Positions 1-64,000 of a stretch of DNA of 64,000 nucleotides are shown here, in pieces. The position numbers and the translations under genes are program-made. Where the stretch lies: positions 20,902-84,901 of the forward strand of contig OMIN01000060.1 of the NCBI GenBank assembly GCA_900299145.1, in the 5' to 3' direction. The DNA comes from Betaproteobacteria bacterium (GTDB lineage: Bacteria > Pseudomonadota > Gammaproteobacteria > Burkholderiales > SG8-41). Positions within the stretch are counted from its first letter, which is position 1, and each line of letters opens with the position of its first letter. Under the pieces are notes generated by a model that searched no databases, was not told where the DNA came from, and saw only the letters and a list, made by a program, of their open reading frames with translations.

Positions 1-113
1 TCGACGCCGTTTTTCGAAAGAAACTCTTTCGTTCGCAGGCAGCTACTTCATCCGGGCTGGGTGAGGTAGAGGAATTTGTCGGCGGGAATGTCGTTGAGAT
101 TCATCGTGCAGCC

Positions 114-146
114 TTTAAAAATATTACATTAAATCATATACTTACG
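114..146 (-). repeat. AT-rich intergenic repeat, degenerate copy
   Basis: The reverse complement reads CGTAAGTATATGATTTAATGTAATATTTTTAAA. Lies just downstream of the CoA-transferase stop. Confidence 0.45.
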
Positions 147-163
147 ATTATAGTGCTGCAGAG

Positions 164-2764
164 TTAAGTCACACCTTCTTCCGCCAGCTTGGCAATCTCC
201 GCAGTCGACATGCCAAGCAATTCACCAAATACATACTCGTTGTCTTCGCCATAACACGGCGCGCCGCGGTCGATGCGCCCGCCGATGTAGGCCGGGCTTT
301 CGTGCAGCTTGATCGGCACTTCCGCCACCGGCCACCGGCCGATTTTGGTGCCCGTCACTTCGGTGAGCCATTCGAGATGTTTCAACTGTGGATCATCGTC
401 GCAGCGGTTGCCCGCGTGCTGGCACACGCCTGCCGGCACGCCGGCTTTTTGCAACGCCAGCATCAACTCGTATTCATTGCAGTTTTTCGTCCACCCGGCA
501 ATGGCCTTGTCGAGCGCGTTGACGTTGGCCATGCGCGAGGCCAGATCCTTGAAACGCGGATCACTGCCCCACGCCGGATTGCCGGCCACCTTGAGCAAGG
601 CCTGCCATTCCGCTTCGTTAAAGCACGCCATGGTGATCCAGCGGTCATCGCCCGCACACTGATACACGTTATGCGGCGCGGCGGGCTTGAACGGTGAGGC
701 ATTGCCGATGCGCTTCCAGATGCGATTGTTTGCCGCCCAATCCAGCGTCGCCGTGCCAGTGATGAACAGACCTACTTCGGATTGCGACGCATCGATCCAT
801 TGCCCTTCACCGGTACGGTCGCGGTGATACAACGCAGAGAGCATCGCCAGGCCAAAGCTGTAGGCGCCCATCCAGTCGAGATACGAATATCCCCAGCCCG
901 CAGGCATCGCCGGTTCGGGCAGGCCTGACATTTCGGAGAGGCCCGCGAATGCATTAGCAATCGGCCCCACCGTGCGGAAGCGCCCATAGGTGCCCTGCGC
1001 GCCCATGCCAGACTGCGACACGTAAATTATGCCGGGCCGCAATTTCTGCAGCACGTCGTAACCCAGCCCCCAGTTGTTCAATACACCGGGCGAAAAACCT
1101 TCCGCGACGATGTCGGACATCTGGATCAGCTTCTTCACCATCTCCAGCCCTTTCGGGTGGCGCACATTGAGCGAGATACCGCGCTTGCCAGGGTTCTTGT
1201 TGTTGAACTGGCCGCCCATGTTGATGTCGGTTACGCCCTTCAGCGGCGCGGTGGCTTTCTCGCGCGCGGCACGGCCGCCTTCCGGCGCCATCGCGGCGAG
1301 GCGCGTGTCGGGATGCGACTTCAATTCGATCTTGATGCTCTCCGCACCAAACGCCGACAGGAAGCGCGTGCCGCCAGCGGAGGCCAAAAACCATGAAAAG
1401 TCGACGATGCGTATGCCCTTTAACGGCAGCGGCTTGCCGCGCCTGGAAGGCGGCTCTGCGGGATCGACCTTCGCCGTCGGGCTGATGGTCGGCGTCGGGC
1501 TTTGCGTTTTGGCAAATACCGTTGCCGCGTCTTCATTCAACAACGGCGCGCGGCGCCCCACCACCCATTCATTGGCGGTGCTGATCCACTTGCTCGTGGC
1601 GTAGCGGAATTTTTTGCCAAGTTCCGGATGCTCGATATCCGCTACGCTGCCGCGCGCTTCCCAGTGCTCGTCGGTGGCATTTTCGTCGGGCTTACGCAGC
1701 GGCGCGACCAGCAAACCGGCTTCCTGCATTTCGCGCCAAGGAAAGTTTTCGTAGGTAAAAGCGCGGACAAAGCGCTGCATCGCTTCCAGACCTTCATCGC
1801 GCTTGCCGCCGGCCGGGCCGGTGCCGGGCACATAGCGTCCACCGCGCGGCGCGCCTGCTGCCTGCGGGTTGTAGCCTTCCTCAAGGCCATATTTGGCGAG
1901 AATTTTTTGCAAACGTTCGGGATCGTCCGGCCGGTTACCCAGATTGGCCATCACCCAGCGACCGTCCTTCGTGTGCACTATGGTTGGTGCGGCAGAAATG
2001 CCTTCGCGCGCGTGGCGGCAGGTCTGACGCTGCACCACCGCTCGGCGCATTACCCACGACATCAAATCCACTTCCGTCGACACCGCCACCGATTGATGCA
2101 CGGCGCAGGACAACTGCTGCCCCTTGCCGGTACGAAAACGATACAGCAGTGCCGCCATGATCGACATGGTAAGTTGCTCGCCCGCAATATGGTAGGCATG
2201 CCACATCTGCGGTGCGATCGGCGGCAGATCGTATTTACCATCTGGGCCGGGGTCGTAGCCGCAGTTCATCATCACGCCGCCCATCGCAAGATGGATCAGG
2301 TCTGAACCTTTGAAGTGCGACCACGGGCCGTCATCGCCAAATGGCGTAACGCGCGCGTGGATTAGCCGGTCAGTGCTGGGCTTCAGGCCCAAGCCTTCGA
2401 GATAACCCTTGGGCGTGGATTCAAGCAAAATATCCGCACCCGCAAGTAATGTTCGGAACTTCGCCTTGTCCGCTTCCTGATTGAGATCGAGCACCACGGA
2501 TTTTTTGCCGCGGTTGTATTGCCAGAAAAACAACGAGCCGTTGGGATCGGGCTTGTCCTGATAAAACGGCCCGATGCTTCGCGTGCTGTTACCGCCGGGC
2601 GGCTCCACCTTGATCACGTCCGCGCCCAGACCCGCCAGCGTCGCGCCGCAGTATTCAGCCGTTTCGTCGCACAATTCGATGACACGTATGCCCGCGAGCG
2701 ACGGTGCGCCCTTGGCCTGCTTGCCGGAAACGGCATTGGTATTTTGTGCTGCCATGGTAATCAT
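164..2764 (-). CDS. Tandem-fused family III CoA-transferase (two CaiB/BaiF-type domains in one 866-aa chain)
   Basis: Full ORF. The family III N-terminal signature occurs twice: IRVIELCDETAEYCGATLAGLGADVIKVEPPGG at the N-terminus and GIRIVDFSWFLASAGGTRFLSAFGAESIKIE in the second half. A Pro/Ser/Thr-rich linker joins the halves. Confidence 0.85.
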   Translation of the reverse strand: MITMAAQNTNAVSGKQAKGAPSLAGIRVIELCDETAEYCGATLAGLGADVIKVEPPGGNSTRSIGPFYQDKPDPNGSLFFWQYNRGKKSVVLDLNQEADKAKFRTLLAGADILLESTPKGYLEGLGLKPSTDRLIHARVTPFGDDGPWSHFKGSDLIHLAMGGVMMNCGYDPGPDGKYDLPPIAPQMWHAYHIAGEQLTMSIMAALLYRFRTGKGQQLSCAVHQSVAVSTEVDLMSWVMRRAVVQRQTCRHAREGISAAPTIVHTKDGRWVMANLGNRPDDPERLQKILAKYGLEEGYNPQAAGAPRGGRYVPGTGPAGGKRDEGLEAMQRFVRAFTYENFPWREMQEAGLLVAPLRKPDENATDEHWEARGSVADIEHPELGKKFRYATSKWISTANEWVVGRRAPLLNEDAATVFAKTQSPTPTISPTAKVDPAEPPSRRGKPLPLKGIRIVDFSWFLASAGGTRFLSAFGAESIKIELKSHPDTRLAAMAPEGGRAAREKATAPLKGVTDINMGGQFNNKNPGKRGISLNVRHPKGLEMVKKLIQMSDIVAEGFSPGVLNNWGLGYDVLQKLRPGIIYVSQSGMGAQGTYGRFRTVGPIANAFAGLSEMSGLPEPAMPAGWGYSYLDWMGAYSFGLAMLSALYHRDRTGEGQWIDASQSEVGLFITGTATLDWAANNRIWKRIGNASPFKPAAPHNVYQCAGDDRWITMACFNEAEWQALLKVAGNPAWGSDPRFKDLASRMANVNALDKAIAGWTKNCNEYELMLALQKAGVPAGVCQHAGNRCDDDPQLKHLEWLTEVTGTKIGRWPVAEVPIKLHESPAYIGGRIDRGAPCYGEDNEYVFGELLGMSTAEIAKLAEEGVT

Positions 2765-3058
2765 CCCTTCAGACGTGACGTTTACGATTGGAGTTCAAGA
2801 AGTGAGACATGCGCGCCGTATGTTCCCGGATATTCTTGTATGCACCCGGATGCTCTCTTGTTATGGGGCTCAGTGCGCGACTTATCCCGCAATCATCAGA
2901 CTTGCAGCTTACACGTACCGCGCTATGGCGAAAAGCCGCACGCACCCTGCATGCCGCCGCGTTGGTGGCGCGCGCTTGCGTGATCTTGTATTCTTGTGGG
3001 CCACGCGTTCGCGTAATGGAATTTAATTGCGGGCGGCCAATCAGCAAAGGAGCAATCG

Positions 3059-3982
3059 ATGCACGGATCATTGGAGGATTTATACGTCGAAGTCGACATG
3101 TGTGCACCCGGCTGGGAGCGCATTATCGACAAAAGCCCGCCCGTTGAACTTCTCGCGCGCGACATCGTTTTCGGCGAAGGCCCGGTGTGGGACAAAAAGA
3201 ACAAACGCCTTGTTTTTGTGGACATCATCGGCGACACGATCTGGAGCTGGAAGCCGGGAGTCGGCAAGGAAGTCATTCTCAATCCGTCGGTAAAAGCCAA
3301 TGGGCTCGCTCTCGACCTGGAAAACCGCATTGTCGTCGCGGGCTGGGGCGGTCGCACCGTGTTCCGCCAGGAGCACGACGGCGCGTGGAAAACGCTGGCC
3401 GACAAATATGAAGGTAAAAAGCTCAACACGCCCAACGACATCGTGGTCACGTCCGACGGCGCAATCTGGTTTACCGATCCGCCCGGCGGCATGTACAACG
3501 TCGGCATGGTGGGGCCGGACGTGCAGCGTTATCTGGAATCGCAGCCGGTGTTTCGCATCTCGCCGGATGGCAAAAAGCTCTCGATAGTCACCGAGGACAC
3601 GGTGTATCCGAATGGTTTGTGTTTCTCGCCGGATGAAAAAATTCTCTACGTCAACTGCTCGCGTGAGCGCTTGATCCGCGCGTATGACGTGAAGCCCGAC
3701 GGTACGGTCGGCCCCAAGCGTTTGTTTTTCCAATACACCGGCCCGGAGCGCGGCGTGCCCGACGGCATGAAGTGCGATTCGGCAGGAAACGTATGGTGCA
3801 CCGCGCCCGGCGGCATCTGGGTGCATGGCCCCTCCGGCAAGCCGATATGCCGCATCAAAACGCCGGGGCATCACCCCACCAACATCGCGTTCGGCGACGA
3901 CGACTGGAAAACGATGTACGTCACCAACATCGGTTCAGTGACGCGCTTCCGGCTGAACATCGCCGGCGTGCCGTCGCGCTAA
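3059..3982 (+). CDS. SMP-30/gluconolactonase/LRE family protein
   Basis: 307-aa ORF with typical lactonase beta-propeller motifs (FGEGPVWD, NDIVVTSDGAIWFTDP, PNGLCFSPDEKILYV, PDGMKCDSAGNVW). AAAGGAG RBS lies upstream of the ATG. Confidence 0.85.
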   Translation: MHGSLEDLYVEVDMCAPGWERIIDKSPPVELLARDIVFGEGPVWDKKNKRLVFVDIIGDTIWSWKPGVGKEVILNPSVKANGLALDLENRIVVAGWGGRTVFRQEHDGAWKTLADKYEGKKLNTPNDIVVTSDGAIWFTDPPGGMYNVGMVGPDVQRYLESQPVFRISPDGKKLSIVTEDTVYPNGLCFSPDEKILYVNCSRERLIRAYDVKPDGTVGPKRLFFQYTGPERGVPDGMKCDSAGNVWCTAPGGIWVHGPSGKPICRIKTPGHHPTNIAFGDDDWKTMYVTNIGSVTRFRLNIAGVPSR

Positions 3983-4005
3983 GTCACGCCAAGAGGAGAA
4001 CAAAA

Positions 4006-4893
4006 ATGACCTGGAAATTTGAACTCGTAGCCGGCCCTTTCAAGGGCCGCACTGGTGGCCTGGCGTGGGATGGCAAAGGCATGTTGTGCAGCGCCGTGCA
4101 GGAAGAACGCGTGGTGCGTTACGACCCTGCCACCAGCAAGACCGATAACTTTCGCCGCTGGACAGGGCGTGTAAATGGCCTTGCCATCGCGAAGGATGGC
4201 GTATTCGGCGCGCAGGAAGGCGGCCGCCGTGTGATTCAGTTCATGAATGACGGCAGCGCGCGCCCCATCACCGAGTTTCTCGAAGGTGAGCGCCACAACC
4301 AGCCCTGTGACGTGGCCGTCGATAGCAAAGGCCGGGTGTGGATCGCCGATGCCTACAACGCGCAAGCGCCCTACGGCCCGCCCACCGCGCCGATACTGCC
4401 ACATGCGTCGGTATTGCGCGCCGACCCGCAAGGCCCCGGCAACTTTCGATTGAATCGCGTCACCCATGACACCGCAGGACCGCAAGCCGTCCTGCTTTCT
4501 GCTGATGAAAAAACGCTGTATGTCGCGGATGGCGATGCGGAGCGCGGCGACGTGTGCCAGCTATTAAGCTACGCCATCAATGAGCACGGCAGCGTGCCTC
4601 ACCATGGCAAAGTGCTGCTCAACTTCCAATTCGGCGAACGCGGCATCACCGGGCTGGCGCTGGCCAGCGACGGCAGCATCGTCGCCTGCATGGGCTGGAA
4701 AAAAAGCGGCAGCGGCGCGAATATCCTTGTCGTGTCACCCGGCGGCACGATACTGGAAACGCACGAAGCGCCGGCGGATCTGCCAATGCGCGTCGCATTC
4801 GGCGGCGCGGACTTGGGTGATCTTTACTTGAGCTGCGGGGACGGTGGGTTGTATCGCGCCAAGGGAATTGGGCGGCGTGGTGTAAAGCGGTGA
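4006..4893 (+). CDS. SMP-30/gluconolactonase-like protein (divergent paralog)
   Basis: In-frame ATG at 4006 is preceded by AAGAGGAG. The sequence is propeller-like (GLAWDGKGMLCS, NGLAIAKDG, PCDVAVDSKGRVWIADA, ITGLALASDGSIV). The longer track ORF from 3772 overlaps the upstream gene and looks like a spurious extension. Confidence 0.75.
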   Translation: MTWKFELVAGPFKGRTGGLAWDGKGMLCSAVQEERVVRYDPATSKTDNFRRWTGRVNGLAIAKDGVFGAQEGGRRVIQFMNDGSARPITEFLEGERHNQPCDVAVDSKGRVWIADAYNAQAPYGPPTAPILPHASVLRADPQGPGNFRLNRVTHDTAGPQAVLLSADEKTLYVADGDAERGDVCQLLSYAINEHGSVPHHGKVLLNFQFGERGITGLALASDGSIVACMGWKKSGSGANILVVSPGGTILETHEAPADLPMRVAFGGADLGDLYLSCGDGGLYRAKGIGRRGVKR

Positions 4894-4906
4894 AGTGTAG
4901 CAATTC

Positions 4907-4939
4907 GTAGGGCGGAAAAAGCGAGCCATCCCGCCCTAC
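4907..4939 (+). terminator. Stem-loop downstream of the second lactonase gene (9-bp perfect stem GTAGGGCGG / CCGCCCTAC)
   Basis: Inverted repeat at 4907-4915 and 4931-4939. No U-tract follows, so terminator function is uncertain. Confidence 0.3.
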
Positions 4940-5008
4940 CAATCGATCTCAAATTCAATACAGCAAAGCCAGCCGGATTCTCAGGAAATCCCACTGGGCA
5001 GCCTTGAC

Positions 5009-5040
5009 ATAAGTATCTGTTTTTATTGCGATTTTATTTA
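5009..5040 (+). repeat. AT-rich intergenic repeat
   Basis: ATAAGTATCTGTTTTTATTGCGATTTTATTTA, within a 625-bp non-coding gap. Confidence 0.7.
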
Positions 5041-5424
5041 GCCTTCGCTTACCGCATTCCACGTAACTTGTCGGCAACCTTCGCCGCAAAGTCCGCGGCC
5101 CACGCTAGCATCCGCTTTGCCAGATCGTTTCCACTTTCTCTACAAATCCAGCCCGCAGTACCAAGGCCTGCCGTTTGGCATTTGGCGTGAAAAATGTCAC
5201 ACGTACCACGCGACTTCCTTCACATTCCAGGCGCTATTTTCTGCTCAAGCATTTTTTTCTATGGGATTATTCCGCCGCGTGCACTAGAACTCTGCCCCAT
5301 GTGATTCACGACGCATTCAGGCGCTTATAAATGACAATCCAGAAATTGGCAGTCCCGGTGGTTAATGCGGCAATCGCCTTGCAGGTAACAGCGCTGGTTA
5401 TCGCCACGGCTGCGATGGTGCTGT

Positions 5425-5468
5425 TCTAGACTTCCCGAGTTCCAAGTCTAGACTTCCAGAGTTTCACG
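5425..5468 (+). repeat. Tandem duplication of a 22-bp unit (TCTAGACTTCCCGAGTTCCAAG / TCTAGACTTCCAGAGTTTCACG)
   Basis: Two adjacent units share about 18 of 22 positions. Each begins with the palindrome TCTAGA. Confidence 0.6.
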
Positions 5469-5488
5469 CCCAAGCGCTCCACGCCACC

Positions 5489-5513
5489 GCGCAACGGCAT
5501 GGGCCCGTTGCGC
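5489..5513 (-). terminator. Stem-loop immediately downstream of the Bug gene (GCGCAACGG / CCGTTGCGC)
   Basis: Perfect 9-bp inverted repeat at 5489-5497 and 5505-5513 with a 7-nt loop, 6 nt past the stop of the 5519..6511 gene. No clear U-tract. Confidence 0.35.
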
Positions 5514-5518
5514 TATTC

Positions 5519-6511
5519 TCAATCCACTTTCAGGCCAATCTGCGCGACGAGTTTTTGCGTGGATTCATAGTCGGCTTTGAGCATGGCTTCGAAATGCTCC
5601 GGGCTTTTGCCCACCGGCTCGGCACCTATCACCAAAATTCGCTGGCGGACTTCGGGATTCGCCAGCGCCTTGGTAATTTCCTGATTGAGCCGCGTGATGA
5701 TTTCACGTGGCGTGCCGGCGGGCGCAAGTAAACCAATCCAAGTCATATGGCTGTAGCCAGGAAAGCCGCTCTCTGCCACTGTGGGTACGTCGCCCAGCGC
5801 GGGCCAGCGCTTTTCCGAGGTGATCGCCAGCGCGCGCAGTGCGCCGGACTGCAAATGCTGGCTCATGCCGGGTAGCGCCGACATCGCCAACGGTATCTGG
5901 TTGGCCAGCAAATCCTGCGTAGCGGGACCGCCACCCTTGTAGGGTACGGCGGGCAATTCGATTTTCGCAGCGCTTTTAAAGGCCTCCATCGCCACGTGCG
6001 TGGGCTGGCCATTGCCACCGTGGCCATACACCATTTTGCCGGGCGCCGCGCGTATCGCCGCGAGCAGGTCCTTCAGGGTGCGGTGCGGACTTTGTGCATT
6101 GACGACAATCACCGAAGGCGCTTCGGTCAACTGCACCACCGCCACGAAATCCTTGCGGGGATCGTAGCCGGGCTTCTTGTAAATGAAGGCATTCAGGTTG
6201 TGATTGGTGGTGGTTTCCAGCAACGTATAACCGTCATTATTGCCGCGCGCCACATATTCGCTGGCGATGTTGCCGCCCGCGCCAGGGCGGTTTTCCACCA
6301 GCACGGTTTGGCCAAAGCCGCGAGACAGTCGGTCAGCGACAATACGCCCGACCACATCCAGCCCTCCACCCGGCGCCGTCACACACACAAAACGTACCGG
6401 CTTGGTTGGGTAAGTTTGCGCGTGCACCAGCCTTGGCAGAGACAAAGAGATCACTGTAAAAAGTATTGATAAAGCCACTCTCAGACGATAAGCGTGCCAA
6501 AAGCCAATCAT
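5519..6511 (-). CDS. Bug-family (TctC-like) tripartite tricarboxylate transporter substrate-binding protein
   Basis: 330 aa with a signal peptide and typical Bug motifs (PTKPVRFVCVTAPGGGLDVVGR, ENRPGAGGNIA, VPYKGGGPA). Confidence 0.9.
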   Translation of the reverse strand: MIGFWHAYRLRVALSILFTVISLSLPRLVHAQTYPTKPVRFVCVTAPGGGLDVVGRIVADRLSRGFGQTVLVENRPGAGGNIASEYVARGNNDGYTLLETTTNHNLNAFIYKKPGYDPRKDFVAVVQLTEAPSVIVVNAQSPHRTLKDLLAAIRAAPGKMVYGHGGNGQPTHVAMEAFKSAAKIELPAVPYKGGGPATQDLLANQIPLAMSALPGMSQHLQSGALRALAITSEKRWPALGDVPTVAESGFPGYSHMTWIGLLAPAGTPREIITRLNQEITKALANPEVRQRILVIGAEPVGKSPEHFEAMLKADYESTQKLVAQIGLKVD

Positions 6512-6632
6512 GAGACATTTCCTTTAATCAGTTTCATATCGCACAAAGCGTATTGGACAATCTTGCGCTATGCGGCAGCGCAATTTGCGGCAATTAAGAA
6601 CGATTTCACGGGCCCCAGATTGTCAAAATTTA

Positions 6633-6661
6633 TTGACATCATACTAATTTAGCGACTAAAT
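6633..6661 (+). promoter_or_regulatory. Candidate sigma-70 promoter for the chemoreceptor gene (TTGACA-17 bp-CTAAAT)
   Basis: TTGACA at 6633-6638, a 17-bp spacer, then CTAAAT at 6656-6661, about 30 nt upstream of the ATG at 6692. The -35 is also the right arm of the inverted repeat TGTCAA-N6-TTGACA (6621-6638). Confidence 0.4.
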
Positions 6662-6691
6662 TGCGCATCGAGTTCGCCCCGTAGAGTCGCG

Positions 6692-8781
6692 ATGAAACTA
6701 TCCAATATCCGCATCTGGCAAAAGCTGCTGCTGCTCGGCATTATCGCGGCAGTATTATGCGCGGTGCCGACTTATCTGTACATTCGCGGCGCCAACAAAG
6801 AAATCCGTGACACCCTGACTGAAATCCGGGGCTTGACTCCCGCAGGGCAATTGGTGAAATTGATGCAGCCGCTGCAGGTACACCGCGATTCTGCAGCAGC
6901 GCTTCTCAGTGGCGATCGCGAGCTTGCCACGCTGCGCGCCACCAAGGAAAAGGAAGTTACTGACGCATTCGCCAAACTGCGTGCTGCCATTCCCGATACT
7001 GCGGCGCCACTAATCAAGAAATTGGAAAAGGCGGAAGCAGACTGGAAATCACTCGCAAAATCCGTCAAGGATCAGTCGTTTCCGGTGGAAGATAGCTACA
7101 ATGCACACACAAGACTGATCGCCGCGGTTATCGACCTGATCGAATCCACCGCTGACTATTACGGACTTACACTGGATCCAGAGGCCAACGCCTATCACAC
7201 GATCATCTGGGCGATGGTGGAGTTGCCAAGACTCACCGAAGCCATGGGCCGCATGCGCGCTACTGGCACTGCGATACTTGGCATCAAGCAGGCTACTGCA
7301 GAAGAGCGCGTCACGATTGCCACCATGCTGGAGCGGACTCGCGACGGGCTGGCCGACAGCCGCGACCAGATCCAGAAGATAAAGGAAGCCAATGGTGGCG
7401 CAATGCCAGCGCTGGAAGCCGCCGCCGCCAACGCCCAAAGCGAATCGCAAAAACTCGTCGGCATTACCGATCTTGAATTCATGCGCATCGAGGTACTGCG
7501 TTATAGCGCGGCAGACTATCTCAAAGTGGGTACCGCCGCCATTGATGCGCAATTTGCGTTGATCACAGCCGCGCACACCGAAATCGAGCGCATACTGCAT
7601 GAACGCGTCGTCGAAAACGCTGGGTGATGGCGACACTGCTCGGGATGATCGCCCTGCTGGTGCTGATTGGCGCCGTTACCATGGTATGGATGATGCGTAC
7701 CATCACCCGGCCGCTCAACGAGGCCATCGCTGATGCCGATGCCATCGCGGCGGGACGTCTCGACGCCACCATCGTCAATATCGGACTGGACGAAGTCGGG
7801 CAATTGCGCAGGGCCATGCGCCACATGCAGCGCAATCTCGCGCACATCGTATTCAGCATCCGGGAAAACAGCGAAGCGGTGGCCAATGCCTCGCGCGAAA
7901 TCGCGCAAAGCACGCGTGACATGAGCGCCCGCACTGAATCGCAGGCTTCCAGCCTCGAACAAACCGCCGCCAGCATGGAGGAACTCAGCACCACTTTCCA
8001 GAAAAACGACCAGAGCAGCCAGCATGTCACCGATCTCACGGCGCAGGCAGCGGCGGCCGCGGAACAGGGTGGCGCGGTAGTGGGCAAGGTAACGCGCACC
8101 ATGCAGGAAATCGACGTGTCTTCAAAGAAGATTGCCGAGATCATAGGTGTCATCGACAGCATCGCGTTCCAGACCAATATTCTTGCACTCAATGCCGCAG
8201 TCGAAGCCGCACGCGCTGGCGAACAGGGGCGCGGCTTCGCGGTGGTGGCCTCCGAGGTTCGCGCGCTGGCACAACGCTCCGGCCAGGCCGCCAAGGAAAT
8301 CCGCACGCTGATCAGCGATTCGGTCAAGAAGGTGCAAACCGGCACTCGCGAAGCCACCGAATCAGGCAAGGCCATGGACGACATTCTGGAAGCAGTTCGC
8401 AAGGTGGCCGAAACCATGACCGCGATGCAGACCGTTCGCGCCGATCAGCGCCTGGGCGTCTCGCAAGTCACGCGTGCGGTCGAACAGATGAATCAAGGCA
8501 CGCAACAAACCGCGGCCATGGTCGAGGAAGTTGCCGCGACTGCCGATCTGTTGAGCGATCAGGCTGAGCAGTTGTCGGCTTCGGTAGCCGCCTTCAAACT
8601 TGCCGAGAAAGATGAATTAAGCGACAACGGATCAGGCAGCAACGCCCGCGGTACCATCGGGAACCCGATTCCACCTTTGCAGTCTGTCCCGCCGGAAATT
8701 AGTGGTGACATTCCCCCGCAGGCGCAAATGCTTACCGGTGGCGCACCTCGCCCCATGCTGCCTTCAGCGCCAGAGCGCTAG
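6692..8781 (+). pseudogene. Methyl-accepting chemotaxis protein split by a frameshift just before TM2/HAMP
   Basis: ORF 6692..7627 encodes TM1 and a periplasmic helical sensor. ORF 7624..8781, in another frame, starts with TM2 ([22 protein letters not shown]), then HAMP and the MCP signalling domain ([37 protein letters not shown]). The second frame is open from 7603. Either a real disruption or a sequencing indel. Confidence 0.8.
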
Positions 8782-8813
8782 CCGCGCGGGCAGACAGCAC
8801 CTGTCCCTAAAAA

Positions 8814-10123
8814 TCAGACCAGCGACAGCTTCGCGTTCGCCTGTATCAAACGCGCAACCAGCACGTGCAGAAACACGCGCTCGAAGCTGATGCGGCAGGA
8901 GTCCGTCGCCTTCTGATAGGACTGCACGCCGATCTTAAGCATTCGCACCTCGCGCGTGGCCGTGACATCCGCCGTACGCAAATTGCCGGGGCTGCCCAGA
9001 CACGCCATCTCACCCAGACAATCGCCGGGCTTCAGCGTGTCGATCAGGCGCCGCTTGCGCGTCACGCGAACTTCACCGCTCACCAACACGCAAAAGTAAT
9101 CGCCTTTTTCACCCTCGCGCAGCAGCACGGTGTCTTTCGGTACGGTTACCCACTCGGCCAGCCGAATACCTCCCACAAATCCGCGTCGGCGAAGCCCGAG
9201 AAGAACGACAGCTTGCGCAGACTGTTAAAGCGCTCGGTCTCAAAAACGCCCTGCTTGGGCAATGCCGTGGCACCTTTCATCAACCCTGCCAGTTCGTCGA
9301 TCAACTGCTCCCATGTTTGGTAGCGCTTGTCGGTCTCGCGCTGCAATGCGCGAATCACGATCATGTCGAGTTCCAGCGGCACGTCGCGCCGGAACTCCGA
9401 AGGCAGTGGCGGATTGATATTCAGTACCTGATAAGCCAGGCTCGCGATGTTGTCCGCCTTGAATGGTGCGCGCCCGGTGAGCAGCATGAACATCACGATG
9501 CCCAGCGCGTAAATATCGGTCTGATGATTGAGCGGCTTGTTCAGATGCTGCTCCGGCGACATGTATGCCGGCGTGCCAATGCCGTCGATCATGGTGGCTT
9601 CCGCCTTCATCATCGCCGCTGAGCCAAAATCGGTGATTTTGACGTCGTTGTTTTCCTTCAGCATGATATTGGCGGGTTTGATGTCGCGGTGAATCACACC
9701 CTGCTGCGCGGCATATTCAAGTGCGCGCGCGCACTTGTAGGCGACCTCGATCACATCACCGATGCCCAGCAGGTTTTCCGGCTTGGTAAACCGCGAGAGC
9801 GTGCCACCTTCGACGTACTCCATCACGATATAACCGTACTCGTCATCGATGGCTGCGTCGATGATCTGCACGATGTGCGGATGATTCAACTTGCCGGCGA
9901 GCGAAGCTTCGGTAGTGAACAGCCGCTGCATCAGCTTGCCGCTGCCCATGTCGTTCATCGCACTTTGCGAAACCACCTTGACCGCAACTTCGCGATTGGC
10001 AAAAGCGTCCTTACACAGATACACCTTGCTGGTCGCGCCTTCGCCGAGCGTGCGGATCACATCGTACTTGCCGACGCGCTTGGGCGTCATGGCTTGAGCC
10101 GGAGTTTGAGTTTGTTCAGACAT
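8814..10123 (-). pseudogene. Ser/Thr protein kinase fused to a C-terminal cyclic-nucleotide-binding domain, split by a 1-nt frameshift
   Basis: ORF 9146..10123 has Hanks kinase motifs (GEGATSKVY, HRDIKPANIM, DFGSA, GTPAYMSPE) and ends in the start of a cNMP domain (FFSGFADADLWEV). ORF 8814..9176 continues that domain in another frame (IRLAEWVTVPKDTVLLREGEKGDYFCVLVSGEVRV). The two overlap by 31 nt. Confidence 0.8.
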
Positions 10124-10210
10124 GGTTCGTTCAGGGTAACACTGGCGCTCGCATGCAAGGAAACTACTTGCCTAGGCTTGGGGACAAACAGCCTTTACCT
10201 TAAGACATCA

Positions 10211-10240
10211 CGTAACTATTTGAATTATAACATTTATTTA
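10211..10240 (+). repeat. AT-rich intergenic repeat, degenerate copy
   Basis: CGTAACTATTTGAATTATAACATTTATTTA, between the dctM stop and the kinase gene start. Confidence 0.4.
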
Positions 10241-11548
10241 TGAAGGCTTTCTTATCAGCACTTCCGGTAGCCAAGTCACCAGAGCAGGGAACACGGTAAT
10301 CAGCGCAATTGCGATCAGCATCATCGCAAAAAATGGAATCGACGCGCGCGCGACATACGTACTGTCCTTGCCACTCATGGTTTGCAGCACAAATAGATTA
10401 AACCCCAGCGGCGGCGTCACCTCGGCAATTTCCACCAGCAACACGATGAATATGCCAAACCACACCAGATCGAAGCCCGCTTTCTCAATCATCGGAATCA
10501 CGATGGAAGTCGTCAGCACGATCATCGACACGCCATCGAGCGCCGTGCCCAGCACGACATAAATCGCCGCCAGCACCGCGATCAACATGTACGGGTTCGG
10601 ATTCATTGCCGCCACCCACTCCGCCAGCGCTTTCGGGATGCCGGTAAACGCCATGCACGAAGACAGAAACGCCGCGCCACCGAGGATGAATAAAATCATG
10701 CACGACAAACGCGTCGCGCCCATCAAACTGTCGCGAAACGAAACCCAGTTTAGGCCGCCGCTCACCGCTGCAATCACAAACGCACCCAGCACGCCAAACG
10801 CCGCCGCCTCAGTCGCTGTCGCCCAGCCTGCCGCCATCACCCACACAACAAAAATTATCAGCAACACACACGGGATGAGATTGCGGCTCAAATAGAGTTT
10901 TTGCCGGAATGTATAAGTATTTGATTCTACTGGTGTTTTTCCAGGATTCATCAACGCCCACACGATGATATATCCGGAGAACAACAGCATCAGCAATACG
11001 CCGGGAATAATCCCCGCGATAAACACCTTGAGGATCGACACTTCAGCTGCCACCGCGTACACCACCATGATGATCGACGGCGGCAGCAGAATGCCCAGCG
11101 TGCCCGCGCCGCACAGTGAGCCCAGACACGTTTTTTCGTCATAGCCGCGCGCCTTCAGTTCCGGCAGCGCCACCTTGGCGATGGTCGCGCAGGTTGCCGC
11201 CGATGACCCCGACACCGTGCCAAAAATCCCGCAGGCCAGCACGTTCACGTGCATCAGCCGGCCCGGCAGCCAGCCGAGCCACGGTGCGAGGCCCTTGAAC
11301 ATTTCCTCCGACAACCTGGTGCGATAGAGAATCTCACCCATCCAGATGAAGAGCGGCAACGCCGCCAGCGTCCATGACGCGCTCGAACCCCAGAACGACT
11401 GAAACAGATTCACATCCGGCGGCGTATTGGTAAAAAACTGCAAGCCCGCCCACGCCACCGCCGCCAGCGCCAGCGCGATCCACAGCCCGCCGAACAGCAG
11501 CACTAGCAACAGCGCCAGCAGGACGCAGGCAATGGCAAGCGTGCTCAC
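10238..11548 (-). CDS. dctM: TRAP transporter large permease subunit
   Basis: 436-aa polytopic membrane protein with typical DctM length and sequence character. Its start overlaps the stop of the upstream small permease gene by 4 nt. Confidence 0.9.
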   Translation of the reverse strand: MSTLAIACVLLALLLVLLFGGLWIALALAAVAWAGLQFFTNTPPDVNLFQSFWGSSASWTLAALPLFIWMGEILYRTRLSEEMFKGLAPWLGWLPGRLMHVNVLACGIFGTVSGSSAATCATIAKVALPELKARGYDEKTCLGSLCGAGTLGILLPPSIIMVVYAVAAEVSILKVFIAGIIPGVLLMLLFSGYIIVWALMNPGKTPVESNTYTFRQKLYLSRNLIPCVLLIIFVVWVMAAGWATATEAAAFGVLGAFVIAAVSGGLNWVSFRDSLMGATRLSCMILFILGGAAFLSSCMAFTGIPKALAEWVAAMNPNPYMLIAVLAAIYVVLGTALDGVSMIVLTTSIVIPMIEKAGFDLVWFGIFIVLLVEIAEVTPPLGFNLFVLQTMSGKDSTYVARASIPFFAMMLIAIALITVFPALVTWLPEVLIRKPS

Positions 11549-12078
11549 AACATCTCCGAAAAATCACCGGACTGGCGGCGCGCGTCCTCGGCCGCCTGAT
11601 ACGCCGGCATGCCGCCGCGCAACACGGTGACCAGCTCGTCCAATACCGCAATCAGCAAAATCACGATACCCAGCGCCACCGCTGATTGCGGTATCCAGAT
11701 CGGAATCTTTATCAGGCCCTGTGCCACTTCGTTGAATTTCCAGCTTTCGTACACGAAGCGCACGATGGCCCAGCTCATGTAACCGGTGCATAGCGTGGCG
11801 AGCAGCAACGCTATGATTTCCGCGCGGCGCCGCGCCGCCTCGCCCAGCCGCTCAACCCACAGCCCGACGCGAATCAGTTCGCCCCGGCGAAAGGTGTGCG
11901 CCAGCGCCAGAAACGCGCTCGCCGCGCACAACCACGCCGAGATGTCATCCGCACCGCGTATGAGAATGCCGGCCTCTCGCGCGGCAGCCTGCGCCAGCAT
12001 CAACACACAGATGCTGCCCAGACACACCGCCGCGGCCACGCCGCTGGCGGCGTAGAGTCTGTTTAGCAACAAACGCAT
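11545..12078 (-). CDS. dctQ: TRAP transporter small permease subunit
   Basis: 177-aa protein with four predicted TM segments, lying between the TRAP receptor and large permease genes. Confidence 0.8.
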   Translation of the reverse strand: MRLLLNRLYAASGVAAAVCLGSICVLMLAQAAAREAGILIRGADDISAWLCAASAFLALAHTFRRGELIRVGLWVERLGEAARRRAEIIALLLATLCTGYMSWAIVRFVYESWKFNEVAQGLIKIPIWIPQSAVALGIVILLIAVLDELVTVLRGGMPAYQAAEDARRQSGDFSEML

Positions 12079-12133
12079 TCGGGATATGCTAGAGACGTGC
12101 GGGTAATGTGTGTAACCGTGAAATTAAGTGAAT

Positions 12134-12216
12134 GGTGAACAGTAAACCGTAAACAGTAACCCCAGCCGGTGGCATGCCGCAGAATGCGGTTCACAGTTCA
12201 CTGTTTACGGTTCACC
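12134..12216. repeat. Inverted arrays of tandem heptamers (GGTGAAC AGTAAAC CGTAAAC AGTAACC ... GGTTCAC AGTTCAC TGTTTAC GGTTCAC) between the TRAP receptor and permease genes
   Basis: Left arm 12134-12161 and right arm 12188-12216. A 13-bp perfect core, AACCGTAAACAGT / ACTGTTTACGGTT, sits within a longer imperfect hairpin. The loop contains the palindrome GGCATGCC. Confidence 0.7.
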
Positions 12217-12257
12217 CCAATCCGGCCGCGTGTATCGTTTCATGCTTTACGCAGCCC

Positions 12258-13238
12258 TCACCGCCCCCGATACGCTCTGATCATCGCCTCGCCATCCGCG
12301 CCGGCGGATTTTTGCCATTCGGCCAGTATGGTCGCGCCGACTTTCTCGAACGCAGCCTTCATCGCGGAATCGGGGGGCGTCACATTCATGCCATTTTTCG
12401 CCAGCAGCGCGTTGGCCTCGGCTTCACGCTGGCGCGAAAGCTCCCAGCCGCGCTTTTCCGCTTCTGCCGCCGCTTCGAGCAAGGCTTTCTTCTGCGTGTC
12501 GCTTAACCGCTGAAAGGCGCGTTCGTTGACCGCCACCATGTTTTTCGGATGAAACGCGTTGGTGGTGTAGTAATTCTTGACGAACTCCCATGCCTTGGTG
12601 GACGTGCCGGTGGCCGACGAGGTAATCATCGCGTGCACCGTGCCGGTGGCGAACGCCTGCGGCACTTCAGGTACCTGAATCACGGTCGGGCTAGCACCGA
12701 GCAGTTCCGCCAGCCGCGCGGTCTGCGGGCTGTAGGTGCGGAATTTGACGCCCTTCAAGTCGGCAACGGACTTCAGCACATTCTTGGTGTAAATGCCCTG
12801 CCCCGGCCACGCCACGGCATACAGCAGCCGCACGCCGCGGCCCTGCAATTTCTTCTCCAGATACGGCTTTTGCGCCTGATAGAACTTCCACGCGTTGTCG
12901 TAGCCGGTGGCGACAAACGGCACGTTGTCCGCCGCAAATACCGGGTCTTCGTTGCCGAACTGGCCGAGTAGCAACTCCACCACATTGACCTGCCCGGTGG
13001 ACACCGCACGCAGCATGTCCGGATGCTTGATCAGCGAGCCGTTACTGTGCACGTTAATATCAAGCTGGTTATTTGTGGCCTTGCGCACGTCCGCCGCGAA
13101 CAGCTTGACGTTGACCGTATGAAACTCGCCGTCGCTATACGGCGTGGGCATGTCCCATTTGGTGGTTTGCGCGTGGACCGCGAGCGGCAGAACCGCCATC
13201 GCCGCGATCATCAGGCTTTTTGCTACGGCCAGTTTCAT
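12258..13238 (-). CDS. dctP: TRAP transporter substrate-binding protein (DctP family)
   Basis: Start set at the ATG at 13238, preceded by GAGGAG. It gives the signal peptide MKLAVAKSLMIAAMAVLPLAVHAQ. DctP-like sequence and TRAP operon context. Confidence 0.85.
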   Translation of the reverse strand: MKLAVAKSLMIAAMAVLPLAVHAQTTKWDMPTPYSDGEFHTVNVKLFAADVRKATNNQLDINVHSNGSLIKHPDMLRAVSTGQVNVVELLLGQFGNEDPVFAADNVPFVATGYDNAWKFYQAQKPYLEKKLQGRGVRLLYAVAWPGQGIYTKNVLKSVADLKGVKFRTYSPQTARLAELLGASPTVIQVPEVPQAFATGTVHAMITSSATGTSTKAWEFVKNYYTTNAFHPKNMVAVNERAFQRLSDTQKKALLEAAAEAEKRGWELSRQREAEANALLAKNGMNVTPPDSAMKAAFEKVGATILAEWQKSAGADGEAMIRAYRGR

Positions 13239-13450
13239 GACATCTCCTCGTGCAGATATTAGGGTTGCAGCGGCGGATGGTAGCACTCCCGCAAGCGTCG
13301 TGTACGCGTGCCCGGCACGGTCATTTTCCGCCGGCGGGGGCGTTTGACGTCAAGGCGGGAGGCGGCTACATTGCCCGGCACAAGCGCGCACGGGCGCACT
13401 CACAAAAGCGCGACAATGACAACGCAAGCATCCGATGAACGGGAGCCGGC

Positions 13451-13882
13451 ATGGCAGCAGAAAAACTGACTAAGGAAAGCATGGAACTGCGGCTGGCAGT
13501 GGGGCCGTTCAACCGCTGGCTCGGCTTTGAAGTCATGAAACTCGGCGACGGCGAACTGGAGCTCAAGGCCAGCTGGCGCGAGGATTGGGTGCTGCACGCC
13601 GTGCGCGGCCACACGCATAGCGGCATACTCGCCGCCATTGTCGATGTCGCCGCCGACTATGTCATCGCCGCCGAACTCGGCGACCATGTGCCGACGATCG
13701 ACTTACGCGTCGATTTCCACAAACCCGCAATGCGAGGTGACCTCACCGCCAAATCGAAAATCGTGCGGCTTGGGTCGAACTACTCCACTGCCGAGGCTTA
13801 TGTGTATGACAAAGAGGGTGGGCTAGTTGCTAGTGGACGCGGCACTTATTTCACTGCGGCGGTGCGACGGCAAGTGGGGTAA
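13451..13882 (+). CDS. PaaI-family hotdog-fold thioesterase
   Basis: 143 aa with a typical PaaI/DUF4442-like pattern (PFNRWLGFEV, GHTHSGILAAIVDVA, TIDLRVDFHKP, GRGTYF). Confidence 0.8.
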   Translation: MAAEKLTKESMELRLAVGPFNRWLGFEVMKLGDGELELKASWREDWVLHAVRGHTHSGILAAIVDVAADYVIAAELGDHVPTIDLRVDFHKPAMRGDLTAKSKIVRLGSNYSTAEAYVYDKEGGLVASGRGTYFTAAVRRQVG

Positions 13883-14077
13883 GCAGCAGATTTTCTTGTA
13901 AGCGTTGAGATTTGTTCTGGCAGGTGGTGTCAGATCATACTTACGGCGGTTAGCTTGCAGCGACGAGCAGAAACAGCAGTTTTCACGGTCTTCTGGAAGA
14001 AAGACGGCCTTGCCGGGCAGCAACACTTTTTCGCTTTTCGTTCCAGTTTTATCCGTATCAAAAATGCGACCATTTTT

Positions 14078-14113
14078 AATGACTATCTGATTTTATTGTA
14101 TTTTTTTATTTTA
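14078..14113 (+). repeat. AT-rich intergenic repeat
   Basis: AATGACTATCTGATTTTATTGTATTTTTTTATTTTA. Confidence 0.65.
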
Positions 14114-14172
14114 ATAGGATTGTTACCCTGTGCGCTGGAGTGTTAACCGGCGTTTTTGTCGTATAAGCCAAG

Positions 14173-14646
14173 TTGGGCATTCGCATGACATACGACCTTC
14201 GTTCAGTTTTGCCGGTGTTAATCCCAAAGGCCATAGCATGGGCAGAGGCTCAAAGCTTCTCGATTGGCCAAGTCGGCCAACCCCTGAACGACACCCCACT
14301 TGCAGTGGCACGAAGTGTCGGGGTAATGCGCCCCGAGCTTATTCGCGTAGCCGAAATTCCCCGACTTCCATTCCCCGGGGATCCCGAGTTGCAGCAGGCC
14401 GCCCTTGCAACCGGGCTTCTAGGGCCAGACATGGTTGGCATGACCTTTGGCTACGGCATCTACATATGTCGTGGGCACTGCACTATTAGACTCTTATCCC
14501 ACGAGTTTCGGCATGTTTTTCAGTATGAGCAGGCTGGTTCAATAGAGGCGTTTCTCCCAACTTACCTTCAGCAAATTGTTACTGTCGGGTACCGCAATGC
14601 TCCATTTGAAATTGATGCCCGCGCCCATGAAAGGCAGCACGCCTAA
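14173..14646 (+). CDS. Hypothetical protein with an HExxH zinc-peptidase-like motif
   Basis: 157-aa ORF containing SHEFRHVFQYEQ. Visibly lower GC than its neighbours and flanked by AT-rich non-coding DNA. The true start may be the ATG at 14185. No family recognised. Confidence 0.5.
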   Translation: MGIRMTYDLRSVLPVLIPKAIAWAEAQSFSIGQVGQPLNDTPLAVARSVGVMRPELIRVAEIPRLPFPGDPELQQAALATGLLGPDMVGMTFGYGIYICRGHCTIRLLSHEFRHVFQYEQAGSIEAFLPTYLQQIVTVGYRNAPFEIDARAHERQHA

Positions 14647-14837
14647 CATTGCGCCCCCCCTTACCCTTACGTCACCGGACGCTGCACGATAAAACCGCAC
14701 ATCGCCGGTTCACTCCATGTTAGCTAGCAAGGGTGGGCGCGACTGTTGCGCCTACGCGCTGCGACGCGATCCTAATGTTTCAGCCTTTCACTCAATACCA
14801 ACGCCTGCAATAGCTTTACAGAGTAGCGTCATGTATT

Positions 14838-16676
14838 TCAGTGCAACTCCTGATAAATCTTCTCCGCCAGCGCGCGGCTGACCCCCTCGATCTGCGCCAG
14901 TTCATCGACGCTTGCTGCCTGTAAACCTCGCAGTCCGCCAAAATGCGCCAGCAGCCGCTGCCGCCGCTTGGCGCCGACGCCGGTAATGTTTTCCAGCGGC
15001 GATTGCGAACGCGCCTTGCCGCGCCGGGCGCGGTGGCCGGTGATGGCGAAGCGGTGCGCTTCGTCGCGGATTTGCTGGACAAGGTGCAGGCCGGGGTGTT
15101 CCGGCCCCAGCAGATACGGTTCTTCGCGGCCCGGCACCCATAGCGCTTCGAGCCCCGCCTTGCGGTCTTCGCCCTTGGCCACGCCGACCAGCGTGACTTC
15201 GCTGACGCCCAATTCATCCATCACCTCTCGCGCAATGCCGAGCTGGCCCTTGCCGCCGTCGATCAGCACCACGTCGGGCATTTTGCCTTCACCGGTGACC
15301 AAACGTCGGTAACGCCGCTGCAAGACTTCGCGCATCGCGCCGTAGTCGTCGCCCGCCACTGGCGTGGTGATGTTAAAGCGCCGGTAATCGCTTTTTTGCA
15401 TGCCGGATTGGTCATACACCACGCACGAGGCCACCGTGGCTTCACCCATGGTGTGGCTGATGTCGAAGCACTCGAAACGCTGTGCGGTATCGGGCAGGTT
15501 AAGCGCCTGCTGCAACGCCGCCAGCCGCGCTTCCTGATTCGCTTGCAGGCTGGCGGTGTGCGCCGCGCCAATACCGGCATTTTTCTCCGCCATTTCCAGC
15601 CACACACGGCGCGGGCCGGTGGGGCGCGTAACGATTTGCACCTTGTGCCCCGCGTGTTCGGCAAGCAGCGCCGCCAGCGCGTCTGCATCCGCCACCTGCC
15701 GCGCCAGTATCAACGGCGGCACGCTGTGATGCTGGTAGTGCTGGCTGATAAACGCCTCGACAACCTGCTCGTCGTCGACGGCATCGCCTGCGTACACGTG
15801 GCGCGGAAAATGATTGTGATCGCCCAGATGCCGCCCGCCGCGAATCATCACCAGATTGACGCACGCCACGTTACCCGCGCGCGCGCAGGCGATCACATCG
15901 GCATCGCGGCCGGTGACGTCCTCCACGTACTGCTTTTCGCGCACCGCGCGCAGCGCCGACACCTGATCGCGATGCAGCGCCGCTTCTTCGTAGGCCTGCG
16001 CCTCCGAGGCTGCCTGCATGCGGGCGATCAGATTGCCGATCACCTCGTCTTCCTTGCCCGACAGGAACAGCGTAGCGCTGCGCACGTCCTGCGCGTAGTC
16101 TTCGGTGCTGACCTGGCCCACGCACGGCGCGGTGCAGCGGCGTATCTGGTGCATCAGGCACGGCCGCGAACGGTTGCTGAACACCGAATCCTCGCAGTTG
16201 CGGATGCGAAACACTTTTTGCAGCAACTGGATGCTCTCGCGCACCGCGCCCGCACCGGGAAAGGGGCCATAGTACTGATGGCGTTTGTCCAGCGCACCGC
16301 GATGAAACCCCAGCCGCGGGAATTCGTGGCCGCTAATCATCAGATACGGATACGATTTATCGTCGCGGAATAGAATGTTGTAGCGCGGCGCGAGCGATTT
16401 GATGAGATTGTTTTCCAGCAGCAGCGCTTCGCTTTCCGAGCGCGTGACGGTGGTTTCCACATTCGCCACCTGCGCCACCATCAACTGGATGCGCGGCGAC
16501 AGTGCTGCCGTCTTCTGAAAGTACGACGAAACACGCTTTTTCAGATCAATCGCCTTGCCCACGTACAGCACGTCGCCGGTGGCATTGACCATGCGATACA
16601 CGCCCGGCAAATGCGGCAGATCCGCCAGCTTCGCCGCCAGCGCTTCAGCCATCGAGCGGGTATCGGCCTCGCCCAT
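14838..16676 (-). CDS. uvrC: Excinuclease ABC subunit C
   Basis: 612 aa with an N-terminal GIY-YIG module ([19 protein letters not shown]), a UvrBC domain and C-terminal HhH motifs. Confidence 0.95.
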
Positions 16677-16687
16677 GCGCGCCGTGC

Positions 16688-17356
16688 CTAGCGAACGTGG
16701 CTCGCGATGGCAGCCACCACCGCGTCAAACATCTCCGGCGTCAACCGCTTGGTGGACGTGTTGTAGCGGCTGCAATGGTAGCTGTCGAACAGCGTTTGCC
16801 CGCCCGGCAACGCATGGCGCGCACCGTGGCTGAACGGAAAGGCGCTGACCTTGTGGCCCAGCGCGCGCAAAATCGCCTGATGCGACACCAGCCCCAACGC
16901 CAGCAGCGAAATCGCTTTCGGCAGCGCGAGAATTTCTGACTGCAGATAGCTGTTGCAGCGCTTCACTTCGTCCGGCAGCGGCTTGTTTTCGGGCGGCAGG
17001 CATTTCACTGCGTTGGTGATGCGGCAGTGCTTGAGCTTCAGGCCATCGTCCGGCTCGGCTCCTTCCGGCTGATTCGCAAACCCATGTTTATGCAAGGTCT
17101 TGTAAAGCAGGATGCCCGCGTAGTCGCCCGTAAACGGCCGTCCAGTGCGATTCGCGCCGTGCATGCCAGGCGCGAGACCCACGATCAGCAACTTCGGCGC
17201 GGCCACGCCAAACGGCAACACCGGACGCGCGTGATAATCCGGATGATCCTTGCGAACCTGGGCGAGAAACGCCGCAAGCCGAGTGCAGCGCGTGCACTTC
17301 AACAGCGCGGCATCGGCAGCGCCTTGCGCAGTATCAGGCAAACAAATCCCCTTCAC
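16688..17356 (-). CDS. Uracil-DNA glycosylase superfamily protein (family 4/5-like)
   Basis: Motifs [30 protein letters not shown] and HCSRYN. Start tentatively set at the GTG at 17356, because the longer track ORF overlaps nagZ extensively. Confidence 0.7.
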
Positions 17357-18419
17357 GCTTGCCGATAGCCTGCACCGCCGCCAGCGCGCGCTGGTATTCC
17401 GGCAACGCCTTGAGTTGTGCCATGTCGTGAACATTGCCGCGTCCGCGCATGCGTGCAAGCCGCGCCTGCCCGACAGCGGGCATGGTGTATTGCAAGCCCG
17501 CCAGCAGCTCATCGGCCGCGCCAGCGTCGTTGCACACCAGCACCATGTCGCAACCCGCCGTTAACGCGGCATTGGCACGCGCCACCACGCCACCTGCCCC
17601 CGCGCCTACCTTGGCGCCTTCCATCGACAGATCATCGCTGAAAATCACGCCGTCGAATTCAAGTTGCCCGCGCAGGATCCGCTTGAGCCACTTGGATGAA
17701 AACCCCGCCGGCTCAGCGTCGACTTGCGGATAAATCACGTGCGCGGGCATCACCGCACCGAGGCCGGAGCCGATCAGCCGCCGGAACGGAATCAGATCGC
17801 ATTGCTCGATATCCACGAACGATCGGTCATCCACCGGCACTTCGTGATGCGAGTCGGCGCGCACGTGCCCGTGCCCCGGGAAATGCTTTCCTACCGACGA
17901 CATGCCGCCCGACTGAAAGCCCTGCACCAGTGCCTGCGCCAGCGGCGCAATGATTTCCGGATCGGCGTGAAACGCGCGGTCGCCGATCACGCTGCTGCGT
18001 TTGTAATCAACGTCTAGTACCGGTGCGAACGTGAGGTCGACACCATGCGCGCGCAACTCGGTGGCAAGCACATAGCCGGTATCACGCGCCAGCGATTTTG
18101 CGGCAGCAGCATTTTTCTCCCAGGCTTTTCCCAATTCGCGCATCGCGGGTATGGCGGTAAAGCCGTCGCGAAAGCGCTGCACGCGCCCGCCTTCATGATC
18201 CACCGCGATCAGCAGGGCGGGGGTGCGCAGTGCATGTATCTCAGCGGTGAGTCGGGCAAGTTGCGCGGGCGATTCGAAATTGCGTGAAAACAGAATCACA
18301 CCGCCGGTGAGCGGATGCAGCAAACGCTGGCGGTCGGCCTCGGTGAGCGTAGTGCCAAGCACATCGAGCATCACGGGACCCAAGTGCAAGTCTTTGTTTT
18401 TATTCACCATTTTGTCCAA
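17334..18419 (-). CDS. nagZ: Beta-N-acetylhexosaminidase
   Basis: [33 protein letters not shown] and KHFPGHG motifs. The start is ambiguous: candidates are TTG 18419, ATG 18410, TTG 18383 and ATG 18371. Confidence 0.9.
18388..18415 (+). repeat. AT-rich repeat look-alike at the acpS-nagZ junction, overlapping the annotated nagZ start
   Basis: AAGTCTTTGTTTTTATTCACCATTTTGT. On the minus strand it would encode KMVNKNKDL of the longest nagZ ORF. Confidence 0.45.
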
Positions 18420-18432
18420 TTATTTTATCAGC

Positions 18433-18810
18433 TCACTTTTCCAACACCGCGACGGCGACCGCCATGCTTTTTTCGTCGCTGATGGTCAGATGATGTCCGC
18501 GGATTTCATGCTGGTTCATCACCGCAGTCAGCGCATCACTCAACACATAATAGGGCTTGCCGGCACGGTTTTGCGCCACGCTGATGTTTTGCAGCGTCAC
18601 CGGATAGCGAAATCCAGTACCCATGGCCTTGGAAAACGCCTCCTTGGCAGCGAAGCGGTTGGCGATGAAAAACACCGGATTGCGTGTTTTCTCGTAGCCG
18701 GGCCACTCGACATCCGTCAGCACGCGGCGCGCGAATCGCTCGCCATATTCCTGCAACAGCCGTTCGATGCGCTGCGTTTCCACCAGATCAACGCCGATGC
18801 CGAAAATCAT
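18433..18810 (-). CDS. acpS: Holo-[acyl-carrier-protein] synthase
   Basis: 125 aa beginning MIFGIGVDLVETQRIE, typical of AcpS. Overlaps the pdxJ stop by 4 nt. Confidence 0.9.
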   Translation of the reverse strand: MIFGIGVDLVETQRIERLLQEYGERFARRVLTDVEWPGYEKTRNPVFFIANRFAAKEAFSKAMGTGFRYPVTLQNISVAQNRAGKPYYVLSDALTAVMNQHEIRGHHLTISDEKSMAVAVAVLEK

Positions 18811-19580
18811 GACTTACGTTCGCCTTGCTCAATCGCCGCGATATAAGCGTGCACAGCGGCAGCAAAACCCATTTTGAGCGCGTCCGCCGTAAGCGCGTGG
18901 CCGATGGAAACTTCCGCCACCGGCTTGCAGGCGGCAATCAGCGGCGTGAGATTGGGAATATTCAGATCGTGTCCGGCGTTGACCAGCAGGCCGGCTTCGC
19001 GCGCGGCTTGGGCTGAAGCTGCGAAGCGCGCGAGTACTTCGGCAATTTTGCCTGCTGCGTGCGCTGCCGCTGAGTTACATAACGCGTGCGCTGCCGCGTA
19101 GGGCTCTGTATAAAGCTCAATACAATCCGCCCCCACTTCTGCCGCCCGCTTCATCTGATCGGGCTCGGCGTCCATGAAAAGGCTCACCCGCACACCTAAC
19201 GCTTTCAATTCTGCGATGACTGGTTTTAGCCGCGCTGCGTCCTTCAACAGATCCCAGCCATGATCGGACGTGAACTGCCCCGGATCGTCTGGCACCAGCG
19301 TGCATTGGTGCGGGTGCACCTTGCGCGCGTATTCGAGGAGATTCTCAAAGGGGTTGCCTTCGATGTTGTATTCAATGCCGGGCCGTGACTTGATGAGTTC
19401 CGCCACTTCAAACACATCGTGCGGACGGATGTGGCGCTCATCCGGACGCGGGTGCACGGTCAATCCGCGCGCGCCGGCGTCGAGCGCAATCGCACCGAAT
19501 TCCGTCACGGCGGGTATGCCCAGCGTGCGCGAGTTGCGCAGCAAGGCCACTTTGTTCAGATTGACACTCAGGCGCGTCAT
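18807..19580 (-). CDS. pdxJ: Pyridoxine 5'-phosphate synthase
   Basis: 257 aa with LSVNLNKVALLRNSR, GLTVHPRPDERH and NIEGNP motifs. Confidence 0.95.
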   Translation of the reverse strand: MTRLSVNLNKVALLRNSRTLGIPAVTEFGAIALDAGARGLTVHPRPDERHIRPHDVFEVAELIKSRPGIEYNIEGNPFENLLEYARKVHPHQCTLVPDDPGQFTSDHGWDLLKDAARLKPVIAELKALGVRVSLFMDAEPDQMKRAAEVGADCIELYTEPYAAAHALCNSAAAHAAGKIAEVLARFAASAQAAREAGLLVNAGHDLNIPNLTPLIAACKPVAEVSIGHALTADALKMGFAAAVHAYIAAIEQGERKS

Positions 19581-19619
19581 CGCTTCAATCGCTTCAAACG
19601 GGCTTGGCAGGATTACAGA

Positions 19620-20348
19620 TCACAGATCATGCAGATCGATCAGCAACTGGCGGCTGTGCAGCGTCTGATGCCCCAGATAGTGCCCGATCAGATGCCGCAT
19701 CAGACTTTTGCTCTGCTGCTGCGTAACGGGCGAGGTGTAGTCGTCGGCGTGCATGTCGATCAGGGTTTGACCCAGCAATTCTAACCCGTTTTGTTGCGCG
19801 TCCGGGGGTGCGGGCACCGGGCCGCGGTCGATGATGTAGTGATAACGCCGATTCGGGTGCAAGGGGCGCGCGGCCTCCGCGTCGCGGTCAAGCATGAGGG
19901 CATAGCCCAGCTCGCCAAGCAGGCGTTTTTCAAATTGCCGAAGCACCACGGCCTGATCACCGCCGTCGAGCAGCGCCTGCAGCGTTTGTTCATAGGCATC
20001 GAACAGCGCGTCGTGCGCGTCGTCGCGGTGCAATAGTTTCAACAACAGCTCGTTCAAATAAAAGCCGCAGATCAGCGCACGGCCCGTCAGCAACCGGAAC
20101 GCGCCACGCCATTCCGCCGTGCGCAGCGTCTTCAGATCAGCGCGGCCCGACCAATCCAGGGTTAGCGCATGAAACGGCATCAGCGCGGCGCGCAGTGGCG
20201 AGTGCGGCCGCTTCGCGCCCTTGGCCACCATCGCCACGCGTCCGAATTCGCGCGTGAACACTTCAACGATCAGGCTGGTTTCCTGATACGGATAGCTGTG
20301 CAGCACGTAACCGGGCTGGTCCCTGTGCCGAATACTCTTGGCCGCCAT
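19620..20348 (-). CDS. recO: DNA repair protein RecO
   Basis: Start at the ATG at 20348, downstream of the era stop. The N-terminus PGYVLHSYPYQETSLIVEVFT is typical of RecO, and the era-recO-pdxJ synteny is conserved. Confidence 0.9.
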   Translation of the reverse strand: MAAKSIRHRDQPGYVLHSYPYQETSLIVEVFTREFGRVAMVAKGAKRPHSPLRAALMPFHALTLDWSGRADLKTLRTAEWRGAFRLLTGRALICGFYLNELLLKLLHRDDAHDALFDAYEQTLQALLDGGDQAVVLRQFEKRLLGELGYALMLDRDAEAARPLHPNRRYHYIIDRGPVPAPPDAQQNGLELLGQTLIDMHADDYTSPVTQQQSKSLMRHLIGHYLGHQTLHSRQLLIDLHDL

Positions 20349-20382
20349 GGCTGTTAAGTTGGAAAACCGGACTGATGTTGAT

Positions 20383-21288
20383 TTACGACAAACCCAGCCG
20401 GTCAAGCGTGCGGCGGTCATCAGCCCACGACTGCTTGACCTTCACCCACAGCTCTAGAAACACCTTGCCGCCCACCAGCTTTTCAATATCCGCGCGCGCG
20501 GCGCTGCCGATTTCCTTCAGTTTTACGCCACCCTTGCCAATGACGATGGCCTTCTGGCCGGGCTTGTCGACGAGAATCACCGCGCGGATTCGCGTGAGCG
20601 CGGGTTTTTCCTCGAAGGTTTCGATTTCCACCGCCGTGGAGTAAGGCAGTTCCTGCCCCAGCAAGCGAAACAGCTTTTCGCGGATGAGTTCGGCGGAAAT
20701 CGCACGCACGCTGGACGTGGTGACGTCCTCTGCAGGGTAGAGAAACTCGCGCTGAGGCAGCAGCGGCATCAGCGCCTGCAGCAGGGTATCCAGTTGCAAA
20801 CGGTTCTGTGCGGAGATCGGCACGATGGCCGCCGGATGATATGCCACATCCAGCGCCTGGATTGTCGTAAGTATTTGATTTTTATTACTTATTTTATCGA
20901 TCTTGTTGAGCGCGATCACCACTGGCGCAGCGCTGTCGGCAAGCCGCGCATGAATCTGCGGATCGGCGTGTTCACGCGCCGTCACGTCGATCAGCCACAG
21001 CACGGCATTGGCCTCTGACAACGCGTTCCTGAAACCGCGATCCATCGCCTTGGTAAGGCCCGTGTGATACTGCGTCTGGAAACCGGGTGTGTCGAGAAAT
21101 ACCAGTTGCGCCTCGCCCTTGGTCAAAATGCCAGCGATGTTTTGCCGCGTGGTCTGCGGGCGGCGCGAGGTAATGCTGATTTTCTGACCGACCAGCGCGT
21201 TCAGCAGCGTGGATTTGCCCGCGTTGGGGCGCCCGACGATGGCGACAAAGCCGCTGCGCGTCGAATTTGTGCCGGACGGCTCGCTCAT
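20383..21288 (-). CDS. era: GTPase Era
   Basis: Start at the ATG at 21288, 5 nt after the rnc stop. G1 motif GRPNAGKST, G3 DTPG, G4 NKID, and a C-terminal KH domain. Confidence 0.95.
   Translation of the reverse strand: MSEPSGTNSTRSGFVAIVGRPNAGKSTLLNALVGQKISITSRRPQTTRQNIAGILTKGEAQLVFLDTPGFQTQYHTGLTKAMDRGFRNALSEANAVLWLIDVTAREHADPQIHARLADSAAPVVIALNKIDKISNKNQILTTIQALDVAYHPAAIVPISAQNRLQLDTLLQALMPLLPQREFLYPAEDVTTSSVRAISAELIREKLFRLLGQELPYSTAVEIETFEEKPALTRIRAVILVDKPGQKAIVIGKGGVKLKEIGSAARADIEKLVGGKVFLELWVKVKQSWADDRRTLDRLGLS
20866..20900 (+). repeat. AT-rich repeat look-alike inside the era coding sequence
   Basis: CGTAAGTATTTGATTTTTATTACTTATTTTATCGA. On the minus strand it encodes IDKISNKNQILT immediately after the NKID G4 motif. 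Confidence 0.4.
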
Positions 21289-21293
21289 GCCGC

Positions 21294-21965
21294 TCACGGT
21301 ACGCTGGCCCGCTGAAGCGCAATCCGCGCGGCTTCGTGCTCGGCGCGGCGGCGGCTGCTGCCCTTGCCCGTGCATCGAATGTTTAGCGGCTCGATCACGC
21401 ACTCGACCTCAAATTCCTGCTCGTGAGCCTCGCCACGTATCGCTGACACTGCGTAGTTCGGCAACGCCAGGCGCTTGCGCTGCAGCAGTTCCTGTAACAG
21501 CGTCTTCGCGTCCTTGCCCGTGGTATCCGGATCGATGGCGGCAAGTGGCGCCCTGAATACGCCTTGCACCACCGCGAACGCGGCATCAAAGCCGCCATCG
21601 AGCATCACCGCGCCCAGCACCGCCTCCAGCGCATCGGACAAAATCGACGGCCGGCGTGCGCCGCCGCTTTTGACTTCGCCCTCGCCCAAGGCCAGATGAC
21701 TACCCAGCTCGAGGCCTTCCGCCAGCACAGCCAGCGCGGGCTGGCTGACCAGACTGGCGCGCAAGCGCGAGAGTTCGCCTTCAGGCAAAGCAGGAAATTT
21801 CTGGTACAGCGCCAGTGCCACGGCACAGTTCACTACGCTATCGCCCAGATATTCCAGCCGTTCATTGTGCGCGGCGCCGAAGCTGCGGTGGGTCAAGGCC
21901 CGGCGCAACAGCGTGCTATCCCTGAAACGGTACCCAATACCCCGCTGTACGCCATCAAGATTCAT
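21294..21965 (-). CDS. rnc: Ribonuclease III
   Basis: 223 aa with the NERLEYLGDSV signature and a C-terminal dsRBD. Confidence 0.95.
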   Translation of the reverse strand: MNLDGVQRGIGYRFRDSTLLRRALTHRSFGAAHNERLEYLGDSVVNCAVALALYQKFPALPEGELSRLRASLVSQPALAVLAEGLELGSHLALGEGEVKSGGARRPSILSDALEAVLGAVMLDGGFDAAFAVVQGVFRAPLAAIDPDTTGKDAKTLLQELLQRKRLALPNYAVSAIRGEAHEQEFEVECVIEPLNIRCTGKGSSRRRAEHEAARIALQRASVP

Positions 21966-22030
21966 GACGTTGGCCGCGTGGCCGTATTATGCCCGGCAAG
22001 CAAAGCCGGGAACGCAAAGCAGCCGCGCGA

Positions 22031-22390
22031 TCACTTCGACGTCGGGTTGAAATCGAGGCAAGCGCTGACGTTGTAGACAAGGGGGATGCGCTGGGTATAC
22101 GTGGCGCTCAGCGTGATGCCATCGCCCACCTTGGTCACGACGATATCCTTGGGCGTGATGGCTTCGACCCGGTCAATCTCGGCCCGCTTGGTAAACGCGG
22201 CTTCGATTTCACGCCGGTTGCCGCTGGCAAATGCGGAATCCTTGGCGATGGTACGAAAGTGCTTTTGTATGGTCTGGTCTTCGACATACGCGGGGCCCAG
22301 TTTCATCCCCATCAACGCACCAAACGCAAAAATAATGCACCACATCAAAAATCCCGAAAACGATACGCCGGCCTCTTTTTTCATGCTCAT
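22031..22390 (-). CDS. DUF4845-like small membrane-anchored protein
   Basis: 119 aa with one N-terminal TM segment (GFLMWCIIFAFGALMGM). It occupies the conserved lepB-rnc position seen in beta/gammaproteobacteria. Confidence 0.65.
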   Translation of the reverse strand: MSMKKEAGVSFSGFLMWCIIFAFGALMGMKLGPAYVEDQTIQKHFRTIAKDSAFASGNRREIEAAFTKRAEIDRVEAITPKDIVVTKVGDGITLSATYTQRIPLVYNVSACLDFNPTSK

Positions 22391-22448
22391 CGCTGCCTCC
22401 CGTTAGCTTGATAGATGCTCATTGATCGTTCGTTTGTGACACGCTTCG

Positions 22449-23357
22449 CTAACGTATCGAATCGCCGATACGCTTGAATTCGTCGAAATTCCACCAGATC
22501 ATGAAGGCCCTGCCGACAATGTTGCGATCCGGCACAAAGCCCCAGTAACGGCTGTCGCTGCTGCTGTCACGGTTGTCACCCATCATGAAGTAATGGCCCT
22601 CGGGCACCTTGCAGGTGAATCCGCTGTCATTGTAGACACAATTGTCGCGGAACGGAAACTGCTTTACGCCGCCCAGATGCAACGGCGGCATGTCGGGCTG
22701 CACGAGTATCGTGTGATCCTTGCCGTCGAATGTTTCCATTCTGCGCTGGGTGGTAATGAAGTTAAGGCCGCCTTCGACATAGTTATAGTCTCCCGCCGCG
22801 ACGAACTTCGCATCGACACCATTCACCGTCAGTTTCTTGTCACGGTATTCGACGGTGTCCCCAGGGGTGCCGATCACGCGCTTGATGTAATCGAGCGACG
22901 TGTCCTCGGGATAACGAAAAACCATCACGTCGCCGCGCTTCGGGTCGTTCAGATCGACGACTTTCTTGTTGATGATCGGGATACGTATGCCGTAAGTGTA
23001 TTTGTTGACCAGAATGAAATCGCCAACCAGCAGCGTCGGCAACATGGAACCCGACGGAATCTTGAACGGTTCCACCAGAAACGAGCGCAGCAGGAACACG
23101 ATCAGGATCACCGGGAAGAAACTGACTGGATACTCGATCCACCAAGGTTGCTTCAGGTGTGAATCTCGAACTTCGTTGCGGGTGACTTCCAGTTTCTCCT
23201 TTTCTTCCGGCAGCTCGGCCGGACCTGCCTGCGCTTCCAGGGACGCAACGGCAGCAGCAGCAGCAGCCTCGCGACGCGCCCGAAAAAAATACATTTCCGC
23301 CAGCGTCACCACGCCGGTAATCACCAGCAACACAAACATGATCAGCGCAAAATTCAT
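22449..23357 (-). CDS. lepB: Signal peptidase I
   Basis: 302 aa with S26 motifs (IPSGSMLPTL, YIKRVIG, GDNRDSSSDSRYWGFVP). Confidence 0.95.
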   Translation of the reverse strand: MNFALIMFVLLVITGVVTLAEMYFFRARREAAAAAAVASLEAQAGPAELPEEKEKLEVTRNEVRDSHLKQPWWIEYPVSFFPVILIVFLLRSFLVEPFKIPSGSMLPTLLVGDFILVNKYTYGIRIPIINKKVVDLNDPKRGDVMVFRYPEDTSLDYIKRVIGTPGDTVEYRDKKLTVNGVDAKFVAAGDYNYVEGGLNFITTQRRMETFDGKDHTILVQPDMPPLHLGGVKQFPFRDNCVYNDSGFTCKVPEGHYFMMGDNRDSSSDSRYWGFVPDRNIVGRAFMIWWNFDEFKRIGDSIR

Positions 23358-23393
23358 TTCAACACCATTCGGGCGCCACTGAAAGCGACCAGA

Positions 23394-25184
<1,791 letters not shown>

Positions 25185-25254
25185 TGCGAGAAACCTGACG
25201 CGTTACCGGATACCTGGGCGGATACCTGAGAACCTGCGATACGGCTAACGATAC

Positions 25255-25286
25255 AAAAAAGGGCGCTCGCTAACCACCGGGCGCCC
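25255..25286 (-). terminator. Candidate rho-independent terminator after the glutaredoxin-like gene
   Basis: On the minus strand, a GGGCGC ... GCGCCC stem (25281-25286 / 25261-25266) is followed by a run of six U (25255-25260). The 14-nt loop makes it modest. Confidence 0.4.
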
Positions 25287-25320
25287 AGCTGACGAATCAA
25301 CTGCTGTAAATGTTTGTATT

Positions 25321-25572
25321 TTATCGCATTTTTGCAAGGAAATCCGTAACTGCCGCCTCGTCCAGAAAGTAGTGGCAAAGCTCTCGCCCGTCGGCTTCAA
25401 GCACCGGCACCAGCTCGCCATAGCGGGCCTCCAGCGCCGCTTCGCTGTCCACGTCAATGACGCTGATTTCAAATGAAAAACGGCCCTGCAGACTGCGCAG
25501 GGCCGCTATCATGTCGTCACACAGATGGCAGTAAGTGCGTGCGTAAACCGTCAGCACGCAAGCTGCCGCCAT
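25321..25572 (-). CDS. Glutaredoxin-family small protein
   Basis: 83 aa with a CHLC redox motif (YARTYCHLCDDM). It lies between degP and lepA, and its ATG overlaps the degP stop (TGATG). Confidence 0.75.
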   Translation of the reverse strand: MAAACVLTVYARTYCHLCDDMIAALRSLQGRFSFEISVIDVDSEAALEARYGELVPVLEADGRELCHYFLDEAAVTDFLAKMR

Positions 25573-26987
25573 CAGTTGCCGCCCGCATCCAGCCGGAACG
25601 GGAGATAGAGCGAGTTTCCGCCGCGCCGCACCAGCAGCGCGACAATACGGCCTTTGTCAAACTGCCCCATCATCTGATTGAATGCGTCTACCGATTTCAC
25701 ATCCTGGTTGTTGACCGCCAATATCACATCGCCCTTACGCACGCCAGCGCGCGCGGCCGCGCCCTGCACTTCGCCCACCATCACGCCGCTCTCCACTTTA
25801 AGTTCCTTCTTTTGCGCATCGGTCAGGTCGGTGAGGCTCATGCCGTAGACCGTTGGCGCCGCCGCTGGCGGCTTTTGCCCGCGTCCACCGCGCGCGGTAC
25901 GCGGATCGTCCTGCAACTCGGTCACCATCACCTGCACCTCGCGCGACGCCTTGTTGCGCCACACTTGGGCCGTAACTCGCGAACCCGGCTTGGTGCCGCC
26001 AACCACGCGCGGCAAATCTTCAGATGAAGCAATCGCCTTGCCGTCGAAACGCAAAATCACGTCGCCCGCTTCGATGCCTGCCTTTTCCGCCGGCCCGCCT
26101 TTTTCCACGGAATTCACCAGCGCACCCTGCGGCTTGGGCAAGCCAAAGCCATCGGCCAGTTCCTTGGTGACCGGCTGGATCACAACGCCGATGCGGCCGC
26201 GTGTGACTTTGCCCGCCGTGCGCAGTTGCTGCGAAATATCATTGGCCACGTCGATGGGTATGGCAAACGACAACCCCATGAAACCACCGGTACGGCTGTA
26301 GATCTGCGAATTGATGCCCACCACTTCACCGCGCATATTGAAAAGCGGCCCACCGGAGTTGCCCGGGTTCACCGCCACGTCGGTCTGAATGAACGGCACG
26401 AAATTTTCCTGCGGCAGCGAACGGCCTTTGGCACTGACGATGCCCTTGGTAACCGTGTTGTCAAAACCGAACGGTGAGCCAATGGCCACCACCCACTCAC
26501 CTACCTTCAATTTTGCTGGATCACCAAACTTAACCACCGGCAGGCCGGAGGCTTCAATCTTGATCAACGCCACGTCGGTGCGCCGGTCGGAGCCGATCAC
26601 CTTCGCCTTGAATTCGCGCTTGTCGGTCAGCCGCACGGTGATTTCATCCGCGGACGCCACCACATGCGCGTTGGTCATGATGTAACCATCGGCACTGATG
26701 ACAAAGCCCGAACCCAGCGACTGCGACTGAAACTCGCGCGGCTGGCCCGGCGTGTTGGGGGCGAAGCGGCGGAAAAATTCAAAGAACGGATCGTCCTCAG
26801 GCACGTTGGGCATCTGCTGTGCCAGCGGATTGCGTGCGCCGCCCTGTGTGGTGCTGATGTTGACCACCGCGGGTCCCTGTTTTTCCACCAGTTCGGTGAA
26901 ATCCGGCAACTGCGCCTGCGCCACTGCGGGCACCACAAACACCGCCGGCAACACGAGGCACAACACTATAAAAACTTTTCTGAGCAT
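25572..26987 (-). CDS. Periplasmic serine endoprotease, DegP/MucD family
   Basis: 471 aa with a signal peptide, trypsin-like domain (TNAHVV, GNSGGPLFN) and two PDZ domains. Part of the sigma-E operon. Confidence 0.9.
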   Translation of the reverse strand: MLRKVFIVLCLVLPAVFVVPAVAQAQLPDFTELVEKQGPAVVNISTTQGGARNPLAQQMPNVPEDDPFFEFFRRFAPNTPGQPREFQSQSLGSGFVISADGYIMTNAHVVASADEITVRLTDKREFKAKVIGSDRRTDVALIKIEASGLPVVKFGDPAKLKVGEWVVAIGSPFGFDNTVTKGIVSAKGRSLPQENFVPFIQTDVAVNPGNSGGPLFNMRGEVVGINSQIYSRTGGFMGLSFAIPIDVANDISQQLRTAGKVTRGRIGVVIQPVTKELADGFGLPKPQGALVNSVEKGGPAEKAGIEAGDVILRFDGKAIASSEDLPRVVGGTKPGSRVTAQVWRNKASREVQVMVTELQDDPRTARGGRGQKPPAAAPTVYGMSLTDLTDAQKKELKVESGVMVGEVQGAAARAGVRKGDVILAVNNQDVKSVDAFNQMMGQFDKGRIVALLVRRGGNSLYLPFRLDAGGN

Positions 26988-27022
26988 GGGGTCTCCTGAT
27001 CTACCCGGTGGTTGGAGTCGGT

Positions 27023-28072
27023 TTACTTTGGCGCAACGTTAGAGACATTTGCCGCGCTTTTAGTTTCCATGGAATTACCGATTTGCATCACGGTGGCGGC
27101 GGGCGCTTCGCCCAACACGGTTACGATTTGCTCGCCCAGCACGCGCTTGTAAATATGCACGGCGCCCTGACTGATCAAGGGCTTGCCGGTCAGTTCTCGC
27201 AATTTCGGTTCGACAAAAATGGAAATAGCCGCAAGCCCATCGGAAAACACCAGATGCGGCATCGCTACTGCACGGCCGGCAATAGTACGTTTAACTTCCA
27301 TCGATTTGCGAAATCCGGGCGGTAAATTGCTCACCGTCCAGCCCGTATCGGCCGCCTGCTCCATCACGTCGAGGGCGGAACGGTCGACGCGCCACCGTTG
27401 CACAGCTGCACGTTTTTCAAACCGGGAAGTCACTTGATCACGATTGAATTTCCCGCCCAAAGTCAATTGAGAAAACCCAAAAGATTCAATGACTTGCGAA
27501 ATCTCATTGAACACCTGCGCGCGCAGCGGCAACCCCGACTCCAGCTCGGCGCAAAATTTACGGCCATAGCGCAGCTTGTCCTTCGGAACCACGCTGATCC
27601 ACACGCATTCAAAACCGCCCATGCGATCCATGCCCAACTTAACGACCTCATAGAACTGCGTAAGATCGGAAAGCTTTTCCGGCAGCATGATCGGCACGTG
27701 GCGCGTGCTGCGCCGCTCAATCAGTACCACGCGCGTATCCGGGATGTAAGCAGTAACGTGATCGTTCGCGCGCACGATTTCGCGCGGCGGCCCATCCAGT
27801 GTTTCAAGCCGTTCGAACACGCCACCCGCCGCATTGACGTAATGCACCACGCGCGAGGTTTCCACACGGCTGCCATGCTGATAAACGAACGTGCCGCTAT
27901 AACTGACGGTACGCGAGGAATCGGCAATTTTTTTCAGCCACTCCAGCGCACTTTGTGCACTTGGCGCGTTGGTCGCAGGGGTCGCATTGGTAGCATTGGG
28001 CGCGCCGGCATCCTGCGCGTACGCCTGCAACGCCGTAAAGCCCGCCACAACAGCAGCCAGCCAAACCTTCAT
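27023..28072 (-). CDS. rseB: Sigma-E regulatory protein RseB/MucB
   Basis: Start at the ATG at 28072 gives the signal peptide MKVWLAAVVAGFTALQAYAQ. MucB/RseB-like sequence in the position after the anti-sigma gene. Confidence 0.85.
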   Translation of the reverse strand: MKVWLAAVVAGFTALQAYAQDAGAPNATNATPATNAPSAQSALEWLKKIADSSRTVSYSGTFVYQHGSRVETSRVVHYVNAAGGVFERLETLDGPPREIVRANDHVTAYIPDTRVVLIERRSTRHVPIMLPEKLSDLTQFYEVVKLGMDRMGGFECVWISVVPKDKLRYGRKFCAELESGLPLRAQVFNEISQVIESFGFSQLTLGGKFNRDQVTSRFEKRAAVQRWRVDRSALDVMEQAADTGWTVSNLPPGFRKSMEVKRTIAGRAVAMPHLVFSDGLAAISIFVEPKLRELTGKPLISQGAVHIYKRVLGEQIVTVLGEAPAATVMQIGNSMETKSAANVSNVAPK

Positions 28073-28109
28073 CACGTTATTTTTCAGCACCGCTCGCAAA
28101 ATCAAAAAA

Positions 28110-28763
28110 TCAGTTGCCCGCCGCCGACACCGTACGCACATATGGCGCGACACCCTGGAACGCGGTGGTCGGCGATATGCCCTGATGCGCCAGCAGATAC
28201 TCATGTACGTGTTCCGGCTCGGTCCCCGGCGCCGGCTTCGCGGCGGCCACCAGCGCAGCGGCGGTTTGCGGCGTCACCGCGGCCACTTGCGGCTGCGCCG
28301 CAGCGGGCGCTTTTTCCAGCTTCGCCAATTCAGCACCTGCCGGTTTATTGCCGGAAATATTCGACAACGCCATCCAGCCCACCACGGCCACCGCTGCTAC
28401 TGACGCTGCCGCGGACAGGGCATAGGTCTGAATCCTGCCGCGTGTGGCCGTGGAAGCGTTTGCCGCGGCTAGCGCGCGCGCCGAAGCCGGCGCGATCACC
28501 ACCGGCTCGGCCGCCAGACGCTCGCTAAAACGCGCGCTGAACCCGGCGCTTACCGCTGGGGCGCCCGCCGCGCCGTCGCGCAGCACGTCGCCTATCAAAT
28601 GGTAGGTATCCCAGGCTTCGCGCCCGGCTGCATCATCCACCTTGATGCGCCCGATGGCTCGCGGCAACTCTTCGCGGGCCAGCTCGCCATCCATCAGACT
28701 GGAGACATGTTGCAGATTGTCGTGACGTTCCCGATGTTCTACCGGCTGTTCCACCAATTCCAT
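28110..28763 (-). CDS. rseA: Anti-sigma-E factor (RseA/MucA family)
   Basis: The N-terminal domain has LSSLMDGEL and WDTYHLIGDVLR, with a central TM segment. It follows rpoE immediately. Confidence 0.8.
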   Translation of the reverse strand: MELVEQPVEHRERHDNLQHVSSLMDGELAREELPRAIGRIKVDDAAGREAWDTYHLIGDVLRDGAAGAPAVSAGFSARFSERLAAEPVVIAPASARALAAANASTATRGRIQTYALSAAASVAAVAVVGWMALSNISGNKPAGAELAKLEKAPAAAQPQVAAVTPQTAAALVAAAKPAPGTEPEHVHEYLLAHQGISPTTAFQGVAPYVRTVSAAGN

Positions 28764-28764
28764 C

Positions 28765-29364
28765 TCACCACCTCTTGTCTTTGCCCGTTCCGAGCAGGGG
28801 TCTTAACTCCGTTGCAATAGCTTCCCGCGCCCGGAAAATCCGCGAGCGCACCGTGCCGATGGGACAATTCATCGCTTCGGCAATTTCTTCATAGCTGAGG
28901 CCTTCCATCTCCCGCAGCGAGATTGCAGTGCGCAAGTCCTCTGGCAACTTTTCCAGCGTTTGGTTCACCGAATCGGCCACCTGGCGGCTCATCATCAAAT
29001 TTTCCGGGGTATTCAGATCCTGCAACAACTCCGTCTCGCCGAGGTCTTCCGCCTCCTCGGCGTCCATGGCGGTGGACGTTGGCGCACGCCGCCCCGACGC
29101 CACCAGATAATTCTTGGCGGTATTGATCCCGATGCGGTATAGCCACGTATAGAACGCACTGTCGCCGCGAAAGTTCGGCAACGCGCGATACGCTTTTATA
29201 AAGGCCTCCTGCGCCACATCCTCCACCTCGGTCGCGTCACGGATAAACCGTGACAGCAGCCGGACCAACTTGCGTTGATACTTCGCGACCAGCAACTCGA
29301 AAGCATGCTTGTCGCCGCGTTGCGCGCGTTCGACCAACTGCTGGTCGATTTCGCGATCACTCAT
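28765..29364 (-). CDS. rpoE: RNA polymerase ECF sigma factor RpoE/AlgU
   Basis: 199 aa with DQQLVERAQRGDKHAFELLV, FRGDSAFYTWLYRI and EGLSYEEIAEAMNCPIGTVRSR. Confidence 0.95.
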   Translation of the reverse strand: MSDREIDQQLVERAQRGDKHAFELLVAKYQRKLVRLLSRFIRDATEVEDVAQEAFIKAYRALPNFRGDSAFYTWLYRIGINTAKNYLVASGRRAPTSTAMDAEEAEDLGETELLQDLNTPENLMMSRQVADSVNQTLEKLPEDLRTAISLREMEGLSYEEIAEAMNCPIGTVRSRIFRAREAIATELRPLLGTGKDKRW

Positions 29365-29570
29365 GAACCCGGTTCCCGCTCACGTTATTATCGTTGTTGT
29401 CATTCTTGTTCAGGCCGACCATTGTGTCCGCCACGCTCCCACTACAACCCACGCAGCCGCGCACCACGCAAAACCGGAAGTATACCGAACCTGCGTGCCG
29501 CAAGCGCCTGAAATCGCGCACAAAAACGTCAATTTCCGCCACGATGCAAGCTACCAGACCGCGCCACGCA

Positions 29571-29597
29571 AGAGACCGGTTCAGTCAAAAAAAGTTC
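29571..29597 (-). promoter_or_regulatory. Candidate sigma-E-type (autoregulatory) promoter upstream of rpoE: GAACTT-N16-TCTCT
   Basis: On the minus strand, GAACTT (29597-29592), a 16-nt spacer, then TCTCT (29575-29571), about 205 nt upstream of the rpoE ATG. Matches the GAACTT-N16/17-TCTGA/TCAAA consensus apart from the -10 tail. Confidence 0.4.
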
Positions 29598-29649
29598 GCC
29601 CGACCCAGCCAAAGCATTCCAAGACTGTAACAAAGTTCACAAAGAAGAT

Positions 29650-31167
29650 TCACATTGTAGAAGTCGGCGACCGCAGCCGCCGTTCAGCCATTTCGAATAA
29701 CCCCTGAATCGCCAGCGCCAGCGCCGCCGCTGGAATCGCCCCGGCCAGCATCAAGGCATGGTCGCTGACCGCGAGACCGGCGACGATGCGCTCGCCGTAG
29801 CCGCCCGCACCGATAAAAGCGGCAATCGTGGCCGTACCGACATTGATGACCGCCGAAATCTTCACCCCGGCCAGCACCGACGGCAACGCCAGCGGCAACT
29901 CGATCAGGCGCAGCACCGCCCCATCGTGCAAGCCCAACGCCTGACCCGCGCGCCGCATGCCACCCGTGACCCCTGCCAGCCCCGCTTCGGTATTGCGCAC
30001 TATCGGCAGCAAGCCATACAAAAACAGCGCAATCACCGCCGGCGCGAGCCCAATGCGCCCCATGGCGGCAATCAAAAACGCCAGCAGTGCCAGTGCCGGT
30101 ATGGTTTGCAACACGCCAGCCACACCTAGGATCCACGGTCGCGCTGCTTTTGATCGTGCCGCCCACACGCCCAGCGGCACGCCCGCACCCACGCTCAGCG
30201 CCAGCGCCGCGAACACCAGCACGCAATGCTCCAGTGTGAGACGCCAGATATCCGCCGCGAACAAGCGTTGCAGCACGCCGGGTCGTTCCTGCGTCTCAGT
30301 AGCGGCCTTCGCACCGCCCGCAAAATCCGCCGCAACCTGGGCGAACGGCTTGCCATCCAGCTCCGCTGCTGCGTTCATGCGAATCATTGCCTCGGCGGAA
30401 ATGCCGCCGGCCATCGATTGCAGCGCACGAAATGCCGCCGGCGCGCGTGAAGGCAAATCCGCCCGGTAAACCAGCACCGCCTCATACGGCGGGAAAAACG
30501 CGCGATCATCCGCGAGCACGGTCAAACCATAGCGGCCCAGCTTGGCATCGGTGGTGTAAACATCCATCACGTCGATGCGCCCGCCCTTGATCGCCTCGTA
30601 CGCAAGACCGTGATCCAGCCCCGCTGGCTGGGCCGCCAGACCATAGGCGGCGCGCAACGCGGGCCAGCCATCCTTGCGATTCAAAAATTCGGCCGATAGA
30701 CCAAATCGTAAATCAGGTAAATCCGTGTGCTTCGCCAGATCAGAAATTTTCGCGATGCCCCGTTCGCGGGCACGCGCCGCTGTCATCGCCAACGCATATG
30801 AATTGCCGAACCCCAGCGGCGCGCTCACCGCCAGCCCATGCGCCGCCAACGCCGCGTTCAGATCCGGCAGCGGCGGCACCGCTTTTAGCCCCAGCAACTC
30901 AAACGCCAGCGTGCCGGTGTAATCCGGATAGACGTCGATGGCGCCACTTTTCAGTGCGGCAAAAAGTATCGCGGTATTGCCCAGCCCCTGCTTGTGCGTG
31001 GCGGTTGCGCCGCCGGTAGCACGAACGCGCTGCGCGGCAATTTCGCCGAGGATGTACGACTCAGTGAAGCGCTTGGACCCTACGGTAACGGACTCGCCCG
31101 CTGCTGCGAGCTGCGCAAACAGCAGCGCGAAGATTCCAGCAACCACGCGCATGGCCGCCCAAGACAT
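29650..31167 (-). CDS. Osmoprotectant-type ABC transporter: fused substrate-binding domain (OpuAC/OpuBC-like) and permease
   Basis: 505 aa. N-terminal signal peptide and glycine-betaine-type SBP (VTVGSKRFTESYILGEI, AIDVYPDYTGT). The C-terminal half is a BPD-type permease (LPIVRNTEAGL). No ATPase gene is adjacent. Confidence 0.85.
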   Translation of the reverse strand: MSWAAMRVVAGIFALLFAQLAAAGESVTVGSKRFTESYILGEIAAQRVRATGGATATHKQGLGNTAILFAALKSGAIDVYPDYTGTLAFELLGLKAVPPLPDLNAALAAHGLAVSAPLGFGNSYALAMTAARARERGIAKISDLAKHTDLPDLRFGLSAEFLNRKDGWPALRAAYGLAAQPAGLDHGLAYEAIKGGRIDVMDVYTTDAKLGRYGLTVLADDRAFFPPYEAVLVYRADLPSRAPAAFRALQSMAGGISAEAMIRMNAAAELDGKPFAQVAADFAGGAKAATETQERPGVLQRLFAADIWRLTLEHCVLVFAALALSVGAGVPLGVWAARSKAARPWILGVAGVLQTIPALALLAFLIAAMGRIGLAPAVIALFLYGLLPIVRNTEAGLAGVTGGMRRAGQALGLHDGAVLRLIELPLALPSVLAGVKISAVINVGTATIAAFIGAGGYGERIVAGLAVSDHALMLAGAIPAAALALAIQGLFEMAERRLRSPTSTM

Positions 31168-31171
31168 TACT

Positions 31172-31204
31172 CGTAACTATCTGTTTTTATTGATATTTTT
31201 ATGA
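31172..31204 (+). repeat. AT-rich intergenic repeat
   Basis: CGTAACTATCTGTTTTTATTGATATTTTTATGA, 4 nt from the ATG of the minus-strand opuB-like gene. Confidence 0.8.
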
Positions 31205-31217
31205 TGCAGCATGACCG

Positions 31218-32252
31218 CTACTCCGGCTTGATACCCGCCAGCTTTGCCAGCTTGCTGGCCTGCGCAACTTCGCTGCGGATAAACGCCGCAAACTGCTCCG
31301 GCGTATTGGTCTGCACTCCAAGGCCCTGCTTCAGAAAGAACGCCTTCATGTCCGCCGTATTCGCAGCCTTGCTGATTTCTTCGTTGAGCCGCGCGACGAT
31401 CGGCTTGGGTACGCCCGCCGGCGCGGAAACACCGTACCACGCCGTACGGTCAAAGCCTTTCAGGCCCGATTCATCCAGCGTGGGCAGCGACGGCACCGAC
31501 GGCATGCGTTTAGCACCGGTGACCGCAAGCCCGCGCAGCCTGCCGGCCTCGACCAGCGGCTGCGCCGCGGTGACACTCGGAAAACTCATGTCGATCTCTC
31601 CGGAAGCGACCGCCAAAATGCTGTCTGCGGAGCCTTTGAACGGCACATGCCGGATGTCCGCCTTCGCCATGGAATTGAACAATTCCGACGTCAGATGCAC
31701 CGTACCGCCCGCGCCACTGGTGCCGTACTGCAACTTGCCCGGCTGCGACTGCGCCAGCGCGACCAGCTCCTTGACGTTTTTCGCGGCCAGCGTCGGACGC
31801 ACAACCAGCATCATCGGCCCCGCCGTCACCAGCGACACCGGCGAGAGATCGCGGGTAATGTCCACCGCGAGCTTGCTGCGCAATGAGGGCAGCGCCGCGT
31901 CGTTGGACGACATCATCAACAGTGTATAGCCGTCGGCGGCCGCATTGGTCAGCCGCTCAAGGGCAATATAACCGCTGCTGCCAGGACGATTTTCAATGAC
32001 TACGGGCTGCCCGACGTTGTCGGACATTTTGCGCCCGACCGACCGCGCCGTAACGTCAGGCCCACCACCCGGCGGAAAACCCACGATGACGCGGATCGGC
32101 TTGTTGGGGAAAGCCTGCCCGGAAGCCTGTCCGGCGCCTGGCGACGGGGCCTGTGCCAGCGTATCCACCGCCCACACAAGGGGACACACGCCGGCGCACG
32201 TATTCCATAAAGCCCACCATCCGAGCCGTTTAAAGTCTGCCGTTCCCATCAT
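31218..32252 (-). CDS. Bug-family (TctC-like) substrate-binding protein
   Basis: Bug motifs (PNKPIRVIVGFPPGGGPDV, ENRPGSSGYIA, VPFKGSADS). Start placed at the first ATG (32252); the track ORF begins at an upstream TTG (32276). Confidence 0.85.
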   Translation of the reverse strand: MMGTADFKRLGWWALWNTCAGVCPLVWAVDTLAQAPSPGAGQASGQAFPNKPIRVIVGFPPGGGPDVTARSVGRKMSDNVGQPVVIENRPGSSGYIALERLTNAAADGYTLLMMSSNDAALPSLRSKLAVDITRDLSPVSLVTAGPMMLVVRPTLAAKNVKELVALAQSQPGKLQYGTSGAGGTVHLTSELFNSMAKADIRHVPFKGSADSILAVASGEIDMSFPSVTAAQPLVEAGRLRGLAVTGAKRMPSVPSLPTLDESGLKGFDRTAWYGVSAPAGVPKPIVARLNEEISKAANTADMKAFFLKQGLGVQTNTPEQFAAFIRSEVAQASKLAKLAGIKPE

Positions 32253-32347
32253 TGCCCTTTCTCTGGAAAGCTTCAATTCGCAAAATGACCGTGGCTACTA
32301 AATGCGCCCTCATTGTGGTTCTTCATTGTGGTTCTTCATTGCGGCTC

Positions 32348-33313
32348 TCACTGTGGTTCGATTCCCGCCTGCTTCACCACCTTGATCCACTTCGCCACTT
32401 CGGACTTGATATACGTCTCGTGTTCGTCGAGGCTGCTGCCGACGGGCTCCGCGCCCTGCTCCAGCAGAAATTTGCGGTTCGCCGGATCGCGCAGCGAAGT
32501 CACCAGCGCCTGATTCAGCCGCTCACCAATGGCGCGCGGAATGCCCGCCGGGCCGATAAAGCTGAAACCGCTGCTCACCACGTAGCCCGGCATGCCGGCC
32601 TCGATCATGGTGGGAATGTCTTTGGCGAAGCCCGCGCGCTTGTCGCCAGTCTGCGCGATGAGTTTGATGCGCCCCTGCTGCACGTGGCCCGACACCAGCG
32701 GCAGACTGGAAAACTGCAGTTGCACATGGCCCGCCACCAGATCGATGATAGCCGGGCCCGCGCCTTTGTAAGGTACGTGAACCACTTTCGTGCCGCCCAT
32801 CGCGTTAAAGAGTTCGAGTGACATGTGACCAACTGTAGCGCGCCCGGATGACGAAGCAAACAACTGGCCCGGCCGCGATTTCGCCAGCGCAATCAGTTCC
32901 TTGACGTTTTTCACCGGCAGCGACGGATGCAGCACCAGCCCTGACGGCACATCCACGATCAACCCCAGCGCGGTGAAATCCTTCACCGTGTCGTACGGCA
33001 TTTTGCGGATCAGCGACGGATTGATCACAAAGCTCGCGGCCACGAGCCCGACGGTGTAACCATCAGGCGCACTTTTCGCGATGATCTCGCCGCCGATGGT
33101 GCCGCCGCCACCCGCGCGGTAATCAAACACCAGTTGCTGGCCGAGAAACTCGGTCATCTTCGGTTGCAACAGGCGGAAGAACACGTCGCTGTTGCCTCCG
33201 GGCGCAGCAGGATTCACCACGCGGATGAGTTTGGCCGGGAATTGTTGCCCCAGTACCGAGCCGCTAAATGCTCCCGCCACCGCCATCCACCAAACGCCAC
33301 TACGCCACATCAT
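32348..33313 (-). CDS. Bug-family (TctC-like) substrate-binding protein
   Basis: 321 aa with a signal peptide and the motifs FPAKLIRVVNPAAPGGNSDV, DYRAGGGGTIGGE and VPYKGAGPA. Confidence 0.9.
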   Translation of the reverse strand: MMWRSGVWWMAVAGAFSGSVLGQQFPAKLIRVVNPAAPGGNSDVFFRLLQPKMTEFLGQQLVFDYRAGGGGTIGGEIIAKSAPDGYTVGLVAASFVINPSLIRKMPYDTVKDFTALGLIVDVPSGLVLHPSLPVKNVKELIALAKSRPGQLFASSSGRATVGHMSLELFNAMGGTKVVHVPYKGAGPAIIDLVAGHVQLQFSSLPLVSGHVQQGRIKLIAQTGDKRAGFAKDIPTMIEAGMPGYVVSSGFSFIGPAGIPRAIGERLNQALVTSLRDPANRKFLLEQGAEPVGSSLDEHETYIKSEVAKWIKVVKQAGIEPQ

Positions 33314-33322
33314 CGTTACCTT

Positions 33323-33358
33323 GAAAAATTTATCAATAAAAACAAATATTTACAATCG
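33323..33358 (-). repeat. AT-rich intergenic repeat
   Basis: The reverse complement reads CGATTGTAAATATTTGTTTTTATTGATAAATTTTTC, about 10 nt upstream of the Bug gene ATG at 33313. Confidence 0.75.
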
Positions 33359-34234
33359 ATTCGCCGCACGAGTTGGTTTGCGATGCCAATCCAGAATCTG
33401 CTCGCCTGTCCAGAACAGCACACCGGGCTTCTTGCGCAACGCTTTGAGTACCTGCTCGTAATACTTGATGCGATGCGCAACACCGGTGATGTACGGATGC
33501 ACGCCAAGGGCCATGATTTTCGGGCGCGTTTTGCCCTCCTCATACAGCCGATCAAAGTGATCAAGCGCGCGCGTCACCCAGTAGCTGCTTTCGTGATGCT
33601 GCACCATCATCATCGGGATATCGTTGCACTCCACGTTATACGGCATCGCCACCACCTTGCCGTGTTTGGTGCGGATGTCCACCGGCTCGTCATCGATGAT
33701 CCAGTCGGCGATGTATTGAATGCCGGCCTCAGCCAGATAGTCTGGCGTATCGTTCGTCTCGGTCAATCCCGGCGACAACCACCCCACCGGCGCCTTGCCG
33801 GTGAATGCCTTAATCTCGCGCACGCTGCGCCGGATCATCGCGCGCTGGTCTCTTTCGACGTGGATCGGCTGCTGGTCGTACGAGTGGCCGACAAACTCCC
33901 AGCCCGCTTTCAACGCCGCCTCCGCCACCGGCGCGTAGTCCTTGCACACACGCGCGTTGGTAAACAGCGATGCCTTGATATCCAGATTGTCGAGTGCCTG
34001 TTTCAGCCGCCAGAAGCCGACGCGCATGCCGTACTCGTGCCACGCCCAGTGCGCGAAATCCGGCAGACGATTCACATGCGTCGGCGGCGGCAGTACCTGC
34101 CGCGGCATCGGGCGGGCGATATCCCAAACCTCGACATTGATAATGGGCCACACCACCACGCGCGCGCCGCCGGGCAGCTTGCGCGGCGGGCGGCTGATCA
34201 TTGGGCTGTACTCAAGACGTTCGGCAGGCAGCAT
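33350..34234 (-). CDS. Polysaccharide deacetylase family protein (PuuE-like divergent class)
   Basis: Start at the ATG at 34234, preceded by GGAG. Motifs VVVWPIINVEVWD, HEYGMRVGFWR, GWEFVGHSYDQ and GVHPYITG. Confidence 0.75.
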   Translation of the reverse strand: MLPAERLEYSPMISRPPRKLPGGARVVVWPIINVEVWDIARPMPRQVLPPPTHVNRLPDFAHWAWHEYGMRVGFWRLKQALDNLDIKASLFTNARVCKDYAPVAEAALKAGWEFVGHSYDQQPIHVERDQRAMIRRSVREIKAFTGKAPVGWLSPGLTETNDTPDYLAEAGIQYIADWIIDDEPVDIRTKHGKVVAMPYNVECNDIPMMMVQHHESSYWVTRALDHFDRLYEEGKTRPKIMALGVHPYITGVAHRIKYYEQVLKALRKKPGVLFWTGEQILDWHRKPTRAANRL

Positions 34235-34347
34235 GACTAACTCCGCGATTGAAATCAGCGCTGGATTATACGGACAAACGGATGCCAGATTGGATGGCGA
34301 TGGTTCATGCATTTGCGGGCCGACGGCGCTTTTAATACCATGCAGGC

Positions 34348-35361
34348 ATGAAACCCATCAAATATTCGCCATCTTCACCCGGTTCGCAGTGTTCACCGTA
34401 CGCGCTGATTTTCCTCACGCTGCTCACGGCCTCGGCTGCCTTCGCCCAACCCCAACCCCAACACTACCCCGCGCGCCCGATCCGGCTCGTCGTGCCCTTC
34501 GCCCCCGGTGGCAATATCGACAGCACCGCGCGTGCCATTGCACCCGGCCTCACGGAACTGCTGGGTCAGCAAATCGTGATCGACAATCGTGGCGGCGCGG
34601 GTGGCCTGATCGGCACTGAAATCGTCGCCAAGGCCGCGCCCGATGGCTACACACTGGTCGTCGGCTCCAGCGGCGTGCTCACCGTGGCGCCGTCGCTCTA
34701 CAGCAAGATGCCGTATGACCCTCTGAAGGATTTCACCTCGCTGGGCCTGTTGTCGTACGTGCCCATCGTGCTGGTGGTCACCCCCAACCTGCCGGCGAAA
34801 TCACTGAAAGACTTTATCGCGCTCGCCAAACAGCGCGCCGGCAAAATGATCATGGCCTCCGCCGGCAACGGCACCACCAACCAGCTTGCGGGCGAACTCT
34901 TCCAAATGGAAGCCGGCGTCAAGTTCGTCCACGTGCCCTACAAAGGCAGCGGCCCGGCGTTGGTGGATGTCATCGGAGGTCAGGTCGATATGCTCTTTGA
35001 CCAACTTTCGGCGTCCGCCAATTACATCAAAGGCGGGAGGCTGCGCGGCCTGGCACTCGCCGCCGACAAGCGCAATGCCGCCGTGCCCGACGTGCCCACC
35101 ATGGCCGAATCCGGCGTGCGTAACTGCGAAGCGGGCACCTTCACCGCGCTCACCGGCCCTGCGGGGCTGCCACCCACAATTGTGACCAGACTCAATGCCG
35201 CACTGAATAAAACGCTCGCCATGAGCAGCACGCGGGACCGCTTCGCTGCCGTCGGCGCTGATGTACTGGGTGGCAGCACGGCAGAAAACGATGCGCTGGT
35301 GAAAACCGAACTCGCCAAGTGGATGAAAGTGGCGAAGGCAGCCAATATCAAACTGGATTAA
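34348..35361 (+). CDS. Bug-family (TctC-like) substrate-binding protein
   Basis: 337 aa with a signal peptide and the motifs YPARPIRLVVPFAPGGNIDSTAR, DNRGGAGGLIG and VPYKGSGPA. Confidence 0.9.
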   Translation: MKPIKYSPSSPGSQCSPYALIFLTLLTASAAFAQPQPQHYPARPIRLVVPFAPGGNIDSTARAIAPGLTELLGQQIVIDNRGGAGGLIGTEIVAKAAPDGYTLVVGSSGVLTVAPSLYSKMPYDPLKDFTSLGLLSYVPIVLVVTPNLPAKSLKDFIALAKQRAGKMIMASAGNGTTNQLAGELFQMEAGVKFVHVPYKGSGPALVDVIGGQVDMLFDQLSASANYIKGGRLRGLALAADKRNAAVPDVPTMAESGVRNCEAGTFTALTGPAGLPPTIVTRLNAALNKTLAMSSTRDRFAAVGADVLGGSTAENDALVKTELAKWMKVAKAANIKLD

Positions 35362-35367
35362 GCGATC

Positions 35368-36333
35368 ATGAAATCAATGGCCTTCGTCGTGTTGGGAACC
35401 GCGGCATGTGCAGCAGCAGCCCAACCCAACCCCGCCTTCCCCACCCGCCCCATACGCCTCATCGTGCCCTTCGTGCCCGGCGGCAATATCGACATCAACG
35501 CGCGCGCCATCGCGCCGGGCTTGACTGAGCTCCTGGGGCAAAATGTGGTGGTGGATAACCGCGGCGGCGCGGGTGGGCTGATCGGCACGGAGCTTGTCGC
35601 CAAATCGGCGCCGGATGGGCACACGCTCGCTGTCGGGTCCAGCGGGACATTGACTGTCGCGCCCGCTGCCTACAGCAAAATGCCGTACGATGTGCTGCGT
35701 GATCTATCGCTGGTGTTGCCGCTGTCGTACGCGCCTATCGTGCTGGTGGTAAACCCCAGCCTGCCGGCGAAGACTGTGAAGGATTTCATCGCACTGGCAA
35801 AGTCACGTCCTGGCAAAATGACCATGGGCTCCGGCGGCAGTGGCACGTCCAATCATTTCGCCGGTGAGTTGTTTCAACTGGAAAACGGTTTGAAATTCGT
35901 GCACGTGCCGTACAAGGGTGCATTCCCCGCGCTGATCGATATCATGGCCGGACAGATCGACATGCAGTTTGACCAACTCAGTGCCTCCAGCGGTTTTATC
36001 CGCAGCGGCAAGTTGCGCGGGCTGGTGGTCGCGGGCGCCAAGCGCCATGCCGTCGTACCCGATGTCCCGACGTTTGCCGAGAGCGGTCTGAAAAATTGCG
36101 AAGCGGGTACGCTGGCCGCGATGGTAGGGCCTGCCAACCTGCCGCCGGCCGTGCTGGCCAAACTCAACGAGGCTGGCAACAAGACGCTGGCCATGCCCGC
36201 CACGCGCGAGCGCTTTGCCTCGGTCGGCGCGGATATTCTCGGGGGTACGCCCGCGCAGTTGCAGGCCATGGTGCGGCAGGAAATCGAGGTGTGGAAGCGC
36301 GTGGCGAAGGCCGCGAGCATCAAGCTCGATTAG
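35368..36333 (+). CDS. Bug-family (TctC-like) substrate-binding protein (close paralog of the upstream gene)
   Basis: 321 aa with FPTRPIRLIVPFVPGGNIDINAR, DNRGGAGGLIG and VPYKGAFPA. Highly similar to 34348..35361 along its whole length. Confidence 0.9.
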   Translation: MKSMAFVVLGTAACAAAAQPNPAFPTRPIRLIVPFVPGGNIDINARAIAPGLTELLGQNVVVDNRGGAGGLIGTELVAKSAPDGHTLAVGSSGTLTVAPAAYSKMPYDVLRDLSLVLPLSYAPIVLVVNPSLPAKTVKDFIALAKSRPGKMTMGSGGSGTSNHFAGELFQLENGLKFVHVPYKGAFPALIDIMAGQIDMQFDQLSASSGFIRSGKLRGLVVAGAKRHAVVPDVPTFAESGLKNCEAGTLAAMVGPANLPPAVLAKLNEAGNKTLAMPATRERFASVGADILGGTPAQLQAMVRQEIEVWKRVAKAASIKLD

Positions 36334-36343
36334 TCGAGACACC

Positions 36344-37960
36344 ATGAAAGAGCAACGCGAATTCGATCTCGTCGTGCTGGGCTCCGGCGGCGCCGGCTGC
36401 TCGGCGGCACTGGCAGGCACGGCACTCGGCTTGTCCACCTGTCTCATTGAAAAAGCGCTGCTCCTCGGCGGCGGCACAGCCGATTCGCTGGGCACGATCT
36501 GGATACCGAATAACCGTCTGGCGAAAGAAGCGGGGCTCGCTGATGACCATGACACCGCGCTGCGTTATGCGCGCTTTGTCGCGGGCGGGCAGGAAGTGCC
36601 GGAAAATCTGGAAGCCTATGTGCGTGAAGCGCCGCGCGTGCTCGATGCCTTACTCGCGCTCGGCGTCAAACTTCGTCTGGCTCTGGGCCTGCCCGATTAC
36701 TTCGCGCCCGCCGGGCCGGGCAGTTGCGCGGATGGCCGGCGCATGGTCGAACCTGAATTGATTGCGCGTTCAGCGCTCGGCACATTCGCGCACGGCATAC
36801 GGCCCAGCATCCACAATGTCAGTGGCGTGGCCTGGAGCGACGGTGTGGCGTGGGGCGGCTTTGCCAACCGCCGCAACTGGCCGCACGACGAAGTGAAACG
36901 CCGCCAGCAAGCGGGGCTGCTTGCTTGCGGCGAAGCGCTGATTGGCCACATGGTCGCGCAAATGCTGGCGCGCGGCGCGGAAATTCTGTTGGGTCGTGGC
37001 ACAGACCGTTTACTGTTGATCGGTGGAAAAGTCAGCGGCGTGGTTTTGAACGACGGCACGACCATCAAAGCCCGTCGCGGCGTTATCCTCGCCACCGGCG
37101 GCTACGAGGGCAACCCGGAGCTGGTGCGCCGCTTCGAGGGCTTTCCGCAGTGGATGAACCCGTTCGCGCCCACCAACACGGGGGACGCCATGACGCTATC
37201 TGCACCAGTGGGTGCGGGTGCCTCCCGCATCGCCGTCAACAATTCACTATTCGTCGGCGCGGCAGCGCCCGGCCAGCCCGATGCCTTTTTTTCCGTGGGC
37301 CTGCGCGGCCTGCCCATGCCCGGCGCCATTGCCGTGAACGCGCGCGGCCAGCGCTTTTGCGACGAAACCCAGTTTCAGGACGTGGTAATGGCGCTGCAAC
37401 ACTACGACCGCGCGGCGCGGCAATTCGCCAACCTGCCCGCGTTCATGCTGTTTGACGACCGCTTTCGCCAACGTTACCCCGTCGCCAACGCCGCGCCTGG
37501 CGAACCTGCACATCCCTCGATTGCCTGTGCCAGCAGTCTGCCGGCACTCGCACAACAGCTCGGCATCGACGCGGCGGGCCTTACCGCCACCGTGCAGCGC
37601 TTTAATGCCGATGTAGCCGAAGGCCGCGACAGCGAATTCGGGCGGGGCAAATCGGCGTTTTCACGCAACAACGCCGGTGATGCGCAACTTAACCGCAATC
37701 CGCAATTAGCACCCCTTGACCAACCGCCGTATTACGCGCTGCCGCTCAAAATGGGTGGCGTATGCAGCGCCGGGCTGATGACCGATGCCCATGCACGCGT
37801 GCTCGACACCCACGGCCAGCCGATCACCGGCCTCTACGCCTGCGGCAACACCGCCGCGCCCACGTTTCTCGGCGTGGGCTATCAGGGCGGCGCATCCATC
37901 GGCGCGGGCATGGTGTTCGGCTATCTTGCAGCGGAGCATGCCGCGGCTCGCGAAGTGTAG
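36344..37960 (+). CDS. FAD-binding oxidoreductase (FAD_binding_2; fumarate reductase / 3-ketosteroid dehydrogenase-like flavoprotein)
   Basis: Start at the ATG at 36344 gives MKEQREFDLVVLGSGGAGCSAALAG, a dinucleotide-binding GxGxxG. The C-terminal GLYACGN motif is typical of the family. Confidence 0.8.
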   Translation: MKEQREFDLVVLGSGGAGCSAALAGTALGLSTCLIEKALLLGGGTADSLGTIWIPNNRLAKEAGLADDHDTALRYARFVAGGQEVPENLEAYVREAPRVLDALLALGVKLRLALGLPDYFAPAGPGSCADGRRMVEPELIARSALGTFAHGIRPSIHNVSGVAWSDGVAWGGFANRRNWPHDEVKRRQQAGLLACGEALIGHMVAQMLARGAEILLGRGTDRLLLIGGKVSGVVLNDGTTIKARRGVILATGGYEGNPELVRRFEGFPQWMNPFAPTNTGDAMTLSAPVGAGASRIAVNNSLFVGAAAPGQPDAFFSVGLRGLPMPGAIAVNARGQRFCDETQFQDVVMALQHYDRAARQFANLPAFMLFDDRFRQRYPVANAAPGEPAHPSIACASSLPALAQQLGIDAAGLTATVQRFNADVAEGRDSEFGRGKSAFSRNNAGDAQLNRNPQLAPLDQPPYYALPLKMGGVCSAGLMTDAHARVLDTHGQPITGLYACGNTAAPTFLGVGYQGGASIGAGMVFGYLAAEHAAAREV

Positions 37961-38057
37961 TGCCATCAGAATTGACGTCAGACTAAGGCTACACGATACT
38001 GGACGCATCGCCTGCATTCCTCCGCTGTCCTCCATTATCCTCTCCCGAAAGCCTGCC

Positions 38058-38774
38058 ATGACCGAACAGGAACTCTTCGACGAACTGAAAAAGATCGACA
38101 CACCCACCATCACCAACGTGGTGGCGACGTATCCGGGCCGCCCGCATTGTCTGGAGATCTACAATCCTTGGAGCGAGAACTGGTATACCGATAACCGGCT
38201 GTCGTGCTGGTATCCGGGGCTGGGGCCGATTGCAGGTTACGCAGTGACGTGCACCTACGGTCTGCCCGATCACACATACAAGGGCCACAGCTGGATGACA
38301 GTGCTGGAGGCGATGGACAAGCTCGGCAAGCCGTCGATACTGTGCCTGCAACAAAAATTCCCCGCCGAGATCGCCGACAAGGTGGGATTGTCCGGCGGCA
38401 ACATGACCTCCTCGATGCGTGCGTGCGGTGCGATTGGCTGCGTGACCAACGGCCCATCGCGTGACGTGCATGAAATCCGCCCGATGAATTTTCAGTATCT
38501 GACGCGCGGCGTGTGCGCGGGCCACGGCCCGCAGGCCGTGCACGCGGTACAGGTGCCGGTGAGCATTGCCGGCATGGATGTCGCGCCCGGCGAAATCATT
38601 CACATGGACGAAAACGGCGCGGTGAAATTCCCCGCCGACCGGCTGGAAGACGTGGTGAATAGCGCCAAAGCCCTGCTCGCAGAAGAAGACGAACGCGTCG
38701 GCCAGTTGCTCAAGGTAAAAGGCATTGCGGCAGTGAAAGCAATCATGGCCGGGCATCAATATGTGAAGAAATAA
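38058..38774 (+). CDS. RraA-family protein (RraA / 4-hydroxy-4-methyl-2-oxoglutarate aldolase-like)
   Basis: Start at the ATG at 38058. Motifs TPTITNVV, GGNMTSSMRACGAIGCVTNGPSRDVHEI and GEIIHMDENG are typical of the RraA-like fold. Confidence 0.75.
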   Translation: MTEQELFDELKKIDTPTITNVVATYPGRPHCLEIYNPWSENWYTDNRLSCWYPGLGPIAGYAVTCTYGLPDHTYKGHSWMTVLEAMDKLGKPSILCLQQKFPAEIADKVGLSGGNMTSSMRACGAIGCVTNGPSRDVHEIRPMNFQYLTRGVCAGHGPQAVHAVQVPVSIAGMDVAPGEIIHMDENGAVKFPADRLEDVVNSAKALLAEEDERVGQLLKVKGIAAVKAIMAGHQYVKK

Positions 38775-38800
38775 GCTGCCACACCTTCTCTCGAACATGA

Positions 38801-38832
38801 TTTAACTATCTGTTTTTATTGATTTTTTACGA
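38801..38832 (+). repeat. AT-rich intergenic repeat
   Basis: TTTAACTATCTGTTTTTATTGATTTTTTACGA, 12 nt upstream of the capA-like GTG. Confidence 0.8.
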
Positions 38833-38844
38833 AAACCGAATTCC

Positions 38845-39891
38845 GTGACTGCTACCGTGCCCACCGTATCGTTTATCGGCGCCGCCGATTTGATGATCAA
38901 CGAGACCGATCCCGATTTCCTGTTGCAGCATGTGGGTGATGCAATGCGTGCCGCCGACATGACATACGTCAATCTTGAAGGGCCGATGTGCGATACCGGT
39001 GAAAAAAATGCTGCGTTAACGGGCATTGCCAACGCCATCCGCTCGGCGCCCAGACTTGCCGCAGCACTAAAGCGCGCTGGCGTGGATGTGGTGAGCATCG
39101 CCAATAATCACACCATGGATTACGGCGTGGCAGGCCTCGAACAGACGCTCGACCTGCTGCGCGACACCGGCATCCCCTATTGCGGCGCGGGTCGCAACCT
39201 CGCGCAGGCACGGCAGCCGGTGGTGCTGCAACACAACGGCTTGCGCGTGGCGTTTCTGGGCTACACCTCCATGTGCCCGCTGTCGTATGCAGCAACGTCC
39301 ACCACGCACGGCGCGGCAGTGGTGCGCGCGAGCACCTCCTACGACGCCAATCTGCGCGTGATGCTGCAACCGGGCAGCCCGATGAACATCCGCACCGCCG
39401 CCAACGCTGCCGATTTACAAATGGTGCGCGAAGACGTTGCGACGGCGAAAGCCAGCGCCGACGTGGTGATGGTGTCGTGGCATTGGGGCGTGTCGGAACG
39501 TTACGGCAAGATCGCCGAGTATCAGCGCGAAATGGGCCACGCAGCCATCGACGCCGGCGCAGACGTCATCCTCGGCCATCACGCACACATGCTGCTCGGC
39601 GTGGAGTATTACAAAGGGCGGCCGATTTTTTACAGCCTCGGCAATTTCGCCTTTGACATGACGCATCGCTACTTCCGTCCGGAAACCGCGTTTTTGAAAT
39701 GCGATATCAGCAAGGATGGCCTGTCGAACATTCGCCTTGCACCGCTGCTCATCAACAGCGCACGGCAGCCCGTGCCCACCGACGAACGCGGCACGCAACG
39801 AATCGCGTGGATGCTGGAAGAACTCTCCGAAGGCATGAACACGAAGATTGCCTGCAGCGGGCGGGAGATTGAACTGGCGACAATTGCGTAG
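38845..39891 (+). CDS. CapA-family (PGA_cap, metallophosphatase-like) protein
   Basis: 348 aa with VNLEGP, VDVVSIANNHTMDYG, VAFLGYTS, VSWHWG, GHHAHML and YSLGNF motifs. GTG start. Confidence 0.8.
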   Translation: MTATVPTVSFIGAADLMINETDPDFLLQHVGDAMRAADMTYVNLEGPMCDTGEKNAALTGIANAIRSAPRLAAALKRAGVDVVSIANNHTMDYGVAGLEQTLDLLRDTGIPYCGAGRNLAQARQPVVLQHNGLRVAFLGYTSMCPLSYAATSTTHGAAVVRASTSYDANLRVMLQPGSPMNIRTAANAADLQMVREDVATAKASADVVMVSWHWGVSERYGKIAEYQREMGHAAIDAGADVILGHHAHMLLGVEYYKGRPIFYSLGNFAFDMTHRYFRPETAFLKCDISKDGLSNIRLAPLLINSARQPVPTDERGTQRIAWMLEELSEGMNTKIACSGREIELATIA

Positions 39892-39995
39892 CAGCGGTTG
39901 GGGATCGCTCTTCACGTGAAAAGTCCGCTGCTGCCCATGTTTAGAAGCACAGTTACCTGCGCGTAAAATCCGCAATGCACCACCGACAATGTGCA

Positions 39996-40034
39996 GATTT
40001 TATTCAATAAAATCAAAAATTTACAAAATAATTA
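39996..40034 (-). repeat. AT-rich intergenic repeat, degenerate copy
   Basis: The reverse complement reads TAATTATTTTGTAAATTTTTGATTTTATTGAATAAAATC. Lies between the convergent capA-like and qor genes. Confidence 0.45.
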
Positions 40035-40041
40035 GGTCCCA

Positions 40042-41019
40042 TCAAGCCACCGTCAACACCACCTTGCCCGCCACCTTGCGCGCGGCGATGGCATTCAATG
40101 CATCGGCTGCTTTTTCCAGCGGATAGGTGCCCCACACATGGGGCTTCAATTTGCCCGCAGCGTAGAGCTTCCAGATTTCCGCTGACATGGCGCGGCGTTT
40201 TTCAGGGTTGCGCTTGGACATGGCGCCCACCCACACACCGACGATGCTGCAGCCCTTGATCAGCGGAAGGTTAAGTGAAATTTTCGGGATCGGCCCGGCG
40301 GCAAAACCGATCACCAGAAAGCGCCCGCCCCACGCCATGTCGCGCAACGCAAGTTCGGAGTAATCGCCGCCCACCGGGTCGTAAACGACGTCGAGGCCTT
40401 TGCCTTTGGTAATTTCCTTAACGCGCGCGCGCATGTCCTCGGTCGCATAGTTGATGGTTGCATCGGCGCCGTGTTCGCGGCACACCGCGAGTTTTTCCTC
40501 GCTCGACGCGCAAGCGATTACTTTGGCGCCCAGCGCCTTGCCAATTTCCACCGCCGCCAGTCCCACGCCGCCCGACGCGCCGAGCACCAGCAGCGTCTCT
40601 CCCGATTTCAGTTCGCCGCGATCGATCAGCGCGTAATAAGCCGTGCCGTAGGTGGACGTAAGGCCCGCCGCACCAGCGAAATCGATGGAATCCGGTATGG
40701 CCGACAGATTTTCCGGCGCGACGCTCACCTCTTCGGCATAACCGCCGCTGGGTGATTGCGCGCTTACACGGTCGCCCACTTTCCAGCCTTCCACACCTGC
40801 GCCGACGGCTTTCACCACGCCCGACACTTCGCCGCCGGGGATAAACGGCAACTCCGGCTTGGTTTGATATTTGTTCTGAATGATCAGGTTGTCGGAAAAC
40901 TTCACGTTTGCCGCCTTCACACTCAGCACCACCTGGCCGGGTGCGGCCTCCAGCGCGGGACGATCTTCCATCACCAGCGATTCCGCCGGCCCCCACGCCT
41001 TGCATACGACTGCTTTCAT
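40042..41019 (-). CDS. NADPH:quinone oxidoreductase (zinc-independent MDR family)
   Basis: Start at the ATG at 41019, preceded by GGGAGAG. MKAVVCKAWG, PFIPGGEVSGVV and LVLGASGGVGLAAVEIGKALGAKV (Rossmann motif). Confidence 0.85.
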   Translation of the reverse strand: MKAVVCKAWGPAESLVMEDRPALEAAPGQVVLSVKAANVKFSDNLIIQNKYQTKPELPFIPGGEVSGVVKAVGAGVEGWKVGDRVSAQSPSGGYAEEVSVAPENLSAIPDSIDFAGAAGLTSTYGTAYYALIDRGELKSGETLLVLGASGGVGLAAVEIGKALGAKVIACASSEEKLAVCREHGADATINYATEDMRARVKEITKGKGLDVVYDPVGGDYSELALRDMAWGGRFLVIGFAAGPIPKISLNLPLIKGCSIVGVWVGAMSKRNPEKRRAMSAEIWKLYAAGKLKPHVWGTYPLEKAADALNAIAARKVAGKVVLTVA

Positions 41020-41207
41020 AGCCTTGCTCTCCCTGTTTGTTCGGCTCGCACCATTTGAACTTGCCCGTTGATCGTTAGCGGCAATGCGCTCGCGGCGAGT
41101 TTCGCTCCATACCGCGGGCGCAGTCAATCGCGCGATGGCTATAATTGCGGGGATATTTGCAATGCCCCATTCGGCAAGACCATTCTTTTCCTGTCAGCGG
41201 AGTTCCC

Positions 41208-42221
41208 ATGGCGCAACCCACAGTAAGGCCGGTACGAATCGGCTACATCGGCGCGGGCGGCTACAGCCGGCGCGTGCTGCTGCCCAACTTCAAAAAGATT
41301 CCCGGCGTCGAGCTGGTGGTTGTCGCCAACAGCAAGCCGGAAACTACCGATGCCGTGGCGCGCGAATTCGGTTTCGCGCGCACCGCCAGCGACTGGCGAG
41401 CAGTGATCGACGCGAAGGATATCGACGCGATTGTGGTCGGCACGCGCACCGAAGCGCACTTTGAAATGATCCCACCAGCGCTGGCAAGCGGCCGCCATGT
41501 GCTGTGCATGAATGCGCTGTGCCGCACCGCCGCACAGGCGCGCGAACTCACCGCGCTGGCGGCGGCGCAGCCCCATCTGGTGTCGCTGGTCTACCCCGCC
41601 GGTGGTCCGGCATATTTCCTGCGTGAAGAACGCATGATGCGACATCTGCTCGACGACGGTTATGTCGGCACGGTTTTGCAAGCCGCCAACTATTGGTTCG
41701 CGCCCTTCTTTGGCCTGGGCAGCATGTTTGAAGTCGGCAGCCGGTGGTTTGGGCGTCATACGCGCATTCTGGGCTACCGGCGCGGTTATAACGTGCAGGG
41801 CGCGACTGTACCCGCTCGGCCAGGGCGCGGCGAAGTGCGCCCCGAAACCAATATCGCGATGGCGGAACTCGCCGAGGGCGGCCTCATTACCTATCAGCAC
41901 AGCACCGTGGCAGGCGACACCGCACGTGCACGTGTCGAAGTCATCGGCGCCGCTGGCTGCGTCGTGGTTTACGCAGGCAACGCAACCACGCCGGCGACAT
42001 TCTTCGGCGCAAAGCGTGGCAGCCGTGATCTTGCGCCATTGCCAATCCCGCCGGAGTACGCCGACGGCGTGCATGTCGAAGCCGATTTCATCGCTGCCAT
42101 TCGCGGCGAGCGGCAGCCCGCGCGCGCCGTGCCGCGCTTTGAAGATGCGCGGCAACTGCTGCAATTCGGCGAAGTGTGGAAAGAATCCAGCCAAAAAGGC
42201 GGCTGGTGCGATTTACCCTGA
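41208..42221 (+). CDS. Gfo/Idh/MocA-family oxidoreductase
   Basis: Start at the ATG at 41208, preceded by GGAG. The N-terminal Rossmann motif is VRIGYIGAGGYSRRVLLPNF. The 351-aa ORF on the opposite strand has no recognisable features. Confidence 0.8.
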   Translation: MAQPTVRPVRIGYIGAGGYSRRVLLPNFKKIPGVELVVVANSKPETTDAVAREFGFARTASDWRAVIDAKDIDAIVVGTRTEAHFEMIPPALASGRHVLCMNALCRTAAQARELTALAAAQPHLVSLVYPAGGPAYFLREERMMRHLLDDGYVGTVLQAANYWFAPFFGLGSMFEVGSRWFGRHTRILGYRRGYNVQGATVPARPGRGEVRPETNIAMAELAEGGLITYQHSTVAGDTARARVEVIGAAGCVVVYAGNATTPATFFGAKRGSRDLAPLPIPPEYADGVHVEADFIAAIRGERQPARAVPRFEDARQLLQFGEVWKESSQKGGWCDLP

Positions 42222-42245
42222 AAAGCCAGACGAAAAGGAAAAGAT

Positions 42246-42719
42246 TTGGACTGGATCACCCAAGAAATCGCCATCGGCAACTGCGATGACGCCCGGCGCT
42301 TCGACAAGCTGCGCGAGGCGGGCATCGGCGGCATTCTGTCGCTCACCGGCTGGCCCAATGGCGCGAACAATGTGCACGGTGTGGATTGGCGTTGCGTAGA
42401 ACTCATCGACGGCTTCGGCAATCCGGTCGATCAATTGCGCGAGGCAGTGTGGCAATTGCACGACCTCACTGAACGCGGCCGCGTACTGGTGCATTGCATG
42501 GAGGGCGTAAGCCGCTCGCCTCTCGTCGTGGCAAGTTACCTCGCCGACAAGGCGGCACGGCCTTTCGCCGATTGCCTGCAGGAGATTTCCAATCTGCGTA
42601 AATGGGTGGCGCTGCAGCCGGGGCTGATGGAGTTGCGCGTGGCGTACGAAGCGGCGTTCCAGCTGCATGAGCGCGTCGGCCGCCCGTCTACGCGTGCTGT
42701 TCAGGGCACTATCGGCTAA
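42246..42719 (+). CDS. Dual-specificity (Cys-based) protein phosphatase family protein
   Basis: 157 aa with the CX5R(S/T) P-loop VHCMEGVSRSP. TTG start preceded by AAGGA. Its stop overlaps the ATG of the next gene (TAATG). Confidence 0.75.
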   Translation: MDWITQEIAIGNCDDARRFDKLREAGIGGILSLTGWPNGANNVHGVDWRCVELIDGFGNPVDQLREAVWQLHDLTERGRVLVHCMEGVSRSPLVVASYLADKAARPFADCLQEISNLRKWVALQPGLMELRVAYEAAFQLHERVGRPSTRAVQGTIG

Positions 42720-44158
42720 TGACCACCGCGGCACAAGCATTGACGGCGGAAATGGCAGATAGCGCGCCGGCAAGTGAGCCGCTGCGCAAATTTTTGCAGG
42801 TCGCGCGGGGCGCGGGGCTGCGCGTTTCAGCGGCTGAAGGCATTGATGCCGCACGCGCGGTCGACATCATCGGCTACACCGACCGCACGCGGCTGAAAGA
42901 CACGCTGGGCCTGGTGCTCGCCAAATCGCCTGACGAAAAGGCACTCTACGACACGGCGTTTGAGCTTTACTTCAAGCGCGAGGAATTCAAGAAGGAATCC
43001 CCGCGCCAGCAGGCACGCAATCAGGCCGACGCGCCGCCGCAGAACGGTTCGCCCGGCGCGGAGGGCGGCGAAGGATCCGGCGGCGGCGGTGAATCGTCAC
43101 AGGCATTGGGCGATTTGCTCGAAAACGACGACCGCGCGGGTCTGGCAGCTTCAATGGAGGTGGCCGCGCGCGAGGCGGGCATCGACAAAATCCGTCTGAT
43201 GACACAGAAGAACGGCTATGCGCGGCAGATCGTAATGCGCATGGGGCTGAAAGAATTACAGCAGCGAATCGAACAACTGCGCGCCTCGCAAGCAGAGGAA
43301 GACAATGAACGCGCGCGCCGGCTGGAGCAGCGCCTGGAACAACTGTGGGACGCGGCGCGCGATTACGCCGAACGCGCACTGCTGACCCACGCGCAGGGCG
43401 AATCCGAACGCACACGCGAACGGCTGCTGCGCGCCGCGCGGCTAGCCAACATTGAAGCGCATCAACTCGACAAGATGCGCGCGCTGGTTCGGCAAATGGC
43501 AAAGCGCCTCGCCACGCGCTATGCGGCCACGCGCCGCAAACATCTGCGGGGCCAGCTCGATGTGCGCCGCACGCTACGCCGCAACATGGGCTGGGGCGGC
43601 GTGCCCTTCATCACCGTGTGGAAACAAAAGAAAGTCGAAAAAGCGCGTGTGATGGTGCTTTGCGATGTGTCCGGTTCAGTAGCATGGATTGCGCAGTTTC
43701 TGTTGATGTTTTTGTATGCACTGACCGAGGTGCTGTCCGACATTCGTTCCTATGCCTATTCCGATTCGCTGATCGAAGTCAGCGATATCATGGAAAAGCT
43801 GCCCATCGACGACGCCATCGCGCAAGTGATGGCGCGCATGGGCTTCGGTAATTCAAACTACGGCGCGGCCTTCGCCGATTTCGAAAACGGCTGGATGCCG
43901 CAGGTCACCAACAAAACCACCATCATCATTCTCGGCGACGCCCGGGGCAACGACACTGACCCGCGCACGGATATTCTCGCCCGCGTGGCCAAGCGAGCGA
44001 AAAAAATCATCTGGCTGAATCCCGAATTCAAATCGTCGTGGGGTGCCGGTGACTCGGACATTTTTCGCTACGCGCCCTATTGCAGTCTGGTGCGCGTGTG
44101 CAGCACGCTGAACGATCTGGATCGGGTGATTACCGATCTGCTGGATGACGCCGCATAA
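42719..44158 (+). CDS. vWA domain protein of the CoxE type (VWA_CoxE-like)
   Basis: 479 aa. The C-terminal vWA has the MIDAS-like VMVLCDVSGSV and TTIIILGDARGN. The N-terminal part contains an acidic/Gly-rich low-complexity segment. Confidence 0.8.
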   Translation: MTTAAQALTAEMADSAPASEPLRKFLQVARGAGLRVSAAEGIDAARAVDIIGYTDRTRLKDTLGLVLAKSPDEKALYDTAFELYFKREEFKKESPRQQARNQADAPPQNGSPGAEGGEGSGGGGESSQALGDLLENDDRAGLAASMEVAAREAGIDKIRLMTQKNGYARQIVMRMGLKELQQRIEQLRASQAEEDNERARRLEQRLEQLWDAARDYAERALLTHAQGESERTRERLLRAARLANIEAHQLDKMRALVRQMAKRLATRYAATRRKHLRGQLDVRRTLRRNMGWGGVPFITVWKQKKVEKARVMVLCDVSGSVAWIAQFLLMFLYALTEVLSDIRSYAYSDSLIEVSDIMEKLPIDDAIAQVMARMGFGNSNYGAAFADFENGWMPQVTNKTTIIILGDARGNDTDPRTDILARVAKRAKKIIWLNPEFKSSWGAGDSDIFRYAPYCSLVRVCSTLNDLDRVITDLLDDAA

Positions 44159-44162
44159 CGAT

Positions 44163-44200
44163 ATTAAAAAATATTTAATAAAAACGAATACTTATGATAG
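44163..44200 (-). repeat. AT-rich intergenic repeat
   Basis: The reverse complement reads CTATCATAAGTATTCGTTTTTATTAAATATTTTTTAAT. Lies between the vWA gene stop and the SBP gene start. Confidence 0.7.
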
Positions 44201-44215
44201 ACGAGGAGCCCTAAC

Positions 44216-45811
44216 ATGAATTTCATGCACCCCAAGCGTAGTGTGCTGCTGACGATACTACTGGCTTTGACCGCCGCCCCCACCCTTGCACAAAAGTACG
44301 GCGGCACGCTGCGCTTCCCATTGCGCGAAAACCCCAGCAGCGCATCGCTGCACGAAGAATCGTCGATTACGGCAATCCAGCCTTTCATGGCGGTATTCAA
44401 CAATCTGGTGGTGTATGACCAGCAGCAGGAAATGGCGCGGGTCGAATCGATCAAGCCTGATCTTGCCACCGAGTGGTCGTGGAGCGCCGACAACAAGGTG
44501 CTGACCATGAAGTTGCGCACGGGCGTGAAGTGGCACGACGGCAAGCCCTTTACCAGCGCCGATGTGCAATGCACCTGGGACATGATCACCGAAAAGCGCA
44601 CATCCAACTGGCGCAAGAATTCTCACAAGGAATGGTACGGCAATCTAAAAGAAGTACAGGTCGCCGGCCCCTACGAAGTGAAATTCGTGCTGGGGCGGCC
44701 GCAGCCTTCGTTTCTGTCGTTTCTCGCCAGCGGCTGGTCGCCCGTGTATCCATGCCACGTCGACGGCCGGGTGATGCGCCAGAAGCCCATTGGCACCGGC
44801 CCCTTCAAGGTGGTGGATTTCAAACCCAACGATTCCATCCGCCTTGAAAAGAACAAGGAATACTGGAAGCCGGGCCGGCCGTACCTCGATGGCATCGTGT
44901 ACCGCATAATGCCCAGCACGGCCACGCGTGTGCTGTCGTTCGTGGCGGGTGAATTCGACATGACGGGTACTTCCACGGTCACGCCCGTCACCATCAAGGA
45001 TGTTCAATCGAAAGTCCCCAATGCCGTGTGTCAGACCACTGGTACCATGGTGACCGGCGTGGTGCTGATTAATCACAAGGCGCCGCCGTTCGACAACGCG
45101 AAAATTCGCCGCGCAGTAAATCTCGCGCTGGACCGCAACGGCTTTGTCGCCGCCCAGCACGGCGCGGCGCGCCACGGCGGCGTGATGATGACACCACCGT
45201 ACGGCGTGTGGGGCCTGTCGCCCGCGCAACTCGAAAGCGTGCCCGGGCAAGGCAAGGATGTGGAGAGAAACCGCGCCGAGGCGAGAAAGCTAATGGAAGA
45301 AGCCGGTTACGGGCCCAACAACAAACTGAAACTTAACTTCATTGTGCGCAATTCCGCGCCCAACTTCGTCGCCGGGGCTACGCTTGCCGCAGACCAGCTG
45401 CGCAGCATTTACATCGAGGGCAATGTCGAACCGAAAGATTACACCGTGTTCACCGGTGCTGTGATCAAGGGCGCCTACACCATTGCGTTTGAAACTTCAG
45501 GCTCGGCCATCGACGACCCTGACGTCGTTCTCTACGAAAACTTCAAATGTGAATCGATCCGCAACTACAACAAATACTGCAACCGTGAGGTGGAGGCGAA
45601 GATTGATGAACAGTCCGCCACCGTTGATCCCGCCAAGCGCAAGCAACTGGTACAGGCGCTTGATCTGCAACTGCTGCAGGACGCCGCGCGTGTAGCGGTC
45701 TACCACTCGACCAGCTCGGCGTGCTGGCATCCACACGTCAAGGGCTACTTGCGCTCGAAAAACGGCATTTACACGCACCATCGCATGGAAGATGTTTGGC
45801 TGGATAAGTAG
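44216..45811 (+). CDS. ABC transporter substrate-binding protein, family 5 (peptide/nickel type)
   Basis: 531 aa with a signal peptide and typical SBP_bac_5 motifs (KWHDGKPFTSADV, IRLEKNKEYW). No permease or ATPase genes are adjacent. Confidence 0.9.
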   Translation: MNFMHPKRSVLLTILLALTAAPTLAQKYGGTLRFPLRENPSSASLHEESSITAIQPFMAVFNNLVVYDQQQEMARVESIKPDLATEWSWSADNKVLTMKLRTGVKWHDGKPFTSADVQCTWDMITEKRTSNWRKNSHKEWYGNLKEVQVAGPYEVKFVLGRPQPSFLSFLASGWSPVYPCHVDGRVMRQKPIGTGPFKVVDFKPNDSIRLEKNKEYWKPGRPYLDGIVYRIMPSTATRVLSFVAGEFDMTGTSTVTPVTIKDVQSKVPNAVCQTTGTMVTGVVLINHKAPPFDNAKIRRAVNLALDRNGFVAAQHGAARHGGVMMTPPYGVWGLSPAQLESVPGQGKDVERNRAEARKLMEEAGYGPNNKLKLNFIVRNSAPNFVAGATLAADQLRSIYIEGNVEPKDYTVFTGAVIKGAYTIAFETSGSAIDDPDVVLYENFKCESIRNYNKYCNREVEAKIDEQSATVDPAKRKQLVQALDLQLLQDAARVAVYHSTSSACWHPHVKGYLRSKNGIYTHHRMEDVWLDK

Positions 45812-45856
45812 CTTATGGCTTTAGCTGGCTATTCGGATAAACGGAGGCAATGAACC

Positions 45857-46711
45857 ATGCAGCTGAACGCGATTTTCCCCACGCGCGACATCGGCAACGA
45901 TCCCGCCAAGATTCGTGACTGGGCGCAGGCCGCTGAAGACCTCGGCTACTCGCATATCGAAGTGCCCGATCACGTGTTCGGCGCCGCGGCACGCGGCGGC
46001 TGGACGCCGACTTATAGCGAGAACGATCCATTTCACGAAACCTTTGTGATGCTGGGATTTCTTGCTGCCGTCACGAAAAAAATTCGCCTCTCCAGCGGCA
46101 TTCTCATCGCACCGCAACGACAGACTGGGCTGATTGCGAAGCAGGCGGCCGAAGTCGATTTATTGAGTGGCGGACGGCTGCGGCTGGGCTTGGGCGTGGG
46201 CTGGAACCATGTCGAATACGAAGCGCTGGGCGCGGACTGGAAAACGCGTGGCTTACGTCAGGCTGAGCAGATCGCCGTGCTGCGGCGGCTATGGGCCGGT
46301 GAATTGGTCACCTTCAAGGGCCGCTTTCATGACCTGCAGGCGGTCAACATCGCGCCGCCGCCAGTACAACGGCCTATCCCCATATGGCTGGGCGGCTCTT
46401 CAGACGCCGTGGTCAAACGCGCCGCGCAACTTGCCGATGGCTGGATGCCCATCATCGCGCCCGATGCGCAAGCGCAGCAAAAGCTTGATCTGCTGCGCAG
46501 CGAGTTAAAAAATCACGGCCGCGACGCAGGAACCTTCGGCCTCGAAGCGTGGCTGCGCATGCAGGACCCGAATCCGGAAGAATGGGCGCTTGCCGCCGAG
46601 ACTTGGCGCAAACTCGGTGCACAGTACGTGATGCTTTATCCGATGTTTCGGCGGCAAACGCTGGACGAACAAATTGCAATTCTGCGGCAGTTCAGGGCGG
46701 TGATGACGTGA
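45857..46711 (+). CDS. LLM-class (luciferase-like) flavin/F420-type oxidoreductase
   Basis: 284 aa with GYSHIEVPDHV, SGGRLRLGLGVGW and PIWLGGSS, typical of the luciferase-like monooxygenase superfamily. Confidence 0.85.
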   Translation: MQLNAIFPTRDIGNDPAKIRDWAQAAEDLGYSHIEVPDHVFGAAARGGWTPTYSENDPFHETFVMLGFLAAVTKKIRLSSGILIAPQRQTGLIAKQAAEVDLLSGGRLRLGLGVGWNHVEYEALGADWKTRGLRQAEQIAVLRRLWAGELVTFKGRFHDLQAVNIAPPPVQRPIPIWLGGSSDAVVKRAAQLADGWMPIIAPDAQAQQKLDLLRSELKNHGRDAGTFGLEAWLRMQDPNPEEWALAAETWRKLGAQYVMLYPMFRRQTLDEQIAILRQFRAVMT

Positions 46712-47676
46712 GAACCCGATGGCGCATCGTGGCAGTGTTAGCTGTGCTGGCATTTCAGGCGACAGCGAGCGCGTATGCCCAGCAGGGCTACCCCAGGCGT
46801 CCCATCGCTTATATCGTGCCCTACGGTCCGGGCAGCGGCAATGACGTAATCGCGCGAATTGTCGCCCGCAAAATCAGCGATAACTGGGGCCAGCAAGTCG
46901 TGGTGGTCAATCGCCCCGGCGCCACCGGCGCCATCGGTCTGGAGCTGACGGCCAGCGCTCAGCCCGACGGTCATACCATGGTGATCGCCAGCACCAGCCA
47001 GATCATCAACCAGCATATCTCCAAGGTGCGCTACGACTTCTTGCGTGATTTCTCGCACGTGTCGCTGTCCGGCACCATGCCCTATGCGGTGGTAGTACTT
47101 AATACCTATCCCGCGAAGTCACTCAAGGAACTGGTCGCCATTGCCAAGGCGAATCCCGGCAAGCTCAATTATACGGGCACCATCGGCAGCATCGCGCATT
47201 TCATGGGCGAAATGCTGAAATCCGCCGGCGGTATCGACATCGTGATGGTGCCCAACAAGCTCGCGGCCGAATCCGAAGTCGACGTACTGGCGGGCCGCAT
47301 TGAAATCTGGATTTCTACATTGTCGACGGCCATCAAGCAGGCGAAGGCCGGCAAAGTCCGGGTGCTAGGCGTGGGCGGCGGCAAACGCTCCGCAGAGCTG
47401 CCGGAAGCGCCGACCATGGCCGAGGCGGGCTATTCCAAACTCGACGTGGTTGCAGCCTATTACATCCTGACCCCGGCCAAAACGCCGAACGCCGTCAACA
47501 ACACACTAAACGGCCAGTTCGTAAAGGCCATTGCCGACAAGGATGTAAAAGAGAAACTTGTCGCCGTCGGCGTGGAACCAACCACCAGCACGCCGCTGGA
47601 ACTGGCTGCCTTGGTCAAAAGCGACGTGGAAAAATGGGGAAAAGTGGTAAAGGAGTCGGGGTTTCGTCTGGAGTAG
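46708..47676 (+). CDS. Bug-family (TctC-like) substrate-binding protein
   Basis: The GTG start at 46708 overlaps the LLM stop (GTGA). Signal peptide RWRIVAVLAVLAFQATASAYA, then YPRRPIAYIVPYGPGSGNDV and NRPGATGAIG. Confidence 0.85.
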   Translation: MRTRWRIVAVLAVLAFQATASAYAQQGYPRRPIAYIVPYGPGSGNDVIARIVARKISDNWGQQVVVVNRPGATGAIGLELTASAQPDGHTMVIASTSQIINQHISKVRYDFLRDFSHVSLSGTMPYAVVVLNTYPAKSLKELVAIAKANPGKLNYTGTIGSIAHFMGEMLKSAGGIDIVMVPNKLAAESEVDVLAGRIEIWISTLSTAIKQAKAGKVRVLGVGGGKRSAELPEAPTMAEAGYSKLDVVAAYYILTPAKTPNAVNNTLNGQFVKAIADKDVKEKLVAVGVEPTTSTPLELAALVKSDVEKWGKVVKESGFRLE

Positions 47677-48014
47677 AAATGTCGGCTTTCTTGGACATGC
47701 GACAAAAGTAAGAATTTAAGATCGGCTGAGAAAGACAGTAACTTAAATTCCTATAGACAAAGCGGACGGAACAGATGTAGTCGCTTCGGCTTCGACCTCG
47801 ATTTTCATCGAGCGATGACCATGGGCCATTTCGCATGAATCGCCAAATTGAAGCTCATCGCGGAAGATTGACGATCACCAACCGGACAAAACTCAGTCCT
47901 CTTCATTATATTCCTGACCATATGCGTGGCCTTCCCATTGCCGATATTTCCCGCCGGCCATATCGCACTCCCTTTCGCCCCCTGTACTAAGCGACTGCCG
48001 TTAAGTCCGCTTCG

Positions 48015-48410
48015 TTACAGGGAAGGCGTCGCCTGATGCGCGAAGCGGTGCTCGCGCAATTGCTGACAATGCGCGCAACGTTTGGCCGTGGGGTATGCGC
48101 TTAGCCGTTCATAGGCAACGTCATCGCTGCAGTCTATGCAAGTCCCGTACACACCTTTTTTAATGCGTTCTTGCGCAGCGTCGATATCACGTAGTTCCGT
48201 CACATGACGATCTACCAGGGCCGCGTCCAGATCAACTAATGATCTGGCAAGTGCCTCGTCTGCCGTATCCGTGACTGAGCCGGCCAAATCACGATAATGT
48301 TGCGACTCCGAGGCCGCCAGTTCATCGCGTATGCGTACCGCCAGTTCGCGCGTGCGGCTCCGAAGCTGCGTGGCCAAGCGTTCAAGTTGTGCCTTACTCA
48401 AATGATTCAT
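48015..48410 (-). CDS. DksA/TraR-family C4 zinc-finger protein
   Basis: Start at the ATG at 48410, preceded by GGAGA. The C-terminus carries CIDCSDDVAYERLSAYPTAKRCAHC (CxxC-N17-CxxC). Confidence 0.8.
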   Translation of the reverse strand: MNHLSKAQLERLATQLRSRTRELAVRIRDELAASESQHYRDLAGSVTDTADEALARSLVDLDAALVDRHVTELRDIDAAQERIKKGVYGTCIDCSDDVAYERLSAYPTAKRCAHCQQLREHRFAHQATPSL

Positions 48411-48437
48411 GACAATTTCTCCCATGGCGTTATTCAG

Positions 48438-48478
48438 ATGCTAGGACTGGCAGCTTGGCGCGGCTTGATTCAGCCCCA
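48438..48478 (-). promoter_or_regulatory. FNR/Anr-type promoter (degenerate box) for the DksA-like gene
   Basis: Plus-strand TTGATtcagCCCCA at 48465-48478, a 21-bp spacer, then TAGCAT on the minus strand (48443-48438). Only one half-site is good. Confidence 0.4.
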
Positions 48479-48500
48479 CCCTCTCCATCTAGCCAACAAT

Positions 48501-48526
48501 GCATTTAAAAACAGATAGTTACAGAG
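48501..48526 (-). repeat. AT-rich intergenic repeat, left half only
   Basis: The reverse complement reads CTCTGTAACTATCTGTTTTTAAATGC. Confidence 0.55.
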
Positions 48527-48705
48527 ATATATCCCTCGGAATCCAAGCAACACACTGCACAATTGATATACGTCGTTTGCGCCAGAGGAATAGCCAGAGC
48601 CAGCGACAGCCGCCTCATCAATGCAGAGGATGGGTACGGCCATGTTTTGGCAAACTGACCAAAGCATTCCGTACAGTGCGAATTTCGGACTCTAAGCGCG
48701 CGGGA

Positions 48706-49095
48706 CTATTCAGCCTCTTCGTACGGCCGCGTGTCCTGTTCAACGCTGCGGCGGCGTCTTGCACCAGCCTGCCGTGCACGGGTTTCACCGCGCCGCACTT
48801 GTGCGTAGTCTTCCAGTTGCCGTATCGCAGCGGCAAAAGCATCGCGCAGTGCCACATAAACGTCTTCGTCGTGGTCGTGATTCGCCACAATTTCCTTGCC
48901 CGGCACCACGATATCCAGTCGCACGGAAAACTGCCGCCCCTGATGTTGATGCCTATGCAACGCCTCGGCCATCACCCTGCACGACGTAATCGGTGAAAAG
49001 TACTGTTCGAGTTTTGCCGCTTTAGCCTGGATATGTTCATCCAGCGCTGTGGAATGCGGCATGCCGCGCACGGTTATCTGAGTGGAAATTGACAT
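48706..49095 (-). CDS. hpf: Ribosome hibernation-promoting factor / RaiA family protein
   Basis: 129 aa. ITVRGMPHSTALDEHIQAKAAKLEQYF and VYVALRDAFAAAIRQLEDY match the sigma-54-modulation/RaiA fold pattern. Confidence 0.8.
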   Translation of the reverse strand: MSISTQITVRGMPHSTALDEHIQAKAAKLEQYFSPITSCRVMAEALHRHQHQGRQFSVRLDIVVPGKEIVANHDHDEDVYVALRDAFAAAIRQLEDYAQVRRGETRARQAGARRRRSVEQDTRPYEEAE

Positions 49096-49128
49096 GTTTC
49101 ATTGTGTCCTGTGATGTGTTCAGCGATC

Positions 49129-49169
49129 ATGCTATGTCATCGCCGGGCCTCGCTATTGATTCACGTCAA
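49129..49169 (-). promoter_or_regulatory. FNR/Anr-type class II promoter for hpf
   Basis: TTGATtcacGTCAA at 49156-49169 (9/10 to TTGAT-N4-ATCAA), a 21-bp spacer, then TAGCAT -10 (49134-49129, minus strand). Box centre is 67 nt from the ATG. Confidence 0.65.
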
Positions 49170-49235
49170 AGCGTCGTAATCAATACGGCGAGTGCTGTCG
49201 TGCTCGTCACCGGATAAACGGCTAAAGCGGCACGG

Positions 49236-49676
49236 TTAGTCTCCTCTCACAAGCAACAAGGGGCATGGCGCAACCCGCACAATGCGTTCGGCGACACTAC
49301 CGATCAACAAACGGCTCACGCCACGCCGTCCATGCGTGCCGGCCACCAGTACATCCGCCTTCCAGTTTTTCGCAAGCTCGGCTATAGTGTCCGCCACGTG
49401 ATAGCCACTGGTGACAATTTCTGGCGACTGCACTTCCGGATCAATGCCCGCCGCGAGCGCGGTCTGGCGCGCCTGTTCCACGGCTTCCCTTGCCAGCTCG
49501 CGAGTCCCCTCGACATACGCCCCCGGAAACTGCCCCGCGCCGTACACAATCACCAGATCAATGACGTGAATGATCGCAAGTTTCGCCTTTTGATCAATGG
49601 CAAGCTGAATTGCCTCTTGCAGACCACGTTTTGAAGTTTCGCTGCCGTCCACGGCAACCATGATGCGCTGATACAT
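49236..49676 (-). CDS. Universal stress protein (UspA family)
   Basis: 146 aa with MYQRIMVAVDGSETS and the ATP-binding type C-terminus VLVAGTHGRRGVSRLLIGSVAERIVRVAPCPLLLV. Confidence 0.9.
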   Translation of the reverse strand: MYQRIMVAVDGSETSKRGLQEAIQLAIDQKAKLAIIHVIDLVIVYGAGQFPGAYVEGTRELAREAVEQARQTALAAGIDPEVQSPEIVTSGYHVADTIAELAKNWKADVLVAGTHGRRGVSRLLIGSVAERIVRVAPCPLLLVRGD

Positions 49677-49709
49677 GAAATCCTCCCGTCACAAAGTGAC
49701 TCGTGCAGA

Positions 49710-49750
49710 CATGCTACTCGTCCCTCGCGGCACGGATTTGACTCACATCA
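49710..49750 (-). promoter_or_regulatory. FNR/Anr-type class II promoter for the USP gene
   Basis: TTGACtcacATCAA at 49737-49750 (9/10), a 21-bp spacer, then TAGCAT (49715-49710, minus strand). Box centre is 67 nt from the ATG. Confidence 0.65.
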
Positions 49751-49879
49751 AAGTGTGAAGCGGCCTCCGAATCCCATACACAACAAGCCCGTGCAAGGCC
49801 GCGCGAAAATTGATCGAGAAATATCCACTGACCGTCCTCGAAGCCAAACGCCCCAGCTCACAAGGCCTGGCGCGAACAT

Positions 49880-49914
49880 CAGTAACTGGCTGTTTTTATT
49901 AATTTTTATCGATA
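49880..49914 (+). repeat. AT-rich intergenic repeat
   Basis: CAGTAACTGGCTGTTTTTATTAATTTTTATCGATA. Confidence 0.65.
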
Positions 49915-49957
49915 TGCCAGCTTCCGAATTACCGGATTCCCCACCCTGCCCGGTCTT

Positions 49958-50407
49958 TCACTTTCGCGCATGGCGCTCGTGAAGTTGTTCGCGCGAAACA
50001 ATATGCGAGATGTCAGTCAATTCCTGTGCGAGCATTTCGAGCAGGTCGTCTATGGCTACGATGCCCGTCAGGCGGTTTTCGGAATCCACGATCGGCATGC
50101 GGCGCACCCCTTTGAGCCGCATCAATTCAATGGTTTCGTATACGCCATGATTTTCAGAAACCGTCACCAGATCCAACGACATGATGTCGCCTGCGGTGAT
50201 GACCTTGGCGTCCAGATCCATGGCAAGGAGCTCCACCACAACGTCGCGATCGGTCAACATGCCGACGGGTACACGATTACCATTTTTTTCCTCAACCACC
50301 ACCAAGCTGCCTACGTGATAGTGACGCATCAGTTTGCATGCCGCCTGCACCGTGACGTCCGGACTGATGTAGACAACCTCTCTGTTGCAGATTTTACCGA
50401 TGGTCAT
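49958..50407 (-). CDS. CBS domain pair protein
   Basis: Start at the ATG at 50407, preceded by AGGAG. Two CBS repeats (HYHVGSLVVV; GVRRMPIVD). Confidence 0.85.
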   Translation of the reverse strand: MTIGKICNREVVYISPDVTVQAACKLMRHYHVGSLVVVEEKNGNRVPVGMLTDRDVVVELLAMDLDAKVITAGDIMSLDLVTVSENHGVYETIELMRLKGVRRMPIVDSENRLTGIVAIDDLLEMLAQELTDISHIVSREQLHERHARK

Positions 50408-50481
50408 GAATCTTCTCCTGTGTATGGGCATCTGCAGAGAGTGCCTGAGGGACATGTTAGTAACGTAGGCCGGTACCCTGG

Positions 50482-50495
50482 TTGATACAAATCAA
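50482..50495. promoter_or_regulatory. Perfect FNR/Anr box TTGATacaaATCAA in the divergent CBS / kinase-like intergenic region
   Basis: 10/10 match. A possible -10 (TAACAT, minus strand, 50459-50454) lies 22 bp away on the CBS side. Confidence 0.6.
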
Positions 50496-50588
50496 CTGGA
50501 GGAATCTCGCAGTTCCGCGTTGAAATGCGGTCCGCTCTGAGCCTCTGAAGCAGCAAGACTCCCTTTGGCACAAGTGGCTTTGTCGGGC

Positions 50589-50602
50589 TTGATGTGGATC
50601 AG
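50589..50602 (+). promoter_or_regulatory. FNR/Anr-type box TTGATgtggATCAG upstream of the kinase-like gene
   Basis: 9/10 match, centred about 41 nt upstream of the annotated ATG at 50637. Confidence 0.45.
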
Positions 50603-50636
50603 CAGCAGGCATCGGAAATTGTTGTAACAAGTATGC

Positions 50637-52283
50637 ATGGCTGCCGCACCTATCGATTCATTAATCACCACACCTTCGGAAGCAGCGTCGGCGACGTCGA
50701 CGTTGCTGGCGGCCCTGCGCGATCCCGCGATTTACCCACATGCCGTGGAACGTATCGAGGTACTGGAAACCCACATTTCCTGGGTGATTTTGACCGGGTT
50801 GTATGCTTACAAGATCAGGAAGCCGGTGAACCTGGAATTTCTTGATTTCCGCACGCTTGAATCGCGGCGGCACGACTGTGAAGAAGAACTGCGCCTGAAT
50901 CGCCGACTTTCACCTGCCCTGTACGCAGGCGTGGCGCCGATTACCGGCGATCCCGCGCATCCGGAGTTCAACGGCGGGGGCCCGGTCATCGAATACGCGG
51001 TGAAGATGCGCGAATTTCCGCAACAGGCGCTGGCAAGCCGCTTGCTGGACAGCAGCGCGCTGAATGCCACCCACTTTGATGCTTTAGCCAAGCGCCTGGC
51101 AGCCTTTCATCTGGAGGCGGGAATTGCAGCCACCGGCTGCCCTTACGGCAGTCCCGAATCGGTCCTAGGGCCAGTGCGCGACAGTTTCGATCAGATCGGA
51201 CGCCTGCTGCCAGATGGCGCAGATCAAGTGCGTCTGGCTGAACTGCGTGCATGGACTGAGCGGGAATACCATGCGCTTTGGTCCCATTTCCGCGTGCGTC
51301 AGGCGCAAGGAAACGTACGCGAATGCCACGGCGACCTGCATCTGGAAAATATCGTGATGCTGGACGGCGCACTGATACCGTTCGACTGCATCGAGTTCAG
51401 CCCAGCGATGCGCTGGATCGACGTCATGAGCGACGTGGCGTTCCTGTTCATGGATCTGACCCATCACGGACGCACCGATTTTGCCTACCGCTTCCTCAAT
51501 GCCTATTTGGATGCCAGCGGCGACTATGCGGGGCTGGCCGTGCTGCGCTTTTACCGCGTTTATCGCGCGATGGTTCGCGCCAAGATAAGTGCCATACGCT
51601 CATGGCAAGGCAGTGGCAGCGCTAAGGATTGCAAGCTGAAAGCAACCCGCGACTACATCGATCTCGCTGGCCGCTTCGCCCGGGATGGACAAGCCGCGAT
51701 GGTTCTGATGCACGGACTCTCAGGTTCCGGCAAAAGCCAGCTCGCGCAATACCTCTCAGACCATTTGGGCGCTGTCCAGTTGCGTTCCGACCGCGAGCGC
51801 AAACGGCTATGCGGTCTGGCCCCCATGGCTAGCAGTGATTCACCACCCGCCGCTGGCATTTATTCCGCCAACCTGACCGAGGCAACCTACCATCGATTGC
51901 TTGATCTCGCACGTCTGTGCTTGGTTGCGGGCCATGTGGCTGTCATCGACGCCACCTGTCTCAAACGCTGGCAGCGTGACCTGTTCCGTCGGGAAGCCAC
52001 CGCACGGGGCATTCCCTTTGTGATTGTTCAAACGACCGCACCTGAGGCCATTTTGCGCGCACGAATCGCCGCGCGTCTGGCGGCTCACGACAATGTTTCG
52101 GAGGCCGACCAGGCAGTACTCACACACCAACTGGCCCAAGTCGAGGCACTAACCCAGGAAGAATTGACACTCACCCTGCCTATTGACACAGCGGGTGGTG
52201 ATGCCGTGAGCTGTGCAATGGCGGCTCTTCCCCGCGTGCGCGCCAGGCTTGCCGAAGAACACATCAAGCCAAAGCCCCAGTAA
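50637..52283 (+). CDS. Bifunctional-type protein: aminoglycoside-phosphotransferase-like kinase fold plus C-terminal P-loop (AAA_33-like) kinase domain
   Basis: 548 aa. The N-terminal half has ETHISWVILTG, YKIRKPV and HGDLHLENIV (APH/protein-kinase-like catalytic loop). The C-terminal half has the Walker A GLSGSGKSQLA. The start codon is uncertain. Confidence 0.75.
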   Translation: MAAAPIDSLITTPSEAASATSTLLAALRDPAIYPHAVERIEVLETHISWVILTGLYAYKIRKPVNLEFLDFRTLESRRHDCEEELRLNRRLSPALYAGVAPITGDPAHPEFNGGGPVIEYAVKMREFPQQALASRLLDSSALNATHFDALAKRLAAFHLEAGIAATGCPYGSPESVLGPVRDSFDQIGRLLPDGADQVRLAELRAWTEREYHALWSHFRVRQAQGNVRECHGDLHLENIVMLDGALIPFDCIEFSPAMRWIDVMSDVAFLFMDLTHHGRTDFAYRFLNAYLDASGDYAGLAVLRFYRVYRAMVRAKISAIRSWQGSGSAKDCKLKATRDYIDLAGRFARDGQAAMVLMHGLSGSGKSQLAQYLSDHLGAVQLRSDRERKRLCGLAPMASSDSPPAAGIYSANLTEATYHRLLDLARLCLVAGHVAVIDATCLKRWQRDLFRREATARGIPFVIVQTTAPEAILRARIAARLAAHDNVSEADQAVLTHQLAQVEALTQEELTLTLPIDTAGGDAVSCAMAALPRVRARLAEEHIKPKPQ

Positions 52284-52313
52284 TTTTTATTTAAAAACAA
52301 ATACTTATATGAG
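52281..52313 (-). repeat. AT-rich intergenic repeat
   Basis: The reverse complement reads CTCATATAAGTATTTGTTTTTAAATAAAAATTA. It starts at the stop codon of the kinase-like gene. Confidence 0.65.
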
Positions 52314-52370
52314 TCACCGCTCCATACGCCGCAAGCAGACCGGCGCAACCGATTAATAGTGGAGGTCAAC

Positions 52371-53489
52371 GTGCTAATTGGCGTACCCAGGGAAATCAAG
52401 ACACAGGAATTTCGGGTCGGCATGACGCCATCGGCCGCACGCGAAGCCGTGGCGCACGGCCACCACGTGCTGATTGAAACCCAGGCGGGAGCTGGCATAG
52501 GCGCCAGCGACAACGACTATCGCAACGCTGGCGCCGAAGTGGCGAACAGCGCGGACGAGGTGTTTGCGAAAGCCGAACTGATGGTCAAGGTCAAAGAGCC
52601 TCAGGCCGTCGAGCGCCGCATGCTGCGCGAAAATCAGGTGCTGTTTACCTACTTGCATCTGGCGCCCGACCCGGAGCAAACACGCGACCTGATGAATAGT
52701 GGCGCCATCTGTATCGCCTATGAAACTGTCACCGCAGTTGGCGGCAGGCTACCGCTGCTTGCCCCGATGAGCGAAGTGGCGGGCCGCATGTCGATTCAAT
52801 GCGGGGCGCACTGCCTCGAAAAAAGCACCGGCGGCATGGGCGCCCTACTCGGCGGCATACCGGGCGTCGCCCCAGCACGCGTGGTCATCCTTGGCGCGGG
52901 CACTGTGGGTACTCACGCAGCACAAATGGCTGTGGGCACGGGCGCGCAGGTCGTGGTCATCGACAAATCGCTGGAGGCGTTGCGGCACATCGACGCGGCA
53001 TTCAACGGCCGCGTAATGACCGTGTTCAGCAATCGGGACAATATCGAACGCGAAGTATCGCGGGCCGATCTGGTGGTCAGTGGGGTGCTGATTCCCGGCG
53101 GCGCCGCGCCCAAACTCATTTCAAGAGCAACGCTGTCGAAGATGAAGCCCGGCGCGGTCATCGTAGACGTGGCCATCGATCAGGGCGGCAGCGTCGAAAC
53201 CAGCCGCCCCACCACGCATGCCGATCCGACTTACGTCGTTGACCGCGTTGTGCATTACATGGTCACCAACATGCCCGGCGCCGTACCCCGCACGTCAACG
53301 TATGGGTTAAACAACGCCACGTTGCCGTTCACGCTGGCCATTGCGGACAAGGGCTGGCGCAAGGCGTTACGCGACGATCCACATTTGATGAACGGCCTGA
53401 ACGTAGCAGCTGGCCGCATTACCTGCGAAGCCGTGGCCGGCGCATTGGAACTGGACTACGTGCCGCCGCACACCGTTATTAGGCTGTAG
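52371..53489 (+). CDS. ald: Alanine dehydrogenase
   Basis: GTG at 52371, preceded by GGAGG. VLIGVPREIKTQEFRVGMTP, VVILGAGTVGTHAA and VDVAIDQGG are typical of Ald. Confidence 0.93.
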   Translation: MLIGVPREIKTQEFRVGMTPSAAREAVAHGHHVLIETQAGAGIGASDNDYRNAGAEVANSADEVFAKAELMVKVKEPQAVERRMLRENQVLFTYLHLAPDPEQTRDLMNSGAICIAYETVTAVGGRLPLLAPMSEVAGRMSIQCGAHCLEKSTGGMGALLGGIPGVAPARVVILGAGTVGTHAAQMAVGTGAQVVVIDKSLEALRHIDAAFNGRVMTVFSNRDNIEREVSRADLVVSGVLIPGGAAPKLISRATLSKMKPGAVIVDVAIDQGGSVETSRPTTHADPTYVVDRVVHYMVTNMPGAVPRTSTYGLNNATLPFTLAIADKGWRKALRDDPHLMNGLNVAAGRITCEAVAGALELDYVPPHTVIRL

Positions 53490-53527
53490 CGTCCCCTCAG
53501 AACACTGCCGTCAAGCTGCTCAACCTG

Positions 53528-54007
53528 CTACCGTTGCGCCAGGTTACGAAGGTAGAGCACAAGATGCCAAATCTGCTCGTCCGAAAAATCCTTCGATGGC
53601 GGCATGGCGGTATCCGGGGATCCATTCTGAATGATCCAGAACAACTGGCCGTCCGGAATCCCGTTCACGGTTTCTTTGCAGGCAAAATTGCGCGGGGGCG
53701 GACTATACTGGCTGGCCAGCGCGCCTTTGCCGTCACCCCGTACACCGTGACAGATGGCACAAGGCAGTGTCTTGGACTTTCCGTTGTATAACCGCTCTCC
53801 CGTCGCCAGGGATTCGGTTGTGGCGGAGAGTGGGTTGCTGCGGGCGAGATAGTCGGGTGGAGCCTTCCCGGTAAACCGCGGCTGCGGACATTCGCCGATG
53901 GGCGGCAGCCGGCTCTGAGCGGATGCAAAATTGTTTCCAATAAGCGTGCTCAACGCATAGATGATCAGTGCAATGAGCCAATATCTGCCGTTTCCGGACA
54001 TAATCAT
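53528..54007 (-). CDS. Periplasmic mono-haem c-type cytochrome
   Basis: An in-frame ATG at 54007 (or 54001, which has better RBS spacing) gives a signal/anchor segment. One CxxCH motif (CAICH) and a distal Met region (DTAMPP). Confidence 0.8.
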   Translation of the reverse strand: MIMSGNGRYWLIALIIYALSTLIGNNFASAQSRLPPIGECPQPRFTGKAPPDYLARSNPLSATTESLATGERLYNGKSKTLPCAICHGVRGDGKGALASQYSPPPRNFACKETVNGIPDGQLFWIIQNGSPDTAMPPSKDFSDEQIWHLVLYLRNLAQR

Positions 54008-54088
54008 CTCCTGGAGACCGAACTCACGATTCAGCAACTTGGCCCCCGCCCTTGGCCCGGGGATTGTAGCGAATGAAAATCCGCATAC

Positions 54089-54130
54089 ATCATAGATGTT
54101 GCAGCTGATTCGATAGTTGATATTTGTCAA
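54089..54130 (-). promoter_or_regulatory. FNR/Anr-type promoter for the cytochrome c gene
   Basis: TTGATatttGTCAA at 54117-54130 (9/10), a 22-bp spacer, then TATGAT (54094-54089, minus strand). Confidence 0.55.
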
Positions 54131-54343
54131 CACTGGAGTCTGGATGCTGCAATGGTCTTTTGCCGGCTTTCGGCTCGTGATTTCAGAGAAGCAACTGCAG
54201 CGATTCGCCTTGTTTGGACGCAAAGCGCGCCTTCTGACGGCAACCTGCAAACTGTCCAGTACGCGTTCGGCGCATACGCCGCCCAGCTCATCAGGATTGG
54301 ATAACTTGGCACAGAAATCGCATCTAATGGGATCGCATCGAGT

Positions 54344-54805
54344 TCATTGCTCTACCGGAAAAGCCGCTGCTTTCCACGCTTCCAATCCACCTGCCAAACT
54401 GCGCACATTGGTATATCCAGCCAAACGCAATACCATAAGGGCAATCGCCCCACGATGTCCCGAACGGCAATACACCATGATCGGCGTAGCACGGTCCTGT
54501 GGAAGAGTACCGATCAGCTGCGCGATCTGCCTTACAGGGATATTACGTGCAGTTGCAATGCGTTCACTCCTGTATTCGGCGGCCTCACGCACATCCAGTA
54601 ACAGCACCCCGCCACTGGCGACCTGCTGGCGGGCGACTGCCGGCCGTACCGTGAAATAATCGTCGGGCATTTCCGCCAGGACCCGTGCCGCGGCCGTGGC
54701 CGCCGGAACATTCATCCAATCCTGCGCAAACGCTGTCTGCAACCCCGCGACAGCAATCAATCCCGGCAATAGGGCACGTATAAGTAATTGCTGAACGCTA
54801 CGCAT
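54344..54805 (-). CDS. Rhodanese-domain sulfurtransferase-like protein, secreted
   Basis: Start at the ATG at 54805, preceded by GGAG. Signal peptide, then LLLDVREAAEY and the active-site loop YCRSGHRG. Confidence 0.85.
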   Translation of the reverse strand: MRSVQQLLIRALLPGLIAVAGLQTAFAQDWMNVPAATAAARVLAEMPDDYFTVRPAVARQQVASGGVLLLDVREAAEYRSERIATARNIPVRQIAQLIGTLPQDRATPIMVYCRSGHRGAIALMVLRLAGYTNVRSLAGGLEAWKAAAFPVEQ

Positions 54806-54883
54806 GGCGATTCTCCAGCTTCCGGCTTGGCCTCGCGCCTTACTCAGGCGAGCCCAATGCAATCATGTCACAGCCATACTTGT

Positions 54884-55009
54884 TCACGGCTTCGATGCAT
54901 GCGCGCGAATGTCATCGTTCAGATAACCCTGCCGGTAATGTATGCCGGTTACACCCTCGCGCCAGCTACCGTTTTTCAACAGGAACTTGCGTTCGATTTC
55001 CTGGCCCAT
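54884..55009 (-). pseudogene. Remnant of a CYTH-domain (triphosphate tunnel metalloenzyme) gene: 41 codons only
   Basis: AGGAG RBS plus ATG at 55009 gives MGQEIERKFLLKNGSWREGVTGIHYRQGYLNDD. This carries the CYTH ExExK signature and the conserved RQGYL, then stops. Only 78 nt remain before the rhodanese gene. Confidence 0.45.
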
Positions 55010-55032
55010 TTAAATCTCCTTGCGCTATCGCC

Positions 55033-55073
55033 ATGCTATGGGCGATCTCAATGAAGCGCTTGATGCAGATCAA
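55033..55073 (-). promoter_or_regulatory. FNR/Anr-type class II promoter for the CYTH remnant and rhodanese gene
   Basis: Perfect TTGATgcagATCAA at 55060-55073, a 21-bp spacer, then TAGCAT (55038-55033, minus strand). Confidence 0.65.
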
Positions 55074-55167
55074 CTTCAGGGCCGAAAAAATCTGATCAAA
55101 ATGACAACTGGGAATTAAGCGCAATAACCCGCGAGGCCCCCTCATCCTAGCTGTTTTAACTAACCCC

Positions 55168-55209
55168 GTTACAAACCGTTACAACCGGTTACAAGCGCGC
55201 CCGTTGCAA
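55168..55209 (+). repeat. Phased direct repeats GTTACAA x3 (10-bp period) plus GTTGCAA
   Basis: GTTACAA at 55168, 55178 and 55188, and GTTGCAA at 55203, in the 520-bp intergenic region between the rhodanese side and the small secreted-protein gene. Confidence 0.6.
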
Positions 55210-55291
55210 GCACGCCATGCGCCCTGATCTGCCATCAGGACAAGGACGAGCGTTCAGGTTTGATCAGGACATAGCGGGTACCCAACTGATT

Positions 55292-55317
55292 GAACTTGCG
55301 TGCCCGCCAGGGTCAAA
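55292..55317 (+). promoter_or_regulatory. Candidate sigma-E-type promoter GAACTT-N15-TCAAA
   Basis: GAACTT at 55292-55297 and TCAAA at 55313-55317, 67 nt upstream of the ATG of the small secreted-protein gene. Confidence 0.4.
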
Positions 55318-55383
55318 CGTAGGGTGTCCGAGTGGCATGCCCATCGCGGACAAGGCGCATTTTTAAACTTAAAGGAGATCGAG

Positions 55384-55686
55384 ATGATGAAAAGACTGTT
55401 GTTGGGGGCGACGTTTGCATCTGCTGTGCTGGCCAGTACGCAATTGCTGGCCGATCCGGCAGATCATCGCCATGGACAGAATGCCCCGTGCACGGGTGCA
55501 AACTGCCCGTCGGTAGCCGCAGCCGGAGAACATGGCCAGCATGGCATGGGCCGCGGCGGCATGCGTGGTCGAATGCAAGCCATGCGTGGGGAGCACGAGG
55601 GTAAGGGCGCCCGCGGCATGCGGCACGATCCGCAAGGCAAAGCAGGGGAAGGCTGTCCGATGCACAGCGAACGTAAGCCCAGTTGA
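55384..55686 (+). CDS. Small secreted His/Met/Gly/Arg-rich protein (possible metal-binding or envelope-stress protein)
   Basis: AAAGGAG RBS plus ATG at 55384. Signal peptide MMKRLLLGATFASAVLAS, then a low-complexity region (HGQHGMGRGGMRGRMQAMRGEHEGKGARGMRHD). A good terminator follows. Confidence 0.6.
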   Translation: MMKRLLLGATFASAVLASTQLLADPADHRHGQNAPCTGANCPSVAAAGEHGQHGMGRGGMRGRMQAMRGEHEGKGARGMRHDPQGKAGEGCPMHSERKPS

Positions 55687-55708
55687 TCCGCTGCACTGTT
55701 GTTGAAGC

Positions 55709-55740
55709 GCCGGCAGCCGCAAGGCCGCCGGCACTTTTTT
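55709..55740 (+). terminator. Rho-independent terminator
   Basis: GC-rich stem 55709-55718 / 55723-55732 with one mismatch and a GCAA tetraloop, followed by CAC plus T6 (55735-55740). Confidence 0.6.
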
Positions 55741-55766
55741 CGGGCAGTGATTGGATCTCAGCGGAT

Positions 55767-55805
55767 CATTTAAAAATATCAATTAAAACAAATACTTACA
55801 AAAAA
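55767..55805 (-). repeat. AT-rich intergenic repeat
   Basis: The reverse complement reads TTTTTTGTAAGTATTTGTTTTAATTGATATTTTTAAATG. Lies between convergent genes. Confidence 0.75.
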
Positions 55806-55826
55806 CCTTTTCGCCCTTCAGTCGCC

Positions 55827-58325
55827 TCAACGCGAGCTAGCCGCCCGCCACCGGCGTCCAAGGCATCTCGCGGTTTCGATGGCCACCACACCGCCGGCGC
55901 CAACCGCGATCGCAAGCACGAGGTCCTCAGCAGATAGCGCTTCAAAACGAAAAATCGCTGCCGCCGGCATGACGTACAACGAAGTCGCCAGCGCGGCCAG
56001 CGTAACCAGCACGATCCACCACAGTGCGGGATTCGGCCTGGCGAATATCGCCTTGGAAGACTGCTCGGCAGACCGGTTCAGAATAATCAACGCCAGATTG
56101 CCGAACACAATCGCCGTAAAGGCAAACGCGCGCGCCACACCTTCACTGCGCCCAAGCGCGAGCACCCAGTCGTAGCCGACGGCCACTGCGATCAGCACTG
56201 CTACTCCCGTCCACAGACTATCGCCAACCATATGGCGGTCGAACAGGGGACGCCGGGGATCTCGCGGTGGTTGCAGCATGGCGTCGGCGTCGCCCGCTTC
56301 CGCCTCAAACACAATCGAACAGGCGGGATCGATGATGAACTCCAGAAACACCACGTGCACCGGAAACAACACCGGTGGCCAACCCAAAGCCAGCGGCAGA
56401 AACGCCATGCCCACCGTAGGCACATGCACGGAAATGATGTAGCGCATGGCATTTCGGATATTGCGGTATATCCGGCGCCCCAGACGAACAGTAGAAACGA
56501 TAGAACCGAAGTCGTCGTTGAGCAACACCAGCGCCGACGACTCGCGCGCCACATCTGTGCCGCGCCGGCCCATGGCCACGCCGATATGCGCCGCCTTCAA
56601 CGCCGGCGCATCGTTAACCCCGTCACCTGTCATGGCCACGACCTCGCCAGCAGCCTTATAAGCCATCACCAGCCGCAGTTTCTGCTCTGGCGTGACGCGC
56701 GCGTACACTTGCACGCGCGCTGCTGCTTGAACCAGTTCGGCATCGGTCATCACAGCCATGTCACGGCCGGTGATGGCGCCCGCGCTGACATCAAAGCCGG
56801 CCTGGCGCGCGATGGCCAACGCTGTGCCTGGGTGATCACCGGTAATCATCACGACACGAATGCCCGCTCGCCGGCATTCGGACACCGCCGCCGGCACAGA
56901 GGCGCGCAGCGGGTCGGCCAATGCCACAAAACCCAACCAGCGAAAGGCATAACCTGCGGGATCAGGCAGCCAAGGCGCGTTGTTCCACCGGGCTTCAGCC
57001 ACGGCAAGCAGGCGCAATCCGCGCCCCGCGGCGAGCGCTACCTGTTCCATCGCGGTAGAGCGCGCACCCGCGTCCAGACCGCACAACGCCAGCACGGTTT
57101 CGGGCGCGCCCTTGATCGCCACGCGGCTTTCGCCCTGTGGTGATCGCCAGCCATGGCAAATCGCCAGAAATCCGGGATGCAACGGGTAGTCCACCGCCAG
57201 ATGCCATTCCCTCCTGACACGCCCCGCGTGAGGCGCGACGCTTTCAGCCGTTGCCAAAATCGCCCGCTCCATGGGATCGAAAGGATCCAATTCACAAGCC
57301 AATGCTGCCGCGTCCAGCAACGCCGCAGCCTGCCCGCCGGATTTCATCCACGCGCCATCGCAATACACTTCGGCAACCTGCATGCGGTTTTCCGTCAGCG
57401 TGCCGGTCTTGTCCACGCAAAGAACGGTCGTCGCGCCCAGCATTTCCACGGCCGGTATGCGCCGGGTCAACACACCCTGTCGTCCAATGCGCCATGCACC
57501 CAGCGCCAGAAATACCGTCAGCACCAGAGGAAACTCTTCGGGCAAGGTCGCCATCGCCAGCGTGAGGCCGGCCAGAATGCCCGCCAACCAATCCCCGCGC
57601 AGCAGCGCGTAGTACACCGCAAGCACGATGCACCATGTCACCGCCAGTGCGGCGATAAGCCGTACCACGCGGGCAGTCTCGATCTGCAGCGCTGTCTTCC
57701 CGGCATCGATGGACGCCAGTGATACGCCTATCCGGCCCATCTGCGTATGGCTGCCCGTAGCGGTCACTTCCGCGCGGCCCTGCCCCTGAATCACCAGGGT
57801 GCCGGAAAAGACCTGGACGTCCCGGCCTTCCGGCAAGCCTGTTGATACGGCCTGCTTTTCAACCGGTATCGACTCGCCGGTAAGCAACGATTCATCCACC
57901 CGCAAACCCGTTGCCGACAGCAATCGCGCATCGGCTGGCACACGGTCACCTTCGGACAGAATCAGCAGATCGCCCCGCACTGTCTGGGCGCCCGCAATGC
58001 GTTGCGCCAAGCCGTCCCGTATGACGTGCGCGCGCGGACTGGAAAGATCGCGCAGGGCTTCAAGGGCCCGTTCACTTTTGCGCTCCTGAATCACGGTAAT
58101 GGCCATTACCACCAGTACCGATACCCCCAGCACCAACGCCTCGTGCACATCGCCCAGCAGCAGATAAATGCCGGCAGCCCCCGCAAGCAGCAGCAACATT
58201 GGCTCGCGCACCACTTCGATGGCAATAGCCAGCGTGTTGCGCGGGCGGGCGGCTGGCAGCGCGTTGGGGCCGTCAAGCGCCAGCCGCCGCTGCGCCTCGG
58301 CGCTGGTCAAACCCACCATGGTCAC
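55827..58325 (-). CDS. Cation-transporting P-type ATPase (P2-type, Ca2+/Mg2+-ATPase-like)
   Basis: 832 aa with an N-terminal cation-ATPase domain, TGES, the phosphorylation site CVDKTGTLTEN, MITGDH and GDGVNDAPALK. Confidence 0.95.
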   Translation of the reverse strand: MTMVGLTSAEAQRRLALDGPNALPAARPRNTLAIAIEVVREPMLLLLAGAAGIYLLLGDVHEALVLGVSVLVVMAITVIQERKSERALEALRDLSSPRAHVIRDGLAQRIAGAQTVRGDLLILSEGDRVPADARLLSATGLRVDESLLTGESIPVEKQAVSTGLPEGRDVQVFSGTLVIQGQGRAEVTATGSHTQMGRIGVSLASIDAGKTALQIETARVVRLIAALAVTWCIVLAVYYALLRGDWLAGILAGLTLAMATLPEEFPLVLTVFLALGAWRIGRQGVLTRRIPAVEMLGATTVLCVDKTGTLTENRMQVAEVYCDGAWMKSGGQAAALLDAAALACELDPFDPMERAILATAESVAPHAGRVRREWHLAVDYPLHPGFLAICHGWRSPQGESRVAIKGAPETVLALCGLDAGARSTAMEQVALAAGRGLRLLAVAEARWNNAPWLPDPAGYAFRWLGFVALADPLRASVPAAVSECRRAGIRVVMITGDHPGTALAIARQAGFDVSAGAITGRDMAVMTDAELVQAAARVQVYARVTPEQKLRLVMAYKAAGEVVAMTGDGVNDAPALKAAHIGVAMGRRGTDVARESSALVLLNDDFGSIVSTVRLGRRIYRNIRNAMRYIISVHVPTVGMAFLPLALGWPPVLFPVHVVFLEFIIDPACSIVFEAEAGDADAMLQPPRDPRRPLFDRHMVGDSLWTGVAVLIAVAVGYDWVLALGRSEGVARAFAFTAIVFGNLALIILNRSAEQSSKAIFARPNPALWWIVLVTLAALATSLYVMPAAAIFRFEALSAEDLVLAIAVGAGGVVAIETARCLGRRWRAASSR

Positions 58326-58368
58326 GTTGCCCTGCCCTTACCTGGGGAACGGCATTGCAGCGCACAAC

Positions 58369-58617
58369 TCACGAGGAATCAGCGCATCGAAACAAAGCCG
58401 AGATTTCCGCCTGGGCGTTTTCCAGATCTTCCTCGCAGGCATCTCCCGGCTGAATGTGATGGTATCGATCCGCGCAGTAATACGCCGGGACATCAGCGAG
58501 GTCCATCTCGTCGCTGCTGTCCCATTCGGGAATCTGTGTCGAGTAAGCGGCTACGGGCTGAACCAGCCCGGCCCTGGTAATCCGTGATTTCGTCTTGCCA
58601 GAAGGTTGGGGGCGCAT
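58369..58617 (-). CDS. Hypothetical small acidic protein upstream of the P-type ATPase
   Basis: The in-frame ATG at 58617 has a GGAG 7 nt upstream and lies about 70 nt downstream of an FNR-type box. 82 aa, no recognised family. Confidence 0.4.
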   Translation of the reverse strand: MRPQPSGKTKSRITRAGLVQPVAAYSTQIPEWDSSDEMDLADVPAYYCADRYHHIQPGDACEEDLENAQAEISALFRCADSS

Positions 58618-58652
58618 CGAAGTCTCCGCGTTGACGGGAATGTCCTGATTGC

Positions 58653-58693
58653 ATGCTAGGCAAGCACCGCCGGCGGGTATTGACACAGATCAA
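58653..58693 (-). promoter_or_regulatory. FNR/Anr-type class II promoter for the small protein and P-type ATPase
   Basis: TTGACacagATCAA at 58680-58693 (9/10), a 21-bp spacer, then TAGCAT (58658-58653, minus strand). Confidence 0.65.
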
Positions 58694-58823
58694 TCATACC
58701 AGCGGCGGCGCGAAGCGCCAGGTCGATTGGTCGAGATCAACACTGAAGGCATAGCAGAAGGCTTGAAATGAAAGAACCGGGTGTAGTTGTCACGCGGTTA
58801 TGCGATTCTCACTACTGCCTGGA

Positions 58824-60368
58824 TCACGATGCCTCCCTTTGTCCGGTGCCAAAGGCCGGGATGACCGCCTCGATCCGGGTCCCCTCGGCCGCGGAGCTGC
58901 TGACCACCAGATCACCGCCCAGCACATGGGCGCGCTCAAGCATACCAAGCAGGCCAAACGCGCGCGCCTTGCGCGTGTCTGCTTCGCTAAAACCGCCGCC
59001 GTTATCGACGATACGCGCCACCACGTTGCCACCGCGGCGCAGCACTTCAACCCCCACGTGATCCGCACCCGAATGCCGCGACACATTGGTCAATGCTTCC
59101 TGCACGATGCGAAAGATGGCAGTAGCGGCATCGCCGCCCACACCAAGATTTTCGTCGGGAATATCCAGATCGACGGGGATGCCGCTGCGTTCCGTAAAAG
59201 TCTGGATCAGCCATTCGAGCGTGGGCACCAATCCCAGATTATCGAGCATCACCGGCCGCAGATCGGCGGCAATTCGCCGCACGGACGCCACGGTAGTATC
59301 GATGAGTTGCTTCATGCCGTCGATACGTTTTACCAGTGATTCCCGCGCCGAACCAGGATTCAGATTCAGCTCGGCCTCGATCGCGGCGACATCCATCTTG
59401 AGCGCGGTCAGCACCTGCCCCAGTTCATCATGCAACTCACGCGCGATGCGGGCTTTTTCTTCTTCGCGTATGGTTTGCAGTGCGAAAGACAATTCCCGTA
59501 GCCTGTCCTGCGATTCGCGCGCCTGCGCTTCAGCCCGCCGATGCACTCGCAACAGATGGTGCAATTCTGCTTCCATGCGCAGGCGCTCGGTGATATCACG
59601 ATAGATGGCAGAAACACCTGCCACCGAACCGTCGCTGCGCTTGACCGGCGAGATTGTAACTTCGACGTCGACTTCGCTGCCGTCCTTGCGTTGGCGCCTG
59701 GTTTGACGCTTGATGATGGCCTCGCCGCGCATCGCGCGATCGCCCAGGCCAATCTGATCCGAAGGGACAGTGGCCGAATACAGCAGGCTGACGTCGCGGC
59801 CCAATACTGCTTCCGGCTCGTAGCCAAACATCCGTGCCGCCGCCCGATTCCAGGACAATATGGCGCCGTCAGCACGCCGGCTTACTATCGCGTCGGAAGA
59901 CGAGTCTATTATGTCAGACTGAAAGCGCATTTTTTCCTGAATGCGTGTGCGCTGAGTGACATCACGCAAAATTGCGGTATAAAACACGCGGCCTGAGCAT
60001 TCTGTGCACGAAATCACGGCATCAACCGGGAATTCTTCACCGTCGGCACGCAAACCCGTCACTATCCGATCGCCATCCATGGCGCGGACCGAATTGGCTG
60101 ACGCTTGGGCGAAATCCACCATGTGCCGCCAGTGCGCCGCGCGAGCGCGCGTGGGAATGAACCTCTCCAGCGGCCCGCCGATGGCCTGTGCCGCATGGCA
60201 GCGAAACATCGCTTCCGCCTCGCGGTTAAACGACACTATGGTTTGCGTTTCATCGACGGTAATTATCGCCAACTTCACCGATTGAACGATCGCCGCCAGC
60301 TGTGCTTCCTGCAACGCCGTCACGCGTACGCTGTTGGCCACTGGCGGCTCCGGCACACCTGCAGTCAT
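58824..60368 (-). CDS. Cytoplasmic PAS-PAS sensor histidine kinase (HisKA_3/NarX-type dimerisation domain)
   Basis: 514 aa with two PAS modules, the H-box ARELHDELGQVLTALK and an HATPase_c domain (DNGGGF, GLLGMLERA). No TM segments. No response regulator gene in the window. Confidence 0.9.
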   Translation of the reverse strand: MTAGVPEPPVANSVRVTALQEAQLAAIVQSVKLAIITVDETQTIVSFNREAEAMFRCHAAQAIGGPLERFIPTRARAAHWRHMVDFAQASANSVRAMDGDRIVTGLRADGEEFPVDAVISCTECSGRVFYTAILRDVTQRTRIQEKMRFQSDIIDSSSDAIVSRRADGAILSWNRAAARMFGYEPEAVLGRDVSLLYSATVPSDQIGLGDRAMRGEAIIKRQTRRQRKDGSEVDVEVTISPVKRSDGSVAGVSAIYRDITERLRMEAELHHLLRVHRRAEAQARESQDRLRELSFALQTIREEEKARIARELHDELGQVLTALKMDVAAIEAELNLNPGSARESLVKRIDGMKQLIDTTVASVRRIAADLRPVMLDNLGLVPTLEWLIQTFTERSGIPVDLDIPDENLGVGGDAATAIFRIVQEALTNVSRHSGADHVGVEVLRRGGNVVARIVDNGGGFSEADTRKARAFGLLGMLERAHVLGGDLVVSSSAAEGTRIEAVIPAFGTGQREAS

Positions 60369-60370
60369 GG

Positions 60371-60404
60371 CATAAAAAATATCAATTAAAACAGATAGTT
60401 AGAC
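60371..60404 (-). repeat. AT-rich intergenic repeat
   Basis: The reverse complement reads GTCTAACTATCTGTTTTAATTGATATTTTTTATG, ending 2 nt before the histidine kinase ATG. Confidence 0.8.
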
Positions 60405-60562
60405 TATTAACCCTATTACACCCAGCGCCACAAAATCCCTATCAGTAAATCTTGGGTTCACTATCCATGGCAACACTGGCATACAGACAAATGCGTTGCC
60501 ACGGCCAGAAATTTGAGAGTTCACCATGAACAACTCATTGCTACATCACACAAGCAACGCCG

Positions 60563-61090
60563 CTATTTGGGTGCGCCGTCACTGGCCATGATCTGCTGCC
60601 TCAACGTCAACTGGTTCAGCATGGATGCCGTGAATGCCGCATAAAGAAAATATTTCATCACTTTACCCAGCAGTACTGAAATGAACACATGGGATAGCGG
60701 CATGCCCAACAAGGCGCATACGATCAGCACCGGGGTCTGGCTCACGGGAAGGCTCGCGAAGGCTATCAGCACCACAAATCCGAAGTGTTCCACCCAGCGC
60801 AAACCGGCCGCCCACTCGCCCGAGCGGACCATGCCGGGCATCAGTCCGGCGATGGCTTGCGTGCCATATTCCGCGACCAGCCATGCTAAGAGAGTTGCGC
60901 CAAGCGCACTGCCGATGGCACAACTGAATGCCACGCGCACCCATTGTCGCCGTTGCAGCGCAACCAGCGCGCACAGGGCTGGCACAAAGGCCACCACCAG
61001 CAAAGTCGCGGCAAACGCCAACGCGGCAGAGGCCAGCGGAAACAAAGGCCGATTGGCCAACTGCGAAACCCTTGTGACCACGCCAGCCAT
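60563..61090 (-). CDS. Integral membrane protein (YqaA/DedA-VTT-like, tentative)
   Basis: Start at the ATG at 61090. About 175 aa with several hydrophobic segments. Family assignment is tentative. Confidence 0.5.
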   Translation of the reverse strand: MAGVVTRVSQLANRPLFPLASAALAFAATLLVVAFVPALCALVALQRRQWVRVAFSCAIGSALGATLLAWLVAEYGTQAIAGLMPGMVRSGEWAAGLRWVEHFGFVVLIAFASLPVSQTPVLIVCALLGMPLSHVFISVLLGKVMKYFLYAAFTASMLNQLTLRQQIMASDGAPK

Positions 61091-61179
61091 GTAATCGGCC
61101 ACGGCACATATCCTCAGTAGGTAGAGCCCTCTTTGAATCCTGCAACTGCCCTTTGAATGGGCCTGATTCCTTGCGCGCC

Positions 61180-61219
61180 AGTGTATGCCCCCGGAGCCAC
61201 GCTCCATTGACACAGATCA
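61180..61219 (-). promoter_or_regulatory. FNR/Anr-type box upstream of the membrane-protein gene
   Basis: TTGACacagATCAA at 61206-61219, identical to the ATPase box. A possible -10 (TACACT, 61185-61180, minus strand) lies 20 bp away. Confidence 0.5.
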
Positions 61220-61361
61220 ACAGGGTACCGCGCGCGGAAAAAACCATTGTGCTTGATGCCGCTACGCGGAAAACAGCACGTCTAAGGCCTGAGTCGAGAG
61301 CCACGTGAAGTCCGCCCGGATTTCACCGGCTGAATCGCTCGACACGCGCGTCCACGCAAAG

Positions 61362-62723
61362 TCATGCTGGGGGCGCCGCGAGACCGCTGCGCCGCAGGAA
61401 ATCTTCTACGATACCGGAGAGACCCGGCGTCTCTAAATCGGCAAACTCATAACGCGCCTGCACAACCGGTTTATTCACATCGATCAGCGCCGCGAGGTCG
61501 ATCGGGGTGGCGCAGACCACCACGTCCGCCGGCGTCGCATTGATCGTGTCTTGAAGATCAGCCAATTGGAGCGCGCTGTAACCCATCGCGGGAAGCACTG
61601 CCGCCAGATGGGGGTATCTCTCGTAGACGGCTGCCATGCGCGGTGCGGCATACGAGCGCGGATCCACGACGACACGGGCTCTTGCCTTAACCGCCGCCAC
61701 GTAGCCCGCACCATGGGGCATGCCGCCATGGGTCATCGTCGGGCCGTCCTCGACCACCAGTACGCGCTTGTCCAACACCGCCGCTTCGTTGTCGAGCCGC
61801 ACCGGAGAACCCGCGCGCAACACGGGTACTCTCGAATTAACCTGCCGTGCGCCGGAGAGCGCGGTTTGCAGGTCCCCGGTAGGGGCGGCATCGCTTTTGG
61901 CGATAATAATCACATCCGCCATGCGCAATACCGCCTCGCCCGGGTGGTGCGTATCATGCTGCCCCGGCCGCAGCGCATCGACCAGCACAATATGCAGGTC
62001 GGGCTTGATGAACGGAAAATCGTTGTTGCCGCCATCCCATAAAATGATATCCGCAGACGACTGTGCCAGCGCCAGCACACTGGCGTAATCCACGCCGGCG
62101 TATACAACATTCCCGGCTGCCAGATGCGGTTCGTATTCCTCGCGCTCCTCCAGAGTGCAGTCTGCGGCCGTGATATCCGCGCGCGAGGCAAAACGCTGCA
62201 CAGCCTGCCGCGCAAGATCGCCGTAGGGCATTGGATGCCGAACCACCGCAGTTCGTAGATCATGCCTGCGCAGCCGCGCCGAAAGCCAGCGCGTGGTTTG
62301 TGATTTGCCGCAGCCGGTTCGTATCGCGGATATTGCGATCACCGGAATCTTTGCTTGGAGCATGGTGCGCGCCGGCCCCAGCAACTCGAAGTCCGCCCCC
62401 AATGCCAGCGCGCGCGAGGCCAGGTGCATCACCTGCGCATGCGTCACATCGCTATAAGCAAATACCACGCGGTCGAATGGATGCCGCATGTGCAGGTCCT
62501 CCAGACAACTCTCCTGGACTATCGGGATACCGTCCGGATATAACGCCCCTGCCAGCTCGCGCGGATAGCGGCGGTCTGCAATGCCCTCGATCTGTGCGCC
62601 GGTAAAAGCCACGACCTCAATGGCGGGATCATCCCGGTACGCCATATTGAAGTTGTGAAAATCACGACCCGCCGCGCCAAGAATGACAACACGAGTGCGC
62701 GGTTGGGCCACGAGCGTGTTCAT
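61362..62723 (-). CDS. COG2403-type P-loop protein (family usually annotated cyclic 2,3-diphosphoglycerate synthetase-like / predicted GTPase)
   Basis: 453 aa with RVVILGAAGRDFHNFN and the P-loop-like AIRTGCGKSQTT. Recognised from memory of the family, not searched. Confidence 0.6.
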   Translation of the reverse strand: MNTLVAQPRTRVVILGAAGRDFHNFNMAYRDDPAIEVVAFTGAQIEGIADRRYPRELAGALYPDGIPIVQESCLEDLHMRHPFDRVVFAYSDVTHAQVMHLASRALALGADFELLGPARTMLQAKIPVIAISAIRTGCGKSQTTRWLSARLRRHDLRTAVVRHPMPYGDLARQAVQRFASRADITAADCTLEEREEYEPHLAAGNVVYAGVDYASVLALAQSSADIILWDGGNNDFPFIKPDLHIVLVDALRPGQHDTHHPGEAVLRMADVIIIAKSDAAPTGDLQTALSGARQVNSRVPVLRAGSPVRLDNEAAVLDKRVLVVEDGPTMTHGGMPHGAGYVAAVKARARVVVDPRSYAAPRMAAVYERYPHLAAVLPAMGYSALQLADLQDTINATPADVVVCATPIDLAALIDVNKPVVQARYEFADLETPGLSGIVEDFLRRSGLAAPPA

Positions 62724-62786
62724 TACACGGCCTCCACCCGTTGTTCTTGAATTCGATTCATTCGAACCCGGCCGTCGCTTGATTTT

Positions 62787-63593
62787 TTACGCCACTAAAA
62801 CTACTGGGCATCGCAGCATATCCACCAGCGCCGTCAGGGCGGCACGATCGGTATCACACGCAATGCCTCCCCATAGCAACAGATGCGGCGCGTAGGTTTC
62901 TGTAACCCGCGCCACCGTGGCGGCGTCCCTATGTTTCAGAGTGACAAACAGGGTTTGGGTATGCACTGTCGCCTGCTCCCGCCTGCTCTCCAGCTGCCGC
63001 CGCGCCCGGGCACGCAACAGTGCCGGATCGCTATCCCCGCTCGTCACGGCAATCACCAGCCGGCTGCGGGTATCGCGCACCAAGTCAAGGGCAGCGTTGA
63101 GGGCGCGATGCGAGGCCGGTGTGCCATCAAACACAACCAGCATCGCCCGCCGCGCTGAATCGATAGTCTGCAGCGGCGCGGATAAACTGGCCGAGTACCT
63201 TCCGGCATGGCCGAACACCACGACATCAAGCGCCTGCATGGCGTCAAGGACGCGGTCCGTCGATGCACCGCGCACCACCTCGAACGACCACCGCAGACGC
63301 CGCGCCGAAGCCGTCTGCACAACGAGAGTCTGCAACGCCTGTGCCTGCCGCTGCAGTGTTCGCTGTACTTCGTTGGATTGCATGCGCCGGGGTGACGCGC
63401 CGGACCAAGTGACTTCGTGTGTAAAAGGCAGGTCCGCCGAGCGGATGAGATTGACGTCTTCGATAAAGACGCCTTTCAGCTCCGCGTCCAGCCGACGGGC
63501 CAGTGCAGCTGCCGTATCCATGGCTTGAGCACCCAACGGTGAATCATCGCAACTGACGATGACCCGTAGAGCGGTGAGATTGCGCTCAATCAT
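62787..63593 (-). CDS. Tandem USP-like (adenine-nucleotide alpha-hydrolase fold) protein, tentative
   Basis: The ATG at 63593 overlaps the upstream stop (ATGATTGA). Two USP-like halves, each starting with a beta-strand (LRVIVSCDDS, MLVVFDGT) and ending in a CPVVLV-type C-terminus. No canonical ATP-binding G-x2-G-x9-G(S/T). Confidence 0.5.
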   Translation of the reverse strand: MIERNLTALRVIVSCDDSPLGAQAMDTAAALARRLDAELKGVFIEDVNLIRSADLPFTHEVTWSGASPRRMQSNEVQRTLQRQAQALQTLVVQTASARRLRWSFEVVRGASTDRVLDAMQALDVVVFGHAGRYSASLSAPLQTIDSARRAMLVVFDGTPASHRALNAALDLVRDTRSRLVIAVTSGDSDPALLRARARRQLESRREQATVHTQTLFVTLKHRDAATVARVTETYAPHLLLWGGIACDTDRAALTALVDMLRCPVVLVA

Positions 63594-64000
63594 CTTTTTT
63601 TCTGTCACCACGATGTCGGCGCGAGCGGCCGCCACCGGCGAAACTCTGGTGTAGCGCGGTCAGTTCTCTCAATCGCTTCGCTACGCGGCCGTTGATGGTG
63701 GACCCCACTCCACCGGTGACGTACGGCTCGCCCGCCGGTATACCCGTCAGCACCTCAATGGCCTGATCAACAGTACCCACCGGAATGACGTGGAATCGGC
63801 CCGCGGCGGCGGCATCGACCACGTCCTGCCGCAGCATCAAATCCTCGGCATTGGCGCCGGGAATCAGCACACCCTGGCTGCCCGTTAATCCGCGCCGCTG
63901 GCAGATGTCGAAAAACCCTTCGATCTTGTCGTTCACCGCGCCGATCGCCTGCACTTGCCCCAACTGGTTGACGGACCCGGTCACGGCGAAAGACTGCGAA
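63586..64000 (-). CDS. Lon-like protease, C-terminal S16 proteolytic domain (5' part lies outside the window)
   Basis: VTGSVNQLGQVQAIGAVNDKIEGFFDIC, GLTGSQGVLIP and IPVGTVDQAIEVLTG are typical of the Lon-related (LonB/'Lon-insertion') family. The ORF runs off the window edge. Confidence 0.8.
   Translation of the reverse strand, partial: SQSFAVTGSVNQLGQVQAIGAVNDKIEGFFDICQRRGLTGSQGVLIPGANAEDLMLRQDVVDAAAAGRFHVIPVGTVDQAIEVLTGIPAGEPYVTGGVGSTINGRVAKRLRELTALHQSFAGGGRSRRHRGDRKKDD

Follow-up and report, generated by a model that had tools for sequence, protein, structure and literature searches.

The window, as we call the whole 64,000-nucleotide stretch analysed here, comes from a contig of a Betaproteobacteria bacterium and carries 18 copies of one AT-rich, 27-bp motif, detected with a position weight matrix (PWM) scan. 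The consensus is TAAsTATyTGTTTTTATTGATATTTTT, where a nearly invariant 10-bp core (TAAsTATyTG) has on one side a pair of T-rich tracts at motif positions 11–18 and 22–27, spaced about one helical turn. The copies, with bit scores against an AT-rich background, and their surroundings are as follows.

118..144 (-), TAAGTATATGATTTAATGTAATATTTT, 20.9 bits: between the stop codon of a CoA-transferase gene (164) and an open reading frame (ORF) extending beyond the left window edge
5010..5036 (+), TAAGTATCTGTTTTTATTGCGATTTTA, 25.4 bits, three mismatches to the consensus of the preliminary description: in a 625-nt convergent gap between SGL2 (+) and TctC (-) genes
10213..10239 (+), 16.7 bits: adjoins the dctM stop codon; a Ser/Thr kinase gene starts 90 nt downstream
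10914..10940 (+), borderline, 13.6 bits: within the dctM coding sequence as in-frame codons (left half TAAGTATTTGATT); the copy has a perfect match to YAANNNNTTGATW
14080..14106 (+), TGACTATCTGATTTTATTGTATTTTTT, 22.4 bits: gap between a 4HBT thioesterase gene and a hypothetical ORF
18387..18413 (+), 22.8 bits: acpS/nagZ junction and nagZ 5′ end, the minus strand providing GTG/ATG and the first codons of the NagZ N-terminal extension; orthologous copies in related loci L112, L114, L148, L149 and L150
20868..20894 (+), 23.2 bits: inside the era coding sequence, read on the minus strand as AAA ATA AGT AAT AAA AAT CAA ATA CTT right after the G4 NKID motif, and free of indels when compared with other Era proteins; present too in L112 and L149
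25307..25333 (+), weak, 13.1 bits: overlaps the glrx stop codon upstream of lepA, followed after 15 nt by a canonical terminator hairpin; L148, L150 and L151 retain this variant sequence
31174..31200 (+), perfect consensus with 0 mismatches, 30.6 bits: fills the 50-nt spacer from a TctC stop codon (31218) to the start of an opuAC ORF (31167)
33326..33352 (-), 27.6 bits: its TAA serves a polysaccharide deacetylase gene as stop codon, and the ATG of the TctC gene 32348..33313 follows after 12 nt; orthologous copies in L171 and L172
38803..38829 (+), two mismatches, 28.7 bits: between an RraA-like gene and a PGA_cap gene, whose GTG start lies 15 nt downstream
39997..40023 (-), 18.2 bits: convergent gap between PGA_cap (+) and ADH (-), both supported by Pfam, 18 nt from the ADH stop codon
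44168..44194 (-), 27.2 bits: between a VWA/CoxE stop codon (10 nt away) and an SBP_bac_5 gene, in reverse orientation, then a GAGGAG Shine-Dalgarno sequence and ATG
48495..48521 (-), 18.8 bits, right half degenerate: 70 nt upstream of a DksA/TraR-type gene
49883..49909 (+), 19.3 bits: 48 nt downstream of the stop codon of a CBS-domain gene and 206 nt upstream of a Usp gene
52281..52307 (-), 23.5 bits: overlaps the stop codon of an AAA_33/APH kinase gene, upstream of an alanine dehydrogenase gene
55772..55798 (-), near-perfect with one mismatch, 31.4 bits: 29 nt downstream of a P-type ATPase stop codon
60375..60401 (-), near-perfect with one mismatch, 29.1 bits: ends 6 nt before the ATG of a PAS/HisKA_3 kinase gene

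A gene previously placed at 31201..31929 (+) is probably not real; TctC at 31218..32276 (-) is supported there instead, so that the copy at 31174 lies between two tandem minus-strand genes.

The motif is a non-random sequence family and more than an effect of base composition. Rescored with an AT-rich background, 16 of the 18 copies reach at least 16.7 bits, a level that random DNA of purely AT-rich composition would be expected to reach 0.05 times in 64 kb, while those at 10914 and 25307 stay borderline at about 13 bits each. The consensus of the preliminary description, taken as it stood, gave six matches in the window at three mismatches or fewer and none in 100 shuffles. All 14 copies listed there are present within 0–6 nt of the positions given, and the claim of a genuine family holds with 18 copies against about zero expected in 64 kb, as does that of both orientations (10 copies on the plus and 8 on the minus strand). 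A supposed right-half fragment at 62776 is no member, its best score being -14 bits. Four copies had been missed (10914, 18387, 20868 and 25307), three of which overlap coding sequence. The mean spacing is 3.5 kb and the motif occupies 0.76% of the window; its information content, from 49 copies not retrieved by pattern, is about 36 bits over 27 bp.

Intergenic copies make up about 89% of the family. The earlier description of it as intergenic is right for most copies but not for all. Density is 2.14 per kb in co-directional gaps, 2.64 in convergent and 0.73 in divergent ones, i.e., the promoter-only gaps are depleted about 3-fold per kb (none of the six in the window holds a copy), and short operon gaps are depleted as well. 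Operon spacers can consist of little more than the motif. Copies within coding sequence introduce no indels, use rare AT-rich codons and fall in poorly constrained segments such as the linker of era, the N-terminal extension of NagZ and C-terminal tails; those embedded in genes lie within an 11.2-kb core operon that is poor in gaps. Copies are randomly oriented with respect to genes (44 vs 42) and the link to GC skew is weak (73:47). The 18 copies are spaced more evenly than uniform placement would give (P ~1e-4), an evenness that is marginal (P 0.02–0.09) under the appropriate null of random choice among available intergenic gaps. Several genes start 0–15 nt from a copy, in both orientations and with no room for a Shine-Dalgarno sequence, an arrangement kept in orthologs. 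It had been suggested that copies before start codons share one relative orientation, but about as many face the opposite way (31174, 44168, 52281 and 18387). The idea of module boundaries survives in part: copies do lie at synteny breakpoints in several comparisons, yet they also occur inside conserved operons and genes, and cassette borders are therefore not their sole location.

The motif is found in many uncultured freshwater Burkholderiales metagenome-assembled genomes (MAGs) with a GC content of 55–68%, on many contigs per MAG. More than 111 stretches match, and about four-fifths of the 111 matches listed are from Burkholderiales/Betaproteobacteria MAGs of this GC range; viral contigs showed no enrichment. 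It persists at orthologous junctions across genera, in loci that were not selected for the motif, and the conservation at orthologous positions on which the preliminary description had made the family depend is thereby found. Identity is 27/27 in four orthologous groups, a figure owed in part to ascertainment, since the exact pattern had served to retrieve both members, and 20/27 in the one unbiased pair. Upstream of opuAC the motif is retained in L171, L172 and L173 despite differing upstream neighbours and is the only conserved block in four genomes, one with a divergent gap, and it could have a local regulatory role there. Single genomes also show dialects. TAACTATCTG occurs in 6/16 copies of the present genome vs 9/127 elsewhere (p = 0.002), and C at position 5 in 4/5 copies of L172 vs 2/49 (p = 2e-4); the latter include orthologs of T5 copies in the window, and orthologous copies changed in parallel toward the dialect of their species. 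Subfamilies are enriched in single genomes, positions 4 and 8 covary (OR 5.5, p = 5e-4), and many exact-consensus copies stand beside a continuum of decayed ones.

The window copies have no stem (MFE 0 to -1.3 kcal/mol, z ~0), flanking hairpins were not found and Rfam returned no match. Without a hairpin the motif is neither a terminator nor a REP element, in line with the preliminary description, which was also correct that this is no CRISPR array. Terminal inverted repeats are lacking (3/10), target-site duplications are not above chance, and no transposase-like or other recurrent gene was found between or beside copies. Only one close inverted pair of motifs was seen (L110). In 164 aligned copies no ATG, Shine-Dalgarno or -10 signal stands at a fixed distance, and sigma-70-like predictions overlap 3 of the 18 window copies, the total of such sites (23) being about that expected from shuffles (~22). 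Together with the random orientation and divergent depletion, these results argue against promoter or UP-element, terminator, REP/MITE and H-NS readings.

We consider it probable that the motif is a recognition sequence for a protein at the DNA level, rather than a promoter, terminator or RNA element. Its closest likeness is to the DNA uptake signal sequences, and a putative uptake-signal-like sequence, kept by a genome-wide homogenising force, is our preferred though tentative reading. To our knowledge such sequences have so far been found in only two bacterial families, as USS in Pasteurellaceae and DUS in Neisseriaceae. The motif would be read on double-stranded DNA, not RNA, by a surface-exposed component of DNA uptake that prefers motif-bearing fragments; repeated uptake and recombination of these fragments would spread and homogenise it (molecular drive), and species-specific dialects would follow the drift of receptor specificity. 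A force acting on all copies of a genome together may hold about one copy per 3.5 kb across the clade, the motif settling where it is harmless, whether in the spacers of operons, in convergent gaps, in the 3′ regions of genes or in coding stretches under loose constraint. We infer that an uptake receptor is the reader and that the copies owe their persistence to drive, not to selection for a cellular function.

Several features bear on the comparison. Two variants coexisting in one genome have been reported for DUS, as found here. At ~36 bits over 27 bp the motif is far above known uptake sequences with their 9–12-bp core, it is ~89% intergenic whereas DUS and USS are abundant inside genes, and the inverted pairs forming terminators that are typical of both are absent; these differences count against the likeness. 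Occupancy is 0.76% of the window compared with ~1–2.5% reported for DUS (PMC3630211). DUES “accumulate in permissive genomic regions”, around half of them lying at terminators (the 3′ ends of genes), a description matched by the gap distribution of the motif, co-directional and convergent with divergent depletion (bioRxiv 10.1101/2025.10.24.684340).

The main alternative, possible though rather unlikely, is a high-affinity candidate site for an abundant sequence-specific architectural protein, of the IHF/HU family or a lineage-specific nucleoid protein, that bends DNA or separates transcription units as a boundary or roadblock; selection for cellular function would keep the sites, and dialects would be protein-site co-evolution. 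The preliminary description had seen no match to IHF, which is not quite the case, as the reverse strand of the conserved half, AAA(A/T)CAA-N4-TTA with ATAs as the N4, is one systematic mismatch from WATCAANNNNTTR and has an A-tract ~9 nt upstream, just as IHF sites are laid out (WATCAA-N4-TTR with a 5′ A-tract). The consensus of IHF is matched perfectly in 11/164 copies and with one mismatch in 119/164; the whole window has four perfect matches, three of which fall inside motif copies, and the footprint of IHF (~30–35 bp) has the length of the element. However, 149/164 copies have T at position 11 and read AACAA in place of ATCAA, at a base well conserved in IHF sites, and by our own estimate roughly 5% of arbitrary AT-rich 27-mers would show such a match by chance. 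Conservation is also strong at the N4 and spacer positions, with dialect changes within N4, which IHF specificity would not impose, and many exact-consensus copies at ~36 bits are unusual for nucleoid-protein sites. Retention at orthologous junctions, and with opuAC through three different upstream contexts, would suit such a protein, whereas divergent-promoter depletion is unexpected for a regulator. Among the plausible intergenic sigma-54 promoters of the loci examined, 3/5 have the motif 5–63 nt upstream of the -24 element, an association that is not significant against a ~27% background (p ~0.12).

It is improbable that the motif is a non-autonomous selfish short repeat, copied in trans by a putative enzyme or spread by gene conversion and surviving where insertion is harmless. 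Exact copies beside decayed ones, covarying positions and genome-specific subfamilies, copies at or beside synteny breakpoints, spacers that are nearly all motif, and depletion from promoter-only and short operon gaps, as for REP and MITE elements, would all be expected of it. On the other hand, inverted repeats, target-site duplications above chance, a hairpin and a neighbouring transposase-like gene are missing, the motif (27–35 bp) is shorter than known MITEs, coding copies arose without indels, and no clean filled-versus-empty orthologous site was found in the compared loci. REP families usually differ between species, while here one consensus is common to MAGs spanning GC 55–68%, and the parallel dialect change of orthologous copies would need gene conversion rather than transposition.

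An expression signal, either the promoter or UP-element module proposed earlier or a translation leader of the adjoining gene, AU-rich and independent of a Shine-Dalgarno sequence, is very unlikely. Motif positions 18–26 (TGATATTTT) resemble an extended -10 element in our reading of the consensus and TTGATA is like a -35 hexamer; the gene starts close to copies also speak for it, as does the conserved opuAC upstream block, which recurs in a divergent gap where a promoter is required. Yet the motif is commonest in convergent gaps, which hold no gene start, occurs inside genes, is indifferent to the direction of the downstream gene and lacks any signal at fixed distance, with sigma-70-like overlap no greater than noted above. 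An ordinary TTGACA-N17-GATAAT promoter upstream of one copy indicates that the lineage uses normal promoters. Least credible is the H-NS-type nucleation or silencing site suggested before, for although the motif forms an AT-rich island within a GC-rich genome and copy 33326 has TTGATAAATT, a 9/10 match to TCGATAAATT (the published H-NS motif), the family consensus there, TTGATATTTT, matches at most 7/10 and belongs to the variable right half, such similarity being absent from the invariant left half, H-NS-type binding needs no specific 27-bp sequence, promoter regions are avoided, and copies lie in core housekeeping operons and inside era rather than preferentially in foreign DNA.

Each of the 14 coordinates listed in the preliminary description of the window holds a recognisable copy of one sequence, and with up to three mismatches the consensus given there finds 6 sites in the window against 0 in 100 dinucleotide-preserving shuffles. 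An iterated PWM scan of the window yields 18 copies, 10 on the plus and 8 on the minus strand, which is a massive over-representation (18 copies per 64 kb vs ~0 expected) and occupies 0.76% of a stretch with 59.5% GC. When rescored against a deliberately harsh AT-rich background, 16 of the 18 copies reached 16.7-31.4 bits, a level at which 64 kb of random, purely AT-rich DNA would yield 0.05 sites, and the copies at 10914 and 25307 are borderline with ~13 bits each. Four copies come in addition to the earlier list and all of them touch coding sequence: 10914 lies in dctM, 18387 at the nagZ 5′ end, 20868 in era, and 25307 across the glrx stop codon. The “right-half fragment” once assigned to position 62776 does not belong to the family. 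Taking all 18 copies, spacing is more even than under uniform placement (CV 0.43, largest gap 5.9 kb, P ~1e-4), and for the 15 intergenic copies compared with a random choice among the available gaps the evenness is marginal (P 0.02-0.09). The nagZ and era copies, embedded in coding sequence, sit in an 11.2-kb core operon with almost no intergenic room. Gene content was taken from Pfam annotation of the window, which places these genes in the following feature:

14.8-29.4 kb, minus strand: conserved cluster rpoE-rseAB-degP-glrx-lepA-lepB-DUF4845-rnc-era-recO-pdxJ-acpS-nagZ-udg-uvrC (Pfam)

Alignment of 164 copies from the window and related genomes gives the consensus wwTTTTy(A/G) TAAsTATyTG TTTTTATT GAw wTTTTT tt, in which a 10-bp core precedes two T-rich blocks, ~10 bp apart and both on the same side of it. 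Information content is ~36 bits over 27 bp; positions 1-3, 5, 9, 10 and 12-14 are almost invariant, G10 is invariant, and the right third is more variable. Within 40 nt on each side of the aligned copies no ATG, Shine-Dalgarno sequence or hexamer is conserved at a fixed distance. Five copies were folded, the one at 31174 (upstream of opuAC) on both strands, and with minimum free energies of 0 to -1.3 kcal/mol and z-scores of -0.5 to +0.7 they form no stem-loop. Terminal inverted repeats are absent (match 3/10), target-site duplications occur at chance counts for k = 2-5 at three boundary definitions, and a search of the whole window with Rfam 15 at the gathering threshold gave 0 matches.

A scan for TAASTATYTGTTTTWATTGAT over one genome per species (596 Gbp) matched at least 111 stretches. 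Among the matches listed, about four-fifths come from uncultured Burkholderiales/Betaproteobacteria MAGs with a GC content of 55-68%, and many contigs of one MAG often carry the motif. The other listed matches are single copies in unrelated taxa such as Pseudomonas, Gilvimarinus, Marinimicrobium, Desulfovibrio and Rhizobium; these fit chance, for which 10-30 matches are estimated in 596 Gbp, and were not counted as family members. Viral contigs showed no enrichment: they gave 19 single-copy matches, scattered over unrelated contigs that are mostly AT-rich, with one phage family accounting for 8. The literature, searched by topic and with sequence strings, offered no description of the motif. 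The gene content of the window indicates a member of the Burkholderiales; several freshwater metagenomes hold contigs 99.9% identical to the window, and the organism is uncultured.

Two minor observations concern matches outside the Burkholderiales family. The phage contigs (IMG/VR; L153, L154, L157, L158, L163, L164, L168 and L167; GC ~45%) have an identical ~87-nt segment in common, one copy per contig and unrelated to the Burkholderiales family; this segment includes the 21-mer followed by the palindrome TTGATGTTAATCAA; in L167 the match falls at the locus end. The 21-mer also lies a few nucleotides from the apparent 3′ end of a tRNA gene in a gammaproteobacterial MAG (L012, ~6405) and, less certainly, in a Rhodospirillaceae MAG (L021, ~1113), a typical position of island integration.

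Placement relative to genes was classified for 145 copies with a codon-usage gene caller checked against Pfam-supported genes, several of which a GC3-only caller had mis-stranded. Sixteen copies are intragenic and ~89% intergenic. Among the classifiable intergenic copies, those in co-directional gaps are oriented with the flanking genes in 44 cases and against them in 42, while 16 copies lie in convergent and 10 in divergent gaps. Expressed per kb of gap, motif density is 2.14 in co-directional, 2.64 in convergent and 0.73 in divergent gaps. Gaps of 30-99 nt carry the motif in 26% of co-directional, 33% of convergent and 0% of divergent cases, and gaps of 100-249 nt in 30%, 38% and 11%, respectively; in the window itself it occupies 14/30 co-directional gaps of at least 30 nt, 2/6 convergent and 0/6 divergent gaps. 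In long co-directional gaps it tends toward the upstream stop codon. Flanking sequences are less structured than random windows (MFE ~-7 vs -10 kcal/mol in controls), and a search beside the motif found no hairpins and no intrinsic terminator (GC-rich hairpin plus T-run), in agreement with the preliminary view that the element is neither a terminator nor a REP hairpin. A separate canonical terminator stands 15 nt from one copy, which implies that the genome uses ordinary terminators. Sigma-70-like sites number 23 in the window vs ~22 expected from shuffles, and 3 of the 18 copies overlap one; a sigma-70 promoter would have -35 and -10 hexamers spaced by 16-18 nt, at a constant orientation and distance from the gene that follows. 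Random orientation, depletion in divergent gaps, unstructured flanks and chance-level sigma-70 sites thus leave a directional promoter, an UP element, a terminator or an RNA element unsupported; the lack of any signal at a fixed distance speaks further against the UP-element-like promoter module suggested earlier. The motif's pattern is that of a DNA-level feature which stays away from promoter-only regions. Its polarity follows GC skew weakly (73:47), too weakly for a KOPS- or Chi-like role.

Copies also enter coding DNA. In era, whose GC3 is ~72%, the copy follows immediately on the G4 NKID motif and is encoded as AAA ATA AGT AAT AAA AAT CAA ATA CTT. No indel sets this Era apart from other Era proteins, and relatives keep the AT-rich codons. 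In nagZ (window 18380-18419, minus strand) the start codon comes from the motif, as does the N-terminal extension MNKNKYLH that precedes the conserved GPVMLDV in this lineage; in the related loci L150 (11121-11170) and L151 this ATG runs into the acpS stop codon (ATGA), an arrangement that implies translational coupling. One further gene among the MAG loci has its last eight codons encoded by the motif. Some operon spacers consist of stop codon, motif and ATG, with the motif in both orientations, and are kept in orthologs; some cistrons are without a Shine-Dalgarno sequence because the motif fills the spacer. For annotation this means that several gene starts and stops in these genomes fall within or against the motif.

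Persistence was counted in relatives retrieved by protein and not by motif. The copy between acpS and nagZ is present in 6/7 genomes, the copies at the glrx 3′ end and upstream of opuAC in four each, the era-internal copy and the one between PSdeac and TctC in three each, and the one between DUF350 and TctC in two, so that the conservation at orthologous positions on which the preliminary description depended is borne out at several junctions. The genes upstream of opuAC differ among the genomes (TctC, TctC, a divergent MazE-PIN module, and CobW), and homology starts exactly at the motif. Copies adjoin other synteny breakpoints too, and the three candidate cases of a filled versus an empty orthologous site (L107/L037, window/L051 and window/L172) all proved to be synteny breakpoints. 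In four orthologous groups of MAG loci the motif is 27/27 identical while the flanks are scrambled, an identity that is partly a matter of ascertainment because both members of each group had been fetched with the exact pattern; the single unbiased orthologous pair is 20/27 identical. Searching with RpoE and PdxJ brought up nothing but strains 99.9% identical to this one, and these are uninformative on the evolution of the motif. Between paired copies no recurrent or cognate gene was found, the genes between ten closely spaced pairs being unrelated metabolic genes.

Besides persisting, copies vary in dialects, among them TAACTATCTG, TAAGTATTTG and TAAGCAT.... The variant TAACTATCTG makes up 6/16 copies in this genome vs 9/127 elsewhere (p = 0.002), and C at position 5 is found in 4/5 copies of the related locus L172 vs 2/49 elsewhere (p = 2e-4). 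Since the C5 copies of L172 include orthologs of T5 copies in the window, the change has taken place in parallel at independent loci.

Two rearrangements in relatives, within the cluster that is otherwise conserved, may be noted beside these. A helicase (AAA_11/12) and a PIN-MazE toxin-antitoxin module are inserted upstream of opuAC in L171 (2801-5904), and a DUF900 gene and an rve transposase replace lepA in L172 (11873-13500); both inserted segments are without the motif.

The observations demand that double-stranded DNA be read in a sequence-specific way and that some force keep the copies within a genome alike. The element is a dispersed genomic recognition motif of the same kind as DUS/USS and REP, with a putative function. 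On comparative grounds we tentatively rank first a motif of the uptake-signal type that would be maintained by drive, because USS and DUS are the closest precedent in their dialects, genome occupancy, permissive regions and gene 3′ ends. To our knowledge, genome-wide, orientation-free recognition motifs with species dialects are otherwise known only as the uptake sequences of two host-associated bacterial families. The motif has in common with uptake sequences its over-representation, its occurrence in both orientations including coding copies, and its clade-wide sharing with dialects. Uptake sequences number hundreds to thousands of copies, about 1% of a genome, and competent cells favour DNA that bears them through a specific receptor of the ComP/ComN type.

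The USS is a ~30-bp asymmetric motif with a ~10-bp core and two T-rich tracts about one helical turn apart (PMC3458573). Like the USS of Pasteurellaceae, the motif is asymmetric, non-palindromic and ~30 bp long with a core and two one-sided T-rich tracts, it is present at very high copy number in either orientation, both between genes and written into tolerant parts of genes, it is common to a family-level clade, and in base composition it stands out from the genome around it. The DUS is known for species dialects, two of which can coexist in one genome, and for occupying 1-2.5% of the genome (PMC3630211), and both USS and DUS accumulate in permissive regions and gene 3′ ends (bioRxiv 10.1101/2025.10.24.684340). 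With the DUS of Neisseriaceae the motif shares betaproteobacterial hosts, single-base species dialects that can likewise coexist in pairs, and an occupancy of ~1%; its invariant yTG (positions 8-10) is reminiscent of the CTG core essential to DUS, although CTG as such is not conserved because position 8 is T in ~80% of copies. The motif differs from the known uptake sequences in several ways. Its core is AT-rich in a GC-rich genome, whereas that of USS is GC-rich in an AT-rich genome; conservation extends over the full ~27 bp with its ~36 bits, whereas USS has four critical bases; and most copies are intergenic, whereas the 12-bp DUS is common within genes and, in terminators, often occurs as inverted repeats. 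Such inverted terminator pairs, typical of uptake sequences, are absent here, with one close inverted pair among ~145 copies and no flanking hairpins. The higher information content, the mostly intergenic location and the absence of such pairs weigh against the uptake reading.

The main rival, which we consider unlikely yet worth serious attention, takes the motif as the site of an architectural protein. Read on the reverse strand, its conserved half AAA(A/T)CAA-N4-TTA with an upstream A-tract is one systematic mismatch away from the IHF consensus WATCAANNNNTTR with a 5′ A/T tract, to which 11 of 164 copies match perfectly and 119 with one mismatch, the chance of such a match being ~5%. However, the mismatch is a T instead of an A in 149/164 copies and falls on a conserved base of the IHF consensus, and the “N4” positions are conserved and carry dialect changes. 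The motif stands just upstream of 3 of 5 plausible sigma-54 promoters, but this association is not significant.

That the motif is a selfish repeat, multiplied by some unknown enzyme or through gene conversion, appears improbable. Subfamilies and the avoidance of promoters would fit, but every structural hallmark of known mobile repeats is absent. REP/BIME elements, including the IHF-binding RIP/BIME-1 of enterobacteria, are likewise dispersed extragenic repeats of ~30-40 bp, located mainly 3′ of genes in co-directional and convergent gaps and rare in promoter regions, and the conserved half of the motif resembles an IHF site as in RIP/BIME-1. REPs are, in contrast, imperfect palindromes with GC-rich stem-loops, linked to a RAYT (IS200/IS605-like) transposase, whereas our motif has neither a stem nor an associated gene between paired copies and also occurs inside genes. 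REP families usually differ between species, while the present consensus spans many genera. The Correia/NEMIS MITEs of Neisseria resemble it as high-copy intergenic elements at gene borders, which can be co-transcribed and in some cases carry IHF sites; they differ in their length (100-150 bp vs 27-35 bp), in their terminal inverted repeats and target-site duplication, both of which the motif is without, and the coding copies of the motif are without indels.

A promoter or translation-leader role is highly improbable. The motif shares with UP elements and H-NS sites its AT-richness, its T/A tracts and a partial resemblance in the right half, but those sites are promoter-associated and orientation- or position-dependent, whereas the motif is randomly oriented, avoids promoter-only gaps, and its long specific core bears no relation to the consensus of either. 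H-NS nucleation, one of the possible roles listed in the preliminary description, is the least probable of all. H-NS sites have a tCGATAAATT-like core in AT-rich promoter regions of often foreign genes; the consensus matches that core at 7/10 positions at most and in the variable half only, promoter-only gaps are poor in the motif, and the core rpoE-uvrC cluster contains it.

The remaining candidate DNA sites were judged by eye against known consensus sequences and rejected. LexA offers only a CTGT half-site, a DnaA box matches at 7/9 positions, and Fur, integron attC and CRISPR were likewise dismissed. The E. coli DUE 13-mer has an ATCTGTTyTATT-like likeness, and fails because ~1000 dispersed copies cannot be origins; Tus-Ter has TAAGTAT..TTGT in common, but a fork trap is incompatible with the copy number and with occurrence in both orientations. 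The inner ATAA-N6-TTAT dyad of dif/pdif is absent, the direct repeats are spaced by 9 bp and not by the 10-11 bp of PhoB/OmpR/ArcA-type sites, LysR T-N11-A boxes are off by one, and for a TATC-N10-GATA dyad the right half is too variable.

If it is an uptake signal, the motif may represent a third independent family of such signals, and the first outside Neisseriaceae and Pasteurellaceae, in uncultured freshwater Burkholderiales, unusually long, AT-rich and with dialects; we offer this proposal, too, as a tentative one. If true, it would imply that abundant lake bacteria often undergo natural transformation and recognise their own DNA in doing so. With a comparable motif in widespread, uncultured freshwater Burkholderiales, sequence-biased transformation, or an equivalent genome-wide homogenising process, would become testable in free-living bacteria. 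Should a nucleoid protein turn out to be the reader, the motif would still serve to bin and classify these MAGs as a short marker rich in information; its dialects can help delimit species, and it flags recombination junctions and can help to detect foreign DNA, which is without it.

Some expression signals near the motif deserve mention. Sigma-54-like promoters (GG-N10-GC) with the motif 5-63 nt upstream are seen in L110 (1481-1613), L007 (4688-4753) and L094 (2674-2778), and L110 has two copies in inverted orientation 60 nt apart. A textbook sigma-70 promoter lies directly upstream of a copy in L025 (~4270-4330) and L029 (~1040-1100; TTGACA-N17-GATAAT); there the 5′ UTR would start with the motif, and ordinary promoters are evidently in use in this lineage. 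A canonical intrinsic terminator between glrx and lepA (~25240-25290, minus strand; GGGCGCCC...GCGCCC followed by a T-run) is conserved across genera (L148-L151, L173) and separates the rpoE-degP-glrx unit from lepA-lepB.

As to the remaining gene content, the window holds many TctC/“Bug” receptor and TRAP transporter genes, and an exact look-up of the protein encoded at 33350-34312 gave no record. The 866-aa protein at 164-2764 (minus strand) matches the CoA-transferase family III domain in two stretches and is apparently a tandem fusion. At 8814-10123 (minus strand) a Ser/Thr kinase ORF and a cNMP-binding ORF overlap by 31 nt; the same region in 99.9%-identical strains (L138-L142) is annotated as one 425-aa kinase+cNMP protein, or as two or three pieces, and the split is a frameshift polymorphism or an assembly error. 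The region 48000-63635, with GC below that of the rest of the window and atypical codon usage, resembles a low-oxygen or dormancy stress locus and encodes a universal stress protein, a CBS-pair protein, an AAA_33/APH kinase, alanine dehydrogenase, cytochrome c, a rhodanese, a P-type cation ATPase, a HisKA_3 kinase with a PAS/haem-like sensor, and a second Usp.

Follow-up and report, generated by a model that had tools for sequence, protein, structure and literature searches.

A run of growth-arrest and low-oxygen genes closes the 64,000-nucleotide stretch of DNA analysed here (the window), and the question that it raises is by what regulator, and in response to what signal, these genes would be switched on together. 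The host is Cognatundibacterium (Undibacterium) luofuense, a freshwater betaproteobacterium of the Oxalobacteraceae (Burkholderiales), and the locus is chromosomal. Judged from its sequence, it is probably a low-oxygen stress cluster activated through class II boxes by an FNR/Anr-type protein encoded elsewhere on the genome.

Gene content and extent of the cluster

The cluster extends from ~47.7 kb to ~67.2 kb in window coordinates, about 19 kb, and is cut by the window end; on matching contigs it goes on for ~3.2 kb, and the divergent promoter there between lonC and a formate/nitrite transporter gene carries two further boxes, one of them exact. It comprises about 12 transcription units, 10 of which bear a box with a 21–22 bp spacing to a -10-like hexamer. 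The genes within the window are as follows:

48015..48410, -, DksA/TraR-family C4 zinc-finger protein, 131 aa on matching contigs (Pfam zf-dskA_traR, 8.4e-10)
48706..49095, -, short HPF/RaiA-type ribosome hibernation factor (Pfam Ribosomal_S30AE, 2.4e-16)
49236..49676, -, universal stress protein, UspA family (Pfam Usp, 4.8e-36)
49958..50407, -, CBS-pair protein (Pfam CBS, two copies)
50637..52283, +, fusion of an APH-like kinase fold and an AAA_33 P-loop kinase, aph-aaa (Pfam APH and AAA_33)
52359..53489, +, alanine dehydrogenase, ald (Pfam AlaDh_PNT_N/C)
53528..54007, -, exported c-type cytochrome (Pfam Cytochrome_CBB3/Cytochrom_C)
54344..54805, -, exported rhodanese (Pfam Rhodanese, 1.1e-19)
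54884..55009, -, CYTH-domain gene remnant, 41 codons (74% identity to the N-terminus of the 352-aa CYTH protein of the related locus L172)
55387..55686, +, small exported His/Met/Gly-rich protein, 99 aa, p99 (called on matching contigs)
55827..58325, -, P2-type cation-transporting ATPase, CtpF-like class (Pfam Cation_ATPase_N, E1-E2_ATPase, Hydrolase, Cation_ATPase_C)
58369..58617, -, conserved hypothetical protein, 82 aa, p82, first in the ATPase operon (called on matching contigs)
58824..60368, -, soluble sensor kinase, PAS-PAS-HisKA_3-HATPase_c (Pfam)
60563..61102, -, VTT/DedA-like membrane protein (Pfam VTT_dom, below cut-off)
61362..62723, -, COG2403 'predicted GTPase', 453 aa (JGI name)
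62787..63635, -, divergent tandem-USP-like protein (Pfam Usp, 1.8e-6, 29 bits vs a cut-off of 24)
63586..64000, -, LonC-type Lon-like protease, 3' end, gene start beyond the window (matching contigs)

Every gene class that the original prediction had listed for the last 16 kb is present where it was said to be. NCBIfam DksA-like models match the zinc-finger protein under their cut-offs, the COG2403 protein gave only a weak LpxK-like P-loop match in profile searches, and p99 matched no Pfam or NCBIfam model. The APH-AAA_33 fusion, for which no solved structural relative was found, is identical to WP_339941206.1 of Undibacterium luofuense, and the complete LonC-type protein on the matching contigs has 810 aa with LonC_helical, AAA_32, LonB_AAA-LID, and Lon_C domains. 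The ald gene follows aph-aaa after a 75-nt gap, has no box of its own, and is probably co-transcribed with it; the VTT/DedA-like gene probably heads an operon that includes the kinase gene, and only 78 nt separate the CYTH remnant from the rhodanese start. We found no tRNA in the cluster and no integrase among its called genes; a lower GC3 is the sole sign that resembles a mobile island.

FNR-type boxes and promoter geometry

The intergenic regions of this part of the window contain the following sites related to TTGAT-N4-ATCAA, listed without strand, with the distance from box centre to ATG and the gap to the -10-like hexamer where these were determined:

48465..48478, degenerate box TTGATTCAGCCCCA; intact on the left, with all 3 mismatches in the right half
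49156..49169, box 5' of hpf, 1 mismatch; centre 67.5 nt from ATG; TAGCAT at 21 nt
49738..49751, box 5' of usp, 1 mismatch; centre 68.5 nt from ATG; TAGCAT at 21 nt
50482..50495, exact box for cbs; centre 81.5 nt from ATG; TAACAT at 22 nt
50589..50602, box for aph-aaa/ald, 1 mismatch; centre only 41.5 nt from ATG; TAACAA at 22 nt
54117..54130, box 5' of the cytochrome c gene, 1 mismatch; TATGAT at 22 nt
55060..55073, exact box 5' of the CYTH remnant and rhodanese; centre 57.5 nt from the remnant ATG; TAGCAT at 21 nt
58680..58693, proximal box in the p82-ATPase promoter, 1 mismatch; centre 69.5 nt from ATG; TAGCAT at 21 nt
58727..58740, distal second box, 47 bp upstream of the 58680 box, 1 mismatch; no -10 at class II distance
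61207..61220, box 5' of the VTT gene, 1 mismatch; TACACT at 21 nt

Nine matches to the consensus had been claimed here. Those at 50482 and 55060 are exact, but six (49156, 49738, 50589, 54117, 58680, and 61207) deviate at one position and 48465 at three, and two positions given as 49737 and 61206 were off by one. Two further sites with one mismatch, at 58727 (intergenic) and at 50112 (inside the CBS gene), were absent from that list. Perfect boxes make up only 3 of 12 in the set with at most one mismatch, and the form found in the cluster units is TTGA(T/C)-N4-(A/G)TCAA.

Across the window, exact matches number 2 vs 0.04 expected and sites with at most one mismatch number 13 vs 1.3 expected, 10 of these 13 lying in its last quarter. 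Intergenic sites of the latter kind number 11 in 3.5 kb of intergenic cluster DNA vs 1 in 5.1 kb of intergenic DNA elsewhere (binomial p = 3.6e-4), and box density is 0.64/kb in the cluster vs 0.048/kb in 1.26 Mb of unrelated control loci. Among 4-nt inverted repeats, an unbiased count ranked TTGA-N6-TCAA first in the intergenic sequence of the cluster (9 copies), with 0 copies in the 5.6 kb of intergenic DNA counted outside it.

Class II promoters have no -35 element and need a CRP/FNR-family dimer bound around -41.5. A site centred near that position predicts a gap of 21–22 bp between box and TAnnnT, and a TAnnnT hexamer is found at a gap of 21–22 nt on the gene side of 8 of 12 sites compared with 0.84% in the background (p about 1e-14, in a test devised after the alignment had already been inspected). 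TAGCAT is the -10-like hexamer at five sites, and consensus -35/-10 promoters number 2 in the cluster vs 7.7 expected. Read toward the dksA-like gene, the degenerate box at 48465 has TAGCAT, the -10 shared by four good sites, at a gap of 21 nt, and its centre lies 61.5 nt from the start codon, equal to the distance of the good box of the orthologue in L089. Because the aph-aaa box is centred 41.5 nt from the ATG with TAACAA 22 nt downstream, the aph-aaa/ald transcript may be leaderless. Neither p99 nor the kinase gene has its own box.

The boxes might instead be chance matches or non-functional relics, with the genes grouped for other reasons: most sites have a mismatch, the window has a similar site outside the cluster (14048, TTTATCCGTATCAA, the sole intergenic one there and without promoter geometry), and that at 50112 is in a coding region. 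We regard this as hardly credible, since the 13 observed sites compare with a maximum of 4 in 100 shuffles, the sites are confined to the intergenic DNA of the cluster with a fixed spacing to the -10, and both sites and spacing are kept in loci whose proteins are only 60–80% identical.

Conservation of the boxes and identity of the regulator

Other Burkholderiales-like contigs also have boxes 5' of their cbs, aph-aaa, dksA-like, and p82 orthologues, some at equal distance, and the -10 spacing is kept at 25 of 44 boxes of related loci. The dksA-like orthologues adjoin APH-AAA homologues in L089, L091–L093, and L124, with a box in four of the five; the cbs orthologues have a box 83.5 nt (L090) and 82.5 nt (L124) upstream vs 81.5 nt here. 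An upstream box accompanies aph-aaa homologues in 12 loci and is exact and just upstream in four of the five closest; the aph-aaa to ald order recurs in L090, and at least eight other loci have an HPF gene immediately 5' of the APH-AAA homologue. The orthologous clusters L171 and L172 contain 11 and 9 boxes, respectively, and COG2403 orthologues with 74–77% identity. Their p82 orthologues (43–49% identity) are likewise preceded by paired boxes and a TAGCAT -10; the two boxes are 46 bp apart in L171 and 54 bp in L172. A VTT/DedA-like orthologue with 62% identity lies beside boxes in L172, and the ATPase is 83% identical to its orthologue in L171. Close ATPase relatives elsewhere showed no box association, so membership in the regulon is lineage-specific.

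Every computational test that we ran fits control of the cluster by a CRP/FNR-family activator. As had been predicted, the window lacks the regulator gene: neither a CRP/FNR gene nor a NarL-type gene was found there or in the 8.7 kb beyond. L171 and L172 themselves contain CRP/FNR genes, and both of those in L172 encode CxxCx5C plus a central Cys. An FNR gene is directly upstream of APH-AAA in L098, L100, L113, and L115; the translated APH-AAA-linked FNR genes of L113 and L118 contain the CxxCx5C plus Cys iron-sulfur motif.

The TTGA-N6-TCAA core is common to the CRP/FNR paralogues FNR/Anr, FixK, Dnr, and NnrR, and the box alone cannot separate them. The boxes could be read by another paralogue, either a FixK-type protein under a FixLJ haem sensor or an NO-responsive Dnr/NnrR-type protein, in which case the signal would be indirect oxygen sensing or NO. 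A FixK reading has been proposed in the Burkholderia cepacia complex, where the Anr-like BCAM0049 is a homologue of B. dolosa FixK, itself FixLJ-controlled (PMC6127331, PMC9104464). The formate/nitrite transporter gene at the cluster end, nap nitrate reductase genes in the box-bearing locus of a relative, and the lack of a regulator gene in the region searched would also suit FixK or Dnr. However, FixK and Dnr are without the FNR-type CxxCx5C plus Cys motif, whereas the CRP/FNR genes of L172, L113, and L118 all carry it with a Cys122-like residue, and we consider such a paralogue unlikely.

The kinase offers another candidate. Its first PAS domain is probably a FixL-like haem PAS: it hits the haem domain of B. 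japonicum FixL at E = 1e-10 in an alignment that includes the proximal His, it also resembles the DosP haem domain, and its His79 is invariant in 20 homologues. As in DosS/DosR, this kinase and a NarL-type regulator encoded elsewhere could be the master switch, with FNR boxes secondary; in L171 and L172 the orthologous kinase gene overlaps one for a NarL/GerE regulator, and the gene classes of the cluster parallel the DosR regulon (PMC3721108). Against this, no response regulator adjoins the kinase, no NarL-type gene turned up in or near the cluster, the FNR box is the only recurrent inverted repeat in the palindrome count with no second shared motif, and the kinase operon itself stands behind an FNR box in L171 and L172, which places the kinase downstream of an FNR-type factor. 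We judge a kinase master switch to be quite improbable. Box enrichment, -10 spacing, conserved boxes, and the Cys-motif FNR genes of orthologous clusters together uphold the predicted Anr/FNR-type control.

Proposed mechanism and comparison with known loci

For regulator identity, oxygen response, and a role in survival or persistence, we infer the following scheme. An activator encoded elsewhere in the genome, most likely of FNR/Anr type, would assemble its [4Fe-4S] cluster as oxygen falls, and the dimer bound around -41.5 would activate the ten box-bearing units. This would switch on factors for translation shut-down and stress (HPF, the DksA-like protein, the USPs, the CBS-pair protein, and the APH/AAA_33 kinase fusion), redox balancing (alanine dehydrogenase, cytochrome c, and rhodanese), ion homeostasis (the P2-type ATPase), and proteolysis (LonC), alongside the formate/nitrite channel and a second sensor, the FixL-like haem-PAS/HisKA_3 kinase.

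The suggested comparison with the low-oxygen-activated (lxa) locus of B. cenocepacia proved apt: that locus contains 17 intergenic TGA-N6-TCA motifs, is required for anoxic survival, and had already established both the locus type and its resemblance to the DosR regulon (PMC3721108). The cluster is a further example of a locus type known from Burkholderia rather than a novel kind of system. It differs from related Burkholderiales clusters, which are just as rich in boxes, keep the box positions, and encode a Cys-motif FNR and a NarL-type kinase partner, in having neither. The likeness to the DosR regulon (PMC3721108) extends to the CBS-pair protein, whose best relative in the PDB is M. tuberculosis Rv2626c (E = 1.5e-14).

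Gene content and limits of the cluster

The last part of the window had been described as a run of growth-arrest and low-oxygen-associated functions, and the gene classes listed there are present according to Pfam. The matches comprise a DksA/TraR zinc finger, an S30AE/HPF protein, a Usp, a CBS pair, a fusion of APH and AAA_33 domains (hereafter APH/AAA_33), alanine dehydrogenase, a c-type cytochrome, a rhodanese, a VTT/DedA-like membrane protein, a weak Usp-like protein, a P2-type ATPase with both its N- and C-terminal cation-ATPase domains, and a PAS-PAS-HisKA_3-HATPase kinase. A 453-aa protein bears the JGI name "predicted GTPase", which is COG2403, and the last gene, which is truncated by the window end, encodes an 810-aa LonC-type protease on matching contigs. 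Gene calls were taken from public contigs bearing identical proteins. The APH/AAA_33 protein is identical to WP_339941206.1 from Undibacterium luofuense, a member of the Oxalobacteraceae (Burkholderiales) since renamed Cognatundibacterium luofuense; searching the literature for the physiology of this organism gave nothing, and PDB searches found no solved relative of the APH/AAA_33 or COG2403 protein. Less familiar features of the cluster are as follows.

54884-55009, minus strand: 41-codon ORF starting MGQEIERKFLL (CYTH')
55387-55686, plus strand: exported, His/Met/Gly-rich protein of 99 aa (p99)
58369-58617, minus strand: protein of 82 aa (p82)
58824-60368, minus strand: PAS-PAS-HisKA_3-HATPase kinase

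The cluster comprises about 18 genes in about 19 kb. Its left edge lies between a TctC gene, which ends at 47676, and the dksA-like gene. At the right, a contig that overlaps the window end exactly (L001) continues the cluster and contains lonC in full; lonC is divergent from a formate/nitrite transporter gene (fnt), and the region between them holds two more TTGAT-N4-ATCAA boxes, one of them exact. Beyond fnt follow GSP_synth, DUF350, TctC, CDP-OH_P_transf, and HtpG genes with no boxes. Outside the cluster, the window carries unremarkable core-chromosome genes (rpoE-rseAB-degP-lepA-lepB-rnc-era-recO-pdxJ-acpS, uvrC, and those for TRAP and TctC transporters). The segment had been called an island; in the sense of a mobile element this finds no support, as there is no tRNA, no Rfam family, and no integrase among the called genes. 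Third-position GC is nevertheless lower in cluster genes than in the other genes of the window (0.656 vs. 0.719, p = 2e-5), with the lowest values in the dksA-like (0.55), rhodanese (0.56), and hpf (0.59) genes, and may reflect either foreign origin or the codon usage of genes with low expression. The intergenic fraction in the cluster is twice that of the rest of the window.

On some metagenomic contigs lonC is called as one gene of 810 aa and on others as two of 236 and 568 aa (L001 6706-9138 vs. L003 5855-8287). Because the two DNA versions differ by only two substitutions in 2.6 kb and by no indel, a premature stop appears to be present in some populations. The p99 protein matches no family and is possibly metal-binding. 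The ORF at 54884-55009 shares 74% identity with the N-terminal end of a CYTH protein of 352 aa encoded in an orthologous cluster (L172), and we therefore regard it as a CYTH remnant; its FNR box now lies ahead of the rhodanese gene, pointing to rearrangement or decay inside the cluster.

Distribution of FNR-type boxes and promoter anatomy

The original prediction counted nine intergenic matches to TTGAT-N4-ATCAA. Two of these, at 50482 and 55060, are exact (0.04 expected), and six contain one mismatch (49156, 49738, 50589, 54117, 58680, and 61207); what had been taken for a full match at 48465 is a left half-site only, with three mismatches. Two further boxes had been overlooked, at 58727 in intergenic DNA and at 50112 inside the CBS gene. 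Allowing at most one mismatch, the whole window contains 13 sites against 1.3 expected, a number that shuffled sequences never approached (no more than four), and 10 of the 13 fall in its last quarter. Intergenic sites number 11 in the cluster's 3.5 kb and one in 5.1 kb elsewhere (p = 3.6e-4). Site density in the cluster (0.64 per kb) is likewise above that in a background of 1.26 Mb of unrelated loci (0.048 per kb), which consists of 80 loci obtained by scanning a genome collection with the P-type ATPase (48-66% identity). None of these 80 loci is syntenic with the cluster, and in only one (L071) does a box lie on the upstream side of that gene, at a distance of about 780 bp. When the extension past the window end is included, there are three exact and nine one-mismatch sites, 11 of them intergenic within the cluster, and a box precedes 10 of the roughly 12 transcription units.

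A count that presupposes no motif gave the same result. When every perfect inverted repeat of 4 nt with a spacer of 0 to 12 is considered, TTGA-N6-TCAA ranks first in the intergenic DNA of the cluster, with nine copies there and none in intergenic DNA outside, and the second-ranked repeat is the same one shifted by one base; in the palindrome count of this intergenic DNA nothing recurs besides the FNR box. Two other explanations of the repeats were rejected: the sites show a TTGA...TCAA core rather than the TGTGA...TCACA of a CRP (cAMP) box, and the promoters are not copies of one repeat, as their sequences differ apart from the box and the -10 element.

The lone intergenic FNR-like site outside the cluster, at 14048 (TTTATCCGTATCAA), is located in an AT-rich gap, without the -10 spacing of the cluster sites, 131 nt upstream of an ORF that is absent from public gene calls and whose translation has an HEFRH (HExxH) metalloprotease-like motif.

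14186-14646, plus strand: ORF with HEFRH motif

In FNR/CRP class II promoters the box ends at -35 and the hexamer occupies -12 to -7. We found that the sequence TAnnnT follows the box by 21-22 nt on the gene side in 8 of 12 sites, compared with a background frequency of 0.84% (p ~1e-14, in a test devised after seeing the alignment). Canonical -35/-10 promoters are rarer in the cluster than expected (2 vs. 7.7). This geometry fits class II sites centred near -41.5, as predicted from the sequences of the boxes and hexamers. The cluster offers a clean set of about 10 predicted class II promoters, whose -10 element (TAGCAT) is unusually uniform.

Inferred transcription units of the cluster and the hexamer on the gene side of the box
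Unit; genes; hexamer
dksA-like (half-site only); single; TAGCAT
hpf; single; TAGCAT
usp; single; TAGCAT
cbs; single; TAACAT
cytochrome c; single; TATGAT
p99 (no box); single; none
fnt; single; TGTTAT (weaker, gap 22)
aph-aaa-ald; multiple; TAACAA (weaker, gap 22)
CYTH'-rhodanese; multiple; TAGCAT
p82-ATPase (tandem boxes 47 bp apart); multiple; TAGCAT
VTT-kinase; multiple; TACACT
lonC-usp-like-COG2403; multiple; CATAGT (weaker, gap 22)

The box centre lies 57-117 nt from the start codon with two exceptions, lonC (170.5 nt) and aph-aaa (41.5 nt). In the latter (50589-50639) the TAACAA hexamer is at class II distance, which would place the transcription start on the ATG and suggests that the aph-aaa mRNA may be leaderless; alignment of the N-terminus with those of homologues gives no hint of a later start.

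Related loci and the candidate regulator

APH/AAA_33 homologues were traced to 82 contigs. A box, mostly exact, is found directly upstream of the homologue in 12 of these, including four of the five closest (57-68% identity). Other box positions are also shared: the box is 82.5-83.5 nt upstream of two cbs orthologues (L124 and L090) compared with 81.5 nt here, and four of five dksA-like orthologues have a box; in one of them (L089) the box and the called start are 61.5 nt apart, exactly as for the half-site of the cluster. An HPF gene directly precedes the APH/AAA_33 gene in at least eight loci (L094, L101, L106-L108, L118, L142, and L154), the dksA-like gene is divergent from it in four loci, and in another lineage an fnr gene is directly ahead of it (L098, L100, L113, and L115). 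Such a neighbourhood of HPF and fnr genes hints that the APH/AAA_33 protein may take part in ribosome hibernation when oxygen is low.

Orthologous clusters were found through homologues of the kinase in two loci, L171 and L172 (68% and 62% identity), which share with the cluster the COG2403 protein (74-77%), the ATPase (83%, in L171), the VTT protein (62%), and p82 (43-49%), and also encode USPs and a full-length CYTH gene. They contain 11 boxes (six exact) and nine boxes (five exact), respectively. The p82 protein matches no family; in both loci its gene is preceded by the same tandem boxes and the same TAGCAT -10 element. Across related loci the TAnnnT spacing is kept at 25 of 44 boxes. A further contig, L093 (21.5 kb, 64.8% GC), has five exact TTGAT-N4-ATCAA sites and homologues of the USP, alanine dehydrogenase, dksA-like, APH/AAA_33, and PAS kinase genes. 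Given how strongly L093 is studded with boxes, such clusters seem widespread, and the contigs L089, L090, L093, L171, and L172 suggest that they are common in Burkholderiales-like bacteria.

The regulator gene had been stated to be absent from the window, and indeed no CRP/FNR or NarL-type regulator gene is encoded in the window or in the 8.7 kb beyond it. Such genes are present in related loci. L172 encodes two CRP/FNR proteins, each with a CxxCx5C motif and a central Cys, and L171 encodes one, for which the called start leaves out the region of the Cys motif. The FNR homologues ahead of APH/AAA_33 genes are 39-41% identical to Escherichia coli FNR, and the Cys motif is present in the FNR proteins of L113 and L118. 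Because FNR genes with the Cys motif occur in related loci, an Fe-S sensor of the FNR/Anr type is favored as the probable activator of the cluster. The boxes might instead be read by FixK or Dnr/NnrR paralogues, between which and FNR the box sequence alone gives no distinction; in the B. cepacia complex the Anr-like BCAM0049 is regarded as a FixK under FixLJ control (PMC6127331, PMC9104464). The interpretation that the cluster is under FNR/Anr control is supported in silico.

Comparison with known regulons and the probable haem-PAS kinase

The closest parallel is the low-oxygen-activated (lxa) locus of Burkholderia cenocepacia J2315, whose 50 genes are induced 2- to 240-fold at 6% O2 (Sass et al. 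2013, PMC3721108). Its intergenic regions hold 17 TGA-N6-TCA motifs, which have been compared to Anr/Fnr boxes; it encodes six USPs, a cytochrome c, a cation ATPase, kinase/regulator pairs, and Anr-like regulators, and its deletion mutants are defective in anoxic survival; its overlap with the DosR regulon is explicit in the same paper (PMC3721108). Like lxa, the cluster belongs to the Burkholderiales and is a multi-operon chromosomal cluster with a TGA-N6-TCA core in most intergenic regions, and at the level of gene classes the two share USPs (here one canonical Usp and one Usp-like gene), a c-type cytochrome, a cation P-type ATPase, two-component kinase(s), and a protease. The cluster is, however, smaller and lacks any Anr-like or response regulator, whereas lxa includes BCAM0287 and two kinase/regulator pairs. 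HPF, DksA-like, CBS-pair, APH/AAA_33, alanine dehydrogenase, rhodanese, LonC, and COG2403 genes are found in the cluster in addition to the shared classes, whereas PHB, acetate kinase, alcohol dehydrogenase, ribonucleotide reductase, and alpha-crystallin genes are found only in lxa. The Anr regulon of Pseudomonas aeruginosa, as cited in PMC3721108, has the same consensus, TTGAT-N4-ATCAA (Trunk et al. 2010), and includes Anr-dependent USP genes needed for anoxic survival; its targets appear to be scattered genome-wide, whereas those here are clustered.

Likeness to the DosR (DevR) regulon of Mycobacterium tuberculosis extends to an HPF-like protein, USPs, a CBS pair, a CtpF-type ATPase, and a HisKA_3 haem kinase inside its own regulon. 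Among proteins of solved structure, M. tuberculosis Rv2626c is closest to the CBS protein (E = 1.5e-14). The APH/AAA_33 fusion may be equivalent to Rv2004c, on which a check of the literature brought up nothing usable. DosR, however, belongs to the NarL-type response regulators and has a box of its own, whereas the cluster has an FNR-type palindrome and no NarL-type gene, and the kinase of the cluster would sense through a PAS domain rather than GAF domains. Because regulator family and motif differ, the cluster appears to work like the DosR regulon without being a member of it. An FNR/Anr-like motif, USP-rich content, and a DosR-like flavor have all been published before, making the finding confirmatory rather than surprising. 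What it adds is a locus of the lxa type outside the Burkholderia cepacia complex, in a species of Oxalobacteraceae from the environment, and a low-oxygen context for three poorly understood proteins: the APH/AAA_33 fusion, with its recurrent links to HPF and FNR, the COG2403 protein, and the haem-PAS/HisKA_3 kinase.

The first PAS domain of this kinase (PAS1, residues ~20-147) matches the haem domains of Bradyrhizobium japonicum and Sinorhizobium meliloti FixL (E = 1e-10) as well as E. coli DosP, and its alignment to FixL spans the whole haem domain (PDB 1DP6, 1D06). His79 of the kinase is invariant in 20 homologues and aligns with the His of "RSRHDSY" in B. japonicum FixL, the proximal haem ligand in the F-alpha helix. 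The "GRIVTG" Arg is conserved in PAS1, and FixL Arg206 and His214 are not. We infer from this alignment that PAS1 probably binds haem. FixL has a HisKA transmitter and is partnered with FixJ, whereas the cluster kinase has HisKA_3. The genes of its orthologues overlap one for a NarL/GerE regulator and have a box of their own upstream; to our knowledge, no haem-PAS protein with a HisKA_3 transmitter has been characterized. In the cluster itself the kinase is an orphan after the VTT gene, with no partner gene adjacent, and the NarL-type partner that adjoins it in the orthologous clusters is missing.

A wider, tentative reading that we consider rather doubtful combines two ideas. The first is a two-step oxygen-sensing cascade in Proteobacteria, in which an Fe-S FNR-type factor would switch on the FixL-like haem-PAS/HisKA_3 kinase, whose NarL-type partner would then drive a second wave of genes as a counterpart of DosS/DosR. 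The second is an old, regulator-independent "hypoxic hibernation module" (HPF, APH/AAA_33, DksA-like, CBS, and USP) that would have come under DosR control in Actinobacteria and under FNR control in Proteobacteria, and in which the APH/AAA_33 protein would cooperate with HPF. Both the FNR to haem-PAS/HisKA_3 cascade and the conserved HPF-APH/AAA_33 module go beyond the original prediction and are inferences.

Elsewhere in the window, two adjacent genes without a box are possibly relevant to nitrogen-oxide or low-oxygen behavior.

6690-10090: NIT-domain (nitrate/nitrite-sensing) chemoreceptor, then a Ser/Thr kinase with a fused cNMP-binding domain

Follow-up and report, generated by a model that had tools for sequence, protein, structure and literature searches.

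Several genes in a 64-kb window of betaproteobacterial DNA are preceded by the same arrangement – an FNR-type box, a 21-bp spacer and the non-consensus hexamer TAGCAT. What kind of promoter is this, and why does one hexamer recur? The first-pass annotation had listed five such promoters and offered two explanations, strict activator dependence or duplication of a promoter module within the island.

Box-hexamer promoters in a 13-kb gene cluster

A search of the window for the composite motif TTGANNNNNNTCAA-N21-TAGCAT (TTGA-N6-TCAA-N21-TAGCAT) found four exact copies, all on the minus strand, against 0.00 expected from 100 shuffles. The hpf composite (49169-49129) consists of the box TTGACGTGAATCAA (49156..49169), which is invariant in hpf orthologues, and TAGCAT at 49129..49134; the predicted start lies at ~49121, upstream of the ATG at 49095 (HPF gene, 48706-49095). 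The usp composite (49751-49711) joins the box TTGATGTGAGTCAA (49738..49751), conserved in 8 usp-family promoters, to TAGCAT at 49711..49716, with a predicted start at ~49703-49704 and the ATG at 49676 (Usp gene, 49236-49676). These usp positions correct the annotated ones by a single nucleotide, and, measured from the A of the ATG, the box centres then fall at 67.5 nt (hpf) and 68.5 nt (usp) instead of 67 nt in both. The boxes are near-identical, as annotated, differing at 2 of 14 positions, and the 31-bp centre-to-centre distance between box and hexamer was also given correctly.

The third composite (55073-55033) lies upstream of a 41-codon CYTH-like remnant ORF and the rhodanese gene (54344-54805), and contains the box TTGATCTGCATCAA (55060..55073) and TAGCAT at 55033..55038 (predicted start ~55025). 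The fourth (58693-58653) precedes an 82-aa ORF (58369-58617) and a type II P-type ATPase gene (55827-58319), with the box TTGATCTGTGTCAA at 58680..58693 and TAGCAT at 58653..58658 (predicted start ~58645). The fifth annotated promoter, that of the dksA/TraR-like gene (48015-48410, minus strand), is of a different grade. Its TAGCAT (48438..48443) and N21 spacing are as annotated (predicted start ~48430, ATG at 48410), but the corresponding box, TGGGGCTGAATCAA (48465..48478), is degenerate and only its proximal ATCAA half is intact. This promoter may be regulator-independent.

The list of five had also overlooked three perfect intergenic boxes with the same strand and geometry. These belong to the promoters of the CBS pair (genes 49958-50407; promoter 50454..50495, with box 50495-50482, N22 and TAACAT at 50459-50454), the cytochrome c gene (53528-54001; promoter 54089..54130, with box 54130-54117, N22 and TATGAT at 54094-54089) and the VTT/DedA-family gene (60563-61096; promoter 61180..61220, with box 61220-61207, N21 and TACACT at 61185-61180). 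The VTT/DedA and ATPase boxes are identical 14-mers. A candidate box with one mismatch, TTGATGTGGATCAG, occurs on the plus strand (50589..50602) upstream of the AAA_33/APH and alanine dehydrogenase genes; it has no good TAnnnT downstream (GTAACA/TAACAA), and orthologues of the AAA_33/APH gene in other species do have box-N21/22-TAnnnT. The gene for a FixL-like PAS/HisKA_3 kinase (58824-60368, minus strand) has no box of its own. The minus-strand genes form two groups, spanning 48015..50407 and 53528..61096.

Across the window there are 41 boxes with at most one mismatch, where 17 would be expected, and they are concentrated at 48-61 kb. Eight or nine boxes fall within 48.4-61.2 kb, where they precede nearly all transcription units.

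Predicted class II geometry and the candidate regulator

A TAnnnT hexamer lies 21 or 22 bp from the box, on the gene side, at 7 of 7 intergenic perfect boxes (four with TAGCAT, plus the three described above) and at the dksA-like half box; at N21 it is found at none of the three intragenic perfect boxes in the window. Taken as a proxy for mapped starts, this spacing, present in all 8 intergenic cases, would place the box centre at about -40.5 to -41.5. Gene starts with a Shine-Dalgarno sequence follow each box and hexamer, giving predicted 5' UTRs of 17-28 nt, and 4 of the 5 promoters have a purine at the eighth nucleotide past the hexamer. A consensus scan for sigma-70 -35/-10 pairs found none upstream of the cluster genes on the minus strand. 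By inspection, the position 17 bp upstream of TAGCAT coincides with the box-spacer junction (e.g., AAtagc at hpf).

These features, the predicted position of the box included, resemble those of class II FNR/Anr promoters, in which a palindromic TTGAT-N4-ATCAA site centred ~41.5 bp upstream of the start replaces the -35 element, a single TAnnnT hexamer serves as the -10, and universal stress proteins (USPs) are among the targets. Examples of such control include E. coli FNR at narG, dmsA and nirB, and Pseudomonas Anr at usp genes. Sites activated by E. coli FNR lie around -41.5, mostly between -40.5 and -42.5, and 19 of 23 directly activated FNR promoters have a site at -41.5 +/- 4 (PMC3688515). 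USPs of P. aeruginosa are described as being under Anr control in PMC3721108, which cites Trunk et al. 2010 on this point. The promoters here differ in that most have N21, predicting either a centre at -40.5 or transcription that begins 7 nt past the hexamer, and in that the regulator gene lies outside the window.

The annotation had drawn attention to the rigid conservation of the spacing. Among 241 distinct boxes of other species, TAnnnT falls at N21 in 40 cases and at N22 in 34, compared with 0-6 at each other offset from 10 to 34. N21/N22 spacing is the generic geometry of such promoters, and nothing special to this island.

The window's ~65 ORFs include no gene for a CRP/FNR-family transcription factor, and the likely identity of this genome's regulator is read from its relatives. 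Gene order is fixL-fixJ-fnr-usp in one relative (L130) and fnr-usp in another (L129). The Fnr-type proteins encoded there are 274-276 aa long, with C-X2-C-X5-C plus a central Cys and an E--SR recognition helix (ETVSR). The L130 protein scores 236 bits against the NCBIfam Fnr model, above the cut-off of 228, and the L129 protein scores 226.4, just below it.

The box alone does not distinguish FNR/Anr from FixK, Dnr or NnrR-type paralogues, and the locus shares with the FixLJ-FixK regulons of alpha- and betaproteobacteria a haem-PAS/HisKA_3 FixL-like kinase and a box sequence, the FixK box being identical to that of FNR. The regulator could be a FixK-type member of the CRP/FNR family that lacks an Fe-S cluster, its level set by FixLJ and oxygen sensed by the haem-PAS kinase. 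The FixL-like kinase inside the cluster and the fixL-fixJ genes directly upstream of the CRP/FNR gene in relatives both favour this possibility, which we nevertheless consider unlikely: no response regulator is encoded next to the window kinase, and the relatives' CRP/FNR proteins encoded beside fixLJ and usp carry the FNR-type Cys ligands and score far better as Fnr than as FixK (120 and 111 bits). The FNR and FixK models may also be combined, in a cascade running from FixLJ through fnr to the regulon.

We therefore favour, at a probability of roughly 85%, the reading that at least eight sites within 13 kb, the five annotated ones among them, are class II activator-dependent promoters of the sigma-70 type, belonging to a low-oxygen persistence regulon and sharing a selected TAGCAT. 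An oxygen-responsive dimer of the CRP/FNR family, FNR/Anr-like and possibly downstream of a FixLJ-type kinase, would bind the TTGAT-N4-ATCAA box, which would be centred some 40.5-41.5 bp before the start and stand in for a -35 element. It would recruit and activate RNA polymerase, which would read only the TAnnnT lying 21-22 bp past the box. The regulon would comprise a universal stress protein, a ribosome hibernation factor, a DksA-like RNA polymerase-binding protein, a CBS protein, a rhodanese, a cytochrome c, a type II P-type ATPase and a DedA-like protein, and probably also the AAA_33/APH kinase-like protein and alanine dehydrogenase. The activator-dependent reading had already been proposed in the first-pass annotation; gene-start positions, the lack of a -35 element, conservation at orthologous promoters and the Fnr-type regulators of relatives all support it.

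Recurrence and conservation of TAGCAT

TAGCAT occurs 11 times in the window, counting both strands, and 5 of these copies are in the promoters described here. Its presence in 5 of 8 promoters compares with a background of 2.0% among TAnnnT hexamers (P = 1.8e-7). Among ten loci of the close clade, 9 of 22 N21 promoters (~40%) have TAGCAT (P = 3e-10 against the 2% background), though some of the promoters counted are orthologues of one another, which makes the counts less than fully independent. Across the clade the enrichment is about 20-fold, and one relative (L134) has TAGCAT at usp, hpf and hsp20 together. This clade-wide excess suggests that the whole hexamer is under selection.

Orthologous promoters show the same tendency. 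At hpf and usp promoters in other species (70-88% protein identity), box and TAGCAT persist with spacer sequences that have changed. Across the hpf promoters of 5 species, nothing is conserved except the box, CATAGCAT and the ATG, again with diverged spacers; at 8 usp loci, the conserved blocks of the promoter are limited to the box halves and the hexamer's TA..A. In more distant usp orthologues the hexamer drifts to TAGGAT, TAGTAT and TACAGT, and elsewhere in the regulon a wide range of TAnnnT hexamers is in use. Taken together, TAGCAT appears to be the preferred -10 of this regulon across the related betaproteobacterial clade, kept by purifying selection at orthologous promoters.

The annotation had called TAGCAT a weak -10, and this weakness is presumed. 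Compared with TATAAT it retains T1, A2, A5 and T6. The likeliest reason for its use is that it preserves these four bases, on which sigma would depend most, in a hexamer too weak to work without the activator. If TAnnnT were all that is needed, the middle positions should drift as the spacers do; instead, G-C-A is retained. Activator dependence alone thus does not fully explain the exact hexamer.

TAGCAT might instead be read not by the housekeeping sigma but by a different sigma factor, active in stress or stationary phase, or by a second protein contacting the -10 region; either would act jointly with the FNR-type activator. Retention of the hexamer beyond T1, A2 and T6 at orthologous promoters with scrambled spacers would suit such a reader, as would the ~20-fold enrichment and the typical stationary-phase functions of usp, hpf, hsp20 and the dksA-like gene. 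In the literature searched, likewise, no paper connects TAGCAT with FNR, Anr or FixK. We judge a separate reader to be quite improbable all the same. In the five promoters TAGCAT is preceded by c, a, g, a and c, without the consistent C at -13 of a sigma-S-type promoter (CTAnnnT occurs at 29 of 74 related promoters), and the preceding triplets tcc, aca, gag, cca and gcc lack the TGn of an extended -10 promoter; both promoter types were rejected on these grounds. Across non-orthologous promoters the hexamer flanks have no further conserved bases, and both the drift at distant usp genes and the variety of TAnnnT hexamers within the regulon fit an ordinary -10.

Duplication, the other explanation offered in the first-pass annotation, would have a box-spacer-TAGCAT cassette copied before several island genes, so that the hexamer was inherited and not selected. 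Five promoters within 10 kb with identical hexamers and spacing, and the shared 14-mer of the ATPase and VTT boxes, are what such copying would leave; usp genes are moreover a paralogous family, often in tandem, and some promoters could have spread by gene duplication. The similarity does not extend through the spacers or flanks, however, and a duplicated or mobile promoter cassette was rejected. Mean pairwise identity among the five promoters is 0.27 in the spacers, 0.21 upstream and 0.28 downstream, compared with 0.28 +/- 0.03 for shuffled spacers. The genes served are unrelated, and the only repeat family covering these promoters is the box itself. In other species, where the gene neighbourhoods differ, orthologous hpf and usp promoters already carry box-N21-TAGCAT, so any duplication would be ancient and the hexamer kept by selection since. 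On this evidence recent duplication as the source of TAGCAT is largely refuted, and the duplication account as a whole is very unlikely.

A chance coincidence of the palindromes with TAGCAT in intergenic DNA that is richer in AT, for which the slightly lower G+C at 47-51 kb is the one point in favour, is already refuted by the shuffles and by the cross-species conservation of box and hexamer, and fits neither the clustered box excess nor the sharp offset profile in other species.

Related stress regulons

The mycobacterial DosR dormancy regulon has a similar gene set, with USPs, a CBS-domain protein, alanine dehydrogenase, a type II P-type ATPase and a hibernation factor; a counterpart of its alpha-crystallin/HSP20 is seen in two relatives (L134 and L135). 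It is controlled by a wholly different protein, a response regulator of the NarL family, and its DNA motif is just as dissimilar; the resemblance is one of physiology only.

The cluster also resembles the lxa locus of Burkholderia cenocepacia, which contains 17 intergenic TGA-N6-TCA motifs together with USPs, a cation ATPase and Anr-like regulators (PMC3721108). Its induction by low oxygen was demonstrated experimentally (Sass et al. 2013, PMC3721108), and control by Anr-like CRP-family proteins was proposed for the locus, whose intergenic motif is a 4-bp inverted repeat with a 6-bp gap (PMC3721108). The present locus is likewise a betaproteobacterial cluster encoding USPs, a cation-transporting P-type ATPase, a two-component sensor kinase and stress or persistence functions, with an inverted-repeat motif in most intergenic regions. 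The two are likened by gene content and motif: lxa has 50 genes, whereas the cluster here has ~12 in ~13 kb, includes HPF, the DksA-like protein, rhodanese and the AAA_33/APH protein, and has no regulator gene inside. Induction by low oxygen is, in our case, a prediction.

We found no published report of such uniformity of a -10 hexamer in the literature searched. The promoter kind itself is known; what is new here – a modest twist on it – is that one hexamer, TAGCAT, extends over most promoters of a stress-gene cluster and recurs at such promoters in related bacteria.

Activator boxes and -10 hexamers

An exact search of the window for TTGANNNNNNTCAA-N21-TAGCAT – a 14 bp FNR-type palindrome (TTGA-N6-TCAA, hereafter the box), a 21 bp spacer (N21), and a non-consensus -10 hexamer – identified four matches, all on the minus strand, versus 0.00 expected from shuffles. 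These lie upstream of hpf (49169-49129), usp (49751-49711), a 41-codon CYTH-like open reading frame (ORF) followed by a rhodanese gene (55073-55033), and an 82-amino acid ORF followed by a P-type ATPase gene (58693-58653). The first-pass annotation had listed five such promoters; the four exact ones are real, but its usp coordinates were one off and its fifth member, upstream of a dksA-like gene, combines N21 and TAGCAT (48443-48438, minus strand) with a box, TGGGGCTGAATCAA, in which only the promoter-proximal half-site is intact. Its list also lacked three perfect intergenic boxes of the same strand and geometry, upstream of the CBS (N22, TAACAT), cytochrome c (N22, TATGAT), and VTT/DedA (N21, TACACT) genes.

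Boxes with at most one mismatch number 41 in the window (17 expected) and are concentrated at 48-61 kb, while five of the 11 TAGCAT copies fall inside the five promoters. The three intragenic perfect boxes (12745, 43452, and 50112) all lack the general -10 pattern TAnnnT at N21. Every box-hexamer pair directly precedes a gene that has a Shine-Dalgarno sequence, giving predicted 5' UTRs of 17-28 nt, with transcription starts predicted near 48430, 49121, 49703, 55025, and 58645; four of the five promoters have a purine at base 8 past the hexamer. A consensus scan found no -35/-10 pair upstream of these genes. Since an Rfam scan of the window gave no match, neither a riboswitch nor an sRNA accounts for the conserved blocks. 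The earlier reading of these sites as class II activator-dependent promoters is supported.

Two further features of the boxes were observed. Read toward the gene, seven of eight boxes (48465, 49156, 49738, 50482, 55060, 58680, and 61207) carry T-G at central positions 7-8 (GTGA, GTGA, CTGC, CTGT, CTGT, TTGT, and CTGA), so the ‘N6’ centre is not free in this genome; the pattern is less clear in relatives. A second box with one mismatch (TTGATCTCGACCAA, minus strand, 58727-58740) is located 47 bp further upstream than the ATPase-operon box, implying possible tandem activator sites at ~-41 and ~-88.

The N21 spacing had been described as rigid. Species-level genomes supplied 59 loci containing AAA_33/APH homologues, and metagenomes supplied 59 containing hpf homologues. 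These foreign loci hold 241 distinct oriented perfect boxes; TAnnnT follows 40 times at an offset of 21 and 34 times at 22, versus 0-6 times at each other offset from 10 to 34. Box-N21/22-TAnnnT is therefore a generic architecture, and the spacing in the window is nothing special. It matches the geometry of Escherichia coli class II FNR promoters, where the site is at -41.5 ± 4 in 19 of 23 directly activated promoters, mostly at -40.5 to -42.5 (PMC3688515).

Most likely, oxygen limitation would lead an FNR-type dimer to occupy each box at approximately -40.5 to -41.5, in place of the missing -35 contact; RNA polymerase would then open the promoter at TAGCAT and start 7 nt downstream. TAGCAT keeps T1, A2, A5, and T6 of TATAAT around a G-C middle. 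Given that middle and the lack of a -35 element, these genes should be silent when the activator is absent.

Preference for TAGCAT and its origin

Apart from the shared -10 hexamer, the promoter architecture is textbook. TAGCAT itself is moderately special, and beyond this window too. It is the commonest hexamer in the foreign loci (9 of 74). Across ten loci whose HPF or Usp protein is 70-88% identical to that of the window (the close clade), it occurs in 9 of 22 N21 promoters and 1 of 11 N22 promoters, against a background of 1.9% among TAnnnT hexamers (P = 3e-10 for the excess); in the window it occurs in five of eight promoters (P = 1.8e-7). One close-clade locus, L134, has three box-N21-TAGCAT promoters (usp, hpf, and hsp20) inside 20 kb, and distinct box-N21/22-TAGCAT promoters total 23. 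In distant betaproteobacterial loci (L017, L021, L022, L027, L038, and L044), TAGCAT goes with N22 (6 of 31) and never with N21 (0 of 35), whereas it goes with N21 in the close clade (L070, L071, and L128-L135) and the window – a one-base lineage shift in preferred geometry. A literature search pairing TAGCAT with FNR, Anr, FixK, Dnr, FnrL, or Btr returned nothing relevant, and this clade-wide preference for one non-consensus -10 hexamer is the sole feature for which we found no published description. We regard it as a genuine yet modest curiosity, a refinement with no new mechanism.

Activator dependence falls short of fully explaining why the exact G-C-A is retained. It is conceivable, though quite improbable, that exact TAGCAT is functionally required in the clade's FNR regulon beyond the TAnnnT pattern, with G-C-A recognised by an accessory factor or by a variant of the RNA polymerase holoenzyme. 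What recognises it may be a stress sigma factor, or else the DksA-like protein, which is itself co-regulated and would act on the stability of the open complex. If so, these promoters would form a separate ‘hibernation’ class in which an FNR box at -41.5 is paired with a specialised -10.

The first-pass annotation had also proposed that a promoter module was duplicated within the island. Mean pairwise identity among the five window promoters is 0.27 in spacers, 0.21 upstream, and 0.28 downstream, at the level of shuffled spacers (0.28 ± 0.03), and outside the box and hexamer the five have nothing in common. Five hpf promoters (window, L070, L071, L128, and L134) share as invariant blocks only TTGA..ATCAA, CATAGCAT, and the start codon; across eight promoters of the usp family, the columns without variation are those of the box halves plus the T, A, and A of the hexamer. 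The usp promoters of the window, L129 (87% identity), L130 (79%), L134 (76%), and L133 retain TAGCAT, and other orthologues at 76-78% identity carry TAGGAT (L132), TAGTAT (L135), or TACAGT (L136). Because these usp and hpf orthologues occupy gene neighbourhoods that differ between species and promoter flanks show only random identity, recent duplication within the island is rejected. Comparison of these promoters instead points to TAGCAT being old and maintained, drifting slowly like an ordinary -10.

Promoter conservation is demonstrated for hpf and usp only, as close orthologues of the dksA-like, rhodanese, small ORF, and ATPase genes were too few in 128 loci. Same-species contigs (L060-L069) are 99.93-99.98% identical to the window and hence uninformative on polymorphisms sparing the box or hexamer. 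No extra conserved bases flanking the hexamer were found. The window promoters lack an extended -10 signature, and a sigma-S signature was rejected because the -13C is absent.

Gene content and the likely regulator

Gene names were assigned from Pfam and NCBIfam. On the minus strand, the cluster encodes a dksA/TraR-type zinc finger protein (48015-48410), HPF (48706-49095), Usp (49236-49676), a CBS pair (49958-50407), cytochrome c (53528-54001), rhodanese (54344-54805), a type II P-type ATPase (55827-58319), a FixL-like PAS/HisKA_3 kinase (58824-60368), and a VTT/DedA-like protein (60563-61096); an AAA_33+APH protein (50637-52283) and alanine dehydrogenase (52359-53489) are on the plus strand. 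Elsewhere the window looks like ordinary chromosome, with uvrC, recO, era, lepA, rpoE-rseA, and numerous TctC/Bug receptors of the sort typical of Burkholderiales-like betaproteobacteria. With no integrase or transposase seen in the window and only a mild G+C dip, the ‘island’ is better read as a regulon cluster.

The AAA_33/APH protein is ~50-62% identical to homologues in the nearest species-level genomes (Casimicrobiaceae and unclassified betaproteobacterial MAGs). Upstream of its gene (50589-50640, plus strand) is a one-mismatch box, TTGATGTGGATCAG, with a poor -10 candidate (GTAACA/TAACAA). This box would put the start at or beside the annotated ATG (50637), implying a leaderless mRNA or a true start codon further downstream; in other species, the orthologues come with a leader and a normal box-N21/22-TAnnnT.

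The 41-codon ORF (54883-55008, minus strand) behind the 55073 promoter begins MGQEIERKFLL, resembling the N-terminal EXEXK motif of CYTH domains, and stops early. Its earlier ‘CYTH remnant’ label came only from the EIERKFLL motif, and the ORF has no Pfam match even at E <= 1. The target of this promoter is probably the rhodanese gene, located 80 nt beyond the ORF. Nearby, a 99-amino acid secreted-looking protein (55387-55686, plus strand) consists of a signal peptide and then a tail rich in His, Met, Gly, and Arg (HGMGRGGMRGRMQAMRGEHEGKGARGMRH) and matches no Pfam family. It overlaps minus-strand ORFs (55313-55782), and gene callers split on the strand across otherwise identical contigs (137 amino acids on one, 99 on the other).

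A ~30 nt AT-rich motif (rough consensus ATAAAAAATATCAATAAAAACAGATAGTTA, core TAAAAACARATASTTA) has 16 matches in the window (0.21 expected), two of them weak and intragenic. The 14 intergenic copies (129-144, 5010-5025, 10213-10228, 14080-14095, 18387-18402, 31174-31189, 33337-33352, 38803-38818, 44179-44194, 48506-48521, 49883-49898, 52292-52307, 55783-55798, and 60386-60401) occur in both orientations, chiefly right after stop codons or between genes. The motif is also in close-clade loci L071 and L128-L136 and is absent from all ~115 more distant loci; possibilities include an uptake-signal-like, nucleoid-protein, or termination-related element.

No CRP/FNR-family regulator is encoded in the 64-kb window. 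Its only cNMP-binding protein, a stand-alone 120-amino acid protein beside a Ser/Thr kinase, has no HTH or other DNA-binding domain; in the stretch 6692-10123, its gene follows those of a NIT-domain protein and a HAMP-MCP pair and overlaps the end of the kinase gene. Among relatives, L130 has the order fixL-fixJ-crp/fnr-usp (17115-20304) and L129 has crp/fnr-usp. In both relatives, the CRP/FNR protein carries C-X2-C-X5-C close to its N-terminus along with a central Cys and an ETVSR recognition helix. The L130 protein scores 236 bits against the NCBIfam Fnr cut-off of 228, and the L129 protein falls just under it (226.4); FixK scores are far lower for both. By extension from these relatives, the likely activator in the window's own genome is an FNR/Anr-type Fe-S sensor, its gene possibly transcribed under FixLJ control. 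The FixL-like kinase in the window (58824-60368, minus strand) lacks both a neighbouring response regulator and its own box; its partner regulator and this genome's fnr must be outside the window.

A predicted oxygen-limitation regulon

The Burkholderia cenocepacia lxa locus, which is induced by low oxygen and required for anoxic survival, comprises 50 genes and carries the TGA-N6-TCA motif at 17 intergenic sites; its products include USPs, a cation ATPase, sensor kinases, and Anr-like regulators (PMC3721108). Pseudomonas usp genes under Anr control, as cited there, provide a further precedent. This persistence locus is the closest known system to the window cluster, whose arrangement resembles it. 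For the lxa promoters of B. cenocepacia, a literature search turned up no transcription-start data. At 48-61 kb the window encodes USPs, a CBS protein, alanine dehydrogenase, a type II P-type ATPase, HPF, and the AAA_33/APH protein, and relatives L134 and L135 add HSP20 and a second GroEL. This set parallels the mycobacterial DosR dormancy regulon, though the regulator and motif differ; by analogy, the likeness may reflect convergent assembly of hypoxic persistence genes.

These analyses place approximately a dozen genes from an uncultured betaproteobacterium in a single predicted oxygen-limitation regulon, in which ribosome hibernation (HPF), a DksA-like RNA polymerase-binding protein, and USPs appear, from their promoters, to be wired directly to an FNR-type sensor. 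With one non-consensus hexamer kept at orthologous promoters and present in ~40% of the clade's regulon, the cross-species comparison offers a clean natural case for studying how dependence on the activator is tuned by the -10 sequence of class II promoters.
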